This document shows positions 1 to 25,708 of a stretch of DNA of 25,708 nucleotides, piece after piece. A program made the translations under genes and the position numbers. The notes under the pieces are model-generated. The model saw nothing but the letters and a program-made list of their open reading frames with translations. It searched no databases and was not told the DNA's origin. Positions within the stretch are counted from its first letter, which is position 1, and the number at the start of each line of letters is the position of its first letter. Source of the DNA: Thermoproteota archaeon (GTDB lineage Archaea; Thermoproteota; Nitrososphaeria; Nitrososphaerales; Nitrososphaeraceae); NCBI GenBank assembly GCA_046731995.1, contig JBKPMB010000294.1, positions 1 through 25,708 on the forward strand, written 5' to 3'.

Positions 1-42
1 GTTAGTCTGCTATGTTATTTAGTTAGTCTGCTATGTGGATTT
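1..42. repeat. 21-bp tandem duplication (2 units) overlapping the stop codon of the antiporter gene
   Basis: Units 1-21 (gttagtctgctatgttattta) and 22-42 (gttagtctgctatgtggattt) share their first 15 nt exactly. The minus-strand stop (cta at 31-33) lies in unit 2 and is copied at 10-12. The window edge truncates the context. Confidence 0.6.
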
Positions 43-1254
43 CTCCTCTGCTGTGATTTGTTTTTTGTAAGATTTTCTAAGCCATATAGGACTTACAACT
101 GTAGTCGCTGCTACCATTATAATGACAGCAGTATAGATGTCTGTTGATAGCACTCCTGATGTAACTCCTACTCCTGCTACAATTAAACCTACTTCTCCTC
201 TCGAAATCATGCCTATTCCAACTCTCATCGATTTGGTTTTGTCTTTTAAAAATATCAATGAAGGAATACCGCATCCAACAAGTTTGGTTACTATGGCTAC
301 AGTCACAATTACAACAGAAAGAACTAGTACATTGATGTTAACTCCACGAAGGTCTACTTGTGCTCCTATTATAGCAAAAAACAAAGGTGCAAAGATTATT
401 TCGAGTTTATCAACGTATTCTTCAACTCTTTTTATTATCTTTGTACTAGATACTGCCATTCCTACTGCAAAGGCTCCAACAATAGGAGACAAACCTACAA
501 ATGCTGAGATCGCTGCGGCTCCAAAGAACGACGCTGTTGTAATTCCCTCTATACTTCCTTTGGATTTCCATAATTTTTCTACATGGAGAATCCTTGGAAC
601 TACAAACACGGCCCCACCTAATAAGACCGCAAATAGGATCAGAATCTTTGATATTAAAAATATTATACTACCAATATCAGGAGCTGTATTTCCAGTTTGT
701 ACCATTGTAGTGACTACAGATAAAACTGCAATTGCAAGTATATCATCGACAATGGCTGCACCTAAAATTAATTTAGCTTCTCTTGATTGCATCTTACCTA
801 GTTCTGTTAATACCTGAATTGATATTGCAATACTTGTAGCTGTTAGTGCTGTTGCAACTAGCATGGATTCTAAAGATTCCAAGCCAAATAGAACAAATAC
901 AAAATAACCAACGAAGAAAGGGACCACAACTCCAAGCCCACCTACGGTAAACGAAGCAGCTCCCCCTTTCACAAATTCTCTTGGTGTAATTTCTAATCCT
1001 GCTATAAACAAAATGACTACTGCAGATAGTCCGCCTATGTGAAGTACAGTCTCATCAAGAACAACAAGGGGTTTTCCATCAAAAAATGGTAAACCACCTA
1101 ATGCAAAAGGGCCTACAATAATACCGGCCATAAGCTCCCCCAACACTATGGGCATTTTTATCCTATGAAATAATTCAGCCATTAACTTCGCAGCAAAAAG
1201 TAATATTCCCAGTGAAAGCACTATGTGAAGAAAAGCTGCCTGTTCTATTGCCAT
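31..1254 (-). CDS. Cation:proton antiporter, CPA2 / Na+/H+ exchanger family (membrane domain only, no RCK domain)
   Basis: 407-aa ORF that is hydrophobic throughout (about 11-13 predicted helices). The N-terminus LLFAAKLMAELFHRIKMPIVLGELMAGIIVGPFALGG is the typical first two helices of Kef/NapA-type exchangers. Later GISRGEVGLIVA-like and AIVDDILAI segments fit the family. Confidence 0.8.
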   Translation of the reverse strand: MAIEQAAFLHIVLSLGILLFAAKLMAELFHRIKMPIVLGELMAGIIVGPFALGGLPFFDGKPLVVLDETVLHIGGLSAVVILFIAGLEITPREFVKGGAASFTVGGLGVVVPFFVGYFVFVLFGLESLESMLVATALTATSIAISIQVLTELGKMQSREAKLILGAAIVDDILAIAVLSVVTTMVQTGNTAPDIGSIIFLISKILILFAVLLGGAVFVVPRILHVEKLWKSKGSIEGITTASFFGAAAISAFVGLSPIVGAFAVGMAVSSTKIIKRVEEYVDKLEIIFAPLFFAIIGAQVDLRGVNINVLVLSVVIVTVAIVTKLVGCGIPSLIFLKDKTKSMRVGIGMISRGEVGLIVAGVGVTSGVLSTDIYTAVIIMVAATTVVSPIWLRKSYKKQITAEEKST

Positions 1255-1408
1255 GGTAAGTTAGTAATTGTTAATACAGATAAGCCATATCTTAAAAGTT
1301 AGGATGTTATTTTATTTGCGAGTTTTGTTGCATACTCCATAATTAGTTGGTTACCTTCAATCATACAAGTCAGTATTTCATTTCATATGCCTTCGTGAAT
1401 AAGTTTAG

Positions 1409-1636
1409 TCAAGATAGGCTTAGAGGCCGGCTAGCATCATCATCTGATTCATGAAGATAGCCTAGTACACTCTCGGAAACATTCCCAGGGTCTATATGGC
1501 TCTTTGCTAACATAACTATTAACCGATCTGATTCATAGATTCTGATAACTCTTATTTTATCATATTCTGAAATGTCTCATATGTGTTTGCCACCAAACAG
1601 GTTTGTCTGCTCTTCCTCCTCCTCCTCTTCTTTCAT
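1409..1636 (-). pseudogene. Small acidic ORF (76 codons) interrupted by a single in-frame TGA; function unknown
   Basis: Hand translation from ATG (minus 1636) gives MKEEEEEEEQTNLFGGKHI, then TGA (1577-1579), then DISEYDKIRVIRIYESDRLIVMLAKSHIDPGNVSESVLGYLHESDDDASRPLSLS and a stop at 1409-1411. Both parts are in the same frame. Confidence 0.25.
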
Positions 1637-1796
1637 AAATCTTAGCTTTAAATTTGATTGAATAGCTTGAACATATGAATTGTCAATTTTTGCACCATTG
1701 TACTGATAGTTATCGGAGAAAGTAAAAAATATCCGTAAGTAATTAGACACTAGTTCGATATGTTATTAACCTATATTGACTAATTTAAATTGCAAT

Positions 1797-3395
1797 ATGA
1801 TAAGTAAGAAGGCTTGCTGTCGTATTTTCAATGGAAAAATGAGATTGATTTCTTTAGTAGTCTTGAGCATACTTTTATTGAGTATTACAACCACGACTAC
1901 AGTTCTAGTTAGTGACTCAAATACTGCTTTAGCTCAATCACGATCTGGCTCATCAACACCTCCAAGTTCGAATGATATTGGAGGAAGCAATAATACTATT
2001 GCCAACAAAATATCAGAACAACAAGGACGACAATTACAACAACAACAAAGCCAATTATCTTCATCAACACCTTCCTCTTCCTCATCATCGCAACAACCAC
2101 CACAACCACCAAAAACTCATGAGTATACGCTTATAGCAGAAAATACTACGCTTGAAATAGCTCCTGGACTTCGTGTTGATGCCTGGACCTATAACGGTAC
2201 TGTTCCTGGACCCACTATAACAGCAACTGAAGGCGATAGAGTGATAATTCATTTCATTAACAAAACACCTCTTCCTCATACAGTTCATTTACATGGAGAC
2301 CATCCTAGTCAAGAAGACGGAGTATTTGAGCAAGTAGGACCAAATCAAACATATACTTATGATTTTATAGCAGAGCCCGCTGGTGCACTAGCATATCACT
2401 GTCATGTTCCACCAGTAATGCAGCATGTAAGAATGGGTTTGTATGGAGCATTCATAGTGTATCCAAAAACTCCATTACCTCCAGCAAGAGAATATGTTTT
2501 GGTAGACGGGGAATACGATACTCAAAACCAATTAAATCCAATTCCAGAATACTACATGTTCAATGGTTATACAGAGCAATATCAATTGCATCCGCTTCCT
2601 GCTAGGACTAACGAAACAGTAAGAATATACCTGATAAACCTGGGTCTATCTCCAGCGTATGGTATGCACATTCACGGAACTTTGTTCAAAGCATATCCTT
2701 CTGGAATATTGGAGAATCCTACATTCAAAGTGCAGTCATGGGAACTAGCATCAGGCAATACTGCAATATTGGAAGCAAAATGGCCATGGCCAGGTAAGTT
2801 TACATTCCATTTCCATGGCATACCCGAAGAGAGAGGAGCAATGGGGTACTTTAACGTAACAAATGCTCCTACTAATGCGATAGATGGAAAGGATGTAGCT
2901 ATTACAAAGTCTGTAAACATGAATGATTGGCAAATGAACCTATCTAAGAGCTTACAAAAGGCAGATCCAAATGGAAAGGTAACAGCAGTAGCTGCAAGTG
3001 CAAACGAAGAACACCGTGGAATGATGGGTGGAATGCAAATGGGAATGGAAAAACACGGGAAAGCTTCTTCTCCCTCATCTACTGCCACTAACAATGCAAC
3101 ACAAGTATCAATTGCAAAAGGAGCAACCACCTTAGGTAACAAAGCATTTTCACCAGACCATATCAAGGTAAAAGTTGGTGGTACTGTTATTTGGACCAAT
3201 GACGACAATAATATCCACACGGTTACATCAGGTCCACCTAATGCTCCTAACGCAGGACAAGTATTCGATTCAGGCTTAACATCGCTGATAAGTCCATCTA
3301 AAACTTATTCACACAAATTTACAAATGCTGGAGAGTTTTCTTACTTTTGTAGACTACACCCTACGATGGTAGGAGAAATAGAAGTGGTTCCCTAA
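1797..3395 (+). CDS. Secreted two-domain multicopper oxidase (type-1 Cu in domain 1, HCH trinuclear-site motif) fused to a C-terminal plastocyanin/amicyanin-like cupredoxin
   Basis: Copper motifs are HTVHLHG, YHCHVPPVMQHVRMGLYG (HCH...H...M), YGMHIHG and FTFHFHG. The C-terminal domain has IHTVTSG and YFCRLHPTMVG (C-x2-H-x2-M). A signal-anchor MRLISLVVLSILLLSITTTT is followed by a Q/S/P low-complexity linker. The track ORF begins at TTG 1776. ATG 1797 or ATG 1839 are more likely starts. Confidence 0.85.
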   Translation: MISKKACCRIFNGKMRLISLVVLSILLLSITTTTTVLVSDSNTALAQSRSGSSTPPSSNDIGGSNNTIANKISEQQGRQLQQQQSQLSSSTPSSSSSSQQPPQPPKTHEYTLIAENTTLEIAPGLRVDAWTYNGTVPGPTITATEGDRVIIHFINKTPLPHTVHLHGDHPSQEDGVFEQVGPNQTYTYDFIAEPAGALAYHCHVPPVMQHVRMGLYGAFIVYPKTPLPPAREYVLVDGEYDTQNQLNPIPEYYMFNGYTEQYQLHPLPARTNETVRIYLINLGLSPAYGMHIHGTLFKAYPSGILENPTFKVQSWELASGNTAILEAKWPWPGKFTFHFHGIPEERGAMGYFNVTNAPTNAIDGKDVAITKSVNMNDWQMNLSKSLQKADPNGKVTAVAASANEEHRGMMGGMQMGMEKHGKASSPSSTATNNATQVSIAKGATTLGNKAFSPDHIKVKVGGTVIWTNDDNNIHTVTSGPPNAPNAGQVFDSGLTSLISPSKTYSHKFTNAGEFSYFCRLHPTMVGEIEVVP

Positions 3396-3490
3396 GTCCA
3401 GAAGACCTATTATTTTATCTTCTTTCTTTCTTTTTATAGAATCCTCATCATCAATTATTCTACTTCCTCCTAACCTATGATCTTTCTCAG

Positions 3491-3687
3491 CTAGACCTTA
3501 TTACTATCTTCATCACTATAAAACTTGAGGGCTAGCCTAAAAAAAGCATCAAATATATCATTATACGATGTAGGTTCTTTCTCTAAAGTACTGTCGTTAT
3601 CCACGGCAGTTTTTTGAGTGCCGTTATCAGCTTGTCAAAGCTGTCTGGATTGATAGCAATTTTTCTTGATTTCTGTTCTAATATCAT
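3491..3687 (-). pseudogene. Frameshifted copy (repeat A1) of the small terminase-large-subunit-like C-terminal fragment found intact at 12567-12764
   Basis: Minus-strand translation gives MILEQKSRKIAINPDSFDKLITALKK, then a frameshift in the T-run at about 3610-3616, then AVDNDSTLEKEPTSYNDIFDAFFRLALKFYSDEDSNKV and a stop. It aligns at the nucleotide level with 12567-12764. Confidence 0.45.
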
Positions 3688-3762
3688 CTTGTGGTGTGTC
3701 CTAGCATGGTTTTATGTTCTCTATTGAAGTTTACACGAACTATTCTTATGCCCTCGCTTATC

Positions 3763-3885
3763 AAAATCAAACTAAGTGGATATTAGTTAGCTGTTGTTTT
3801 AGTTAGCTGTTCCCATAACTTGCTTATCATTGATATACACTAAGAATACATAAGTGACTATCTCCATCTAGTTTGATATTTTAAA
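3763..3885 (+). repeat. Repeat B1: conserved upstream/promoter cassette (contains a 16-nt internal tandem ttagttagctgtt and a TATA-like tattttaaa)
   Basis: Aligns with 12357-12460 (cataacttgcttatcattgatatacacta versus cgtaacttgcttatgattgatatacacta, and so on). Its last 29 nt (actatctccatctagtttgatattttaaa, 3857-3885) recur exactly at 16706-16734. Confidence 0.7.
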
Positions 3886-3938
3886 CTCTAGTATTATTAG
3901 GAGTAGTATTAGTAGCAGCAACACTAGTCATATCAGCA

Positions 3939-4469
3939 TTGGCAGTGGCACCAGCGCTAGCAGGGGGCCAAGACAAAAGGGACAAATACGACAAAAAAGG
4001 AGATAGCAGCGCTACAGTTACAAAACAAGCAAGCAAGCAAAAGGGAGTCCTAAGTGGATTTGTTATTTTTGATGATCAAGACGCGGATAACTGCATAGTC
4101 GTATTAAACGATGCTAATGCATGCCGAGAACAAGGACAACAAGTAACACCACCAACACCACCACCAGAAGTAGGCTGTCCAGACAATACTCTTTACAATG
4201 TAATACTTAGAGAAAACCTAAACGATGGCACTACTATACCCGAAGGAACGATATTGTGTCTGCCTAAAAAACTTGGAGACCAAACAGCAACTATTTCTAC
4301 TGAGACACCTGTGGATTCTATTACTTCATTTGAAGTAGTAGTAGCAAATCCAAATCTGGACCCATGTCCAGAAAGCCCCATCCCTGGATTCTCTCCTGCA
4401 AAAGTGGACTCTGGAGACCCGGGTAACCCAATAGGTCAACATGGCACAGTCTGTATAAAAAAGCAATAG
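3939..4469 (+). CDS. Small secreted Cys-containing protein of unknown function (start codon problematic)
   Basis: 176-aa ORF from TTG 3939. The in-frame upstream codons 3885-3938 encode TLVLLGVVLVAATLVISA, which continues into LAVAPALAGG. That is a signal-peptide h-region plus an AxA site, but it has no ATG/GTG/TTG. The mature part has a PPTPPP linker and 6 Cys. A T-tract follows the stop. Confidence 0.6.
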   Translation: MAVAPALAGGQDKRDKYDKKGDSSATVTKQASKQKGVLSGFVIFDDQDADNCIVVLNDANACREQGQQVTPPTPPPEVGCPDNTLYNVILRENLNDGTTIPEGTILCLPKKLGDQTATISTETPVDSITSFEVVVANPNLDPCPESPIPGFSPAKVDSGDPGNPIGQHGTVCIKKQ

Positions 4470-4500
4470 CACAAAGTAGTGGTATAACTACTACTAACCC

Positions 4501-4512
4501 TTTTTATTTTTT
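4501..4512 (+). terminator. Oligo-T tract (tttttatttttt), a candidate archaeal intrinsic terminator
   Basis: T5-A-T6 lies 32 nt downstream of the stop codon at 4467-4469. Archaeal RNA polymerase terminates at oligo-T. Confidence 0.35.
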
Positions 4513-4739
4513 GAAAAACTATACAAGATAAATTCTAGACGTGAGCGACAGATGTATGTTATAAATTGAGTGAACGATTTTGACTGAGAATGCAGTTTGA
4601 AGAGAGACTATTCAAGGTTAATTGTCTACGGCCGTTCTTTGGTTTGAAAAGCTAGCATCTTTTGTAAGGACAACTCAGGGAGCAAATTTCCGAGTCAATT
4701 TCTTGAATTTTTAGCAGCAACCGAAATTGACTTTTTTAG

Positions 4740-5600
4740 TTATTTTCTTACTATTCCTTTCATTACAGCAAACCCTTCAAGTATCTTTAAAATAAATATC
4801 CCTATGCTTAATAATGGATGTTTAATCAAGGTCTTCCAATTGCCATTTGCTAGCAATAGTTTAACTCTCGCTATTACGCTTGCCTGCACACGAGCGCGGT
4901 CTCGATATTTTTTCGAATATAATGGCATGTTCGTACAATAATAATGCTTCTTGTGAAGCCATTTAATAAGATCAATATCGCCTTCATCGTGTAATATAAA
5001 GGAAGAAGTTATTCTGGCATTAACATTCATCCCAATATTTTTTATCCTTTCTGGAAGAGTGCTTTCTTCAAAAAATATAATATCTTCATCAAATCCACCA
5101 GCAGCAATAACAAATTTTTTTCTAAAAAAACGAGCCGACTCTATCTCTGAGCCAGAGTACAAACCCTTCTCAAAATCTCTAACTTTAACCCAAAATCCAG
5201 AACCTATTGAATGCTCTGGTATTATTACTCCTGCAATATTATTATCATCTCCGGAACAAATTGTAATGCATTCTTCAATAACACGAGGCTGCAATATCAT
5301 ATCAGAGTCTATAAAAAGTAAAAATTCACCTCTTGATTTAGAAATAGCAACATTTTTTGCCTTACTTCTTTCATCGTCAATCAAAAGAATGTTTGCATTA
5401 AATTTGGATGCAATCTTAGTTGTATTATCAGAAGAAAGCTTATCAATTACAAAAATTTCAATATTCTTATAAGTTTGTTCTACTAGAGATTCCAGGCATT
5501 TTCCAATTGTCTTAGCTGAATTCACAGTAGGAATAATTACCGATACAAGTCCAGCAAAATCATTGTGATAATATGAATTTTCTTCATGTTCCTGGTTCAT
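4740..5600 (-). CDS. Glycosyltransferase family 2
   Basis: VSVIIPTVNSAKTIGKCLESLVEQTYKNIEIFVIDKLSSDNT is the N-terminal GT-A nucleotide-binding signature. A DSD (FIDSDM) DxD-like motif is present. Confidence 0.85.
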   Translation of the reverse strand: MNQEHEENSYYHNDFAGLVSVIIPTVNSAKTIGKCLESLVEQTYKNIEIFVIDKLSSDNTTKIASKFNANILLIDDERSKAKNVAISKSRGEFLLFIDSDMILQPRVIEECITICSGDDNNIAGVIIPEHSIGSGFWVKVRDFEKGLYSGSEIESARFFRKKFVIAAGGFDEDIIFFEESTLPERIKNIGMNVNARITSSFILHDEGDIDLIKWLHKKHYYCTNMPLYSKKYRDRARVQASVIARVKLLLANGNWKTLIKHPLLSIGIFILKILEGFAVMKGIVRK

Positions 5601-6087
5601 AGGAATATCTCAATCTTAAGTAAGTAGTTTATTTTACTATTCTATATACCAATTACTATCGGTCGTAAGCAAAGCGATATTACTAGAACATGAAGAATAG
5701 CATGCTAATGGATGTTAGCGAAAGCTATGATGCTGATGCGGAGTCAAATGAGAACCACAAAGCATTATCATTAACGCCAGATCAAAAAGGTAGCAATACG
5801 TGATCCTAACAATCCATCTTCAAAACTTAATCGTGTTAAGACATCAGCAGGAGCATCACACTACCGTCAGATATTTCTATAGCACATATACAGTTACTTA
5901 AGCATAGATGAAATTATAGGGCATTATCAAGACAAAAAGGAAACTGGCTTTTTCATGGATAAGATCTTATATAAGAGTACCAGATGAACACGCTGCATCA
6001 ATGCAGTAGTAGTATCTTTTTCTAGTATTTCTATCTACATGATTGACTTAAAAACTAGATATATAATAATATGGCTAAATACTTAAT

Positions 6088-7134
6088 ATGAACCACACAT
6101 GCTTCGCTTCTACAGTATTTTCAGTTGTAGTTAGCATATTACTTTTTGGTGTTTGGAGCAATGTCTATGTGTATGCACAACAATCATCTTCATCATCTAC
6201 ACCAATGGCATCTCTCCAACCATCACCAGCTGGTAGTAGTATCGCAACGATATCTCCACAACTCAAAGCAAAAATATGCGATCCTAGTAATCCAAGTCTC
6301 AAGGCAGTTAACACAACTGAATCGCTTATATGTGGTATTCCAAAAACAATAAAATCACCTGCATTATCATCACCGGCGCCGTCTACATCCTCATCAGCAG
6401 TTTCATCAACAACGCCGCAACAAACAACAACTACAAAGCCTATTGCGGCTGCTGCTCCAAAACAACAGCAGCAAATTGCAACTACAAATAATAATAATAC
6501 GAAAGCGGTTTCAGGAACAACTGGCGCAAAGGTCGCAACAATATCTCCAGTCGGCAATACCAGCAACAGATCATTATCATCAGCATTATCATCGCCACCA
6601 CCATTCCCTATAGTACCGCAACTAAACACTATAAGTCAACAACAACAGCATCAACAGCCACAAGTACTAACAACAATAAGCAATGGCACGGCTGGACAAA
6701 GCTACACATTTCAAACTTCAAATTCCCCACTACTGGGCTCTGGTAAACTAGTATATCTTGGCTATAATGGTGGTAGTACTGGTACTAGTAGTACTGATAG
6801 TAGCTCGCCAGACAAGAGCACTACAGATACCAAATCAAGTCATGATAGTGGCACTAGTACCTCAAAAGATAAGGAGAGATCCGATAACAACAAATCATCT
6901 GGTCATAAAAATGATGGTAGCAGCTCTCATACCAGCAGCTCTGATAAGAAGTCATCTGGTCATAAAAATGATAGTCACAAGCCATCATCATCATCAAAAA
7001 CAACATCTAAAGCAAAGGATCATACGCATCATGACAACAATGAAAGTAACAAAGCAAAGAAGGAGGGCAGCTCAAAAGGAAATAGTAATCACAAAGGTGG
7101 AGATAGCTTCTTTGATGGCGATCCCTTTTTTTAA
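6088..7134 (+). CDS. Secreted, intrinsically disordered Ser/Thr/Gln/Asn-rich protein with a His/Lys/Ser-rich C-terminal tail (mucin-like)
   Basis: The signal peptide is MNHTCFASTVFSVVVSILLFGVWSNVYVYAQQ. The rest is long S/T/Q/P low complexity. KSSGHKND is repeated (tcatctggtcataaaaatgat appears twice, 57 bp apart, around 6895 and 6952). The protein ends FFDGDPFF. Confidence 0.7.
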   Translation: MNHTCFASTVFSVVVSILLFGVWSNVYVYAQQSSSSSTPMASLQPSPAGSSIATISPQLKAKICDPSNPSLKAVNTTESLICGIPKTIKSPALSSPAPSTSSSAVSSTTPQQTTTTKPIAAAAPKQQQQIATTNNNNTKAVSGTTGAKVATISPVGNTSNRSLSSALSSPPPFPIVPQLNTISQQQQHQQPQVLTTISNGTAGQSYTFQTSNSPLLGSGKLVYLGYNGGSTGTSSTDSSSPDKSTTDTKSSHDSGTSTSKDKERSDNNKSSGHKNDGSSSHTSSSDKKSSGHKNDSHKPSSSSKTTSKAKDHTHHDNNESNKAKKEGSSKGNSNHKGGDSFFDGDPFF

Positions 7135-7427
7135 TTAGAGTGATGACCTTTAATTATGACATTAGCCACAAATTTCTACTCAGTTTCTCAGTATAGTGGA
7201 GATTCTGACTTTGCATCAAATCACTCTGTTCTCCATTCCAAGTGACTTGGACTTGAAGTAGTTTAATTTGCGGAACACTAGTTAGGCTAATTCGCTACCA
7301 TATCTAAAATGATAAAAGCTTTAGTGCAAGAGTAAGAAATAGAACAGTTAACTATGGTCTGAATAATATCTATCTGATTAATATCTGTTACTTCGATATT
7401 TCATATTAAAAAGATATAGTTCAAAGT

Positions 7428-7865
7428 ATGACAGGAACTTCTAAACCACACAACTCTAGGAATAGCTATCGCACTACGAATGGCTGCAATATTGATTGAA
7501 GGAAGCAATTTCAGAGTGCTACAAGCATATGCATTGGTTATAGACATTCCACGAGTCCAAAAATAGCAGTATCAGGGAGTAATGTCTATGTGGTGCGGAT
7601 ATATGATAACACTTATTCTCAAATATTGTTGAGGTCCAGCAAAGATAGTGGAAATTTCTTCAGTAGCATTATAGTTAGTCTGAATAATATCACTGCTAAC
7701 ACGAATTCGCATACTCCCCACATAGCAGTGTCAGGGAGTAACGTGTATGTGGTGTAGAGTAGTAGTAGTGATAGCAGTACTAGTAACAATGCTATTACAG
7801 GAAATGGTAATAATCACATTTACTTTAAACGAGTCAGCGAAACATTCTTTCCTAGAAATACTTAA
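7428..7865 (+). pseudogene. Decayed BNR/sialidase-like repeat protein gene (frameshifts plus an in-frame TAG)
   Basis: The frame open from 7500 reads ...KIAVSGSNVYVVRIYDNTYSQILLRSSKDSGNFFSSIIVSLNNITANTNSHTPHIAVSGSNVYVV, then TAG (7755-7757, where W is expected), then ...NNHIYFKRVSETF. The 33-nt core atagcagt(a/g)tcagggagtaa(t/c)gt(c/g)tatgtggtg repeats 160 bp apart. An N-terminal ATG at 7428 and a hydrophobic segment are in other frames. The track shows no ORF of 60 aa or more here. Confidence 0.55.
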
Positions 7866-8166
7866 GAAGCAATTGTGACACTATATCTTCTAATGTAACC
7901 TTCTTTGCGTAAGACATTATTGACTCTTGATTTATTCTAAATTTATCGATCATATATATTTACAGACGCATCTCTAAAGATCACAGTTTCTCAGTTTTGA
8001 GGAAGTTATACATTTGTTTTTAACCAATACAACAGAGATCATATGTACAAACATATCCATGATGACCAGGCTGAATTGGTATTAGTCGGGATTATAACAG
8101 ATAACAGAACAACTTGATCATAAGTATTAGTAGTTCTAGATATTAACTTAGTTTAGTTAATGATTA

Positions 8167-9393
8167 ATGAACAACAGGAATGCTCATCTAGAATCCAACA
8201 AAGTTCTCAAGTATAATGTAGAATGGTTGTTTCATTCCGGTATTAGAATAAGGAATGGTCCTAAAAAAGGAGCAATGTACGGTTGGAAAAATCTGAATCC
8301 GCCCTCATATCCATTCATATATAACGAGATAACAGGTTATGCGATTACTTCTTTCTTGTATATATACTCCGAACTAGGAGAGCCCGAAGCCCTTGAGGCT
8401 GCCAAAGATTCTGCATATTGGATAGTAAAAAATATTCGTAGCTCATCATCATCCTCATCATCATACCTTCTACCTGCAGGAAGTATCGAAACTCATAGCT
8501 TTAATCAAAAAGGCGATTTATCAAATCAAATTTACGCATTTGATAATGGCATGATCATAATAGGGTTGGTAAATCTATACAAGGTTATCAATGATACAAT
8601 TCTTTTGAAATATGCAGAGAACATGGCAAAATCATTAATTGAAAAATTTTTTGATGGATCAAAGTTGATTGCCGTCTTAGACAGGTTGTACAGACCAATA
8701 ACTAATAACACCAATCTTAATGATAGTAGTAGTGGTAGAGGTAGAAATGATATTAAATGGTCAACCGTCTCCGGTGCATATCATTGTAAACTATCATTAG
8801 CTTTATTGGATCTGTCGCTGCTAACAAAAAATGACATGTACTCTAAAGTATCTAATTCGCTATGCGAATTTGCACAAAAATTACAGAAAGCTGATGGCCG
8901 ATTTGCAACTAACACTAACTTAGAGACTATGACATACCTACATCCTCATCTGTATGCCTGCGAGGGACTCATTTACGCTGGAGTAAGGCAGCATAATGAC
9001 GCTTATTTTGCAGCAGGCCTTAAAGGCATCAGATGGGCGGCAAAACAAGTTAATTCATTGACTGGAGGGTTGCCAAGGATGATAGGTGGAGAATTTATAG
9101 AACAGTCGGATTGCATGGCTCAACTGCTCCGCCTGTTAATTCTATGTTATTTTCGAATAGAAGAGTCGATAGAAGAGCCATCACACAACCTAAGAGATGT
9201 TATTGAAAAACTACATTTCAGACTTTTAGATTTCTACATATCAGAAGGAAAAGACAGAGGAGCGATAAAATACCATCTTTCTTTAGATACTGCTTGCAGC
9301 TGGTGTACTATGTTTACTATGCAGGCATTACTGCTTTGGAAGAAAAGAAAGAAATTCCAAAACGTACAGAAATGGATAGATTACTTTATCTAA
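8167..9393 (+). CDS. Cytoplasmic protein, probably alpha/alpha-toroid fold (terpenoid-cyclase / prenyltransferase / C5-epimerase-like superfamily); exact function unknown
   Basis: 408-aa ORF with no signal peptide. It has recurring helical-hairpin signatures: EITGYAITSFLYIYSELGEPEALEAAKDSAYWI, YAFDNGMIIIGLVNLYKV, YHCKLSLALLDLS, HPHLYACEGLIYAG. A poly-Ser insert (SSSSSSSS) lies at about 8440-8466. The fold call is pattern recognition only. Confidence 0.6.
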   Translation: MNNRNAHLESNKVLKYNVEWLFHSGIRIRNGPKKGAMYGWKNLNPPSYPFIYNEITGYAITSFLYIYSELGEPEALEAAKDSAYWIVKNIRSSSSSSSSYLLPAGSIETHSFNQKGDLSNQIYAFDNGMIIIGLVNLYKVINDTILLKYAENMAKSLIEKFFDGSKLIAVLDRLYRPITNNTNLNDSSSGRGRNDIKWSTVSGAYHCKLSLALLDLSLLTKNDMYSKVSNSLCEFAQKLQKADGRFATNTNLETMTYLHPHLYACEGLIYAGVRQHNDAYFAAGLKGIRWAAKQVNSLTGGLPRMIGGEFIEQSDCMAQLLRLLILCYFRIEESIEEPSHNLRDVIEKLHFRLLDFYISEGKDRGAIKYHLSLDTACSWCTMFTMQALLLWKKRKKFQNVQKWIDYFI

Positions 9394-9614
9394 CTCTTCT
9401 AAAAGGTTCAGTTTTTAGACCTTCAAACGTGGATGTTATGCTATAGGTTGTGTGCATACCCGCCATGATAGAAAAGCAACAAAATGTATTGAATTTAGTT
9501 ATGTTTATCATTCTTACTTGATCAAGACCTGATAAACACAAATAAAAAGGCAATATTCTTAGTTTCGCCTATCACATAATGCTTTTTGTTGGTCATATAT
9601 CTATAGCATTTCTT

Positions 9615-9656
9615 CTGAGATGTTATATCTAAAAACTGAATGTTATATCTAAAAAA
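9615..9656 (+). repeat. 21-bp tandem duplication inside the 5' end of the DUF457 gene; unit 1 carries a 1-nt indel that creates an in-frame TAA
   Basis: Unit 1 is 9615-9635 ctgagatgttatatctaaaaa and unit 2 is 9636-9656 ctgaatgttatatctaaaaaa. They are the same 20-nt core with an extra g in unit 1 and an extra a in unit 2. Confidence 0.85.
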
Positions 9657-9659
9657 TTC

Positions 9660-10301
9660 GTGTTGAAAGATGTCTCCATTTCGTTTGCAATGTTTTTGTC
9701 CACGCTCCCTGATATTGATCTGGTATTTAGATTATTTGGAGTTGAGATTGGTCATAGAAGTATAACACATAGTGCCATAATATGGACTATTGTAGGACTT
9801 GCATTCTTGGTAAAGTACAGGAAAATATCAGTTGTAGTTTATTTTTTGGCATACTTATCTCATATTATAATAGGAGATCTTGTAGTCGGTCCAATAAACC
9901 TGCTCTATCCAGTAGGCGATTTTATAGTTAGCGGTGGAATCATGTTCAATACTATCTCTGAAACAATAACAGAAGGAATTTTATTTGCTTTGATGACCAT
10001 AATCATTCTAAAGCAAAGTTTACATCAGGATGATACTAATAGTAGTAGTAGTAGCAAACAAAGGTCTCCTTTAGTTCACTATTCCACATTGGATCGCTTC
10101 TTTTATCCTATATTAATAGCAGAGGTTGCTATCTCGCCAATTTTTGTATTATCTAATAGATTTCAAGACTTTTCGAATTTGCTATCATTGTCACATATAG
10201 ACACAAATGTCATAGCTATTGTGTTACTTCATTTTATGATGACAATAGTAATTGCTTTCCTATGGATAAAATCGAAAAGAAGCATTCAAATTATAATATA
10301 A
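9660..10301 (+). CDS. Membrane-bound metal-dependent hydrolase, YdjM/DUF457 family (N-terminus disrupted; possibly a pseudogene)
   Basis: LPDIDLVFRLFGVEIGHRSITHS matches the PDxD...HRxxTHS signature, and the protein has 5-6 hydrophobic helices. The family-typical N-terminus MLFVGHISIAFLL is encoded upstream (ATG 9579) in the same frame, but it is cut off by TAA at 9630-9632. Confidence 0.6.
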   Translation: MLKDVSISFAMFLSTLPDIDLVFRLFGVEIGHRSITHSAIIWTIVGLAFLVKYRKISVVVYFLAYLSHIIIGDLVVGPINLLYPVGDFIVSGGIMFNTISETITEGILFALMTIIILKQSLHQDDTNSSSSSKQRSPLVHYSTLDRFFYPILIAEVAISPIFVLSNRFQDFSNLLSLSHIDTNVIAIVLLHFMMTIVIAFLWIKSKRSIQIII

Positions 10302-10347
10302 TATAATGCTCATTGCTCTTAATTACACGCTCAAATATGAGACGGCC

Positions 10348-10484
10348 ATGAAGAACCAAAGCACAATTTTAAAATCATTGCCATTGTTGCAGCAGTAGCA
10401 TTAGCAGCAGCAACAACAATCGCAAGGAATTCATCATCCTGTCATACACAAATGAAAACTGAAAAAATTGAGTCTGAGAGATGA
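10348..10484 (+). pseudogene. Remnant of a signal-peptide-encoding 5' gene end (frameshifted, then terminates early)
   Basis: ATG 10348 gives MKNQSTIL... in one frame. The neighbouring frame reads KIIAIVAAVALAAATTIARNSSSCHTQMKTEKIESER and a stop (tga 10482-10484). The shift would lie in the ttttaaaa run. Confidence 0.25.
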
Positions 10485-10712
10485 TAATAATAGAAACTTA
10501 CGGCATGACAAACCTGAAAATGGGTTTGTCAAACCGGTAAAATTAAAATAAAAAAATTCAAATGTGTACATTTATCTGTTCACACAGTCATGTGCGGATA
10601 GAACGCAACTAGCAATCAATTCTCACCAAAAACACAATGAGCGAGTTTAAAGCGATTACACGCTGTAGTTGGAACAGCTTGAATACTTTGCCTTATTATA
10701 GTAAGTTTCAGC

Positions 10713-11183
10713 CTAATAGTTTGCTTTTACTTCGATGCCCCCTCCAGCTATTCGGTTCTCGCTCATATTGGCATAAGGATAGTTGTTATATTGGTCATGT
10801 ACGTAACGAGTAGTATCGTCATCGTGTGTTGTTATAGTATCTGTACTATTATAGAGCTTTTCTAGACGTGTAACTTGTTTTTCGTCTTCTCCTTCAACTT
10901 TTGATAACACCCGTTTGTATGTTCCGTCAACTATCAATAGTATTTTTTTAGTTTCAATTGGTTGCGTATATCTGTCATGTGAAAAAACATGAGATTTAGG
11001 AAATATATATTCAAATATCCATAAATAACCTGGGCTTGAAATTATCGTTATATCGTCACCGTTAGCACATTTGTTATTACTGTTACTGTTGTTGCTGCTA
11101 GCATAGCTATTGTATTGTATATCATATCCAACGAATGCTGCAGCCTCAAATTGAGGAAGCATGATATTTGTTGATATCAACAT
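10713..11183 (-). CDS. Hypothetical membrane-anchored/secreted protein (N-terminus probably frameshifted)
   Basis: 156-aa ORF. In-frame codons upstream of the ATG (up to 11228) encode SVIAICVIFGLVATT, which completes a TM helix with MLISTNIML. An ATG at minus 11260 (MTTTTIVCNNNQS...) is in another frame. A poly-N/S insert (SSNNSNSNNK) is present. Confidence 0.5.
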   Translation of the reverse strand: MLISTNIMLPQFEAAAFVGYDIQYNSYASSNNSNSNNKCANGDDITIISSPGYLWIFEYIFPKSHVFSHDRYTQPIETKKILLIVDGTYKRVLSKVEGEDEKQVTRLEKLYNSTDTITTHDDDTTRYVHDQYNNYPYANMSENRIAGGGIEVKANY

Positions 11184-11447
11184 GGTTGTAGCTACTAAAC
11201 CGAAAATTACACAAATTGCAATGACTGATTATTATTGCAAACGATGGTGGTGGTAGTCATTTTTGAAGTTATTATATCTTTTGCAACGATGCTAGTTACC
11301 TATCTTTTATTTACCATTCTATAAGAAACTAGTCTATCTAATTAAATATAACTCCATGAAGAAACTGTTCACATAAATTCGGTTTTATTAATCTGAAATG
11401 AAAAATATACTTTCCATACTGCTTATATATTATGTCTATACTTTAAT

Positions 11448-12305
11448 ATGAAAGTGACATCAGTAGCTGAAACTAGCCTTGACACTAAATCCATAATGCA
11501 AATTTCAGCAATAATTCCGGTTTATAATCAAGAAGCAGAGGTCCCTTTTTTATTAAAAAGGCTTAAAGAAGATCTCAATTCAACTTTACTAAATTATGAG
11601 ATTATCATTGTAAATGACGGCAGCCGCGACAACACCTTGGAAATTCTCAAAAAAGAAGAAGAATTAGATGAGCATATACGAGTTATTTCTTATCCTCAAA
11701 ATAAAGGCAAAGGATATGCTGTTAAAAAAGGAATTATGTATACACATGGTGATATAGTCCTATTTGTGGACGGAGATCTTGAGATCTCCCCTGATGCGAT
11801 AAAAGATTATGTAAAAGAACTTCGGAGTTGCGATCTCGTAATTGCCTCCAAAAGTCATCCATTATCCAAGGTAAATGTCCCTGCATCTAGGAAACTTCTA
11901 AGTAGAGCATTTAACTTTTATGTAAAAGTTGCTACGGGTATAAAATTAAAAGATACTCAAAGCGGTTTGAAAGCAGGGAACGGTAATGCCTTACGAAAGA
12001 TTTTCAATATTATTTGTATCGATCGTTACGCATTTGATGTTGAATTACTTGCTATTGCTACAGCTCTCAATATGAGGATAAAGGAACTGCCTATCGAAAT
12101 AACTCTTACTCATAGGTTCAAGATGAATGATATCGCAAGAATGTTTATAGATGTCATCGCAATTTCCCATAGGCTCAGAATCAAGCTGTGGTATCACAAG
12201 CAACTTAAACTATTGCTACAACATGGCATAGAAGAATCTGGTGGTAAAAAGTTAATTGTAAGTAAAAATGAACAAGTTGGCTACAAGAATAATGGTACCT
12301 ATTAA
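11448..12305 (+). CDS. Glycosyltransferase family 2, dolichyl/polyprenyl-phosphate hexose synthase-like (DPM1/AglD-like)
   Basis: The evidence is ISAIIPVYNQEAEVPFLLKRL, YEIIIVNDGSRDNT, FVDGDLE (DxD) and QSGLKAG. An alternative start is ATG 11496. Confidence 0.85.
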   Translation: MKVTSVAETSLDTKSIMQISAIIPVYNQEAEVPFLLKRLKEDLNSTLLNYEIIIVNDGSRDNTLEILKKEEELDEHIRVISYPQNKGKGYAVKKGIMYTHGDIVLFVDGDLEISPDAIKDYVKELRSCDLVIASKSHPLSKVNVPASRKLLSRAFNFYVKVATGIKLKDTQSGLKAGNGNALRKIFNIICIDRYAFDVELLAIATALNMRIKELPIEITLTHRFKMNDIARMFIDVIAISHRLRIKLWYHKQLKLLLQHGIEESGGKKLIVSKNEQVGYKNNGTY

Positions 12306-12356
12306 TTCAAATCTATATTGGCTGTAGTAAAGATCGAGGGTTCTCGGTTTCCTACT

Positions 12357-12460
12357 AAAACCAAACCTAATTGATGTTAGTTAGCTGATTGCCGTAACTT
12401 GCTTATGATTGATATACACTAGTAATACATCAGGGATTATCTTCACACAGTTTATATGTG
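12357..12460 (+). repeat. Repeat B2: second copy of the upstream/promoter cassette, with no gene attached
   Basis: aaaaccaaacctaattgatgttagttagctgattgccgtaacttgcttatgattgatatacactagtaatacatcagggattatcttcacacagtttatatgtg aligns with 3763-3885, at roughly 80 percent identity by eye. Confidence 0.65.
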
Positions 12461-12566
12461 ATTACTAATCTACTACGTAATTAAAACTTATCAATATCGA
12501 TGGATCTCAACATAAGCAAAGTCATTGTTGCTGTCTCTTCCTTTTCAATAGTCTTTATTGTTTTAT

Positions 12567-12764
12567 TTAATAATCATCTTTTTCTTTGAAATGATAAAAC
12601 TTCAAAGCTAGTCTAAAGGCATCAAATATATCGTTATAGGATGTTGATTCTTTGTCTAGTGCTCCATCATTGTCCACGGCAGTTCGCAATGCTGTTATTA
12701 GCTTGTCAAATTTATCTGGATTGATTGCAATGCGACCACCATCGTTTTCCAATATTGAAAGCAA
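12567..12764 (-). pseudogene. Repeat A2: stand-alone 65-codon fragment resembling the C-terminus of a phage/virus terminase large subunit (RNase-H-fold nuclease tail); tentative
   Basis: The sequence is ILENDGGRIAINPDKFDKLITALRTAVDNDGALDKESTSYNDIFDAFRLALKFY. The ...(D/N)D..DA.R.AL ending is reminiscent of terminase large-subunit C-termini. The ORF opens only 4 codons after an upstream stop and uses TTG, so it looks like the 3' stub of a larger gene. Confidence 0.35.
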
Positions 12765-12816
12765 TACAATGATGCCTTAATTGTCATATGGATCAGAAAC
12801 TATATTAGATTATTAT

Positions 12817-14748
12817 CTATCGCTGACTGGTAGGAATTATCCTATATATCGCTTCCTTCGCTGGACTCTTGTATGGATAACCATGATCCATTTGTATAGA
12901 AAGAACATATAGATATCCATCAGGTCCAACTTGTATATCCGTAATTGGACCGAATCCATAACCAAATAGCATGTTTCCATAACGAAATGTTATATTATGC
13001 ATAAAATCAGGGTTTGATACTAGGTTGTTGTTATTATTATTTGTCCTTGCCGTAATTTGGCTTATACGTATTACATCAAACAAAGTAACGGCTTCCTTAC
13101 CTGGTTGGGAAGACCATCCAGCGTTTAATATTGGACGTATTTTTGCTATGTTTGCAGGTATTATCATTTCACATCTATACTCATGCCATTCCAATGGTCC
13201 ATCGGTACCTGCAGGACATTGTGTCTTAAGCGGGTTCCACGTCTTTGAAGTTTCATCATATCCTTCTATAGCTATATGGGATGCTCTAGCAAACTCATTT
13301 AGTTTCATATGAGTTATTATTTGATATTTTTCATCTGGAATAACATCTATTTCTTTACCAATAATATATGACCATGTATCATTATTAGTCAAGCTTGTAA
13401 GGACCTGAAAACTGGTTTTGATATTTTGCCATCCATTAGTGGAGTTGACTATACATTCAAAATTATATACACAACGCCTAAGGGGATCAGTCCAATTTGC
13501 AGGTAGCTGTGCTTGACCATTATATACTGTCTTGTTTGAGATCGATGAGTCATTTAGGACTAATCCATTTCTTTGATTATTTAGTTTGAAATGGTAGAGA
13601 TTACCATTATTAAAATCTCCTATAAACATATCATTTTCATATTGTTTTCCAAATTTACTGGAGTTCAAGAATTTCAATGCAGTTGGACCGATGGTCTGAT
13701 TCCATATAAGCTCCGGTGCTCGGTATTTTCCTTTTCCTCCAAAGTCTACCAACCCTCTTTCTGGATTTATTGCTACTGGCCCCTCCTGACGAGGAGGAAA
13801 GACACCATTTGGTTTCCACATGCCTTGTACTTGCATCCATCCACTGTTAAACCCGGGTTCAACAAGGTTAATCTCATCTCCAAAATACGGCCCATTTTCT
13901 GTATCCCACAATTTTTTAGTTATAGGGTCAAAGTCAAATCCAAAACTATTGCGTATACCGTATGCATAGTATAGGTTTAGAGGATAATTGTCACCAATAA
14001 TGCCTTTTCCAACTGGTTGACCGTTTTGAGTAATTCTAAGTATTCCGCTTGTTCCATCAGGATCTGTTCCGTTTTGAAAGTTCTGAGCTTTAGTTCTATG
14101 GCGACGCAGATCACCGATCACAAGATAGAGATCATTGTCTGGACCAACCAGCATTCTACCACCATTATGCTGGGGTCCTGGAGTCGCTGGAAGGCTTAGA
14201 AGCGGTTTGGGATTAACTAATTGATTATTTAGTAATTCATATCTATAAAGGCAATTGCATTTTGGTTTTATACCTGCAGCATCATCACCAGTTTTTCCTA
14301 CACCAGATTCTGTAAGGTACAAGAAAACAAATGTAGTTGCAGGTTGAGTGTCATTGGTCTTGCTTTTTATGCTACCGACAGGAACTCCTAGCATACCCCT
14401 TTCTTGTTCTGTTGCTACATTAACATGGAGCAATGGTTTAGAATGTAATGTACCGTTCACAATTCTCTCCACTGTTCCATTATTTTTTTGTAACAGCAAG
14501 ATATCATTTGGACCCAAAAATGCCATAGATGAAGGGAATTTGTCTCCCTTGAATACCGTCTCTACTTTTAAGTTGGGATCAGCGATAACAGGCGGATGAT
14601 CAGTTATCGTTTTACCAGTTACTGGGGATCCCGAAGATGAAGAGGAAGGGGTTTCTTGGGCAAATGTCAAATGAGAAATTTGGACCAACGTAGCAATAAT
14701 AATGCTGACTCCAATCGTTGTCACTATGACCAGATTTCTCTGCAGCAT
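12817..14748 (-). CDS. Secreted glucose/sorbosone-dehydrogenase-like (GSDH, PQQ-type) beta-propeller with a jelly-roll (CBM4_9-like) module inserted before the last blade
   Basis: GSDH signatures are LKVETVFKGDKFPSSMAFLGPNDILLLQKNNGTVERI, HNGGRMLVGPDNDLYLVIGD, SGILRITQNG, YAYGIRNSFGFDFDPITKKLWDTENGPYFGDEINLVEPGFNSGW, and the terminal blade ITDIQVGPDGYLYVLS...AIYRIIP. The signal peptide is MLQRNLVIVTTIGVSIIIATLVQISHLTFAQE, from ATG 14748. The track ORF starts at TTG 14814. Confidence 0.85.
   Translation of the reverse strand: MLQRNLVIVTTIGVSIIIATLVQISHLTFAQETPSSSSSGSPVTGKTITDHPPVIADPNLKVETVFKGDKFPSSMAFLGPNDILLLQKNNGTVERIVNGTLHSKPLLHVNVATEQERGMLGVPVGSIKSKTNDTQPATTFVFLYLTESGVGKTGDDAAGIKPKCNCLYRYELLNNQLVNPKPLLSLPATPGPQHNGGRMLVGPDNDLYLVIGDLRRHRTKAQNFQNGTDPDGTSGILRITQNGQPVGKGIIGDNYPLNLYYAYGIRNSFGFDFDPITKKLWDTENGPYFGDEINLVEPGFNSGWMQVQGMWKPNGVFPPRQEGPVAINPERGLVDFGGKGKYRAPELIWNQTIGPTALKFLNSSKFGKQYENDMFIGDFNNGNLYHFKLNNQRNGLVLNDSSISNKTVYNGQAQLPANWTDPLRRCVYNFECIVNSTNGWQNIKTSFQVLTSLTNNDTWSYIIGKEIDVIPDEKYQIITHMKLNEFARASHIAIEGYDETSKTWNPLKTQCPAGTDGPLEWHEYRCEMIIPANIAKIRPILNAGWSSQPGKEAVTLFDVIRISQITARTNNNNNNLVSNPDFMHNITFRYGNMLFGYGFGPITDIQVGPDGYLYVLSIQMDHGYPYKSPAKEAIYRIIPTSQR
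13055..13510 (-). other. Inserted jelly-roll / carbohydrate-binding-like module (copy in the beta-propeller protein)
   Basis: LPANWTDP...TWSYIIGKEIDVIPDEKYQIITHMKLNEFARASHIAIEGYDETSKTW...LEWHEYRCEMIIPANIAKIRPILNAGWSSQPGKEAVTLFDVIRISQI aligns along its whole length with 23511-23975 on the plus strand. Confidence 0.8.
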
Positions 14749-14938
14749 AATAATATTGGAAACATTAGAGAATCTAAGAGATATATACATGTGTACTTTC
14801 GATACATCTACCAATGGTAGATATCAAAGAAGGACTTGTTTAGTAATTTCAATTAAATTAGAGCGTGTCTCTCCCGCTTTAGTGATTTTATGAAGGAAGG
14901 ATTAGCACCCTCAATGTCATATTTGCTTCTTCTTGTTA

Positions 14939-16555
14939 TCAGGCAAAGACTCTCTTACTTGCTGTCCAATATACTGTAAAACTACCAGGTGATGGTGGAG
15001 TTGTAAAGGTTACATCAAATGAAGATGAATTGATATTAGTAACCCTAGGAATACCACCTGATGTAGTGGATGGATTTACGGTGACAACTGTAGGCGTTAT
15101 ATCCAAGTTGTGATTGATTGTAAATGATGTATTTGACCCGTTACCAGTTAATGAAGCAGCACCTTCATTATTGGTACGATACCCTTCATTATCCCATACT
15201 CTAACATTTGAGTTGGGACCACTGAAGGTGTCTAAAACAAAAGTAGACCGCAAAATCGGATTGCATATTTGATTACCATGAAACATAATGTTAGCACACC
15301 CACCGAATATTCTGAATGCATAGTTGGATGTGTTTGCTTGGCTGTTGTCTTCTTGGTGAAAAAAGTTGCCGTGGACGTTCATGTTGTTGCATCCTTCTAC
15401 GTAACACAAGCCTCTATCACCACCTGTTCCATTACTGGCATTAGAATCTCGTAGTTGGTTGCAGCTCATAATTACCGGACCGCTGACATGTACCAGATGT
15501 ATCAAAGACCACTGACTGTTAGACATTACATTATTTTGGATATTTACCTGCTGAATGCTACCGTTAGCAGGATCGTTGTTAGGGTCTCCGTTTATCCACA
15601 ACCTGCAGTATTTCATAGCATTGTTTGAAAATATGATGTTCCTAAATGGAGTTCGTCTAAAACCACCAGTTGACCAGTTAGTTCCACCAAATAATACTGT
15701 ACCGCCTCTCATGGCATTGTTTGACATCACTATACGGTCGTATACCCCGCCTCTAGGCTCTACCGTGATAAAATCAGCACCGATGTCGGTATCCTGACGC
15801 ACAAACACATTTCCAGTTACGACGTAATTTTCGATACCACCCGATGTAAGACTGCTACCAAAAATGCTGCCGCCAATGCCTGCGGTGCGCTTATCAAAGA
15901 AGTTGTTTGTGACATATGCATGTTCTGTTGATCCGATTGCGACCTGATCTTGTAAACTCGTTTTATCAAACCAGCAACTATCAATCCATATTCCAAGCGT
16001 TTGGAAAGTATGACAGCCCACACCGTTATTGCCGGCGTTCATAAAATGGACTCTTTGTACCCAGTTTCTTGTAGGTGAACCATTATACAATTGACCGCCA
16101 GACAAACCTTGACCGTCAATAGTAAAGTCAGATGCGCTGCCATGTGTCCACCATCGCAACATAGTAAATGGCCTTGCCGCAGGATCGTGCTTTATCACTA
16201 CAGAATTCATAGACTCGCCCCTCAAAGTAATGAAAGCATCAGGGTATGTTTGCGAGCCAATCGCTCTTTCCGCGTTTAGTGTGTATGTTCCAGCCTTTAG
16301 ATAAACAAGCCCGCCTGCTTGTTGTACTGCATTGATTACTGAACCAAATAGCGATGTAGTTTCAGCAGATGTAGCTGGAGCTGATGCAGTTGAGCAGTAA
16401 AGTGGGCCTGTTATTCCGTTTACTGCATTCACTCTGCCACTATCGTCTATGTAAATTGTATAGGTTGGTACTTTGATAGAATTTGTGTCGACGCTACCAC
16501 GGCTACCAGTACCAAGCTCGTCAACATAATCATCAATGTCAGTTTTTGGCGGCAT
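14939..16555 (-). CDS. Right-handed parallel beta-helix protein (pectate-lyase-3 / tailspike-like N-terminal domain, PbH1 repeats, C-terminal beta-sandwich); no signal peptide
   Basis: VINAVQQAGGLVYLKAGTYTL is the pectate_lyase_3-type opening. Repeated NN-turn motifs are present: TNNFFDK, TGNVFVRQ, SNNAMRGG, SNNAMKYC, IQNNVMSNS, HGNFFHQ, HGNQICN. The C-terminus is SLTGNGSNTSFTINHNLDITPTVVTVNPSTTSGG...FDVTFTTPPSPGSFTVYW. The N-terminus MPPKTDIDDYVDELGTGS is hydrophilic. Confidence 0.85.
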   Translation of the reverse strand: MPPKTDIDDYVDELGTGSRGSVDTNSIKVPTYTIYIDDSGRVNAVNGITGPLYCSTASAPATSAETTSLFGSVINAVQQAGGLVYLKAGTYTLNAERAIGSQTYPDAFITLRGESMNSVVIKHDPAARPFTMLRWWTHGSASDFTIDGQGLSGGQLYNGSPTRNWVQRVHFMNAGNNGVGCHTFQTLGIWIDSCWFDKTSLQDQVAIGSTEHAYVTNNFFDKRTAGIGGSIFGSSLTSGGIENYVVTGNVFVRQDTDIGADFITVEPRGGVYDRIVMSNNAMRGGTVLFGGTNWSTGGFRRTPFRNIIFSNNAMKYCRLWINGDPNNDPANGSIQQVNIQNNVMSNSQWSLIHLVHVSGPVIMSCNQLRDSNASNGTGGDRGLCYVEGCNNMNVHGNFFHQEDNSQANTSNYAFRIFGGCANIMFHGNQICNPILRSTFVLDTFSGPNSNVRVWDNEGYRTNNEGAASLTGNGSNTSFTINHNLDITPTVVTVNPSTTSGGIPRVTNINSSSFDVTFTTPPSPGSFTVYWTASKRVFA

Positions 16556-16705
16556 TTACATGTGCCATTATATTCCCTTATCTATAGGTCTATGCTAATA
16601 CAACTATTTGAGGCGTCTAAGTATTACATTCTATCATAGACAGCACTAGTTGTGGTTACAATGGAGTCTTCAATAATCCCTTAATAAACTAGTATTCTAT
16701 TCTAA

Positions 16706-16836
16706 ACTATCTCCATCTAGTTTGATATTTTAAAGACGTATACTAAAGTGGAGATGATAGTACTGGTGGACAAGACGGCTCCAATTGTATTGCTGTAGTC
16801 AATGATGCTAATGCATGCCGAGAACAAGGAGCATAA
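16706..16836 (+). pseudogene. Truncated paralog of the 3939-4469 gene: promoter cassette (B3) plus an internally deleted coding stub
   Basis: 16706-16734 is identical to 3857-3885 (29 nt). 16750-16836 encodes GDDSTGGQDGSNCIAVVNDANACREQGA and a stop, versus ...DDQDADNCIVVLNDANACREQGQQ in the full gene. A 27-nt identical run gatgctaatgcatgccgagaacaagga occurs at 16804-16830 and 4110-4136. Confidence 0.6.
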
Positions 16837-16871
16837 TCAAAGCGATATCACTTTGGAATTGTTGCATACTT

Positions 16872-17648
16872 TCATTTCTCAATTATACCTACCACTATTC
16901 CAGTAGCTGTAGCGTTAGAGTGATCATATTTTGCATCTTTCGCAGCTACCCAGTCCACTTCTTGCCACTTGTATCCAGAAATTCGTTTAAGGTAGTATTG
17001 TTTATCAAACCTCAGTATACCTTTGCTCAATAAGTTGTCCATGTGAGGATTATATCCAAGGCCGATTATAACTAGAATCTGTCCCCCGGGACCTAAAATT
17101 CTCTTCAAGTTTTGAATTGCTCGGATAATCTTCGTAGGATCCTCTGGTATTTCACTCCAACCCACGTGCTCTAATACTAAAATACTCACAATTAGATCAT
17201 ATTGCTTGCCAGGATTAAAATCAACTACATCCTCATTGATGACGCCATCAGTAATTTCATACTTGTCTAAAATATCATGGTTGACCTTAAAAACATAAGG
17301 GAGAACATTACCTACTTCAAGAATTCTTTTATTTTGCCTCTGGTATCTTTTTACTACCTCCCAAACTATTGGTAATGCGACCAATCTCTCATTTTTCCAA
17401 CTTGGTGCTGCCATTTCGATTCTAGGATGGAAAAAGTAATGATATGTATTTCCTTGAAGCTGAAAAGTATCTGATGATTTAAATCTCTTATAATACCACA
17501 GCCAAAAGCGATCTGTAACCATTGTAATACCAATATGGAAAACACGATAAAGACCCTTAGTACGATAGGCTTCCATTGCTTCTGCCAAAAGTTGCCTGTA
17601 TCCTCTTGTTACTCGCGCAGGTTTGTAGAAATGCCGACTGGAACTCAT
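16872..17648 (-). CDS. Class I SAM-dependent methyltransferase-like protein
   Basis: The evidence is RILEVGNV (degenerate motif I), YDLIVSILVLEHV (motif II/III region) and LKRILGPGGQILVIIG (post-motif). It sits inside the glycan cluster, divergent from wecB. Confidence 0.65.
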   Translation of the reverse strand: MSSSRHFYKPARVTRGYRQLLAEAMEAYRTKGLYRVFHIGITMVTDRFWLWYYKRFKSSDTFQLQGNTYHYFFHPRIEMAAPSWKNERLVALPIVWEVVKRYQRQNKRILEVGNVLPYVFKVNHDILDKYEITDGVINEDVVDFNPGKQYDLIVSILVLEHVGWSEIPEDPTKIIRAIQNLKRILGPGGQILVIIGLGYNPHMDNLLSKGILRFDKQYYLKRISGYKWQEVDWVAAKDAKYDHSNATATGIVVGIIEK

Positions 17649-17733
17649 TTTAAACCGAGTCGATTACAAAAATATACTACAAGTTATACATTCATGATAT
17701 AAAACGATAATATTATAGCCTTGCAGTTTTTTG

Positions 17734-17749
17734 AAATATATAAAAAAAA
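17734..17749 (+). promoter_or_regulatory. TATA-like box (aaatatataaaaaaaa) centred about 27 nt upstream of the wecB ATG; implies a leaderless or near-leaderless mRNA
   Basis: The position relative to ATG 17768 matches the archaeal TATA-to-TSS spacing. There is no convincing Shine-Dalgarno at -6 to -10. The 119-bp divergent intergenic region is shared with the methyltransferase gene. Confidence 0.35.
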
Positions 17750-17767
17750 GGAGTATATATTTATATA

Positions 17768-18883
17768 ATGACTTTTGCAATAATAACCGGTACTAGACCA
17801 GAAATAATAAAGCTTTTCCCCATCATGAAATTGTTTTCTGAAAAAGCAGTTGATTATAAGTTTATTCACACGGGTCAGCACTTTGATTATGAATTGTCCC
17901 TCAAGTTTATCGAGGAATTTGGAATTCGTAAACCAGACTACAATATCGTACTAAAAAAATGTGCCGAACTACCTCAAGAACAACAAACTGCTGAAATTAT
18001 GATGAAAATTGGCTATATCTTTCGGAATGAATTTTTCCCCTCACTGATATTGATTGAAGGCGATACAAATAGCGTTCTAGCAAGTGCGTTAACGGCTATT
18101 AAAGCCAATATTCCTATTGCACACCTTGAAGCAGGCTTAAGAAGTAATGATTGGAAGTCATTTGAAGAACACAATCGACGCATTGTAGATTGTGTTGCTG
18201 ATATACTATTTGCTCCAACTAGCGAATCTGCAAATAACCTAAAGATAGAGCATGTTCATGGTGATGTGCACATAGTAGGAAATACTGTGATGGATGCTAT
18301 CAAGTTATGTCTGCGATCTGATGAGAATTGTAGTGATGACAATAACAATATTCTAAAATATATTGAATCAAAAATTAATAGTCACTTTGTCCTAGTAACT
18401 CTGCACAGGGCAGAGAATGTGGATAACCGAGATTTCCTAAGGCATGTATTGACTGCATTATCTAATTCAAAGCATAACTACGTTTTTCCTATGCATCCTC
18501 GAACTTCAAAGAGAATTCGAGAATTTGGATTAGAAAATCTTATAACAAAGCAAATTATAGTTACTAATCCGGTGGGTTATTTCGATTTTTTGAGGCTACT
18601 TAGAATGTGCATGTTTATAATTACTGACTCAGGTGGAGTGCAGGAAGAAATAACGTCCCCATCTATAAACAAACGTGCAATAGTGTTGCGTAAATATACT
18701 GAAAGACCGGAGTCGATTCAGACTGGTCATGCTATATTATGCAAAGCTGAAAAAAATGAAATTCTTTCTGCAATTAAAAAAATCCAAACGGCTACAGAGA
18801 TTGCTACATTTCAATCTCCATACGGTTCAGGAAACTCAGCAGAAAAAATAGCTTCAATTCTCGAAAAAACGTCTTACGTATAA
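17768..18883 (+). CDS. wecB: UDP-N-acetylglucosamine 2-epimerase (non-hydrolysing)
   Basis: The evidence is IITGTRPEIIKLFPIM, HTGQHFDYELS, GDTNSVLASALTAIKANIPIAHLEAGLRS, EEHNRRIVDCVADILFAPT, TLHRAENVD, HPRT and ITDSGGVQEE. Canonical family motifs occur along the full length. Confidence 0.92.
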   Translation: MTFAIITGTRPEIIKLFPIMKLFSEKAVDYKFIHTGQHFDYELSLKFIEEFGIRKPDYNIVLKKCAELPQEQQTAEIMMKIGYIFRNEFFPSLILIEGDTNSVLASALTAIKANIPIAHLEAGLRSNDWKSFEEHNRRIVDCVADILFAPTSESANNLKIEHVHGDVHIVGNTVMDAIKLCLRSDENCSDDNNNILKYIESKINSHFVLVTLHRAENVDNRDFLRHVLTALSNSKHNYVFPMHPRTSKRIREFGLENLITKQIIVTNPVGYFDFLRLLRMCMFIITDSGGVQEEITSPSINKRAIVLRKYTERPESIQTGHAILCKAEKNEILSAIKKIQTATEIATFQSPYGSGNSAEKIASILEKTSYV

Positions 18884-18899
18884 ATCCCAAAAGTGGGAT
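18884..18899 (+). terminator. Short hairpin (atccca-aaag-tgggat) immediately after the wecB stop
   Basis: A perfect 6-bp stem with a 4-nt loop starts 1 nt after taa 18881-18883. Its role is uncertain. Confidence 0.2.
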
Positions 18900-19241
18900 T
18901 ATAGATGTTCAGCGAAATTTTATCATCTTTAGAACAAATGCAACACATTCTTCAGTAACATGATATTGCACTATCATTTGGAGTCTATAGATAGCAAAAA
19001 TAATCAACTATTGATCTACAAACTTTGTTCTTGAGTTTGTTCCATCATAAATTGCAAACAATTTCCAACTGTGAGACAAATTTATAGTACAAATTAATTT
19101 TATTGATACTACCGCACATCAAGTTATTATGGTGTATAATCCTTTTCTTCCTCTCTTCGAGTCATTAAGAACCTAACTATCTTGGCTGCAATTTTCTACG
19201 CTAAACTAATTAACTGATTCATCAGGGTTAATTACGATTAA

Positions 19242-20201
19242 TCACTCATAGACAGAGGTATCGCCATGATCATCTTTATCGTGTTTGTATTTGGAAGGAA
19301 TTTTAACCTCCTTATAATTCATTTCCATTGATCTTTCACTATCTGTGAATCTTCTATAATTAGTAGTCTGTTTGTTTGTATTATGTAACGAACGTGCGTT
19401 CTTCCAAATTAAGAAAAGATCTCTTCCCATTGTTGTAGTTTGTTTAATGATGTCAATTTTTGATCCCTCATCATGACTCCACTTAATTGGTACCTCTTTG
19501 ATTCGTAATCCGTGTATAGAGGCAATCACTAATAGCTCAGAGTCAAAAGCAAATCCGGTAGTTTTAATCTCTGGTAGAATTTTTAATACTTCGTTTCTTC
19601 TAAGTATCTTCAATCCACACTGAGGATCGTAAATTTGCAATTCCGACAATAGTCTGAAAGCGCTAGAGTAGATATGTGAAAAAATTGCCCTAGTCATTGG
19701 TCTTTTAATTGGGGGAAGATTTCCACGCAATGCTCTAGAGCCCACCACAATGTCGTAGTTATCTATGTGATCAAGTAGTCTCTGAATTTCTGAAGGATCT
19801 GCTGATAAATCAGCGTCCATATAAGCAATATAATTGCCACTTGCCTTCCTAGTCGCATTCATTAGAGCTCCGCCTTTCCCCATTCGAGCCTTGAGCGATA
19901 TCAGTTTTATCCTATTATCTTCAGACTGGAAGTCATCTACAATTTTAGCTGTATTATCTACACTGCCATCTACTGCAACGAGTATTTCGAAATCCCATTG
20001 CTCTTCTATACAGTATTGCAGTGTTCTTGTTAGACATTTTCTTATTCTTTTTTCTTCATTGTATGCTGGTATAATTATGCTAATGCTCAAATCAGGATAT
20101 GTACTAGCATGTTTGTCAGTGTGGCTTTTTTTATTGGAAATACTATTATTTGTGAGATCATGTTCTTTTAGATGACGCCTTTTTAAGGGATCTTCTTCCA
20201 C
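19242..20201 (-). CDS. Glycosyltransferase family 2, dolichyl-phosphate hexosyltransferase-like
   Basis: The evidence is ISIIIPAYNEEKRIRKCL, FEILVAVDGSVDNTAKIV, YMDADLSADPSEIQRL and PQCGLKIL. The start is either GTG 20201 (with a basic, His-rich 37-aa extension) or TTG 20090 directly before the conserved core. Confidence 0.85.
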   Translation of the reverse strand: MEEDPLKRRHLKEHDLTNNSISNKKSHTDKHASTYPDLSISIIIPAYNEEKRIRKCLTRTLQYCIEEQWDFEILVAVDGSVDNTAKIVDDFQSEDNRIKLISLKARMGKGGALMNATRKASGNYIAYMDADLSADPSEIQRLLDHIDNYDIVVGSRALRGNLPPIKRPMTRAIFSHIYSSAFRLLSELQIYDPQCGLKILRRNEVLKILPEIKTTGFAFDSELLVIASIHGLRIKEVPIKWSHDEGSKIDIIKQTTTMGRDLFLIWKNARSLHNTNKQTTNYRRFTDSERSMEMNYKEVKIPSKYKHDKDDHGDTSVYE

Positions 20202-20390
20202 TTTGAAGTTTTTTATAATACTTGGTATATAAAAGAATTGTAAATTTGTAGCTATTTTTCGCCTTTTATGGGCGAATTATTTAAACATTTCCGATCTTAG
20301 GACTTGATGATAACTATGCTATAATCATTACATCTAGCGTTGTGAGCTATAAGAATATAACAAGAATAACCAAATGATAACAATTTTGCA

Positions 20391-21539
20391 TTATCGATTA
20401 TGCAAAAGTTTTATAATTTCTGTTAGCTGTTTTACTGAAATTTTATCCCAGTTTAGCATACTGGTAACCAAGGCTTTTGAGTTAGCGGCCAATGATTTCC
20501 GCTTTTCATCATCTGCAATGAGATTGGTAATAGACTTCGTCATTTGTTCCTTGTCACCTACTTCTACTTTAATTATGTCTTTACCAAAGATCTTGTATGC
20601 AGATAGATCATAACAAACAACTGCCAATTCACAAGCCATTGCTTCACTAACTGCTATACCCCACCCTTCTTCATAGCTTGGGGAAACAAATATTTTTGCA
20701 GATTTAATAGTAGCAATCTTTCGTTCTCCAAAAAGATAGCCGGTAAACGTTATATTTTTATCTAAAGCTTTATTTTTAACGGTTTTTACCAAATCAGAAT
20801 ATACTGGCCCATCACCAATAATTACGAGTTTTGCGTTTGGGAAGGATTTTAATACTTTTTCCCATATTGCAGGTAAATCATAAACTCCTTTTTTTTGATC
20901 TATTCTACCACAAAAACAAGCATCAAACTTTTTCCCATTTACTTTTACAGAATCTATAAGATTATGTTCTACTCCATTATCTGTTACAATGATTTTGTTA
21001 GCCTGAAACCCTTTGGCAATCAAGTCATTCTTTATGTCAGGATTTACTACAAAAATTAAGTCTGCCTTCTTACATAGAAATAAGCTCATCTTCTCATTTA
21101 TTAAGTTTATATTACTCCATATCCCTTGTTTATAAGTCCGAAAGGGTCTCAGTATGTGATGTACATAAACAACTAATCTGGATTTCAATCTTCTACATAA
21201 AATCAATGCAGGCAACACATCATAGAGCAGATGCGATGATGCTATAATCACATCTGGGCTTTGTTTGAATCTGAAAAGTGAACTCCGTAGAATTCGGAAC
21301 AGGTAGAATAGTGATTCTCTACTATGACCTCTTACTTCCTTTTCGTACGAAGAAAAATAAATATTGTAGTCATCAGCTGATAATAATATATTTTTAGAAA
21401 ACATGTAACCAGACTTGGGAATAATAACAGATACACTGTGCTCCTTATTCCATCTCTCCATCACATGTAATATGTGATATTCTCCGCCGGCAATCGTCTT
21501 TACGCCCCATCCATTAGCCATGACTAATATCCTGAACAC
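20391..21539 (-). CDS. Glycosyltransferase family 4 (GT-B, retaining type)
   Basis: FRILVMANGW...GGEYH is the N-terminal GT4 opening. SPSYEEGWGIAVSEAMACELAVVCYD is the E-x7-E motif. The GTG start at 21539 is preferred because the conserved RILV lies upstream of the first ATG. Confidence 0.85.
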   Translation of the reverse strand: MFRILVMANGWGVKTIAGGEYHILHVMERWNKEHSVSVIIPKSGYMFSKNILLSADDYNIYFSSYEKEVRGHSRESLFYLFRILRSSLFRFKQSPDVIIASSHLLYDVLPALILCRRLKSRLVVYVHHILRPFRTYKQGIWSNINLINEKMSLFLCKKADLIFVVNPDIKNDLIAKGFQANKIIVTDNGVEHNLIDSVKVNGKKFDACFCGRIDQKKGVYDLPAIWEKVLKSFPNAKLVIIGDGPVYSDLVKTVKNKALDKNITFTGYLFGERKIATIKSAKIFVSPSYEEGWGIAVSEAMACELAVVCYDLSAYKIFGKDIIKVEVGDKEQMTKSITNLIADDEKRKSLAANSKALVTSMLNWDKISVKQLTEIIKLLHNR

Positions 21540-21923
21540 GTTGAGGCTAGAGTATGAGTCCTTAATTATTATTCTTCTTAAAGATCCATTAAAAATTTAC
21601 CACAATATAATTTACCAAGATTTGAGAACATGGATATATATGAAGGAAACTGAAATTTCGTACCTTTTCTTGGTCTGATAACTAGCAATAGAATGCCATA
21701 ATTATAAAAATGCGAAAGGGAATAAAAATGGGGAAGAAAGGAGGAACTATCTTTATCATTCCCATCGTTTGTACTTTTTTACTACTTTTTGATGATATCA
21801 TGACAACCAGATTCGCGGTTATCAAAAGACGAGTAGATGTGCAAACTACTATTGATTGTGTAGCTTTGATTCTTCTACAATCATAGGTTTGATATATTTT
21901 TAGCCATTATCAAAACTTTATTA

Positions 21924-22277
21924 TCATTTAACCATTTTCCATCTTTTCTCTCTTAATAATTCAACTACTAAGCATGAGGTTCCAACTATCAATAACCAGT
22001 AACTAATTATAACTAGCGGATTTGCGGAATATTTCATGACTGTCAATACTCCTACAATAAACAGCAATAATATTGCAGAACCTAAAGGGATCCTACCATC
22101 AAATCTCAGAGTAGCAAAAATAGGGATGAGAATTATAAATATTAATAATGTAGTGATTTCGTTTTTTTGTAGAAGAAAGTATGATATAATAATAGACGCA
22201 GTTATCAGAATGAAAGGAATTGTTTTCTTAACAAATTTTTTGGATACCTGCATTATATGAATATCCATTAGCTCCAA
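21924..22277 (-). CDS. Small integral membrane protein (3-4 helices), function unknown
   Basis: The track ORF is 117 codons from TTG 22277. ATG 22268 or 22253 (MQVSKKFVKKTIPFILI...) are more plausible starts. Hydrophobic segments are separated by short loops, and the C-terminus is basic (REKRWKMVK). Confidence 0.5.
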   Translation of the reverse strand: MELMDIHIMQVSKKFVKKTIPFILITASIIISYFLLQKNEITTLLIFIILIPIFATLRFDGRIPLGSAILLLFIVGVLTVMKYSANPLVIISYWLLIVGTSCLVVELLREKRWKMVK

Positions 22278-22410
22278 TACAGCACCATCTTGATTTAAAG
22301 TATAACACTCTGCTTAAATTCGCTATTTCAGGATTTTCGAAGATTAAATGGGTTGTATCAATGGAAGCAGAGCCTACAAGTACTTAAAATATAACTAAAT
22401 TAGCTGTGCA

Positions 22411-22420
22411 TTATACTATA
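22411..22420 (+). promoter_or_regulatory. TATA-like box (ttatactata) centred about 26 nt upstream of ATG 22442
   Basis: The spacing is consistent with a leaderless transcript of the giant membrane-protein gene. Confidence 0.3.
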
Positions 22421-22441
22421 ACAAAAAGGGTTGACTAGGCT

Positions 22442-25400
22442 ATGAACTCCTATTTGGTGAATATAAAGAGATACGATTATTTAATTGCCTCAATAGGCTA
22501 TTTCCTAATAGCATTATTCATTTTAAATAGGATTTTATTTTTCTCTCCTGGTACAATTGGATTTTTTCATGACTGGCCAATAGGTCCTTATCCTGAAATG
22601 AACCGATCCTATGCAAATGGTGGCCTCTATGTTTGGAATTCCCAGGTAGGAAACATACTTTTCCCTACTGACTGGATATTTCGTCTAAGTCTTCTTCCAT
22701 TTTCGTTTCTGAATGGAGAAATTCTTACTAAAGGGATATTACTTTTGGTCATAACTCTAAGTGGGTTTGGTGCTTTTTACCTTGGAAAGCAGCTTAAGCT
22801 AAGTCCGTTTTCTTCATTTGCAGCCGGAGTTTTATTTATTTTCTCATCGATAGTATTTACAAGAATCGTAGCTGGGCATATTTATTATCTTATCTCATAT
22901 TTTCTGAGTCCATTTATAGTTGCTTTCTTTCTGAAAGGCAGAGAAGAGGTTAAGAAAAATAGACAACGGGATAAAAAGGAAGTAAATTATAAAAACTTCA
23001 AGTACTTTGTAATTGCGGGTATTTTAACATCCTTTGCAGCTATTCAGCTCCAATTTTTAGTAATGATATTTCTTGTTTTATTAGTCTTTACTGTTCTTGA
23101 CTTTGGAAGAATTAAAAAATCTGCTATAGGTCTGATAATAGTTTTTTCTATCGCATCCTTAGTTAATTTGTCTCCTATAATACCTAGCGACGCCTTATCA
23201 ACCAAGTCTTCTTTATCGCATTTTAATCCCACTACTCTTTTATCATTCGACGAGGTGACTCATGCGTCTGATTTAACAAAAAGTTTAAGATTATTAGGAT
23301 ACGAGCTTCATCCATATAGCTATACAGAGATAGGTACTTCAGATGATCATTTAATTGAGTATGATATTAAAAGAATAATGGAAAATAAACCAAATCTGGT
23401 AGCAAATCCTAATTTTGTATTAGTAGGTGGTAGTGGTAGTAGTAATAATAGTAGTAGTAACACTAGCAATAGTAGTAATAGTAATAACAATACTAGTCAA
23501 TCAAAGCTGCCTATAAATTGGACTGATCCCTCTGGAAATTGTAATCACATTTTTAAGTGTATAGTTTTTCAATTTAAAAAAACTACTGCTGGATTGCAAA
23601 ATAGTACAAATAGCTTTCAAATCTCTACAAATAAAACATCTCCTAATCAAAAAACTTGGTCATGGATTTATGGTAAAGAAATAAACGCTAATCCTGGAGA
23701 ACAATATGGAGTCATAACTCATATGAAATTAAACGAGTTTGCTATACGATCTCATATAGGCATAGCAGGATATAATGATACTTCAAAGGTGTGGATGGAA
23801 ATCATACAATGTCCTTCAGGTGGTAATGTGCAGCCAGAATGGCATGAGTACAGCTGTGCGATAACAATACCAAATGGCATTACCAAAATAAGACCAATAT
23901 TAAATGCTGGATGGTCTTCTCAGCCAGGTAAGGAAGCTATCACTTTGTTTGGTGCTATGTGGATAAGTAAGATAGACTATGCAAGTGGTATCATCCCATC
24001 ATGGATATTTTCTTTAGATTTTTTGATTCCTATAACTGGATTCTCAACTCTCATTTTTAGAAAAGACAAGTATACGCTTTCGTTTGCTATGATATCTTTG
24101 ATTGGATTATTCCTTTTGAAAGGACCTAATCCCCCGTTACAGAATATTTTTAACTTTATTTTTATTCACGGTTTTTATATTTTTAGAGAAGTTTGGCACG
24201 TCGCTTTCTTGTATGGATTTGGTATATCATTTTTAATCGTATTTTTTCTGGAGAAAATAATAACAATAACGTCTTCATTTTCTAAGCTTGGGAGTTATTC
24301 AAATATCTATAAGCATCAGAGGCATCAACATCATCATAATAATTTTTTTCATAAATTAGCATCCTCATCATTATTTTTCTTCTACTACGTAAATGATAAA
24401 CTCAAAAATTATTACAAAATTATTATATCTTCCTTTTTAATTTCTCTTATAGTAATTTCTAATGGATATCCTTTATTGCTAGGAAATTTTGGAGGATATC
24501 TGCAGACCTATGATTTTACAAAAGATTATCATACATTATATAACAATCTTCTTACAAATAGTACTTTTAATACCTTAATGCTTCCTTCGCTTGGTCCAAT
24601 TCAATATGATGGTTTAAAGTTATCAGGCCTAGATCCTTTGAGTACCTATTCTTCTAGCAACATATTCTATCAGGATTATGATGGTGTATCCTATCCACTA
24701 TTGGGTACAATTACTTGGTTACATACCGTTATGCAGGAGAACAAGACTAGCAATCTAGGAAAGTTTCTAAGTGGTTTTGGAATAAAATATGTAATTTTAA
24801 GAAAGGATTTTGTATCCAATTATCCACTTTTTACCACATTAGGAAATTACGGTCCATTTCTAAAAAGGTGGTATGCATCTCTTGAACCATTTTTGGATGC
24901 TCAAAATGATCTAACCGTGTTGTCGAATACACCCCATTATAAAATATACGAGAATAGCAATAATGCAAAAAAATTTTTTATCCCTTTAATAGCTACAAAA
25001 GGAATATATGATTATCGAAGTCTGCTTTATATCTCTAATTTTACTTCACTTTCTAACATAGCAGTATACCCATCAGATTATGGCGACAAGGCTTACACGA
25101 AATTTGATAATTCAAGGGATGAAAAATCCACCTATGATTTTGAAGATTTAGGAAAGTATGCCACATCGTACACTGCAGCTAAAGGATGGACAACCAATAG
25201 AGATTGGTTTGGATATGATTATTTATTGGCGTCCCGAGTTCACACAGGTGCATTTAGTACTGTACGCAATTCTACATTTTCATTTGATTTTCCTACTCCG
25301 CATAAATATGAAAATAAACCTATTGAAATGTGGATGAGGGTTTTGACTTGGCCCAATGGAAAGACTGTAAGCATCAGTATTAATGGAAAACAATCTCGGT

Positions 25401-25708
25401 ATTCATTATTCTCTTTATATCCCAATTTTTCTTTCATCAAGATTTTTGATGGAAGGTCCACTGATGGATTATATCATTTATCAATTACAAATATCGTAGG
25501 AAGTAATTATATCGAAGGCATTTATATGAAGGAAAAAAGTCATAGCGGAGATCGCAAAGATATAAATAACATTTTCTTGATTGACACACAGAACAAACCA
25601 AATCTGGTAGCAAATCCTAATTTTGTATTAGTAGGTGGTAGTGGTAGTAGTAATAATAGTAGTAGTAACACTAGCAATAGTAGTAATAGTAATAACAATA
25701 CTAGTCAA
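22442..25708 (+). CDS. Partial (3'-open) gene for a large polytopic membrane protein of at least 1089 aa. It looks like a GT-C-type glycosyltransferase (AftD/DUF3367-like architecture) carrying the jelly-roll module in an external loop. It is not in the supplied ORF track.
   Basis: I translated every codon from ATG 22442 to 25708 by hand and found no stop. TAG at 22436-22438 closes the frame upstream. Hydrophobic blocks lie at about 22442-23200 and 24000-24480. Soluble parts contain FHDWPIGPYPE, GNFGGYLQTYDF, MLPSLGPIQYDG, GIKYVILRKDF and HYKIYEN. The GT-C assignment is an inference from architecture. Confidence 0.85.
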   Translation, partial: MNSYLVNIKRYDYLIASIGYFLIALFILNRILFFSPGTIGFFHDWPIGPYPEMNRSYANGGLYVWNSQVGNILFPTDWIFRLSLLPFSFLNGEILTKGILLLVITLSGFGAFYLGKQLKLSPFSSFAAGVLFIFSSIVFTRIVAGHIYYLISYFLSPFIVAFFLKGREEVKKNRQRDKKEVNYKNFKYFVIAGILTSFAAIQLQFLVMIFLVLLVFTVLDFGRIKKSAIGLIIVFSIASLVNLSPIIPSDALSTKSSLSHFNPTTLLSFDEVTHASDLTKSLRLLGYELHPYSYTEIGTSDDHLIEYDIKRIMENKPNLVANPNFVLVGGSGSSNNSSSNTSNSSNSNNNTSQSKLPINWTDPSGNCNHIFKCIVFQFKKTTAGLQNSTNSFQISTNKTSPNQKTWSWIYGKEINANPGEQYGVITHMKLNEFAIRSHIGIAGYNDTSKVWMEIIQCPSGGNVQPEWHEYSCAITIPNGITKIRPILNAGWSSQPGKEAITLFGAMWISKIDYASGIIPSWIFSLDFLIPITGFSTLIFRKDKYTLSFAMISLIGLFLLKGPNPPLQNIFNFIFIHGFYIFREVWHVAFLYGFGISFLIVFFLEKIITITSSFSKLGSYSNIYKHQRHQHHHNNFFHKLASSSLFFFYYVNDKLKNYYKIIISSFLISLIVISNGYPLLLGNFGGYLQTYDFTKDYHTLYNNLLTNSTFNTLMLPSLGPIQYDGLKLSGLDPLSTYSSSNIFYQDYDGVSYPLLGTITWLHTVMQENKTSNLGKFLSGFGIKYVILRKDFVSNYPLFTTLGNYGPFLKRWYASLEPFLDAQNDLTVLSNTPHYKIYENSNNAKKFFIPLIATKGIYDYRSLLYISNFTSLSNIAVYPSDYGDKAYTKFDNSRDEKSTYDFEDLGKYATSYTAAKGWTTNRDWFGYDYLLASRVHTGAFSTVRNSTFSFDFPTPHKYENKPIEMWMRVLTWPNGKTVSISINGKQSRYSLFSLYPNFSFIKIFDGRSTDGLYHLSITNIVGSNYIEGIYMKEKSHSGDRKDINNIFLIDTQNKPNLVANPNFVLVGGSGSSNNSSSNTSNSSNSNNNTSQ
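23387..23500 (+). repeat. 114-bp perfect direct repeat, copy 1 (encodes KPNLVANPNFVLVGGSGSSNNSSSNTSNSSNSNNNTSQ)
   Basis: A character-by-character comparison with 25595-25708 shows 114/114 identity, in the same reading frame of the same ORF. Confidence 0.95.
23511..23975 (+). other. Jelly-roll / carbohydrate-binding-like module (copy in the giant membrane protein)
   Basis: LPINWTDP...TWSWIYGKEINANPGEQYGVITHMKLNEFAIRSHIGIAGYNDTSKVW...PEWHEYSCAITIPNGITKIRPILNAGWSSQPGKEAITLFGAMWISKI. The pattern (W...PG..Y....vK...........W.ey...i.iP.....ir..L) fits CBM4_9/galactose-binding-like domains. Confidence 0.8.
25595..25708 (+). repeat. 114-bp perfect direct repeat, copy 2; the window ends at its last base
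   Basis: Identical to 23387-23500. Confidence 0.95.

Follow-up and report, generated by a model that had tools for sequence, protein, structure and literature searches.

A cell-envelope glycan island with a predicted AftD-like GT-C glycosyltransferase on a soil Nitrososphaeraceae contig

Results

The contig and its genes

The window (the whole stretch of DNA analysed, 25,708 nt) corresponds to nearly the entire source contig (25.7 kb); protein P0078, on a 25,709-nt NCBI contig, was 100% identical to the propeller of the window. The contig is one complete low-GC contig from the genome of a soil Nitrososphaeraceae (ammonia-oxidising archaeon), and it carries a genuine, mosaic island of genes for building a cell-surface glycan. 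An earlier reading made from the sequence only had described its components as intact; all of the genes which it named were present, at or near the places where it had put them, but the giant gene is incomplete, being cut by the end of the window. The features are as follows (strand in parentheses).

4740-5600 (-): GT2a, soluble-enzyme-type GT2 glycosyltransferase; one hydrophobic helix at the C-terminus (PF00535, E = 4e-25)
6088-7134 (+): Ser/Thr/Gln/Asn-rich low-complexity protein with a hydrophobic N-terminal segment (from the translation)
8167-9393 (+): cytoplasmic alpha/alpha-barrel (toroid)-like protein (weak, partial GH47 match, 23.2 bits vs. a 22.9-bit cutoff)
9660-10301 (+): YdjM-family membrane protein (PF04307, E = 2.6e-12)
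10713-11183 (-): 156-aa ORF; its match to a PMT_2-type GT-C is confined to the C-terminal soluble domain
11448-12305 (+): GT2b, polyprenyl-phosphate sugar synthase-like GT2 (NCBIfam and PDB matches)
12817-14814 (-): secreted GSDH/PQQ-type six-bladed propeller (PF07995, E = 1.8e-35)
14939-16555 (-): right-handed beta-helix protein, similar to tailspikes, lyases or epimerases (AF2 model, pLDDT 75.9)
16872-17648 (-): putative SAM-dependent methyltransferase (weak Pfam matches, under the gathering scores)
17768-18883 (+): WecB, non-hydrolysing UDP-GlcNAc 2-epimerase (TIGR00236, 294 bits vs. a 210-bit cutoff)
19242-20201 (-): GT2c, polyprenyl/dolichyl-phosphate sugar synthase-like GT2 without TM helix (NCBIfam and PDB matches)
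20391-21539 (-): GT4 (GT-B) cytoplasmic glycosyltransferase (PF00534, E = 2e-28)
21924-22277 (-): 117-aa membrane protein with four predicted helices, divergent from the GT-C gene
22442-25708 (+): AftD-like GT-C glycosyltransferase, as judged from the AF2 model and Foldseek; cut by the contig end
23498-23974 (+): CBM4/CBM16-like beta-sandwich module inserted in a GT-C loop (identity to the propeller module; Foldseek)
25592-25708 (+): copy 2 of a 117-nt intragenic repeat, 99% identical to copy 1 (23384-23500); the contig stops here

The contig terminates within the giant GT-C gene, and the second copy of the repeat is the likely assembly break point. As the earlier reading had stated, no Wzx, Wzy, ABC-exporter or AglB gene was found in the window (Pfam and NCBIfam scans), and tblastn with flippase and polytopic-membrane proteins of the related loci detected none there either. 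Note that, because the window is nearly the whole contig and stops inside the GT-C gene, the absence of a flippase from it carries little weight.

The GT-C protein and its four-helix neighbour

The window encodes at least 1089 aa of the giant protein (full-length relatives, 1331-1367 aa). It had no significant Pfam match, and the family profile detected no PDB relative by sequence; some homologues matched PF19830 or PF11847, with a precomputed PF11847 match for the family member P0047. In the AF2 model (pLDDT 72.7, pTM 0.70), two short helices lie between TM1 and TM2 and TM3 is broken, as described for GT-C enzymes. The top Foldseek match in the PDB was AftD (6w98; E = 7e-6, 1170 aligned columns), and the order of the matches was AftD (6w98/6wby), EmbB, EmbA, EmbC and Pmt1-Pmt2; no STT3, AglB or PglB structure was among the best 50. 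The global TM-scores against AftD were low (0.37/0.31), which is expected for multi-domain models, yet not decisive, and the identity was about 9-10%. Among the 20 sequences of alignment A1, D44 (FHDW motif, loop after TM1) was invariant, and among the 56 of alignment A2 it was conserved to at least 90%; its position just past TM1 is comparable with that of the essential K39/D41 of AftD. The archaeo_STT3 NCBIfam match was weak (E = 0.0024). The modelled structure supports the assignment of the giant protein to the GT-C fold, as an archaeal relative of mycobacterial AftD, which is the arabinan enzyme of the analogy drawn when the protein was first called GT-C-like.

The 117-aa protein was kept beside the GT-C in 11 of the 27 close related loci. 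In three homologues (P0259, P0316 and P0333) it was fused to the GT-C, following its last TM helix, and this layout matches TM12 followed by TM13-16 in AftD; the TM13-16 bundle is, according to the AftD paper, unique to AftD among the Aft/Emb enzymes. The 117-aa protein, which matched neither GtrA nor any other Pfam family, probably represents the C-terminal four-helix bundle of the GT-C as the product of a separate gene.

The shared CBM module and the propeller

The propeller and the giant protein share a module, as had been proposed (propeller aa 434-587 vs. giant protein aa 353-511; 57% identity, E = 2e-51). With Foldseek it resembled CBM4-2 (2y64), CBM16 (2zey) and CBM4 (1gui) with TMt of 0.55-0.61, and PF02018 was carried by related proteins. 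A second copy starts at the window end. In the propeller gene, the module is inserted at about 13054-13515; the propeller keeps the HNGGR motif in comparison with 2ism and has a hydrophobic segment at the N-terminus. The GSDH-CBM propeller adjoined the GT-C in 14 of the 27 close loci.

Cytoplasmic glycosyltransferases

All three GT2 enzymes matched PF00535 (E = 4e-25 to 7e-34). GT2b had PgfS, ArnC and PpgS as the best NCBIfam matches and GtrB, ArnC and PfDPMS in the PDB; GT2c had PgfS, ArnC, AglJ and dolichyl-phosphate hexose transferase (all under the cutoffs), with PDB matches including ArnC, GtrB (5ekp) and PfDPMS (5mlz, over aa 35-239). Their earlier assignment to the dolichyl-phosphate hexose synthase type therefore stands as a resemblance, in which GT2a has no part; its PDB matches were chondroitin and heparosan synthases and GalT1, with neither GtrB nor DPMS among them. 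Note that neither GT2b nor GT2c has the TM helices seen in GtrB, ArnC and PfDPMS, and both score far under every NCBIfam equivalog cutoff; alternatively, they could be initiators in the manner of AglJ, or ordinary GT2 enzymes whose substrate is a lipid-linked oligosaccharide.

Conservation of the neighbourhood

Neighbourhoods were counted in 27 close related loci and 9 distant loci (Bathyarchaeia and others). Orthologues of GT4 (40-70% identity) were near the GT-C in 10/27 close and 8/9 distant loci, and those of GT2a were beside it in 7/27 and 6/9. GT2b orthologues (61-63% identity) adjoined the flippase in L007 and L013-L016, with one at 40% in Bathyarchaeia (L010), and GT2c orthologues (48-52% identity) were present in L002, L005, L008 and L017. 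The distant loci had a co-directional array of GT2b, GT4, methyltransferase, GT2a, GT4 and GT-C. The GT-C, GT4, GT2a and a b- or c-type GT2 were thus co-conserved from Nitrososphaeraceae to Bathyarchaeia, and the 4-TM protein, the CBM-propeller and a flippase were added in the close loci; together these form the co-conserved core.

Of the related Nitrososphaeraceae loci, 12 had 6 kb of flank or more; in 11 of these, a Wzx/MOP flippase (PF13440) was located at a distance of 0.45-2.4 kb from the GT-C, and the remaining locus had no downstream sequence. These flippases were 39-56% identical among themselves. Since the contig ends mid-gene and relatives have the flippase near the GT-C, the absence of a flippase from the window is most likely a truncation artefact, and extrapolation from the related loci places the flippase of this system most probably just past the contig end. 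Among the adjacent genes by which a standard pathway would be recognised, only the flippase was found: the related loci contained no identifiable Wzy or AglB, and likewise no initiating phosphoglycosyltransferase, polymerase or oligosaccharyltransferase. An unassigned polytopic membrane family was present in five loci (L005, L007, L008, L020 and L022).

The other genes of the island were hardly linked to the GT-C. WecB was found in 0/27 close loci and one distant locus (L034); the Ser/Thr-rich protein had no Pfam match and no counterpart in any related locus; the YdjM-family gene was in none of the related loci and is thus not linked to the system. The methyltransferase had an orthologue at 35% identity in L008, and related loci contained other methyltransferases. 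The toroid-like protein belongs to a widespread conserved family (>240 homologues; at least 50% identity among the 120 matches listed) with no sequence relatives in the PDB; its gene was beside the GT-C in no related locus, and one homologue lay in another glycan island, which also had a Polysacc_synt flippase. The 156-aa ORF was 39% identical to aa 334-476 of a PMT_2 protein (L002:20344-21774), and the homology reached position 11225, upstream of the ATG; the sequence suggests that it is probably a gene remnant.

As for the beta-helix protein, no Pfam match and no signal peptide were found. Its Foldseek matches were phage tailspikes (4ru5, 7eea, 6f7k and HK620), AlgE4/E6 and chondroitinase B. 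Only four homologues were present in a collection of 5.8 billion proteins; one of them (55% identical) was in a tightly packed virus-like operon without Pfam matches. The local GC was 0.41 (vs. about 0.34 around), and the gene was present in 1/27 close loci, with homologues near GT-C genes in L012 and L030. The protein is probably accessory or virus-derived. The WecB, methyltransferase, toroid, Ser/Thr-rich and beta-helix genes are regarded as strain-variable cargo, not as fixed parts of the system.

Discussion

The predicted GT-C agrees with AftD (6w98; PF11847) in its architecture: the GT-C membrane domain is N-terminal, the large extracytoplasmic domain is soluble and contains beta-sandwich CBMs, a re-entry TM helix precedes a four-helix bundle (fused in three homologues, a separate gene here), and TM1 is followed by an acidic residue (D44 vs. 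D41 of AftD). The predicted enzyme differs in being archaeal and very distant in sequence and in carrying an extra CBM in a membrane-domain loop; moreover, neither decaprenyl-phospho-arabinose genes nor an acyl carrier protein partner is evident in the archaeal system.

In three-component systems (GtrA/GtrB/Gtr*, CsbB/GtcA/YfhO and Citrobacter ORF15/ORF14/ORF12), a cytoplasmic lipid-phosphate-sugar synthase and an exporting flippase serve an extracytoplasmic GT-C, often with a CBM (PMC11127046, PMC8035078); the Citrobacter system combines a MATE-type MOP-superfamily flippase with a CBM-bearing GT-C (PMC11127046). The same logic is seen here, with GT2b and GT2c resembling GtrB and PgfS. However, the window itself has no flippase, its GT2 enzymes lack TM anchors, the archaeal GT-C is much larger and resembles AftD, not the Gtr or YfhO proteins, and a conserved GT4, GT2a, CBM-propeller and 4-TM subunit are added. 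An archaeal precedent for the scheme is found in Haloferax volcanii, where AglD (DPM-type GT2) loads mannose on dolichyl phosphate, the flippase-like AglR moves it outward and AglS transfers it outside as the final mannose of the S-layer N-glycan (PMC3871713). Haloferax decorates an AglB-dependent N-glycan, whereas no AglB was seen here, and the sugars may go to a wall polysaccharide instead of an S-layer protein.

Thus, we consider that the core is an archaeal split AftD-type GT-C system with lipid-linked sugar synthases and a nearby flippase, following a known scheme (rough probability, 0.55). The folds, the shared module, the gene neighbourhoods and the fusions come from the analysis itself, whereas the sugars, the type of donor, the acceptor and the direction of each step are presumptive in the following outline. 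GT4 and GT2a would assemble a glycan on the cytoplasmic side, with dolichyl phosphate as its carrier, GT2b and GT2c would load dolichyl phosphate with single sugars, and a Wzx/MOP-family flippase would move the lipid-linked sugars outward. The catalytic GT-C subunit (from 22442), with its separately encoded four-helix membrane subunit (21924-22277), would then take the sugar from its lipid-phosphate donor and add it to a polymeric acceptor, which the CBM4/16-like modules would hold, and the secreted GSDH-type propeller, with the same CBM, would act on or bind the same glycan.

A clearly less probable but still serious alternative is a standard Wzx-dependent block pathway, in which the GT2 and GT4 enzymes make a repeat unit on dolichyl (pyro)phosphate, the neighbouring Wzx flips it, and the GT-C, as a polymerase, ligase or oligosaccharyltransferase, moves the whole unit to a chain or protein, functionally replacing Wzy, WaaL or AglB. 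The most constant neighbour of the GT-C is indeed a Wzx-type flippase; Wzx-family flippases (PF13440/PF01943) cluster with GT2 and GT4 in the related loci, and with Wzy and AglB found in no locus the role is vacant. A DPM-type GT2 acting as an AglJ-like initiator is known in Haloferax (PMC3871713), the GT-C superfamily includes oligosaccharyltransferases, and the giant protein had the weak archaeo_STT3 match. However, the top structural matches are AftD, Emb and PMT rather than STT3, AglB or PglB. The AftD, Emb and PMT enzymes use single-sugar lipid-phosphate donors, and such donors are also served by MOP-superfamily flippases (AglR, which is a Wzx-family protein, and the MATE-family ORF14). 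Unlike in a Wzx/Wzy pathway, the conserved membrane partner here is the GT-C; neither the window nor the related loci had a recognisable Wzy, chain-length regulator or initiating phosphoglycosyltransferase, although the polytopic membrane family of five loci could be the Wzy instead.

The version of the sequence-only reading, which is improbable as a whole, was a self-contained system free of flippase and polymerase, in which the GT-C extends a chain from Dol-P-hexoses, the propeller and the beta-helix protein modify the polymer by trimming, oxidation or epimerisation, and the Ser/Thr-rich protein is the acceptor. It is partly supported: the GT-C fold and the polyprenyl-phosphate-GT-like GT2 enzymes were confirmed, AlgE4/E6 epimerases and PL6 lyases are among the matches of the beta-helix fold, and homologues of the beta-helix gene occur near GT-C genes. 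In the streptococcal Pgf pathway, PgfS, the PgfE epimerase and the GT-C enzymes PgfM1/M2 O-glycosylate Ser/Thr-rich disordered regions (PMC12041528), and the window likewise has an epimerase, GT2 enzymes, a GT-C and a Ser/Thr-rich protein, PgfS being the top NCBIfam match of both GT2b and GT2c. However, the PgfS score was 85 against a 500-bit equivalog cutoff, and PgfM1/M2 belong to the YfhO type of GT-C. Furthermore, relatives keep a flippase next to the GT-C, and the beta-helix, WecB, toroid and Ser/Thr-rich genes accompany it in only 0-1 of the 27 close loci, so that of the proposed co-occurrence of GT-C, propeller and beta-helix genes only the propeller part holds. A remodelling role of the beta-helix protein is also at odds with the lack of a signal peptide and the viral tailspike appearance.

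Similarly improbable is the absence of any single system, that is, a hypervariable glycan island gathering unrelated genes, remnants and virus-derived cargo for several glycans, to which the PMT_2 remnant, the foreign GC of the beta-helix gene, the varying content of the close loci (two GT4/GT-C cassettes in tandem in L001) and the presence of both b- and c-type GT2 in the window, vs. one in related loci, would point, but against which stand the defined subset co-conserved from Nitrososphaeraceae to Bathyarchaeia and the gene fusion tying the core together.

The combination had been described as a pathway that could not be named. A GT2 lipid-phosphate-sugar synthase, a flippase and a GT-C are, however, the components of known multi-component transmembrane glycosylation (GtrABC, AglD/AglR/AglS, arabinan), and the pathway of this archaeon looks like one of a known type, not a new one.

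Gene content of the window and the end of the contig

The ORF listing and the profile scans of the window bore out the gene inventory that had been drawn up from the sequence alone. The genes considered here are listed below.

4740-5600, minus strand: GT2 glycosyltransferase (GT2a)
6088-7134, plus strand: Ser/Thr/Gln-rich protein with an N-terminal hydrophobic segment
8167-9393, plus strand: toroid protein, cytoplasmic, with a weak partial GH47-type match
9660-10301, plus strand: YdjM membrane protein
10713-11183, minus strand: 156-aa ORF
11448-12305, plus strand: GT2 glycosyltransferase (GT2b)
12817-14814, minus strand: GSDH/PQQ-type propeller
14939-16555, minus strand: beta-helix protein, 538 aa, without a Pfam match
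16872-17648, minus strand: methyltransferase, with weak profile scores
17768-18883, plus strand: WecB (TIGR00236)
19242-20201, minus strand: GT2 glycosyltransferase (GT2c)
20391-21539, minus strand: GT4 glycosyltransferase
21924-22277, minus strand: 117-aa membrane protein with four predicted helices
from 22442, plus strand: giant membrane protein, 1089 codons present, reading frame open at the last base of the window

WecB scored 294.4 bits against the equivalog model TIGR00236 (cutoff, 210.15 bits) over aa 1-367 of 371, and matched PF02350 with E = 5e-90. The division of the GT2 enzymes into two types, made from the sequence, also held at the family level. The closest solved structures for GT2b and GT2c were the polyprenyl-phosphate glycosyltransferases GtrB, ArnC and PfDPMS (E = 1e-14 to 1e-18), whereas GT2a matched soluble GT2 enzymes. 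The best NCBIfam models for GT2b and GT2c were PgfS, ArnC, AglJ and dolichyl-phosphate hexose transferase, with scores that in every case fell far short of the equivalog cutoff; no membrane anchor was predicted in either protein. By sequence they are most similar to polyprenyl/dolichyl-phosphate sugar synthases of the GtrB/DPM type, and are putatively assigned as such.

Two further regions were noted. The gene at 1776-3395 (plus strand) encodes a multicopper oxidase (PF07732/PF07731/PF00127) whose N-terminal linker is rich in Gln and Ser and which ends in a plastocyanin-like domain; next to it is a Na+/H+ exchanger (31-1254). Such an architecture would fit an ammonia-oxidising archaeon. The region 7470-7739 holds no ORF of at least 80 aa; in tblastn it is weakly similar (36-42% identity, E = 7e-7) to a secreted 293-aa protein of a related locus (L002:21841-22722), and it may be a decayed gene or an overlooked small ORF.

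The propeller and the toroid protein were identical to NCBI proteins (P0078 and P0125 in our searches) of one 25,709-nt contig, so the window is essentially the entire assembled contig. Exact look-ups meant to reach sequence beyond the window, with the GT4 (from two start codons), WecB and the propeller, matched no record. The gene for the giant protein contains a 117-nt direct repeat (23384-23500 and 25592-25708, 99% identity), which encodes an Asn/Ser-rich linker ahead of a carbohydrate-binding module (CBM), and the second copy runs right up to the contig end. Full-length relatives of the giant protein are 1331-1367 aa long and carry a second CBM at the position of the repeat. The contig therefore appears to break at an intragenic repeat/module duplication; most likely it broke at this repeat, and the downstream sequence is absent for technical reasons.

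Predicted AftD-like fold of the giant membrane protein

About 65 relatives of the giant protein (39-71% identity) were found in soil metagenomes and Nitrososphaeraceae MAGs, and remoter ones in Thermoproteota and Bathyarchaeia MAGs. The profile of the family had no relative among the PDB sequences; a link was obtained by fold comparison alone. The AF2 model built from a 56-sequence alignment (A2; pLDDT 72.7, pTM 0.70) was confident in the membrane helices and the beta-sandwich domains. In the Foldseek search of the PDB with this model, mycobacterial AftD ranked first (6w98; E = 7e-6, probability 1.0, 1170 aligned columns), the next full-length matches were EmbB, EmbA, EmbC and Pmt1-Pmt2, and no STT3, AglB or PglB structure was among the top 50 matches.

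The published description of AftD lists as hallmarks of the GT-C fold a TM3 that is broken and short helices that lie between TM1 and TM2. The model agrees with this in its helices at aa 11-33, 51-59, 78-87, 92-117 and 122-133/136-144: TM3 is kinked or broken, and juxtamembrane helices separate TM1 from TM2. The first extracytoplasmic loop contains an acidic residue, D44 of an FHDW motif right after TM1, which was invariant in a 20-sequence alignment (A1) and at least 90% conserved in A2. In AftD, K39 and D41 are essential; they likewise follow TM1, and D44 may be their counterpart by position. The large extracytoplasmic domain is modelled with CBM-fold beta-sandwiches.

Pfam hmmscan gave no significant match, to PF11847 and PF19830 or otherwise, for the window protein or its homologue P0001, and these two families appeared only as precomputed weak matches in some homologues. 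On the strength of the model, we treat the giant protein as one that would work like an AftD-type GT-C, and do not assign it to PF11847 on the basis of sequence; the GT-C part of a three-component system is likewise represented by it at the level of the predicted fold only. An AglB-like role was rejected on the weak STT3 score (TIGR04154, 16 bits, E = 0.0024; cutoff, 450 bits) and the lack of an STT3 structure among the top 50 fold matches. Pfam and NCBIfam profile scans of the window found no DPA-pathway or ACP genes. A literature search returned no paper on DUF6311, nor one on Nitrosocosmicus together with GT-C enzymes.

The 117-aa four-helix protein

An exhaustive search with the 117-aa protein gave 91 representatives. 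Full-length relatives of the giant protein end in a single TM helix (the window copy is truncated), and in three members of the GT-C family, P0259 (1509 aa), P0316 and P0333, the 117-aa protein is fused directly behind the C-terminal TM helix. This layout mimics that of AftD, in which TM12 is followed by a four-helix bundle (TM13-16) described as unique to AftD among the Aft/Emb enzymes. By this analogy, the window would encode an AftD-like enzyme split into two proteins. A GtrA-type flippase was also considered for the 117-aa protein and is unsupported, with no GtrA or other Pfam match even at E <= 10; the three fusions point to a GT-C subunit instead. Two more fusions of the 117-aa protein were seen: one with a protein of PKD/Ig repeats (P0283), and one in which it is joined to the N-terminus of P0317, a polytopic protein of 610 aa.

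Gene neighbourhood and flippase

Thirty-eight loci encoding relatives of the giant protein (designated L001 onward) were searched with every window protein; 27 non-redundant loci formed the close set and nine loci (Bathyarchaeia and others) the distant set. Note that many of the close loci are short, so that the counts are lower bounds.

Occurrence of window proteins in the close loci
CBM-propeller: 14/27
117-aa membrane protein: 11/27
GT4: 10/27
GT2c-type: 9/27 (matches overlap those of GT2b-type)
GT2b-type: 8/27 (matches overlap those of GT2c-type)
GT2a: 7/27
Beta-helix protein: 1/27
WecB, window methyltransferase, toroid protein, YdjM and Ser/Thr-rich protein: 0/27 each

The GT2b-type and GT2c-type matches were usually the same gene. 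Conservation of the neighbourhood, proposed as a check on the sequence-only reading, extends to the GT-C with the propeller but not to the GT-C with the beta-helix protein. In the nine distant loci, GT2b/c, GT2a and GT4 genes lie directly upstream of the GT-C gene, and in L036 all four form one co-directional array. L034 was the only locus with WecB alongside the GT-C: a WecB homologue (35% identical, 939-2070) is flanked there by GT2a and GT4, just ahead of the GT-C gene. The closest related contig (L001:1-13914) carries two tandem GT4 + GT-C cassettes, the GT-C copies being located at 1066-5169 and from 13528, each with a GT4 ahead of it; between them are a propeller, another GT4 and a Wzx flippase.

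Profile scans, and tblastn with the membrane proteins of related loci, detected no flippase, polymerase, ABC exporter or AglB in the window. A protein matching PF13440/PF01943 (Wzx, MOP superfamily) is encoded a few kb downstream of the GT-C gene in L001 and immediately downstream of it in the MAG locus L007, and unannotated polytopic proteins of 440-480 aa that adjoin the GT-C in L002, L005, L006 and L008 were 39-56% identical to these two. Of the 12 close loci flanked by at least 6 kb, 11 contain a flippase orthologue, whose distance from the GT-C gene is 0.45-2.4 kb; the sole exception, L030, is without downstream sequence. In the window, 22 kb precede the GT-C gene and nothing follows it; by comparison with L007, L013-L016, L024 and L026-L028, its flippase is therefore expected directly past the end of the contig.

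The sequence-only reading had recognised no flippase, polymerase, exporter or AglB in the window, and had named flippase, polymerase or AglB genes, if directly adjacent and sufficient for a standard pathway, as evidence against it. For the flippase this evidence is now at hand from the related loci, whereas neither Wzy nor AglB was found in any of them. Wzy, Wzz and PGT families gave no match in the window or among the annotated neighbours; of the parts of a Wzx/Wzy pathway, Wzx alone was found, in related loci only. Where a contig stops within a gene that contains repeats, failure to find a flippase on it is no evidence for a new pathway.

Two further kinds of membrane protein were observed in the GT-C loci. 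A polytopic family without a Pfam match (about 9-17 predicted helices) occurs in five loci (L007:73-1314, L008:3385-5211, L005:4200-5952, L020 and L022) and may comprise polymerases of a divergent Wzy type or other enzymes that act on the carrier lipid. A 1549-aa polytopic protein without a Pfam match, adjoining the flippase and the GT-C (L006:2030-6679, minus strand), may be a further giant GT-C-like enzyme.

Propeller and shared module

The module that had been noticed in both the propeller and the giant protein was confirmed (propeller aa 434-587 and giant-protein aa 353-511, 57% identical, E = 2e-51), and the coding sequences of the copies are 72-78% alike. The module in the giant-protein model (aa 392-510) resembled CBM4, CBM16 and CBM22 structures in Foldseek (TM-score 0.5-0.61), and homologues of the giant protein carry PF02018. 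The module is promiscuous in these archaea: many other GSDH proteins have it, as do PMT and PMT_2 GT-C enzymes, proteins with an alginate-lyase domain and one with a spermidine-synthase domain. Sharing of the module is thus suggestive of a link between the GT-C and the propeller, but is non-specific. The propeller itself scored 123 bits against PF07995 and retains the active-site motif (His-x-Gly-Gly-Arg), its HNGGR being aligned with HSGGR of 2ism. We take the His of this motif to be the catalytic base, as in sGDH.

Beta-helix and other accessory genes

The beta-helix gene had been read as part of a remodelling system; virus-derived or strain-variable cargo is a better description of it than a fixed remodelling enzyme. 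The protein has no signal peptide, its gene lies in a GC-rich patch, and only four homologues were found among 5.8 billion proteins. The AF2 model (pLDDT 75.9) is a right-handed parallel beta-helix, with 56 PDB matches at E <= 1e-3 led by the tailspikes 4ru5 and 7eea and by AlgE6 (5lw3); phage tailspikes were the best, and AlgE4/E6 epimerases and chondroitinase B/PL6 lyases were also matched. The beta-helix gene and part of the methyltransferase gene (14939-17000) have a GC content of 0.41, compared with 0.33-0.35 around them. The homologue P0122 (55% identical) is encoded in a tightly packed co-directional operon of proteins without Pfam matches, which looks viral; P0123 has fibre-like N-terminal 'TNKT' repeats; a third homologue is in a different glycan island, L012. 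The GC patch, the virus-like operon and the fibre-like repeats together suggest acquisition from an archaeal virus. A search for the protein in viral contigs gave no match.

The toroid protein belongs to a large conserved family with members in other glycan islands, never beside a GT-C gene, and has no PDB sequence relative. The region 10713-11225 (minus strand), including the 156-aa ORF, is similar to a PMT_2-type GT-C (L002:20344-21774) solely in the soluble domain at the C-terminus of the latter (aa 320-476); the ORF is probably a remnant of such a gene, with the membrane domain missing.

Discussion

The reading best supported by these data is a multi-component transmembrane pathway that works with a lipid carrier. 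The cytoplasmic GT4 and GT2a would build a glycan on dolichyl phosphate, GT2b and GT2c would make Dol-P-sugars, and a MOP flippase would export the lipid-linked sugars outward. The AftD-like GT-C, together with the four-helix subunit and the CBMs, would then transfer sugars onto a polymeric acceptor, and the CBM-propeller would act on the same glycan. The main rival holds that the GT-C receives whole flipped units, which would give it a Wzy-, ligase- or OST-like role; the fold matches of the model to AftD, Emb and PMT favour single-sugar donors instead.

This combination of genes had been regarded as a pathway without a name. Named precedents for the lipid-carrier mechanism exist, however: GtrABC, the Citrobacter system with a MATE flippase and a CBM-bearing GT-C (PMC11127046), archaeal AglD/AglR/AglS (PMC3871713), and, with Ser/Thr-rich regions as its targets, the streptococcal Pgf pathway (PMC12041528). 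The system is a putative archaeal split AftD-like enzyme with a CBM-sharing propeller partner, and does not make a new pathway category.

Nitrosocosmicus-type ammonia oxidisers have no S-layer genes, a wall about 18 nm thick and glycocalyx-like filaments (PMC11559005). A host of this type is plausible for the window because of the low GC content (about 35%) and the Nitrososphaeraceae affiliation of the relatives. A more specific scenario, which we consider unlikely as it stands, is that S-layer-less, Nitrosocosmicus-like soil archaea assemble the polymer of their thick wall or glycocalyx on the outer side of the membrane, the enzyme being an AftD-type GT-C that is split into a catalytic protein and a separately encoded four-helix-bundle subunit and is fed by Dol-P-sugars, and that the secreted PQQ-type propeller with the same CBM is an obligatory partner that oxidises or edits the nascent polymer. 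If true, Archaea would have an equivalent of mycobacterial arabinan assembly, to which a redox step outside the cell has been added.

The conserved AftD-like GT-C, the flippase, the GT2 and GT4 enzymes and the CBM-propeller provide a concrete candidate for the maker of the Nitrosocosmicus-type envelope. On this reading the AftD architecture, hitherto described across Actinobacteria, extends into Archaea, where, by analogy, the four-helix bundle may be a separate gene.

Follow-up and report, generated by a model that had tools for sequence, protein, structure and literature searches.

A CBM_4_9-type module nested in permuted strand order within a GSDH-family propeller of a Nitrososphaerales archaeon

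A 25,708-nucleotide stretch of DNA from a Nitrososphaerales archaeon (contig JBKPMB010000294.1; here, the window) encodes a protein in which the signatures of the GSDH family, a family that includes the PQQ-type soluble sugar dehydrogenases, break off before the last propeller blade and then resume. What is the domain that occupies the gap, how did it come to lie there, and does a similar domain in a membrane protein encoded elsewhere in the window connect the two genes? A reading made without database searches (the sequence-only reading) had proposed that a jelly-roll module was inserted into the propeller as a slice of a tandem array, and that both module-bearing proteins act on the same extracellular polymer. 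The host is described as a soil ammonia-oxidising archaeon.

A GSDH-family propeller interrupted before its last blade

The product of the gene at 12817-14748 is a six-bladed propeller of the GSDH family. Its open reading frame (12817-14814, minus strand) is uninterrupted, and translation from the ATG at 14748 yields a protein of 643 amino acids that is identical to P0030. The Pfam GSDH profile (PF07995) matches aa 71-394 with 123.5 bits (cut-off 25; E=1.5e-35; profile positions 3-293 of 332), whereas NCBIfam TIGR03606 scores 65 bits against a cut-off of 434, which excludes it as an equivalog of that subfamily. The 643-residue protein is probably exported, and from its sequence the N-terminal segment would serve in this export. 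The features of this gene, and of the membrane-protein gene discussed below, are collected in Table 1.

Table 1. Features of the propeller gene and the membrane-protein gene, in window coordinates
Feature	Position	Strand	Evidence
GSDH-family propeller gene, product probably exported ('A-type' architecture)	12817..14748	(-)	ORF, Pfam GSDH, AF2/Foldseek
Predicted signal peptide or membrane anchor, aa 1-31 MLQRNLVIVTTIGVSIIIATLVQISHLTFAQ, then Ser-rich linker	14656..14748	(-)	sequence; AF2 helix aa 2-22
Blades 1-5, aa 71-394, including the QHNGGR and GIRNSFG motifs	13567..14538	(-)	Pfam GSDH; HMMER alignments to 2ISM, Asd, 3A9G
Whole insert relative to uninserted relatives, ~aa 405-592	12973..13536	(-)	comparison with P0057 and P0117; alignment to Asd
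Module core LPANW...IRISQI, aa 415-565, CBM_4_9-like beta-sandwich, strand 2 to last strand	13054..13506	(-)	BLASTP, AF2, Foldseek
Poly-Asn linker TARTNNNNN, aa 566-574, between last strand and displaced first strand	13027..13053	(-)	sequence; pLDDT <50
NLVSNPDF, aa 575-582, displaced first strand (beta1), after the module	13003..13026	(-)	Pfam homologs, PSSM, P0015 collinearity
Last blade, aa 598-639, GFGPITDIQVGPDGYLYVLS...AIYRIIP	12832..12957	(-)	alignment to 2ISM and Asd; AF2 strands 602-607, 613-619, 631-639
Membrane protein, predicted AftD-like GT-C, incomplete, 1089 aa, runs off contig end	22442..25708	(+)	AF2/Foldseek; homologs P0294-P0296
Module copy 1, canonical order: beta1 NLVANPNF 23393-23416, S/N-rich linker 23417-23506, core 23507-23974	23393..23974	(+)	BLASTP, sequence, Foldseek CBM4-2
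Module copy 2 start: beta1 25601-25624 and linker	25592..25708	(+)	direct repeat; ends contig

The AF2 model of the propeller protein (mean pLDDT 77) finds its best Foldseek matches among the PQQ sugar dehydrogenases 2ISM, 3A9G, 1C9U and 2G8S. 1C9U is the soluble glucose dehydrogenase (sGDH) of A. calcoaceticus, 2G8S is E. coli Asd/YliI and 2ISM is Thermus TTHA0570. These proteins and Pyrobaculum 3A9G share with the window protein the six-bladed fold, the PF07995 match, the HxGGR and GxRN motifs and, probably, export, but their sequence identity to it is only 17-22%, and they contain no nested domain. The first of the two motifs reads QHNGGR in the window protein and LHSGGR in 2ISM, and the second reads GIRNSFG and GHRNPQG, respectively, in the HMMER alignment, so that both are kept; the histidine of HxGGR and the Arg-Asn pair of GxRN are presumably catalytic or PQQ-binding residues, as judged from sGDH. 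The start of the last blade, in contrast, differs: the known enzymes carry RxR[DE]V (RIRDV in Asd, RLREV in 2ISM), whereas this motif is absent from the window protein, which reads PITDI, in keeping with the [PIG]-I-T-D pattern of its archaeal family. The 'ITD' in place of the arginine pair is common to archaeal relatives with an inserted module, with an N-terminally fused module and with no module. The arginine pair contacts PQQ in sGDH and Asd; given its replacement by PITDI, the cofactor and activity of the window propeller are therefore uncertain.

The placement of the insert between the last two blades, as the sequence-only reading had it, is consistent with how HMMER aligns the protein to Asd: there the insert follows the counterpart of Asd strand 5D (KVTEDGRILTD vs NGLVLND) and precedes that of strand 6A (RIRDVRTGPDG vs PITDIQVGPDG), with blade numbers assigned from alignments and AF2 secondary structure rather than from coordinates. 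The resumption of the propeller with its last blade was likewise borne out, since HMMER aligns aa 598-632 to 2ISM of Thermus (residues 313-346) and to Asd of E. coli (residues 324-342). In the predicted structure the propeller closes around the insert, and the Foldseek alignment with 2ISM runs over 581 columns that span it (E=7e-19; TM-score on target 0.78). The uninserted relatives P0057 and P0117 read '...SLADKVVDNKQETQGIIFATGFG...' over the insertion site, and by comparison with them the insert comprises ~185 residues (~aa 405-592), which corrects the earlier figure of ~150. Two other explanations of the architecture were rejected: the insert is not a divergent extra blade, as it matches carbohydrate-binding module (CBM) folds and is flanked on either side by propeller sequence that aligns to 2ISM, and the protein is not a whole-protein permutation of an N-terminal fusion, as what follows the insert corresponds to the last part of the GSDH profile and not to its start.

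The nested module and its strand order

The nested module is a divergent CBM_4_9 beta-sandwich with a jelly-roll fold. AF2 predicts aa 431-564 of its core at a pLDDT of ~90-95, and local Foldseek matches from the propeller model include CBM4-2 (1K42), CBM22 (4XUP/4XUO) and the CelK CBM4; the sandwiches of both window models match 1K42, 4XUO and 4XUP (TM-score on target 0.61-0.64), 3P6B and 3JXS. The sequence-only reading had expected a Pfam CBM4_9 match. This expectation held for homologs in canonical strand order but not for the window copies, of which the one in the propeller reaches 14.3 bits with CBM_4_9 (PF02018; cut-off 25.9) and the one in the membrane protein has no match. At 50-62% identity, the canonical-order homologs score 30.9-42.6 bits, and multi-copy proteins up to 91.8 (P0005, 33.1; P0014, 38.9; P0153, 91.8; a stand-alone protein of L082, 42.6; all above threshold). 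That the insert is a separate jelly-roll domain, and not a blade, is thus upheld by both the fold matches and the canonical homologs. The Pfam matches on these homologs start at an NLVSNPNF-type motif, and NLVxNPxF is the first strand of the module. CBM_4_9, CBM4 and CBM22 modules (1K42, 3P6B and 4XUP) have in common with it the fold and an N-terminal 'NLv.N..F' first-strand signature, but the window module belongs to a very divergent, cysteine-containing subfamily found only in Nitrososphaerales; four cysteines of its core (C426, C432, C511 and C526) are invariant.

In the propeller copy, unlike in CBM_4_9 modules, the first strand lies on the C-terminal side. The nested module is in permuted order: it runs from strand 2 (LPANW...) to the last strand, through a poly-Asn turn, and then to the first strand, NLVSNPDF. 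The sequence-only reading had noted this order, with NLVANPNF and a linker before the membrane-protein copy and NLVSNPDF after the propeller module, and both the sequence and a position-specific scoring matrix (PSSM) for the first strand confirmed it. When the window propeller was scanned with this matrix, NLVSNPDF ranked first in the whole protein (23.4 bits), and nothing comparable was found upstream. Of the 9 A-type relatives (propellers with the same nested architecture) in the window protein's group, 8 have their best match (17-23 bits) immediately behind the module and none upstream; P0044 is the exception.

The idea of an array slice with shifted boundaries also fits the data. Tandem module arrays occur in P0035, P0046, P0048, P0150 and P0153, and a single BLAST alignment joins the window module, its poly-Asn linker and NLVSNPDF to module 1 and strand 1 of module 2 in P0015, so that the shifted termini and the tandem intermediates of a circular permutation by duplication are both present. 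In the model of permutation by duplication, tandem duplication is followed by trimming; natural permutations of the jelly roll are known for concanavalin A versus favin and for Fibrobacter versus Bacillus 1,3-1,4-beta-glucanase. Like these, the window module has the same fold with shifted termini, but its permuted copy is in addition nested inside another domain, where the displaced strand would complete it. We propose that a register-shifted slice, comprising copy n without its first strand and the first strand of copy n+1, was copied from a tandem array and pasted into a module-less propeller. The module is predicted to bind a glycan polymer and may thereby keep the dehydrogenase attached to a polysaccharide of the cell envelope or the extracellular space, or turn the enzyme toward it. 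Taken as a whole, the reading of a GSDH propeller with a nested, permuted CBM_4_9-type module that derives from an array slice and targets glycans is the one we consider probable.

A lineage-restricted module family and the second copy in the window

Among 1.84 billion proteins, the module family comprises 348 clusters and is restricted to Nitrososphaerales. Its carriers include ~100 N-terminal GSDH fusions, which form the majority, as well as PMT/PMT_2 transferases, AftD-like proteins, alginate lyases, stand-alone proteins and one spermine-synthase-like protein. The sequence-only reading overstated the singularity of the arrangement: the module is promiscuous, though confined to one lineage. 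Its carriers are extracytoplasmic and mostly carbohydrate-active. Module-bearing genes are grouped together in L080 and L082.

The A-type architecture was found in 15 clusters (JGI, ENA and NCBI) at 58-80% identity to the window protein, and more divergent A-types are present in L001 and L003 (both of MAG CRAIB_MAG96), in P0205 and probably in P0249, giving a total of at least 19 clusters or loci, with the best 80 of 544 genomic relatives examined. One further protein, P0008, consists of a signal, the module and the last blade only, and may be a chimera. In neighbour-joining trees, which have modest support, the 15 A-types form a clade with P0117 and P0052 (60% bootstrap). The nearest propeller cores include the module-less P0117 (65% identity), and by sequence comparison the propeller host appears to have been module-less before the insertion. 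With at least 19 clusters, the inserted form makes up a stable clade.

The same module does occur in the membrane protein ~10 kb away, as had been proposed. BLASTP aligns the propeller insert with 23393-23990 (plus strand) at 91 of 160 identical positions (57%; E=4e-61), including the identical blocks that had been pointed out, and its 151-residue core matches 23507-23974; tblastn found no third module copy within the window. This does not, however, amount to a special link between the two genes, as 57% is within the 55-65% norm of the module family. Identity is higher between the window insert and the internal copy of P0295 or the stand-alone protein P0004 (65%), and between it and the inserts of other A-types (68%). 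The insert of P0036, in turn, has 77% identity to a module copy carried by a PMT protein. The suggestion that both proteins act on the same polymer is likewise reduced to a guess at the level of the lineage, because the module is promiscuous across carriers.

The description of the membrane protein as glycosyltransferase-like was supported by its model (pLDDT 74; pTM 0.72), of which the top Foldseek match is AftD (6W98; E=6.4e-6; 1175 columns), followed by EmbB, EmbC and Pmt1-Pmt2. Weak NCBIfam matches (MmpA, 3.7e-5; archaeal STT3, 0.0024) were also obtained, and the homolog P0338 reaches 25.4 bits with Pfam GT-C_AftD (PF11847; cut-off 26) over 440 residues; a sequence profile of the family found no match in the PDB. 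An Asp after the first helix (D44, in GFFHDW) is nearly invariant. On its model, then, the protein is an AftD-like GT-C. The published AftD structure (6W98) reportedly contains CBMs in its large soluble domain. Mycobacterial AftD, a GT-C arabinofuranosyltransferase, shares with the window protein an N-terminal multi-pass GT-C region and a large extracytoplasmic part with CBM-type sandwiches, but the sequences are 9% identical, the models superpose with a TM-score of only 0.32-0.37, and the archaeal protein has an extra module in a membrane-domain loop and a C-terminal membrane anchor. Copy 1 is inserted in that loop and is absent from homologs of ~1100 residues (P0306 and P0324), which read '...YSYENLSNDGIIPTWILYLD...' there. 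The second copy is cut off by the contig end, where 25592-25708 is a 117-nucleotide direct repeat, 99% identical to 23384-23500; full-length relatives, of 1331-1367 residues, carry a second module at this position.

Alternative readings and their bearing on the biology

On one competing account, which we regard as doubtful, the insert is an incomplete domain in which NLVSNPDF is a leftover linker and the sandwich either lacks a first strand or borrows an upstream segment of the propeller. AF2 leaves aa 568-590 unstructured (pLDDT <50), so that docking of the displaced strand is not predicted, and it forms short bridges ahead of the module, at aa 396-408. Erosion of the motif is also seen in P0044, among the P0040-P0047 group and in A-types of greater divergence, and since it decays in some A-type relatives (NATLNFDF, VDLFPESF and, in P0044, RLAIDRDP), the trailing NLVSNPDF may be a vestige. 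However, the window protein's own group keeps the motif at the 17-23 bits given above while the adjacent poly-Asn linker varies; in the 15 A-type relatives N575 never changes and F582 hardly does, and even eroded versions still alternate (D-L-F-P-D-I-N-Y). In the AF2 input alignment, moreover, the homologs' first strands stood upstream of the module, and the model is therefore biased against downstream docking. The first strand of the membrane-protein copy, which is in canonical order, is equally unresolved by AF2.

It is also conceivable, but unlikely, that the module binds no carbohydrate and is instead a cell-envelope or S-layer anchor, or a protein-protein interaction domain, and serves to keep exported enzymes on the surface of the archaeon. 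Among the carriers are many with a membrane anchor and many small stand-alone proteins anchored at their N-terminus; the module's sequence profile detects no solved CBM, with only a chance match in the PDB (E=0.32); and MAM, ephrin-receptor and Cry-toxin domains are further matches of the beta-sandwich fold. At both the family and the fold level the best matches are nonetheless CBM_4_9, CBM4-2 and CBM22, and the identifiable partner domains (GSDH, PMT, AftD-like and alginate lyase) are mostly carbohydrate-active. A recent local copy from the membrane-protein gene, ~7.7 kb away (10 kb between the module copies), would suit the location of both genes in one glycosylation island and the internally repeated module DNA of that gene (117 nucleotides, 99%), but it is very improbable: protein identity is only 57%, no nucleotide-level identity is seen between 13054-13506 and 23507-23974, the insert has the closer relatives named above, and the insertion is common to relatives down to 58% identity and is therefore old. 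Still less weight, close to none, is given to an artefact such as an assembly chimera, a frameshift fusion of two genes or a divergent extra blade. The contig does end in a repeat, and P0008 may be a chimera, but the window gene is one uninterrupted frame, at least 19 clusters or loci, independent of one another and drawn from several sources, have its architecture, and the insert matches CBM folds rather than blades, with the 2ISM alignment on both flanks.

The reading we prefer, of a nested and permuted module that targets glycans, can be set beside known enzymes. The fungal AA12 pyranose dehydrogenase CcPDH consists of an AA8 cytochrome domain, an AA12 propeller and a CBM1 (PMC4332668, PMC5960967). 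Glycan targeting of a GSDH-like PQQ propeller by a carbohydrate-binding module thus already exists in this enzyme class, but in CcPDH it is a small CBM1 on a C-terminal linker, whereas the window protein has a nested and permuted CBM_4_9-type sandwich of ~150 residues and no cytochrome domain. Expanded glucose/sorbosone dehydrogenase-like families have been described in Nitrososphaerales genomes, with speculation about sugar oxidation and mixotrophy (PMC6657660, PMC13006922), and no mention of a CBM-type module on most such proteins was found in these two papers. Our literature search, whose incomplete coverage makes it no proof of absence, found no CBM-carrying or CBM-inserted GSDH in ammonia-oxidising archaea.

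The occurrence of the module on GSDH propellers, GT-C transferases and alginate lyases points to a context of polymeric, surface-associated glycans rather than free sugars. A bolder version, which we hold to be decidedly unlikely, is that the nested module sits rigidly where blades 5 and 6 meet and builds, together with the propeller, a composite substrate site, converting the scaffold of a free-sugar dehydrogenase into an oxidase of a polymeric glycan. If so, a soil polysaccharide or an exopolysaccharide of the archaeon itself would be examples of the substrate, and the cupredoxin-rich respiratory chain of ammonia oxidisers would receive the electrons; the module would stand for a new CBM family whose ligand is particular to Nitrososphaerales, and the loss of RxR would signal a cofactor or binding mode unlike that of classical sGDH.

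What the window documents is a case of domain shuffling in a module family specific to one lineage; it does not represent a new class of system. In this one lineage the domain occurs on its own, in tandem arrays, in N-terminal fusions and as canonical-order insertions, besides the permuted insertion, so that a pathway of permutation by duplication is laid out with its intermediates still present. The module also provides a concrete domain for glycan-array testing in ammonia-oxidising archaea.

A jelly-roll module nested in a GSDH-family propeller

The propeller protein matches the Pfam GSDH profile over aa 71-394 (profile positions 3-293 of 332, E=1.5e-35), and the end of the profile that is absent from this match recurs at aa 598-632, a stretch that aligns with the last blade in both Thermus 2ISM (GFGRLREVQVGPDGALYV) and E. 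coli Asd (RIRDVRTGPDGYLYVL). The protein, which is probably exported, retains the catalytic-His and RN motifs. An AlphaFold2 model of the full protein (mean pLDDT 77, pTM 0.70) was compared with the PDB using Foldseek, and PQQ sugar dehydrogenases ranked first (2ISM, then 3A9G, 1C9U and 2G8S). The 2ISM match (E=7e-19, 581 alignment columns, TM 0.78 on the target) covers both sides of the insert, whereas the insert itself, modeled with a pLDDT of about 90-95 over aa 431-564, gave separate local matches to CBM4-2 (1K42), CBM22 (4XUP, 4XUO; TM 0.61-0.64) and CelK CBM4 (3P6B). These separate matches exclude a divergent propeller blade; the insert is therefore a jelly-roll domain in its own right, and the propeller closes around it. 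The module copy in the membrane-protein model returned the same CBM4-2 matches, so that the jelly-roll fold proposed for both proteins from sequence is borne out by both models.

Features of the window discussed in the text
Feature	Window position	Strand	Detail
Propeller gene	ORF 12817-14814, ATG 14748	minus	643 aa; ORF/translation
Insert module core	13054-13506	minus	aa 415-565, 151 aa; alignment to membrane copy
NLVSNPDF, after propeller module	13003-13026	minus	
Last-blade start, FGPIT	12940-12954	minus	aa 599-603
Membrane module copy aligned to insert	23507-23974	plus	
NLVANPNF, before membrane module	23393	plus	followed by S/N-rich linker
117-nt direct repeat	23384-23500 and 25592-25708		99% identity
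538-aa protein	14939-16555	minus	directly upstream of propeller gene
348-aa protein	6088-7134	plus	inside glycosyltransferase island
Multicopper oxidase	1776-3395	plus	fused to C-terminal plastocyanin-like domain
Na+/H+ exchanger	31-1254	minus	adjoins multicopper oxidase gene

In the alignment to Asd, HFKLNN corresponds to strand 5C, NGLVLND to strand 5D (Asd KVTEDGRILTD) and PITDIQVGPDG to strand 6A. Since the flanks match strands 5D and 6A, the insert sits in the linker between blades 5 and 6, as expected from its initial placement between the last two blades; blade numbers follow alignments and AF2 secondary structure rather than coordinates. In uninserted relatives the site reads '...IYHFKLNGNRTGLLLNGSLADKVVDNKQETQGIIFATGFGIITDMEVGPDG...'. 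The length first estimated, about 150 aa, fits the core, but relative to uninserted proteins the insertion spans about 185 aa (aa 405-592).

The last blade also differs from that of Asd and 2ISM. In those two proteins it is opened by RxR[DE]V, whereas the archaeal family has [PIG]-I-T-D there throughout; the window protein carries PITDI in its place, and all archaeal relatives examined show [IG]-[IV]-T-D at the start of the blade. Because RxR[DE]V is replaced, PQQ-type cofactor use is uncertain, and the substitution raises doubt about whether classical PQQ binding would apply across the whole expanded Nitrososphaerales GSDH family.

A Pfam CBM_4_9 match had been anticipated for the module. Neither window copy reached the cut-off of 25.9 bits (14.3 bits for one, no match for the other), but homologs in canonical order do. 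With the insert as query, a sequence search gave about 30 relatives, mostly proteins of 215-265 aa in which an N-terminal anchor is followed by NLVSNPNF, a short linker and the module; these pass at 30.9-42.6 bits, with the match beginning at NLVSNPNF (profile position 1-2), and multi-copy module proteins reach 54-92 bits. Because the match opens at this motif, NLVxNPxF is on profile evidence the first strand of the domain and not a separate linker element. A profile search of the PDB placed the family far, by sequence, from any solved structure. Five stand-alone proteins (P0004, P0005, P0009, P0012 and P0014) have a conserved short tail after the module, '..G[FI][IV][AG]GFIP[SR]..', not seen in nested copies, which may serve in processing or anchoring.

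Displaced first strand and distribution of architectures

The insert core and the membrane copy are 57% identical over 160 columns (E=4e-61), and their alignment contains the identical blocks reported in the sequence-only reading; the opposite motif order described there is also present. A position matrix built from 130 canonical first strands was scanned over whole proteins. In eight of nine relatives of the window's group (all except P0044), the best first-strand match in the whole protein lies directly after the module (17-23 bits), and the scan found nothing upstream of it. The upstream SISNKTVY corresponds to the propeller's own SLADKVV. The P0040-P0047 group has a weaker trailing motif (NATLNFDF); the motif is eroded in P0044 (RLAIDRDP) and reduced to an alternating pattern (VDLFPDINY) in more divergent inserted proteins.

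Tandem module arrays occur in this lineage: P0035, P0046 and P0048 each carry two or three modules at the N-terminus, and P0150, P0153 and P0015 are multi-copy proteins. An insert copied from such an array with shifted boundaries, as was suggested originally, should align to a slice across two modules. One continuous BLAST alignment of 159 columns (51% identity) does equate the window's core, poly-N and NLVSNPDF with the module 1 core, IGND and the ISNPDF of module 2 in P0015. The order of the insert, as read from sequence, thus matches the classical permutation-by-duplication route. The displaced strand was not seen docking in the sandwich of the AlphaFold model, where residues 568-590 have a pLDDT below 50; in the supplied alignment the homologs carried their first strand ahead of the module, an arrangement that biased the model against docking, and the membrane copy's canonical first strand is equally unresolved. 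In P0035 (1021 aa), repeats of 'DPNLKIEALYQGLE.P', the propeller's first strand, lie between the three tandem N-terminal modules. The duplicated unit therefore appears to have taken in the propeller start, which again points to imprecise duplication boundaries within the family.

A survey with the full propeller protein returned three layouts. The inserted form comprises 15 clusters (58-80% identity, four invariant Cys in the module), together with more divergent proteins: P0205, probably P0249, and two paralogs from MAG CRAIB_MAG96 (loci L001 and L003). N-terminal fusions, with one to three modules before an uninterrupted propeller, form the majority of the matches listed (about 100 clusters). 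Module-less relatives have 420-500 aa and include P0117, with 65% core identity. Of the best 79 loci in species-representative genomes, nearly all are module-less, and all belong to Nitrososphaerales. In a neighbor-joining tree of 331 core columns, the 15 inserted proteins, P0117 and the N-terminal fusion P0052 form one clade (60% bootstrap), with L003 outside it. It follows that the insertion is old and has been passed on mostly by vertical descent, from one or more separate events.

Other arrangements were also seen. P0051 has modules at both termini, and two relatives of the N-terminal-fusion type, P0071 and P0111, carry a discoidin domain (F5/8 type C, PF00754/PF22633), which in P0071 is inserted in an earlier blade directly after the GLLGIAV motif. 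Sugar-binding-type domains have been added to this propeller family repeatedly and at several positions. P0008 (262 aa) is an odd case that lacks blades 1-5 and has only a signal, a module, NNLVSNPTF and the last GSDH blade; it may come from a truncated gene, or from a metagenome assembly that joined two genes across the shared module.

The module on the membrane protein and other carriers

When 1.84 billion representative proteins were searched with a module profile, only 348 clusters passed E<=1e-3. The module is carried by stand-alone anchored proteins, GSDH propellers, PMT/PMT_2 GT-C transferases, AftD-like giants, alginate lyases, a spermine-synthase-like membrane protein and a Cip1-like lyase. 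Modules on different carriers are 55-77% identical, at or above the identity between inserted copies of different lineages; the insert of P0036, compared with P0355 and P0354, shares 77% identity with a PMT-borne copy and 75% with an alginate-lyase-borne copy, but 63% with other inserts. This pattern suggests shuffling or gene conversion (concerted evolution) among carriers. No special tie is seen between the window's two copies (57%); the nearest non-inserted relatives of the insert are the internal copy of P0295 and the stand-alone P0004 (both 65%). Genes that bear the module do occur in clusters. At locus L080, an inserted GSDH gene is flanked by two PMT_2 proteins, one with a module, and three more GSDH genes; at L082, one adjoins an N-terminal fusion and a stand-alone module.

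The membrane protein is incomplete at the contig end. Its full-length relatives P0294-P0296 (1331-1367 aa) have two modules, and since relatives of about 1100 aa keep the C-terminal module only, the copy aligned to the propeller insert is, by this comparison, itself an insertion in a membrane-domain loop, in canonical order. The 117-nt direct repeat encodes the first strand and S/N-rich linker of both module copies; its second instance reaches the last base of the contig, whose assembly probably broke there. Near-identical linkers in both copies of P0294 and P0295 too suggest intragenic gene conversion. The AlphaFold model (pLDDT 74, pTM 0.72) supports, at fold level, the earlier description of this protein as glycosyltransferase-like: the top Foldseek match is mycobacterial AftD (6W98; E=6.4e-6, 1175 columns), followed by EmbB, EmbC and Pmt1-Pmt2. 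Pfam GT-C_AftD scored 25.4 bits on a homolog (cut-off 26).

Genomic context and putative function

The window has 35.6% GC, which, together with the Nitrososphaerales placement of all related loci, suggests a low-GC Nitrososphaeraceae source such as Nitrosocosmicus. It contains a glycosyltransferase island with three GT2, one GT4, a UDP-GlcNAc 2-epimerase and a methyltransferase. The 348-aa protein has a signal-like N-terminus and mucin-like, Ser/Thr/Gln/Lys-rich low complexity, and is plausibly a heavily glycosylated surface protein. The 538-aa protein is repeat-rich and beta-helix-like by eye, with no Pfam or NCBIfam match and no obvious signal peptide. Because a full-length homolog (L082:7036-8625; 32% identity, E=6e-71) adjoins the inserted GSDH gene P0036, the two genes may be a conserved pair.

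CBMs on AftD, nested domains and jelly-roll permutations are all known already. A CBM on a GSDH-like enzyme also has a precedent in the fungal AA8-AA12-CBM1 pyranose dehydrogenase (PMC4332668, PMC5960967). Papers on ammonia-oxidising archaea mention an expanded GSDH family, with no mention of CBM modules on it (PMC6657660, PMC13006922, PMC10117904). We propose that the module would tether or orient the propeller enzyme on a polymeric glycan. Because it is also found on envelope-building GT-C enzymes and lyases, the most plausible candidate for its ligand is a glycan of the cell surface or of an exopolymer, from these archaea or their soil habitat. The architectures form a clean evolutionary series, and the module offers a testable handle on what the abundant archaeal 'sugar dehydrogenases' act on.

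Follow-up and report, generated by a model that had tools for sequence, protein, structure and literature searches.

The locus raises the question of whether an intact gene for a tailspike-like protein, found in archaeal DNA, belongs to a virus or to the cell. The window, a stretch of 25,708 nt analysed over its whole length, comes from a Thermoproteota archaeon, and its gene content suggests that the source lineage is a soil ammonia-oxidising archaeon of Nitrososphaerales. The first-pass annotation, made from the sequence alone, proposed that the protein encoded at 14939-16555 is a domesticated viral polysaccharide depolymerase lying beside virus-like debris, with a cytoplasmic C5-epimerase or lyase as the alternative. 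To our knowledge, little is known of the viruses that infect soil ammonia-oxidising archaea, and no receptor-binding protein from any of them has yet been studied in detail.

Fold and domains of the beta-helix protein

The gene (14939-16555, minus strand; protein P0001) is an intact open reading frame of 538 aa. Its ATG has an in-frame TAA immediately 5' of it, both here and in L003, a relative with 90% identity. The N-terminus is hydrophilic, with a highest 15-residue Kyte-Doolittle mean of 0.56 in the first 60 residues, compared with the mean of 2.0 that we chose to flag a signal peptide or transmembrane segment. The protein is without a signal peptide, as had been claimed, and without a virion anchor. 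A hydrophobic N-terminus was also absent from 141 out of 152 relatives, including all 40 of the closest. The region upstream of the gene that is co-conserved in L003 (16556-16632, minus strand; homology begins near 16632) contains a TATA-like element, TATAGATAAG, at 16577-16586. This element lies 22-31 nt before the ATG, a position that would fit a leaderless archaeal transcript. A sigma-70 promoter scan gave background levels, and we note that a sigma-70 model is irrelevant to an archaeon.

The AF2 model (pLDDT 75.9, pTM 0.74) shows a right-handed beta-helix followed by a C-terminal beta-sandwich. Residues 1-28 (16472-16555) are a predicted disordered N-terminus, with pLDDT below 50 for residues 1-27. 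Residues 29-445 (15221-16471) comprise an N-terminal cap, with a TYTIYID...NG..G motif and a helix at 63-77, and a right-handed parallel beta-helix with an Asn ladder. In an alignment of 15 family sequences, the ladder residues N280, N312, N342, N366, N372, N397, and N428 are invariant, D147, D203, and E266 are invariant or nearly so, and the beta-helix motifs WFDKT..DQ and FDKR are conserved. Strand periodicity spans residues 80-445. The beta-helix itself is thus borne out, but at 25-30 residues per turn we estimate nearer 12 turns than the roughly eight coils first counted. Residues 459-536 (14948-15181) form the beta-sandwich domain, confirming the C-terminal tail that had been read from the sequence, and this domain resembles the C-terminal domains of tailspikes and H-type lectins. 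The protein is rich in Gly, Asn, Thr, and Ser and poor in Lys (1.5%) and Glu (2.0%), contents that we judge to be low for a 36%-GC genome by our own estimate rather than by comparison with the genome's proteins.

Tailspikes led the fold comparisons for both the whole protein and the C-terminal domain. In whole-protein Foldseek searches, the top PDB matches were the tailspikes phi297 gp61, Pam1, Dettilon, HK620, and LKA1 gp49, and the top BFVD matches were phage pectate-lyase-superfamily tail proteins, with E values down to 4e-11. Foldseek probability was 1.00 against many beta-helix enzymes, and the matches also include AlgE A-modules and chondroitinase B. For the model of the C-terminal domain, the best PDB matches were the C-terminal domains of AP22 gp54, Pam1, LKA1 gp49, and phi297 gp61 (TMq 0.46-0.62, E only 0.013-0.07), and the H-type lectins 4q56 and 2ccv were matched with E 0.05-0.07 and TMq 0.54. 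The H-type lectin family PF09458 was matched by the homolog P0004 only, and weakly (E 0.1), while the P0001-type C-terminal domain alone is matched by hundreds of proteins. Compared with the tailspike depolymerases LKA1 gp49, phi297 gp61, HK620, and that of cyanophage Pam1, the protein has the same order of beta-helix and C-terminal beta-sandwich, likewise has no signal peptide, and has nearest homologs with anchors and tail-fibre-like neighbours. It differs from them in having no N-terminal particle-binding domain and in being encoded by a lone gene in an archaeal cellular glycan island, and a search of PDB sequences detected no similarity to any solved tailspike.

Sequence searches placed the family rather than the protein. 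P0001 matched nothing in Pfam even at E<=10, did not reach the gathering score of PF12708 (Pect-lyase_RHGA_epim, formerly Pectate_lyase_3), and gave nothing usable against PHROGs. The pectate_lyase_3-type opening described for it therefore fails for P0001, but it has some basis among its relatives: 16 out of 100 distant relatives matched PF12708, and the 15-sequence family profile weakly matched the N-terminal part and first coils of AlgE4 (E 0.007), the only PDB sequence-profile match. Tail-spike PHROGs were matched by 24 out of 100 relatives. Against GenBank phages, tblastn found no match for P0001 and, for P0004, only a 68-aa match of the C-terminal domain to a tail protein of Bacillus phage Eldridge (E 4e-4). 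Pattern scans of IMG/VR with the family alignment, P0003, and P0004 found no relatives, and neither did scans of GTDB representative genomes and JGI metagenome contigs; a broader family alignment was too divergent for pattern scanning. A profile search of a word-indexed database added only one weak match, and an exact-sequence contig look-up with P0001 returned nothing.

Homologs with anchors in virus-like contexts

The nearest distinct homologs of the protein, P0003 and P0004 (55% and 53% identity), carry tail-fibre-like N-terminal anchors of 70-260 aa. P0001 begins just past the anchor, 28 residues ahead of the cap, and these 28 residues align to the final residues of the anchor or linker region of P0004. 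The P0003 contig, from the Logan assembly of SRR26290410, is 11.3 kb long and holds 11 co-directional, tightly packed genes without Pfam matches. The N-terminal extension of P0004 is 260 aa long and contains QTLTNKT...NT repeats, which recur in the next gene. The P0004 anchor matches a 378-aa ORF (E 7e-21) in a 14-gene co-directional block of a same-family genome, which contains a capsid-like ORF (Phage_capsid_4, E 1.6e-3) and a tail-fibre PHROG match (E 4.8e-8). In this virus-like block (L023), two adjacent ORFs terminate in the P0001-type C-terminal domain. The association of this domain with viral receptor-binding proteins, made in the first-pass annotation, thus holds at the level of fold and homology, through the tailspike C-terminal domains, the L023 block, and the Eldridge protein. 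Relatives are found in a virus or provirus setting beside tail genes, whereas the P0001 gene is not. Because no relative was found in IMG/VR or GenBank phages, apart from the 68-aa match, the viral status of these homologs rests on gene-block anatomy and weak hallmark matches.

In the family tree, P0003 is the sister of the P0001 clade and P0004 branches off just outside the two (support 100/100), and anchor-less forms are scattered, implying at least four changes. The tree is symmetric with respect to direction, because losing the anchor once and swapping it once is as parsimonious as gaining it twice, and it leaves the direction of transfer unfixed.

Composition, neighbouring genes, and terminase-like repeats

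The composition of the gene is mildly foreign. Its GC content is 0.427 compared with 0.360 for the genome (z=+2.6, top 0.84% of 1617-nt windows), near the 0.444 of the virus-like contig L002. Among ORFs of at least 200 aa, however, its GC is only at the 95th percentile, with GC2, which reflects amino-acid composition, at the 97th and GC3 only at the 90th. Within the contig, no other gene is as atypical in GC or in synonymous codon use, but for codon use its genome-wide rank is only the 10.7th percentile. This is a modest deviation, owed in large part to amino-acid composition. The 60-nt GC counts behind the proposal of a GC-richer patch (31 at 15841-15900, 27 at 16081-16140, 15 at 20941-21000, and 13 at 24361-24420) were all exact. 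The patch is real but less marked than these lines suggest: in the whole-genome scan of GC and codon use, the difference shrinks yet persists.

Scans of the ORFs of the 25.7-kb contig against Pfam and PHROGs revealed no other virion gene, only cellular genes and TerL-like stubs. Upstream of the beta-helix gene, positions 16706-16830 (plus strand) contain a 29-nt exact copy of 3857-3885, then a truncated stub of a small secreted-protein family that is a paralog of 3939-4469. Beyond this, glycan-biosynthesis genes identified with Pfam span 16872-21539. These encode a methyltransferase (16872-17648, minus strand), a UDP-GlcNAc 2-epimerase (17768-18883, plus strand), a GT2 (19242-20201, minus strand), and a GT4 (20391-21539, minus strand). 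Searches of four same-genus genomes found no copy of the methyltransferase and only distant matches to the epimerase, so we regard the glycan island as strain-variable. Since the island genes are themselves unconserved there, the same-genus genomes offer no synteny comparison; no conserved synteny with housekeeping genes, which would have spoken for a cellular enzyme, was seen. The downstream neighbour, between two TerL-like pieces, encodes a secreted GSDH-like beta-propeller protein with a CBM-like C-terminal domain (12817-14814, minus strand; PF07995, E 1.8e-35). This gene is not common to L003, where homology stops near 14794, and it has 22-32 paralog matches per same-genus genome.

The terminase-like fragment reported 2.2 kb from the gene was confirmed as a TerL-like 3' stub at 12576-12755 (minus strand), 2.18 kb away. 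It is 92% identical over 60 aa to residues 440-499 of an intact 500-aa paralog, at the C-terminus of that protein (E 2e-29). A second, frameshifted 3' stub (3515-3758, minus strand) covers residues 416-494 in three collinear HSPs in different frames, with 77% nucleotide identity to 12594-12731. A 13-aa TerL-like piece, IEGANPSFIKSLK (14877-14915, minus strand), corresponds to residues 378-390 of the 500-aa paralog (tblastn, 92% identity, E 0.013). It lies 24 nt past the stop codon of the beta-helix gene and is co-inherited in L003, with VYVDGANP/FIKSLKL at the same place. The intact paralog resembles caudoviral TerL in matching Terminase_6C (23.8 bits, cut-off 22.6; E 4.8e-5) and PHROG 2 (phrog_2 TerL, E 2.5e-22). 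Unlike caudoviral TerL, the family is a dispersed, single-ORF repeat of ~1.6 kb, with 34 loci on 32 contigs in the source genome, and most copies are 5' or 3' terminal stubs with no adjacent virion genes. A survey from 2019 that covered the mobile elements of Thaumarchaeota listed just five TerL hits (PMC6563490). As one copy of a dispersed multi-copy family, the stub near the gene, although truly TerL-like, is no evidence of a local provirus, and all other scanned ORFs of the contig are cellular; the virus-like debris is not confirmed in the sense first implied.

Two other arrangements were considered and set aside. The beta-helix gene could have replaced the 5' part of a TerL-like copy, but no TerL 5' residues were detectable upstream. 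We also did not adopt 12458-16705 as a discrete integrated element with att-like repeats (X copies at 12377-12457 and 16706-16734). The X sequence is restricted to this contig, the order of X and TerL-like stub is reversed at 3515-3885, and L003 shares only 14794-16632.

The stretch in common with L003 consists of the gene, ~75 nt upstream, and the TerL-like piece, with different flanks on either side. The other flanks of this relative point to mobility of the gene. Between the two copies, dN/dS was 0.22 at dS 0.20; since both already share the truncation and the TerL junction, this constraint would have acted after capture. At least three intact variants of the anchor-less form, 92%-98% identical, have the same truncated start and length, among them 538-aa and 535-aa variants. 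One closely related lineage has a copy frameshifted by two deletions, of 2 bp and 1 bp, and this frameshift turned up again in other samples, so selection does not hold for every lineage. Searches of four same-genus and 196 other same-family genomes did not find the gene. It is thus under purifying selection and patchy in distribution.

Origin and possible function

The gene is probably a captured virus gene, and we lean towards a depolymerase module of viral origin that the cell acquired as an accessory gene. The fold, the anchored homologs, the patchiness, and the mildly atypical composition make the domestication proposed at the outset the best-supported reading, although the direction is unfixed and the terminase fragment is no provirus remnant. 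P0001 would be a putative polysaccharide-active right-handed beta-helix depolymerase, of glycosidase or lyase type, with a C-terminal lectin-like beta-sandwich, and presumably forms a trimer. It may represent the enzymatic and receptor-binding body of a tailspike from head-tailed viruses infecting this archaeal lineage, passed from virus to cell, captured without its N-terminal virion anchor, and since provided with its own start codon and promoter. It would now stand alone as an accessory gene within a surface-glycan island that varies between strains, with the dispersed TerL-like stubs marking a rearrangement-prone region. The predicted substrate is a surface glycan or EPS, presumably one that the neighbouring genes produce and that the donor virus used as its receptor. 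Lacking a signal, the protein might work on intermediates that are lipid-linked or cytoplasmic, or leave the cell in some other way. Plausibly, this is an ordinary case of a tailspike-type depolymerase gene outside a virus and no new kind of system.

A more specific scenario, which we put forward only tentatively and consider rather unlikely as a whole, is that soil ammonia-oxidising archaea domesticated a tailspike enzymatic body that, selected and anchor-less, remodels or sheds the receptor glycan of the donor virus, giving protection from superinfection or EPS turnover. Capture and shuffling would then be due to an as yet undescribed selfish element, derived from TerL and present in very many copies, stubs of which flank the gene. 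Soil ammonia-oxidising archaea are a globally important group of nitrifiers, and the family, with no Pfam or PDB sequence match to P0001, links tail-fibre-like virus proteins that have two anchor types and a common lectin-like C-terminal domain to a host accessory gene in a glycan island. Should the captured copy prove to break down the glycan of its own host, it would be a pointer to the viral receptor and a handle on virus-host arms races at the nitrifier cell surface.

Transfer from cell to virus is possible, but we find it doubtful. Here, the protein would be a native glycan-processing enzyme, such as a chain-trimming hydrolase or lyase, and an old, sporadically retained part of the surface-glycan or EPS islands of Nitrososphaerales; viruses would have copied it repeatedly and fused it to their own tail-fibre anchors. 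Many EPS operons encode a chain-trimming hydrolase or lyase. Like the EPS-operon self-polymer hydrolases and lyases AlgL, PslG, PelA, and BcsZ, the beta-helix gene lies among glycosyltransferase and sugar-nucleotide genes, as does its counterpart in a second lineage. The analogy is functional only, and those enzymes have other folds and are exported. The second anchor-less lineage, P0005 (37% identity to P0001), adjoins a GT4 gene in an analogous glycan island with host-like GC (0.359), which would suit a native cellular role just as well; the GC of L001 is host-like. However, the GT4 proteins of the two islands are only 25% identical, so orthologous synteny is absent. The same cap motif and the same C-terminal domain occur in a secreted 827-aa cellular protein encoded among housekeeping genes, two independent gains of the anchor are compatible with the tree, and purifying selection would also be expected of a native enzyme. 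Against this, no copy of the gene was found in 200 same-family genomes, there is no signal peptide though the likely substrates are extracellular, GC and codon use stand out more than in any other gene of the contig, Lys and Glu contents are judged low, and the TerL-like piece travels with the gene.

A functionless leftover seems quite improbable. The gene would be a relic that has not yet decayed, once the cargo or a tail gene of a provirus or other mobile element now degraded, and the selection signal would predate its arrival, stemming from the virus or element. The stub-rich surroundings, with TerL-like pieces, a truncated secreted-protein gene, and a repeated cassette, are consistent with such decay, as are the patchy distribution and the recurring frameshift in the related lineage. 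The persistence of intact variants with one truncated start and length argues otherwise, as do the low dN/dS between copies that share the truncation and TerL junction, the co-conserved 75 nt with the TATA-like element, and the contig's want of any other virion gene.

A cytoplasmic enzyme of the AlgE mannuronan C5-epimerase type or of the PL1/PL6 lyase type is very improbable: the A-modules of AlgE4 and AlgE6 (PF12708 clan) share the beta-helix fold and N-terminal cap, give the best per-target TM-scores among the top fold matches (TMt 0.50-0.55, Foldseek E ~6e-6), and account for the weak profile match, but regex searches of P0001 found neither the AlgE catalytic motif YG(F/I)DPH(D/E), with no DPH anywhere, nor the PL1 motifs vWiDH and RxPxxR. 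AlgE proteins are also not known to have classical signal peptides, which would agree with this reading, whereas P0001 has no Ca-binding R-modules and its C-terminal domain is of tailspike or lectin type. An 'IWIDS' at residue 190 of P0001 varies across the 15 family sequences.

Predicted fold and composition of the beta-helix protein

Taken together, sequence comparisons and structural models suggest, with moderate confidence, that the 538-aa beta-helix protein P0001 may derive from a tailspike-type depolymerase of viruses that infect this archaeal lineage, of which it would be the enzymatic and receptor-binding part; the gene would have been captured without the virion anchor and retained, as an accessory gene, within a surface-glycan island of variable content. 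The ORF (14939–16555, minus strand) is real and intact, and it has no possible upstream extension because a TAA directly precedes the ATG. As the first-pass annotation had described, the N-terminus is hydrophilic and lacks a signal peptide: over the first 60 residues, the 15-residue Kyte-Doolittle mean peaked at 0.56, against a signal-peptide flag of 2.0. Gly, Asn, Thr, and Ser are abundant in the protein, and Lys and Glu account for only 1.5% and 2.0% of its residues. Pfam (even at E ≤ 10) and a PDB sequence search returned no match, and PHROG returned a single marginal one, to the C-terminal 50 residues (E 0.004). Although its sequence family is new, P0001 belongs to a known kind of protein.

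A tailspike-like architecture, proposed earlier from sequence features, was supported at the fold level by Foldseek matches to both the whole model and its C-terminal domain. The AlphaFold2 model, built from five input sequences (pLDDT 75.9, pTM 0.74), predicts four parts: residues 1–27 are disordered, a small one-helix cap follows, about residues 80–445 form a long right-handed beta-helix, and residues 459–536 form a C-terminal beta-sandwich. Phage tailspikes headed the PDB matches (phi297 gp61, cyanophage Pam1, Dettilon, HK620, and LKA1 gp49), with AlgE4/AlgE6 epimerase A-modules, chondroitinase B, and PL6 lyases interspersed among them (E 6e-7 to 1e-4; TM-scores 0.3 to 0.55). Among predicted viral structures, the best matches, with E-values as low as 4e-11, were phage tail proteins of the "pectate lyase superfamily". 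Modeled in isolation, the C-terminal domain (pLDDT 75.9) best matched the C-terminal domains of tailspikes AP22 gp54, Pam1, LKA1 gp49, and phi297 gp61, followed by H-type lectins and the R2 pyocin fibre, although all of these matches were weak (E 0.013–0.08, TMq 0.46–0.62).

The gene had also been placed in a GC-richer patch, on the strength of four 60-nt GC counts that proved exact. The source genome, assembled from a metagenome, spans 2.39 Mb in 345 contigs and is 81.5% complete; the window is one entire 25.7-kb contig. Gene GC was 0.427 compared with 0.360 for the genome (z = +2.6), a value equalled or exceeded by 0.84% of 1617-nt windows. The gene ranked at the 95th percentile for GC, the 97th for GC2, and the 90th for GC3 when compared with the 975 ORFs of 200 aa or more. 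Its synonymous codon choice was the most atypical in the contig (z = −2.5) but only at the 10.7th percentile genome-wide for ORFs of at least 300 aa. The compositional signal therefore survives proper analysis but is modest and partly driven by amino acid composition. The virus-like contig L002 has a GC of 0.444.

Relatives, anchors, and shared modules

Only four clusters in a collection of 5.8 billion proteins matched P0001, namely P0002, P0003, P0004, and P0005. With an exhaustive HMM search, 1140 proteins matched at E ≤ 1e-3 and 25 at E ≤ 1e-30; in many, the alignment was confined to the P0001-type C-terminal domain. Among 100 relatives from this search, Pfam matches were to Beta_helix (45), NosD (26), and PF12708 (16); two tail-spike PHROGs matched 12 relatives each, and tail-fibre PHROGs matched single members. 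A hydrophobic N-terminus was absent from 141 of 152 relatives, including all of the 40 closest.

Two homologs carry an anchor, an N-terminal tail-fibre-like extension of the particle-binding type that P0001 lacks, and in alignment P0001 starts where both anchors end. P0003 (607 aa, 55% identical to P0001; anchor type B) is encoded on an 11.3-kb contig of eleven abutting co-directional genes, none with a Pfam match. P0004 (795 aa, 53% identical; anchor type A) has a 260-residue N-terminal extension with QTLTNKT...NT repeats, and the following gene begins with the same repeats but has a different body. Maximum-likelihood analysis placed P0003 as sister to the P0001 clade and P0004 next outside, both with 100/100 support.

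Searching same-family genomes with the P0004 anchor identified a 378-aa ORF (45% identity over 112 residues, E 7e-21) in a virus-like block, L023, of 14 co-directional genes. The two ORFs after it each end in a P0001-type C-terminal domain. Within virus-like blocks of this archaeal family, the anchor, the beta-helix body, and the C-terminal domain thus act as modules that are shuffled among tail-fibre genes. L023 also encodes a capsid-like ORF (Phage_capsid_4, E 1.6e-3, under the Pfam cut-off), a papain-like peptidase, and an ORF matching a tail-fibre PHROG (E 4.8e-8).

As a separate observation, L023 as a whole (G139:C177:1–13856) resembles the structural module of a head-tail virus, with a scaffold-like coiled-coil ORF and, in tandem, three genes of receptor-binding type: one of them carries the tail-fibre anchor and the other two an H-lectin-like C-terminal domain.

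It is less probable, at perhaps one chance in a few, that P0001 is a native glycan-processing enzyme borrowed by viruses, yet two cellular relatives keep this rival alive. P0005 (519 aa, 37% identical, anchor-less) adjoins genes for a GT4, a deacetylase, a PMT-like transferase, and CBM proteins on a host-like contig (GC 0.359); the GT4s of the two islands are only 25% identical, so these contexts are analogous, not syntenic. In another family member, a secreted 827-aa protein (L025, G039:C12, 9976–12459) combines two beta-helix regions with the P0001 cap motif and C-terminal domain amid housekeeping genes, including asparagine synthase, and the module thus also occurs as a cellular surface protein. 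Anchor-less proteins are scattered over the tree, requiring at least four changes, and parsimony therefore does not settle the direction of transfer.

Evidence on retention of the gene bears on whether it is instead a functionless remnant, which we consider improbable. The P0001 cluster (n = 24) includes intact 538-aa and 535-aa variants with the same start, as well as fragments with the frameshift of P0002, a truncated homolog 92% identical to P0001. A copy from a different sample (contig L003, 206–1963) carries a 2-bp and then a 1-bp deletion that put codons 402–448 out of frame; the same truncated product (P0158) is seen again in other metagenome contigs, so the lineage has genuinely been pseudogenised and an assembly error is not the cause. 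Over 535 codons, dN/dS between the two copies was 0.22 at dS 0.20, indicating constraint on P0001 from the origin of the anchor-less form onward, even though deletions are now present in the L003 lineage. The gene was found in none of four same-genus and none of 196 other same-family genomes, where a C-terminal domain match and a short N-terminal stub were the sole traces. A cytoplasmic AlgE-type or lyase-type modifier, the first-pass annotation's alternative, is very unlikely, as the AlgE catalytic motif and PL1 motifs are absent from P0001.

Glycan island and terminase-like stubs

All other ORFs scanned in the window were cellular: a Na/H exchanger, a multicopper oxidase with a plastocyanin domain, three GT2 and one GT4 glycosyltransferases, a UDP-GlcNAc 2-epimerase, a methyltransferase, a GH47-like protein, a secreted GSDH-like protein (12817–14814), and a giant membrane ORF. 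By gene content, this glycan island is strain-variable; in four same-genus genomes, the methyltransferase had no match and the epimerase distant matches only. The L003 contig is 90% identical to the window over 16632–14794 only, covering the gene, about 75 nt upstream (including a TATA-like element 22–31 nt before the ATG), and about 145 nt downstream. Past this stretch, L003 has a TFIIB gene and the window the GSDH-like gene.

A nearby terminase-like fragment had been read as local viral debris, but this did not hold. The frame at 12576–12755 (minus strand) is indeed TerL-like, 92% identical to residues 440–499 of an intact 500-aa protein elsewhere in the genome (Terminase_6C 23.8 bits, cut-off 22.6; PHROG 2 TerL, E 2.5e-22), yet it is one of 34 loci dispersed on 32 contigs. 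Two are intact (L017, G000 C153:464–1966; L018, C26:232–1725), and the rest are mostly 3' or 5' terminal stubs. The repeat unit is the ORF alone (about 1.6 kb; copies 73–86% identical in nucleotides), with no virion genes adjacent to the dispersed copies. The stub therefore does not point to a provirus here. The family occurs in 112 of 201 family genomes, with at least 24–30 matches per same-genus genome. In a 2019 survey of mobile elements in Thaumarchaeota (PMC6563490), the TerL hits reported numbered only five. This single-ORF gene may be an undescribed TerL-derived selfish element.

Another, frameshifted stub lies at 3515–3758, and a 13-residue piece, IEGANPSFIKSLK (14877–14915, residues 378–390), begins 24 nt after the beta-helix stop codon. 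The same piece is present in L003, and thus the beta-helix gene travelled together with its TerL-like junction; the GSDH-like gene now sits between this piece and the 3' stub. We infer that TerL stubs supply dispersed homology that promotes cassette shuffling.

Other repeats were also observed. The GSDH-like (PF07995) family is greatly expanded, with 22–32 matches in each of four same-genus genomes, and the window's member shares a CBM-like domain with the giant ORF (13061–13523 versus 23490–23967, 72–78% nucleotide identity, inverted). The giant ORF contains a 117-nt direct repeat (99%) in an Asn/Ser-rich linker (23384–23500 and 25592–25708) that coincides with the contig end, so the assembly probably breaks on it. 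An 80-nt cassette occurs at 3799–3885, 12377–12457 (83% identity), and, as an exact but partial copy of 29 nt, at 16706–16734. At 3885, the cassette directly adjoins an ORF (3885–4469) whose product has a signal peptide but whose start codon is missing; the third copy is followed, at 16746–16830, by a truncated stub from that same family of small secreted proteins, of which at least seven other contigs carry further copies. Between the two loci, cassette and TerL stub stand in opposite order.

Follow-up and report, generated by a model that had tools for sequence, protein, structure and literature searches.

The window, by which we mean the whole 25,708-nucleotide stretch that was analysed, is an entire contig of an 81.5%-complete metagenome-assembled genome (MAG) from a Thermoproteota archaeon, an ammonia oxidiser of soil. 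Its multicopper oxidase has relatives of 63–88% identity, nearly all of them in Nitrososphaeraceae or Nitrososphaerales MAGs. A module of about 155 residues occurs in it twice, once on the minus strand within a sugar dehydrogenase-type gene (copy A, host gene 1) and once on the plus strand within a gene for a polytopic membrane protein (copy B, host gene 2), and the neighbourhood holds three GT2 genes, a GT4 gene, a UDP-GlcNAc 2-epimerase and a methyltransferase. Beside the glycan genes, dispersed direct repeats of 74–100% identity lie in intergenic DNA at 3423–3885, 12357–12731 and 16706–16830, with an exact 29-mer in common between 3857–3885 and 16706–16734. Frames of 156–538 residues at 14939–16555 (−), 6088–7134 (+), 3939–4469 (+) and 10713–11183 (−) have no Pfam match at E ≤ 0.01, and the two largest have no NCBIfam match either. 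The features on which the analysis turns are the following.

12817–14814, minus strand: host gene 1, encoding a six-bladed propeller of the glucose/sorbosone dehydrogenase type, secreted or anchored (PF07995 GSDH, TIGR03606)
13003–13026, minus strand: NLVSNPDF motif past copy A, behind an Asn-rich linker (class A arrangement; left undocked by AF2)
13054–13515, minus strand: module copy A, residues 434–587 of the 665-residue frame (BLASTP and HMM boundaries; AF2 beta-sandwich; Foldseek CBM4/16/22/70)
13078–13134, minus strand: first conserved block in copy A, translating to PILNAGWSSQPGKEAVTLF
22442–25708, plus strand: host gene 2, for a polytopic membrane protein exceeding 1089 residues, its frame still open where the contig stops (nine or more hydrophobic segments; orthologues P0021, P0031, P0049, P0053 and P0010)
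23384–23497, plus strand: copy B leader, in which a Ser/Asn-rich linker comes after an NLVANPNF motif (from translation; class B arrangement; pLDDT ~30, predicted disordered)
23498–23974, plus strand: module copy B, residues 353–511 of the open frame (BLASTP and HMM boundaries; AF2; Foldseek CBM4-2/CBM16/CBM22, E ~1e-6)
23714–23743, plus strand: second conserved block in copy B, ITHMKLNEFA, with its partner in copy A at 13288–13317 (−); H114, M115 and L117 invariant
23894–23950, plus strand: first conserved block in copy B, translating to PILNAGWSSQPGKEAITLF, on strands E167–176 and E186–197 of the AF2 model
25595–25708, plus strand: perfect 114-nucleotide repeat of 23387–23500 (by sequence comparison), in frame and the probable leader of another module carried by host gene 2

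Host gene 1 is open for 665 residues from a TTG codon; the called product, P0003, has 643, and ATG 14748, which yields that length, is the likely start. A single hydrophobic segment lies near the N terminus (residues 29–47). The GSDH profile matches residues 93–416 at 123.3 bits (cut-off 25; E = 1.8e-35) over profile positions 3–293 of 332, so that the match ends just upstream of copy A, and the last blade (GFGPITDIQVGPDGYLYV) follows downstream; copy A is therefore nested in the propeller. The nearest GSDH paralogues in relatives lack the module. GSDH-type genes are highly expanded in the family to which the window genome belongs, with 8–20 matches in most genomes searched (range 2–20) and 10 in the window genome itself. 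A fungal propeller enzyme, the pyranose dehydrogenase CcPDH of Coprinopsis cinerea, bears a CBM1 that is small and terminal, whereas host gene 1 has a CBM4/9-like sandwich inside the propeller, ahead of the last blade. CcPDH is described as an AA12 PQQ-dependent enzyme that, like host gene 1, joins a GSDH-like six-bladed PQQ propeller to a carbohydrate-binding module (PMC4332668).

Host gene 2 runs for 1089 residues without a stop up to the window end. Copy B sits in a 272-residue loop with hydrophobic segments at 230–248 and 521–539 on either side. We found no Pfam match in this gene, and its two NCBIfam matches are weak and far under their cut-offs: MmpA scores 22.5 bits where 210 are required (E = 3.7e-5), and archaeal STT3 scores 16.3 bits where 450 are required (E = 0.0024). 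The DUF6311 label carried by the orthologue P0021 was not reproduced on search, and a sequence search of the PDB with the orthologue P0049 returned no match. From these sequence matches, host gene 2 appears weakly GT-C-like. It may resemble the mycobacterial Emb arabinosyltransferases, which are GT-C enzymes (7BVF, a Foldseek match), in combining a polytopic membrane glycosyltransferase architecture with CBM-like sandwiches in extracytoplasmic regions; the likeness is one of architecture, the GT-C assignment of host gene 2 resting on the weak NCBIfam matches.

The contig ends inside the repeated leader (NLVANPNF and the Ser/Asn linker) at 25595–25708. Orthologues of host gene 2 carry the module at two fixed sites, P0010 at both, P0049 at the second only and P0031 at the first only; module presence thus varies among them, so there has been gain or loss of the module in the history of this membrane-protein family. 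Because the leader is repeated and orthologues have modules at that site, host gene 2 very probably runs on into another module, possibly one that arose from the first by a recent duplication within the gene. The 114-nucleotide repeat is probably what broke the assembly. A tblastn search of the genome at E ≤ 10 gave just the two copies and the contig-end leader, no other contig of the genome continues the window, and a metagenome scan with the C-terminal 209 residues of host gene 2 found no continuation of that gene.

Copy A and copy B were each modelled with AF2 from an alignment of 23 sequences, and both models are all-beta sandwiches of 9–10 strands. Scored by 10-residue blocks, core pLDDT is mostly ~76–97, except in two or three N-terminal blocks, which reach as low as 53–64; in copy B the core lies at ~76–97 and two blocks fall to ~62. 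Searched against the PDB with Foldseek, the copies find CBM4-2, CBM16, CBM22, the CBM4 of CelK, CBM61, a hyaluronan-binding module and glycan-binding phage tailspike domains as their top matches, at a probability of 1.00, E ~1e-6 and TM(target) of 0.5–0.66. The first conserved block maps to most of the penultimate strand, to the nine residues of the loop GWSSQPGKE and to the opening half of the last strand, and includes the family-invariant residues L174, A176, G177, S179, T188 and F190; THMKLN, from the second block, lies at the end of a central strand.

At the sequence level, the Pfam CBM_4_9 profile matches copy A at 14.2 bits (E = 0.059), which is sub-threshold, and does not match copy B. 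Relatives score 17.8–21 bits (E = 0.0004–0.005), and sub-threshold matches spanning nearly the full profile occur in 12 of the 23 aligned members at E ≤ 0.1, the best at E = 3e-5; among the module members seen, no sequence match reaches the PF02018 gathering score of 25.9 bits. A PF02018 label had been precomputed for one relative, P0004. Sequence searches of the PDB with a single module and with a profile returned nothing meaningful. On its modelled structure, we identify the module as a divergent CBM4/9/16/22-type beta-jelly-roll domain of ~155 residues. It has the same ~150-residue jelly-roll as the characterized domains of this type (PF02018; Rhodothermus marinus CBM4-2, 2Y64; CBM16, 2ZEX; CBM22, 4XUP), which are likewise appended to carbohydrate-active enzymes, but its sequence identity to them is just 10–16%, it carries four invariant cysteines as well as the motifs THMKLN and NAGWSS, and its hosts in the window are an archaeal PQQ dehydrogenase and a membrane glycosyltransferase-like protein rather than glycoside hydrolases. 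The cysteines probably form two disulfides and, together with three or four N-x-S/T sequons per copy and the signal-anchor of the dehydrogenase, suggest an extracytoplasmic location. A crude helix count would place the module loop of host gene 2 on the cytoplasmic side, unless one helix was missed.

An NLVxNPxF motif accompanies the module, past it in what we call class A proteins and ahead of it in class B proteins. It stands ~15 residues upstream or 10–29 residues downstream, nearly always one or the other, and in the window it occupies 13003–13026 (−) and 23393–23416 (+). In P0010 it aligns with the opening strand of the CBM_4_9 profile from Pfam. AF2 leaves this strand undocked in both arrangements, with a pLDDT of ~30. 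From the placement of the motif in the sequence, some members could be circular permutants of the CBM4/9 fold.

An exhaustive search delimits the module family at 245 clusters at E ≤ 1e-3, 36 of them at E ≤ 1e-30, and a word-indexed search yielded 54 proteins with the module. Among these 54, it is placed N-terminal to GSDH or nested in it, and it also occurs in PMT-type membrane glycosyltransferases, alginate-lyase proteins, a spermine-synthase-like protein and the orthologues of host gene 2; the carbohydrate-active domains beside it are GSDH (PF07995), PMT/PMT_2/GT22 and alginate lyase (PF05426). A tree of the modules is poorly resolved (25 of its 48 inner branches are under 80) with host types intermixed, and we therefore claim no order of events. 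A single-sequence query found the module in none of 60 relatives, and a profile search found it in 3 of the 111 genomes of the family and in none of the 289 genomes of the order's other families; in those three genomes, divergent versions lie in GSDH genes, N-terminal or nested. When 185,579 species genomes were scanned by pattern, no module was confirmed, and a literature search found no description of it. The family is divergent, lineage-restricted, mostly metagenomic and linked to the Nitrososphaeraceae.

A CBM-like fold need not bind sugar, and the module might instead be a protein–protein, envelope-anchoring or metal-binding domain, or a structural spacer of extracytoplasmic proteins. The galactose-binding-like sandwich serves many ligands, and Foldseek also matches MAM and toxin domains; the invariant His114, Met115 and His125 and the four cysteines do not correspond to the aromatic platform typical of CBM4/22; identity is unusually high, at ~55%, across unrelated hosts; and the CBM_4_9 matches stay sub-threshold. 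We nonetheless judge such a role unlikely, as the best structural neighbours are CBMs with ligand bound, those host domains that can be identified (GSDH, PMT-type glycosyltransferases and alginate lyase) have sugars or glycans as their substrates, and the genes in the neighbourhood form a glycan-synthesis cluster.

How the two copies came to resemble one another is a separate matter. BLASTP aligns the two frames over a single shared stretch of ~155–160 residues (91 of 160 identities, 57%; E = 2e-51), a likeness that by sequence comparison is far above chance. Taken over all ~155 residues of the module, protein identity between the copies is 59% and DNA identity 72%, and in DNA the pair is visible as inverted repeats of 72–78%. 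An earlier note on this DNA had compared two short pairs of segments and proposed that the copies differ almost only at synonymous sites. Recomputed from both strands, 23894–23950 (+) and the reverse complement of 13078–13134 do differ at 6 of 57 nucleotides and encode the peptides that it gave, with PILNAGWSSQPGKEA(I/V)TLF in both copies; a pathway count assigns five of the differences as synonymous and one as nonsynonymous, the ATC/GTT codon contributing one of each. The second pair, 23714–23743 (+), has two mismatches, both silent as described, against 13288–13317 (−), one base away from the 13287–13316 that had been given. The proposal is sound for these two blocks only: across the whole module, a codon-aware alignment of 153 codons has 62 that encode different residues, with 84.8 nonsynonymous and 44.2 synonymous differences and identities of 75%, 76% and 65% at codon positions 1, 2 and 3. 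The two pairs are the two most conserved stretches of a module under moderate, not extreme, constraint.

By the NG86 method, the copies differ at dN = 0.28 and dS = 0.69–0.73, a dN/dS of 0.385 with a bootstrap 95% interval of 0.24–0.60; the other estimators give 0.40 (LWL85), 0.36 (YN00) and 0.26 (ML), so that the ratio over the full codon alignment is not near 1, in keeping with the earlier expectation of constraint. Module dS is 0.7–1.1 across methods, and a pairwise dS near 1 is near saturation in this 36% G+C genome. Within the 19-codon first block, dN/dS is 0.04 and dS is 0.51–0.56, and dS in the remaining module is 0.67–1.30 depending on the method. These values agree with the earlier view that the divergence is old and not that of a recent neutral duplication, and the longest identical run between the copies, 16 nucleotides, is close to the 'about 14' reported before, with no long identical tracts.

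Since a comparison of paralogues averages over both lineages, we used orthologue DNA to test each copy. Against the nested modules of P0006, P0007 and P0008, copy A (P0001) has a dN/dS of 0.19–0.34, as compared with 0.19–0.23 in the rest of the gene; against P0031, copy B (P0002) has a dN/dS of 0.23–0.37, as compared with 0.19–0.25. Both copies are thus under purifying selection, as the note had held. Module dN/dS is at most 0.41 (NG86) or 0.31 (ML) in all 21 pairwise comparisons of the seven genes with DNA. The rate at which the module evolves equals or exceeds that of the remainder of its host gene, and its overall constraint, at a dN/dS of 0.3–0.4, is only moderate and akin to that of the rest of the host genes. 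Between P0001 and P0007 (L004), the module differs at dN 0.21 and dS 0.77, and the rest of the gene at dN 0.087 and dS 0.44. The module is here about twice as diverged as the remaining gene; between P0006 and P0007 it is less diverged than the rest. The uneven divergence among P0001, P0006 and P0007 hints at module exchange or unequal rates.

Both copies keep all invariant residues of the family, including the four cysteines. Family-wide conservation is 0.74 in the first block and 0.57 elsewhere, and 0.71 in columns where the two copies agree as against 0.48 where they differ. The two blocks are the most conserved motifs across the ~245 family clusters, which fits the suggestion that the shared peptide is constrained as a functional part.

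Gene conversion within this genome, rather than selection on the peptide, could in principle have kept the conserved blocks alike. Copying has occurred recently close by, where 25595–25708 is identical over 114 nucleotides to the copy B leader, host types are intermixed in the module tree, and the NG86 dS of the window pair, 0.69, is slightly below the 0.78–1.16 of cross-host pairs. Codon usage shared within one 36% G+C genome would, however, explain this slightly lower dS, and the dN of the window pair, 0.28, matches that of cross-genome, cross-host pairs (0.26–0.32). Of the informative protein sites, 20 unite copy A with its own orthologues, 7 unite copy A with copy B and 7 unite copy B with the orthologues of copy A; by these patterns, the window copies have no excess affinity over background, and the symmetry of 7 against 7 means that there is no conversion signal. 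The seven sites at which copy A equals copy B are mostly derived changes on the lineage of P0006–P0008. The same blocks are, moreover, conserved in ~100 distinct family members from other samples. Given these site patterns, the dN plateau, identical runs no longer than 16 nucleotides and the synonymous divergence within the first block itself, we reject conversion between the copies as very improbable. That one copy is a recent neutral or decaying duplicate, conserved-looking in the two short stretches only, is scarcely credible, as both frames are open through the module and the entire host gene, dS of ~0.7–1.1 is not that of a recent duplication, both copies hold every invariant residue, and the full-length codon alignment, with dN/dS well below 1 and each copy constrained against its orthologues, rules it out. 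The observations support an old duplication in which both copies are constrained and conversion has left no sign.

Our preferred reading, to which we assign a probability of roughly 80%, is that a CBM-like module was duplicated long ago and is kept in two hosts by ordinary purifying selection, for what we infer to be a glycan-binding role. Copies A and B stem from an old duplication or a domain shuffle, their dS of ~0.7–1.1 and dN of ~0.28 being on the scale of those between modules of different genomes and hosts. One copy is nested in a secreted PQQ-type sugar-dehydrogenase propeller and the other lies in a big loop of a weakly GT-C-like membrane protein. Ordinary purifying selection has retained each copy since then, acting most strongly on THMKLN and KIRPxLNAGWSSQxGKxAVTxF, which the models predict to be core strands plus a connecting loop of the sandwich. 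The module may bind a glycan, perhaps one of the cell's own envelope or EPS or a soil polysaccharide, and such binding would keep the attached enzyme at its substrate.

A more specific proposal, which we offer tentatively and consider unlikely, is that the family, some of its members being circular permutants, serves as a lineage-specific 'address label' for one conserved self-ligand such as the organism's own S-layer glycan or EPS. It is prompted by the uniformity of the sequence, with ~55% identity over at least five unrelated host architectures. If true, one module would tether diverse envelope enzymes to the cell surface.

On the preferred reading of an old, constrained duplication, both copies are working parts and not debris, and the scale of the earlier claim is corrected, with constraint moderate across the module and strong on two core motifs. 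The analysis delimits a divergent CBM-like family that current Pfam models barely detect, and a dedicated profile would name several hundred regions now annotated as 'hypothetical'. The envelope and EPS biology of soil ammonia-oxidising archaea is poorly known, and it is their sugar dehydrogenases, glycosyltransferase-like membrane proteins and a polysaccharide lyase that this family decorates.

Follow-up and report, generated by a model that had tools for sequence, protein, structure and literature searches.

AftD, the mycobacterial alpha-(1->3)-arabinofuranosyltransferase (PDB 6W98, PF11847), combines a GT-C core of 11 transmembrane (TM) helices with two juxtamembrane helices in its first external loop (EL1), a long loop between TM7 and TM8, and a large external region carrying beta-sandwich carbohydrate-binding modules (CBMs), after which the chain returns to the membrane at its C-terminus. 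The AftD paper described EL4 as a flexible, functionally important loop near the active site and reported homologs only across Actinobacteria. The arabinosyltransferases EmbA, EmbB, and EmbC (PDB 6X0O and 7BVE) share the GT-C fold and bind their acceptor polysaccharide through external CBM domains. In three-component extracytoplasmic glycosylation systems (GtrA/GtrB/Gtr* and Citrobacter ORF12/14/15), a polyprenyl-phosphate sugar synthase and a flippase are combined with a CBM-bearing GT-C enzyme, which modifies a glycan on the outer side of the membrane (PMC11127046).

The window analysed here, a 25,708-nt stretch of DNA from an uncultivated, ammonia-oxidiser-like Thermoproteota archaeon of the Nitrososphaeraceae, ends in a gene that probably encodes a GT-C glycosyltransferase acting outside the cytoplasm, with CBM modules that would hold a surface-glycan acceptor. 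The gene itself is real, conserved, and under purifying selection. Its frame, which the initial annotation had read as a large gene missing from the list of open reading frames (ORFs), runs from ATG 22442 to base 25708 of the forward strand through 1089 codons without a stop. An in-frame TAG (22436–22438) lies directly 5' of the ATG, and the start of the gene (ATGAACTCCTATTTG) is kept in the closest ortholog locus, L001. At ~33% GC, ~0.075 stops are expected per random codon, and 1089 stop-free codons would occur by chance with a probability of ~1e-37. As had been presumed, the frame was absent from the list because the lister omits ORFs running off the source end; only four short ORFs (52–73 aa) were given for 22278–25708. 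Moreover, the window protein showed 70% identity to the complete 1367-aa P0001 over 99% of its own length, and comparison with the L001 ortholog gave a dN/dS of 0.21 for the whole gene, 0.18 for the TM core, and 0.25 for the internal module. No RNA family was detected by Rfam in 21500–25708. Feature coordinates are collected in Table 1.

Complete orthologs comprise 1331–1367 aa; therefore, ~280 residues are missing from the window copy. An exact 114-nt direct repeat (23387–23500 and 25595–25708), overlooked in the initial annotation, has its second copy in the last 114 nt of the window. Since the contig ends inside this repeat, it broke there. A contig end exactly within a perfect repeat is a typical assembler break point, and the internal module or the gene end might accordingly be explained as an assembly artefact of the repeat. 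We consider this extremely improbable, since the three independent metagenomic orthologs P0001–P0003 have the same N-module-TM-soluble-module order with diverged module copies (66–76% identical within one protein), and the internal module, with its dN/dS of 0.25, is flanked on both sides by in-frame unique sequence.

Table 1. Features of the GT-C gene and its neighbours in the window (aa, residues of the GT-C protein).
Feature	Coordinates	Strand	Evidence
Membrane-anchored GSDH-type beta-propeller protein with the same CBM-like module	12817..14814	-	conserved gene set
GT2 resembling polyprenyl-phosphate sugar synthases	19242..20201	-	PF00535
GT4 glycosyltransferase	20391..21539	-	conserved neighbour
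Small membrane protein, 117 aa, 3–4 hydrophobic segments	21924..22277	-	hydropathy; divergently transcribed
3'-truncated AftD-like GT-C membrane protein gene, 1089 codons present	22442..25708	+	open frame, upstream TAG, P0001, dN/dS
TM1 (aa 11–33), N-terminus cytoplasmic (K9, R10)	22472..22540	+	hydropathy; model helices H11–27, H29–33
First external loop EL1 (aa 34–91), HDW motif	22541..22714	+	model secondary structure; conservation
TM2–TM7 (aa 92–243), conserved GT-C core	22715..23170	+	hydropathy, model, conservation
TM7–TM8 external loop, N-terminal part (aa 244–314)	23171..23383	+	conservation, model, EL4 of the AftD paper
Ser/Asn-rich linker 1 (aa 315–355); repeat copy 1 = 23387–23500	23384..23506	+	repeat; pLDDT <50
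Inserted beta-sandwich module (aa 356–515), CBM4/16/22-like, in TM7–TM8 loop	23507..23986	+	Foldseek
TM8–TM11 (aa 520–679)	23999..24478	+	hydropathy, model, conservation
Extracytoplasmic soluble region (aa 680–1034), alpha/beta domain then beta-sandwich	24479..25543	+	conservation, model; full-length AftD alignment
Linker 2 (aa 1035–1089); repeat copy 2 = 25595–25708, contig end	25544..25708	+	repeat

No significant match to the query was obtained from sequence searches of Pfam, NCBIfam, and the PDB. The GT-C models of Pfam and NCBIfam all stayed below their cut-offs, and PDB sequences did not match a 56-sequence family profile. AlphaFold models of the query (pTM 0.70) and of P0004, a complete homolog with 60% identity (pTM 0.74), were compared with solved structures using Foldseek. 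AftD was the best match to both, with E 3.4e-6 for the query and E 1.1e-16 and TMq 0.44 over the whole length of P0004; EmbB, EmbC, and STT3 also matched, ranked below AftD. The model contained 11 TM helices, in agreement with hydropathy, and the four-part architecture described earlier (N-terminal helices, linker plus module, second helix bundle, soluble domain) was recovered. Together, the predicted structures support a GT-C identity at the level of fold and architecture. In addition, PF11847 (GT-C_AftD) did not match the query itself; in relatives it gave colinear matches below its cut-off of 26 bits (25.4 in P0047, 23.7 in an L007 ORF, and 22.9 in P0162, with further scores of 18.9 in P0141 and 13.5 in P0014), and no GT-C_AftD member above the cut-off was found among the distant relatives scanned. 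Because no Pfam GT-C model was reached at threshold, this is a distant family and not AftD proper; the AftD-type assignment of the initial annotation holds for fold and architecture but not for membership of the AftD family.

An oligosaccharyltransferase of the AglB/STT3 kind, which would transfer to proteins a glycan already assembled on dolichyl (pyro)phosphate, could account for a weak NCBIfam archaeo_STT3 match (E 0.0024, residues 111–266) and for the match of the P0004 model to yeast STT3 (TMt 0.50). However, STT3 ranked far behind AftD for both models in Foldseek, 11 TM helices are predicted rather than 13, and the carbohydrate-binding modules suggest a glycan rather than a peptide as acceptor. 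STT3/AglB identity was rejected, as the query contains no WWDxG motif and scores 16.3 bits against TIGR04154 (STT3; cut-off 450), and we regard this explanation as very improbable.

The family comprises 120 word-indexed homologs and 544 representative clusters at E < 1e-3, which, where the source gives a name, are mostly hypothetical or unnamed. Precomputed PF19830 (DUF6311) labels on some homologs were not relied on because a scan of P0001 did not reproduce them. A Wzx-type flippase domain is fused to one distant relative, and distant bacterial relatives exist (L007). A peptide-pattern scan of genome contigs yielded three loci from two patterns, a result that says little on taxonomic breadth. 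The literature searched on DUF6311, DUF3367, and GT-C proteins of Nitrososphaera contained no account of the family, and it is absent from an AOA biofilm paper.

In the AlphaFold model, EL1 forms two short helices (51–59 and 78–83), as has been described for AftD and further GT-C enzymes. This loop contains FHDWPIGPYPE (residues 42–52), which the initial annotation had put forward as an acidic catalytic loop. D44 (codon GAC, 22571–22573) is kept in 93% of close relatives, and in relatives below 40% identity D44 and W45 are conserved at 96% and 92%, respectively. As judged from sequence conservation, Asp44 of the HDW motif is likely to be a catalytic or metal-binding residue. The HDW part of the proposed loop thus held up, whereas conservation of Glu52 in its 'PE' is confined to the close family and falls to 43% among distant relatives. 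Within TM2–TM7, K97, G145, P157, and Y153 are highly conserved, the first three also in the relatives below 40% identity, and loops 166–187 and 220–226 are K/R-rich and fit the cytoplasmic side. TM8–TM11 carry an FREVWH motif whose R582, W585, and H586 are invariant in the close family. The His-rich loop singled out earlier (614–655) does lie within this second helix bundle, but it is poorly conserved, has low model confidence, and is probably cytoplasmic by its charge pattern.

The residues also bear on a non-enzymatic explanation, in which the protein has lost its enzymatic role and serves, on a GT-C chassis, as a membrane-anchored scaffold or adhesin that binds glycan and tethers surface polysaccharide through its CBMs. 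Its multiple CBM-like modules would fit such a role, as would Ser136, which stands where 94% of distant relatives have a helix-kinking Pro. Nevertheless, the conservation of D44, W45, K97, G145, and P157 in relatives below 40% identity, the TM core dN/dS of 0.18, and the conservation of the gene beside sugar-activating glycosyltransferases make a scaffold quite unlikely.

By TM order, the TM7–TM8 loop is equivalent to EL4 of AftD. Its residue R283 is 99% conserved in the close family and 43% in distant relatives. The inserted module, which had been called a jelly-roll, is indeed a beta-sandwich; it contains four conserved Cys and, in the query model, matched CBM4-2, CBM16, and CBM22 in Foldseek (TMt 0.51–0.62). 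Across the query and P0004 models, the inserted and C-terminal modules share the CBM beta-sandwich fold (TMt 0.51–0.78). Homologous modules of the distant relatives P0125, P0129, P0135, P0139, and P0152 passed PF02018 (26.0–54.1 bits; cut-off 25.9). The nested insertion was found in only 8 family members, and the module was duplicated from the C-terminus into the TM7–TM8 loop in a small subclade only. The same lineage-specific module also occurs on GSDH, PMT, and alginate-lyase-like proteins. Furthermore, an invariant NGYP motif (674–677) opens the soluble region. In the orthologs, linker 2 is followed by a second module, a beta-sandwich, and one TM helix at the C-terminus. The predicted external regions hold 21 of the 23 N-X-S/T sequons, as well as the Cys-rich modules.

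The GT4 gene (41–70% identity) and the gene for the module-bearing, GSDH-type sugar dehydrogenase were each present in all six archaeal loci compared; in L001, L002/L003, and L004, a GSDH gene immediately follows the GT-C gene. A GT2 of the 19242–20201 type lies beside homologs in four of the six (48–52%; L002/L003, L004, and L006). The best NCBIfam matches of this GT2 are PgfS, ArnC, and a Dol-P-hexose transferase, and its PDB matches are ArnC, GtrB, and DPMS; it is a candidate maker of the lipid-linked donor. A second GT2 (11448–12305) also resembles polyprenyl-phosphate sugar synthases (GtrB, ArnC, and Pyrococcus DPMS), in line with the earlier description of the neighbouring GT2s as Dol-P-type. 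The small membrane protein is conserved beside orthologs in L001 (67%) and L005 (42%) and is a possible partner of the GT-C protein. In L001, a Wzx-like gene lies close to the ortholog. Among the ORFs of the 25.7-kb window, none was recognised as belonging to the decaprenyl-phospho-arabinose pathway. For the UDP-GlcNAc 2-epimerase, the closest relatives with a name come from Nitrososphaeraceae or Thermoproteota MAGs and are only 56% identical, and an assignment of the source to Ca. Nitrosocosmicus was therefore dropped.

The window also encodes a Ser/Thr-rich, secreted mucin-like protein (6088–7134), an example of the surface proteins on which the GT-C protein would act if it were a protein O-glycosyltransferase of the PMT, TMEM260, or PMT_2 kind. 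Consistent with such an activity, PMT-family proteins of related archaea carry the same CBM-like module, and P0126 gives a weak TMEM260-like match. However, AftD leads the structural matches by many orders of magnitude, and a separate PMT_2 gene adjoins the GT-C family in related loci, which suggests distinct roles. PMT/PMT_2 identity was rejected, as the query has no PF02366 (PMT) or PF13231 (PMT_2) match at E up to 1, and protein O-glycosylation is unlikely to be the function. The initial annotation had regarded the GT-C protein as the only candidate polymerase or transferase for the lipid-linked sugars; this is correct only for the intact genes of the window, as a PMT_2-type remnant lies at 10716–11225, and intact PMT_2 genes occur in related loci.

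The AftD-like GT-C protein most probably acts outside the cytoplasm, where it would move a sugar from dolichyl phosphate to a surface glycan; here we infer the catalysis as well as the sugar, its donor lipid, and the acceptor. In an archaeal host, dolichol would be expected as the carrier in place of decaprenol, following general archaeal biochemistry. A cytoplasmic GT2 of the 19242–20201 type would load the sugar onto dolichyl phosphate, and a flippase, possibly the small membrane protein, would flip the lipid-sugar outward. The GT-C domain, with a predicted core of eleven N-terminal TM helices, would then pass the sugar on to a glycan of the cell surface, kept in place by the CBM-like beta-sandwich modules. 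The nested module would sit in the loop that matches the flexible EL4 of AftD near the active site, and beyond the window the protein would continue through the second module and the beta-sandwich to one C-terminal membrane anchor.

We further speculated that the GT-C, GSDH-CBM, GT4, and Dol-P-type GT2 proteins form a dedicated surface-polysaccharide pathway, in which the module serves as an 'address tag' and the nested copy holds the acceptor; this proposal is tentative and on balance doubtful. If true, the pathway would build or remodel the surface polysaccharide of soil Nitrososphaeraceae, and the four-Cys module would direct GT-C, dehydrogenase, PMT, and lyase-like enzymes to one polymer. 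The nested copy would keep the acceptor chain positioned above the active site and might thereby make the enzyme processive, and the whole would be a glycan-envelope assembly system without a described archaeal counterpart.

To our knowledge, the assembly and decoration of the cell envelope in ammonia-oxidising archaea are poorly understood. A large family of 544 representative clusters now gains a testable assignment, that of an AftD-like enzyme using a lipid-linked sugar, to which conserved partner genes and candidates for the catalytic residues can be added. Enzymes of this kind are familiar, although the family itself is without prior characterisation. An archaeal family with the AftD plan, together with distant bacterial relatives, suggests for the AftD-type architecture an older origin and a wider distribution than its reported occurrence in Actinobacteria implies. 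The CBM nested in the TM7–TM8 loop is an unusual arrangement that could inform how GT-C enzymes position polymeric acceptors.

Compared with the described systems, the Emb proteins gave much weaker fold matches (E 1e-3 to 5e-3, TMq 0.15–0.16) and differ in TM count and domain order. The window may follow the logic of the three-component systems, as it encodes a GT-C protein, GtrB/ArnC/DPMS-like GT2s, and a small conserved membrane protein. Unlike those systems, however, the GT2s of the window have no predicted TM helices, the small protein has no Pfam or NCBIfam match, including to the GtrA or MATE families, and the conserved set includes a GT4 and a GSDH-type dehydrogenase, which are absent from three-component systems. 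In the models, the modules have the beta-sandwich fold of CBM families 4, 9, 16, and 22 (PF02018, CBM_4_9), although the window copy has no Pfam match and carries the four conserved Cys. Sequence identity to AftD is only 9–10%, and Pfam scores are below the gathering cut-off. Whereas AftD ends in a five-helix, ACP-binding bundle, the homologs here end in one TM helix: P0004 in a single helix (1106–1156) and P0001–P0003 in one terminal hydrophobic stretch. The nested CBM and the archaeal host also set the family apart from AftD. Nevertheless, no solved structure matches better than AftD, which aligns along essentially the full chain and shares with this protein the 11-TM core, the EL1 helices, the long TM7–TM8 loop, the large CBM-bearing external region, and the C-terminal return to the membrane; its essential D41, shortly after TM1, has a conserved counterpart in D44 at a similar distance from the N-terminus.

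Translation of the window gave 1089 codons without a stop, from ATG 22442 to base 25708 on the forward strand. ATG 22442 is the earliest possible start of this 3'-truncated GT-C gene (the query), because an in-frame TAG (22436–22438) directly precedes it, and the start sequence is also kept in L001, the closest ortholog locus. At the G+C content of the gene region (~33%), ~0.075 stops are expected per random codon, and the calculated chance of 1089 stop-free codons is ~1e-37. The ORF listing leaves out, by design, ORFs running off the source and shows only four short ORFs (52–73 aa) in 22278–25708; the initial annotation was therefore correct that a large gene had been dropped from the track for this reason. 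An Rfam search of the gene region found no RNA family. The dN/dS between the query and its L001 ortholog was 0.21 overall, 0.14–0.38 in every sub-region, and 0.25 in the inserted module, indicating at the sequence level that the gene is functional and not decaying.

The window ends with 114 nt (25595–25708) that exactly repeat 23387–23500 in direct orientation, which had been overlooked, and both copies encode the linker KPNLVANPNFVLVGGSGSSNN...TSQ. Because of this identity, the contig break is placed inside the repeat. What should follow the linker is seen in three complete orthologs, P0001 (1367 aa; 70% identical at 99% coverage), P0002 (1362 aa), and P0003 (1331 aa): the CBM-like beta-sandwich module occurs there a second time, accompanied by a small beta-sandwich and a single hydrophobic helix at the C-terminus. 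About 280 residues of the query are thus absent from the window. The possibility that the internal module is an assembly artefact was excluded, because these independent metagenomic orthologs have the identical domain order with diverged module copies.

The protein layout was obtained from hydropathy and an AlphaFold2 model based on a 56-sequence alignment (mean pLDDT 72.8, pTM 0.70).

Features of the GT-C protein and of its genomic neighbourhood
Feature	Position	Strand	Basis or remark
TM1	aa 11–33		hydropathy + AlphaFold2 model
External loop EL1, two short helices (51–59, 78–83)	aa 34–91		hydropathy + AlphaFold2 model
TM2–TM7	aa 92–243		hydropathy + AlphaFold2 model
Long external TM7–TM8 loop	aa 244–519		hydropathy + AlphaFold2 model
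TM8–TM11	aa 520–679		hydropathy + AlphaFold2 model
Soluble region: alpha/beta domain, then beta-sandwich	aa 680–1034		hydropathy + AlphaFold2 model
Small membrane protein, 3–4 hydrophobic segments, divergent from GT-C gene	21924–22277	-	hydropathy
GT4	20391–21539		conserved neighbour
GT2	19242–20201		
UDP-GlcNAc 2-epimerase	17768–18883		
Methyltransferase	16872–17648		
Membrane-anchored GSDH-type (glucose/sorbosone dehydrogenase-like) beta-propeller with module	12817–14814	-	

The predicted topology is N-in, with EL1, the TM7–TM8 loop, and the C-terminal region outside, which fits the alternating Lys/Arg-rich loops (117–121, 166–187, 220–226, and 540–544). Moreover, 21 of the 23 N-X-S/T sequons lie in predicted external parts. 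A His-rich loop had been noted in the second helix bundle; the stretch is present (~634–646, TM10–TM11 loop), but the loop is of low confidence in the model, poorly conserved, and cytoplasmic on the predicted topology. At position 136 the query carries Ser (codon 22847–22849), versus Pro in 94% of distant relatives and in the close-family consensus. We suspect that this proline kinks TM3, as described for AftD, and the helix break at 133–136 persists in the query model despite Ser136.

A Pfam search with the query and a PDB sequence search with either the query or the family profile returned no match, and NCBIfam gave only faint matches of the query to MmpA and archaeal STT3. By fold, however, the AftD-type GT-C assignment of the initial annotation proved right: a Foldseek search of the PDB with the query model ranked mycobacterial AftD first (6W98, E 3.4e-6, ~1170 aligned columns), with EmbB and EmbC below it. 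The model of P0004, a complete homolog of 1157 aa that is 60% identical to the query and lacks the loop insertion (pLDDT 81.1, pTM 0.74), matched three AftD entries with E values of 1.1e-16 to 3.1e-14 (TMq 0.42–0.44), and yeast STT3 with a TMt of 0.50. An STT3-type oligosaccharyltransferase, to which these STT3 matches might point, was rejected, since STT3 ranks below AftD among the fold matches and the WWDxG motif is absent from the query sequence, which argues against STT3/AglB. Furthermore, five relatives gave colinear matches to Pfam GT-C_AftD at 13.5–25.4 bits, all under the cut-off of 26; these scores are consistent with remote homology, and no relative qualifies as a family member. The wider family comprises 544 representative clusters at E < 1e-3 and extends to bacteria in at least one case (a Ca. 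Baltobacteraceae MAG, 26% identity across the N-terminal domain). Enzymes of this kind, GT-Cs with CBMs, are already well known, while the family itself is uncharacterised and outside curated models.

The initial annotation had proposed FHDWPIGPYPE as an acidic catalytic loop. In the close family, D44, W45, G48, P49, E52, D77, and W78 are near-invariant. Among 51 relatives with <40% identity, D44 (96%), W45 (92%), K97 (92%), G145 (100%), and P157 (100%) remain conserved, whereas conservation is lost at E52 (43%) and D77 (22%). The HDW part of the proposal therefore stands and its PE part does not extend to distant relatives, making D44 a strong candidate catalytic residue. A non-catalytic scaffold is disfavoured, as the TM core is conserved.

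The beta-sandwich at aa 356–515 resembles CBM4-2, CBM16, and CBM22 (TMt 0.51–0.62, and up to 0.78 for the C-terminal copy of P0004), and modules of distant homologs score above the Pfam cut-off for CBM_4_9. The module has four near-invariant cysteines and was found in 197 of the 264 proteins retrieved at that stage; other carriers are GSDH-type dehydrogenases (including that of the window), PMT-family GT-Cs, and alginate-lyase-like proteins. The dominant architecture of the GT-C family has the module near the C-terminus only, and a copy nested between TM7 and TM8 occurs in only 8 of ~120 retrieved members. Copies within one protein (e.g. L001 gene 1066–5169) are 66–76% identical, at least as similar as same-position copies across orthologs. 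Taken with the perfect 114-nt repeat in the DNA, this similarity suggests that gene conversion is ongoing between the internal copy and the one near the C-terminus.

Six archaeal loci with GT-C homologs 39–70% identical to the query were compared, of which L002 and L003 are near-identical contigs and not fully independent. A GSDH with module and a GT4 were present in all six, with the GSDH as the next gene downstream of the GT-C in L001 (5352–7271), L002 (13716–18119), L003, and L004 (13442–15347). The 19242-type GT2 was found in 4/6 (L002, L003, L004, and L006; 48–52% identity), and two further GT2s lie in the window, farther from the GT-C gene. For the GT2s at 19242 and 11448, the best NCBIfam matches were PgfS, ArnC, Dol-P-hexose transferase, and PpgS, all far under equivalog cut-offs; PDB matches were ArnC, GtrB, and Pyrococcus Dol-P-Man synthase, and no TM helix was predicted. 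The small membrane protein recurs in two loci (L001 519–866 (-), 67%; L005 ~4211–4531, 42%) and matched no family; it might act as a flippase, or anchor the TM-less GT2 in the membrane. L001 carries a Wzx-like flippase gene. Moreover, in the distant relative P0222 a Wzx-type Polysacc_synt flippase domain (5–261) is fused upstream of the family GT-C domain (415–673), a natural fusion that ties the GT-C family to lipid-linked glycan export.

The query had been called the only candidate transferase for the lipid-linked sugars. It is indeed the sole intact GT-C gene within the window, but a PMT_2-type GT-C fragment is present at 10716–11225 (-), and related loci have an intact PMT_2 gene nearby. 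The fragment comprises only the C-terminal ~160 residues, lacks the membrane domain, is 40% identical to residues 320–476 of L002 gene 20344–21774, and represents the remnant of a gene or else a stand-alone domain. That the query itself is a PMT-type protein O-glycosyltransferase is possible but not favoured.

Several other genes of the window were noted. The product of 6088–7134 (+) (348 aa) starts with a hydrophobic segment, likely a signal peptide, and continues as a long mucin-like body rich in Ser/Thr/Pro/Gln; it matched nothing in Pfam and is plausibly a heavily glycosylated surface protein. The 538-aa product of 14939–16555 (-), from a 24-member cluster of hypothetical proteins, had no family match and no TM segment; its Gly/Asn repeats suggest a beta-helix. 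A borderline glycoside hydrolase family 47 match was found at 8167–9393 (+) (23.2 bits, cut-off 22.9; residues 132–259 only). Gene 1776–3395 (+) encodes a multicopper oxidase with a C-terminal plastocyanin/cupredoxin fusion and an N-terminal hydrophobic segment, and an AOA biofilm paper discusses whether multicopper oxidases may modify the cell surface of these archaea. This fusion protein, together with named relatives among Nitrososphaeraceae and Thermoproteota MAGs, assigns the contig to an uncultivated archaeon related to Nitrososphaeraceae; named genomes are distant, the UDP-GlcNAc 2-epimerase being no more than 56% identical to its named matches.

Alongside the observed fold, topology, conservation, and synteny of the GT-C gene, a mechanism can be drawn by analogy with AftD/Emb and the three-component extracytoplasmic glycosylation systems (GtrA/GtrB/Gtr*; Citrobacter ORF12/14/15; PMC11127046). 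A cytoplasmic GT2 would load a sugar onto dolichyl phosphate, the presumed carrier, and the lipid-sugar would be flipped to the outer face of the membrane. The GT-C core, in which Asp44 would take part in catalysis or bind a metal, would then pass the sugar to a surface glycan, the putative acceptor, which the CBM-like modules may hold.

According to the AftD paper, the GT-C core of that enzyme has 11 TM helices, where other GT-Cs have two more, and a pair of juxtamembrane helices separates TM1 from TM2. AftD also carries external CBMs and re-enters the membrane at its C-terminal end, and its long, flexible EL4 (TM7–TM8) has been suggested to become ordered above the active site when substrate binds. 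The family described here shares the 11-TM core, the two EL1 helices, the long TM7–TM8 loop, the external CBMs, and the membrane return. D44 lies about as far from the N-terminus as the essential D41 of AftD, an equivalence of position only. In contrast to AftD, the family has a single C-terminal anchor and a conserved dehydrogenase partner, and in the query's subclade a CBM is nested in the TM7–TM8 loop, at an insertion point that corresponds, by TM order, to AftD EL4.
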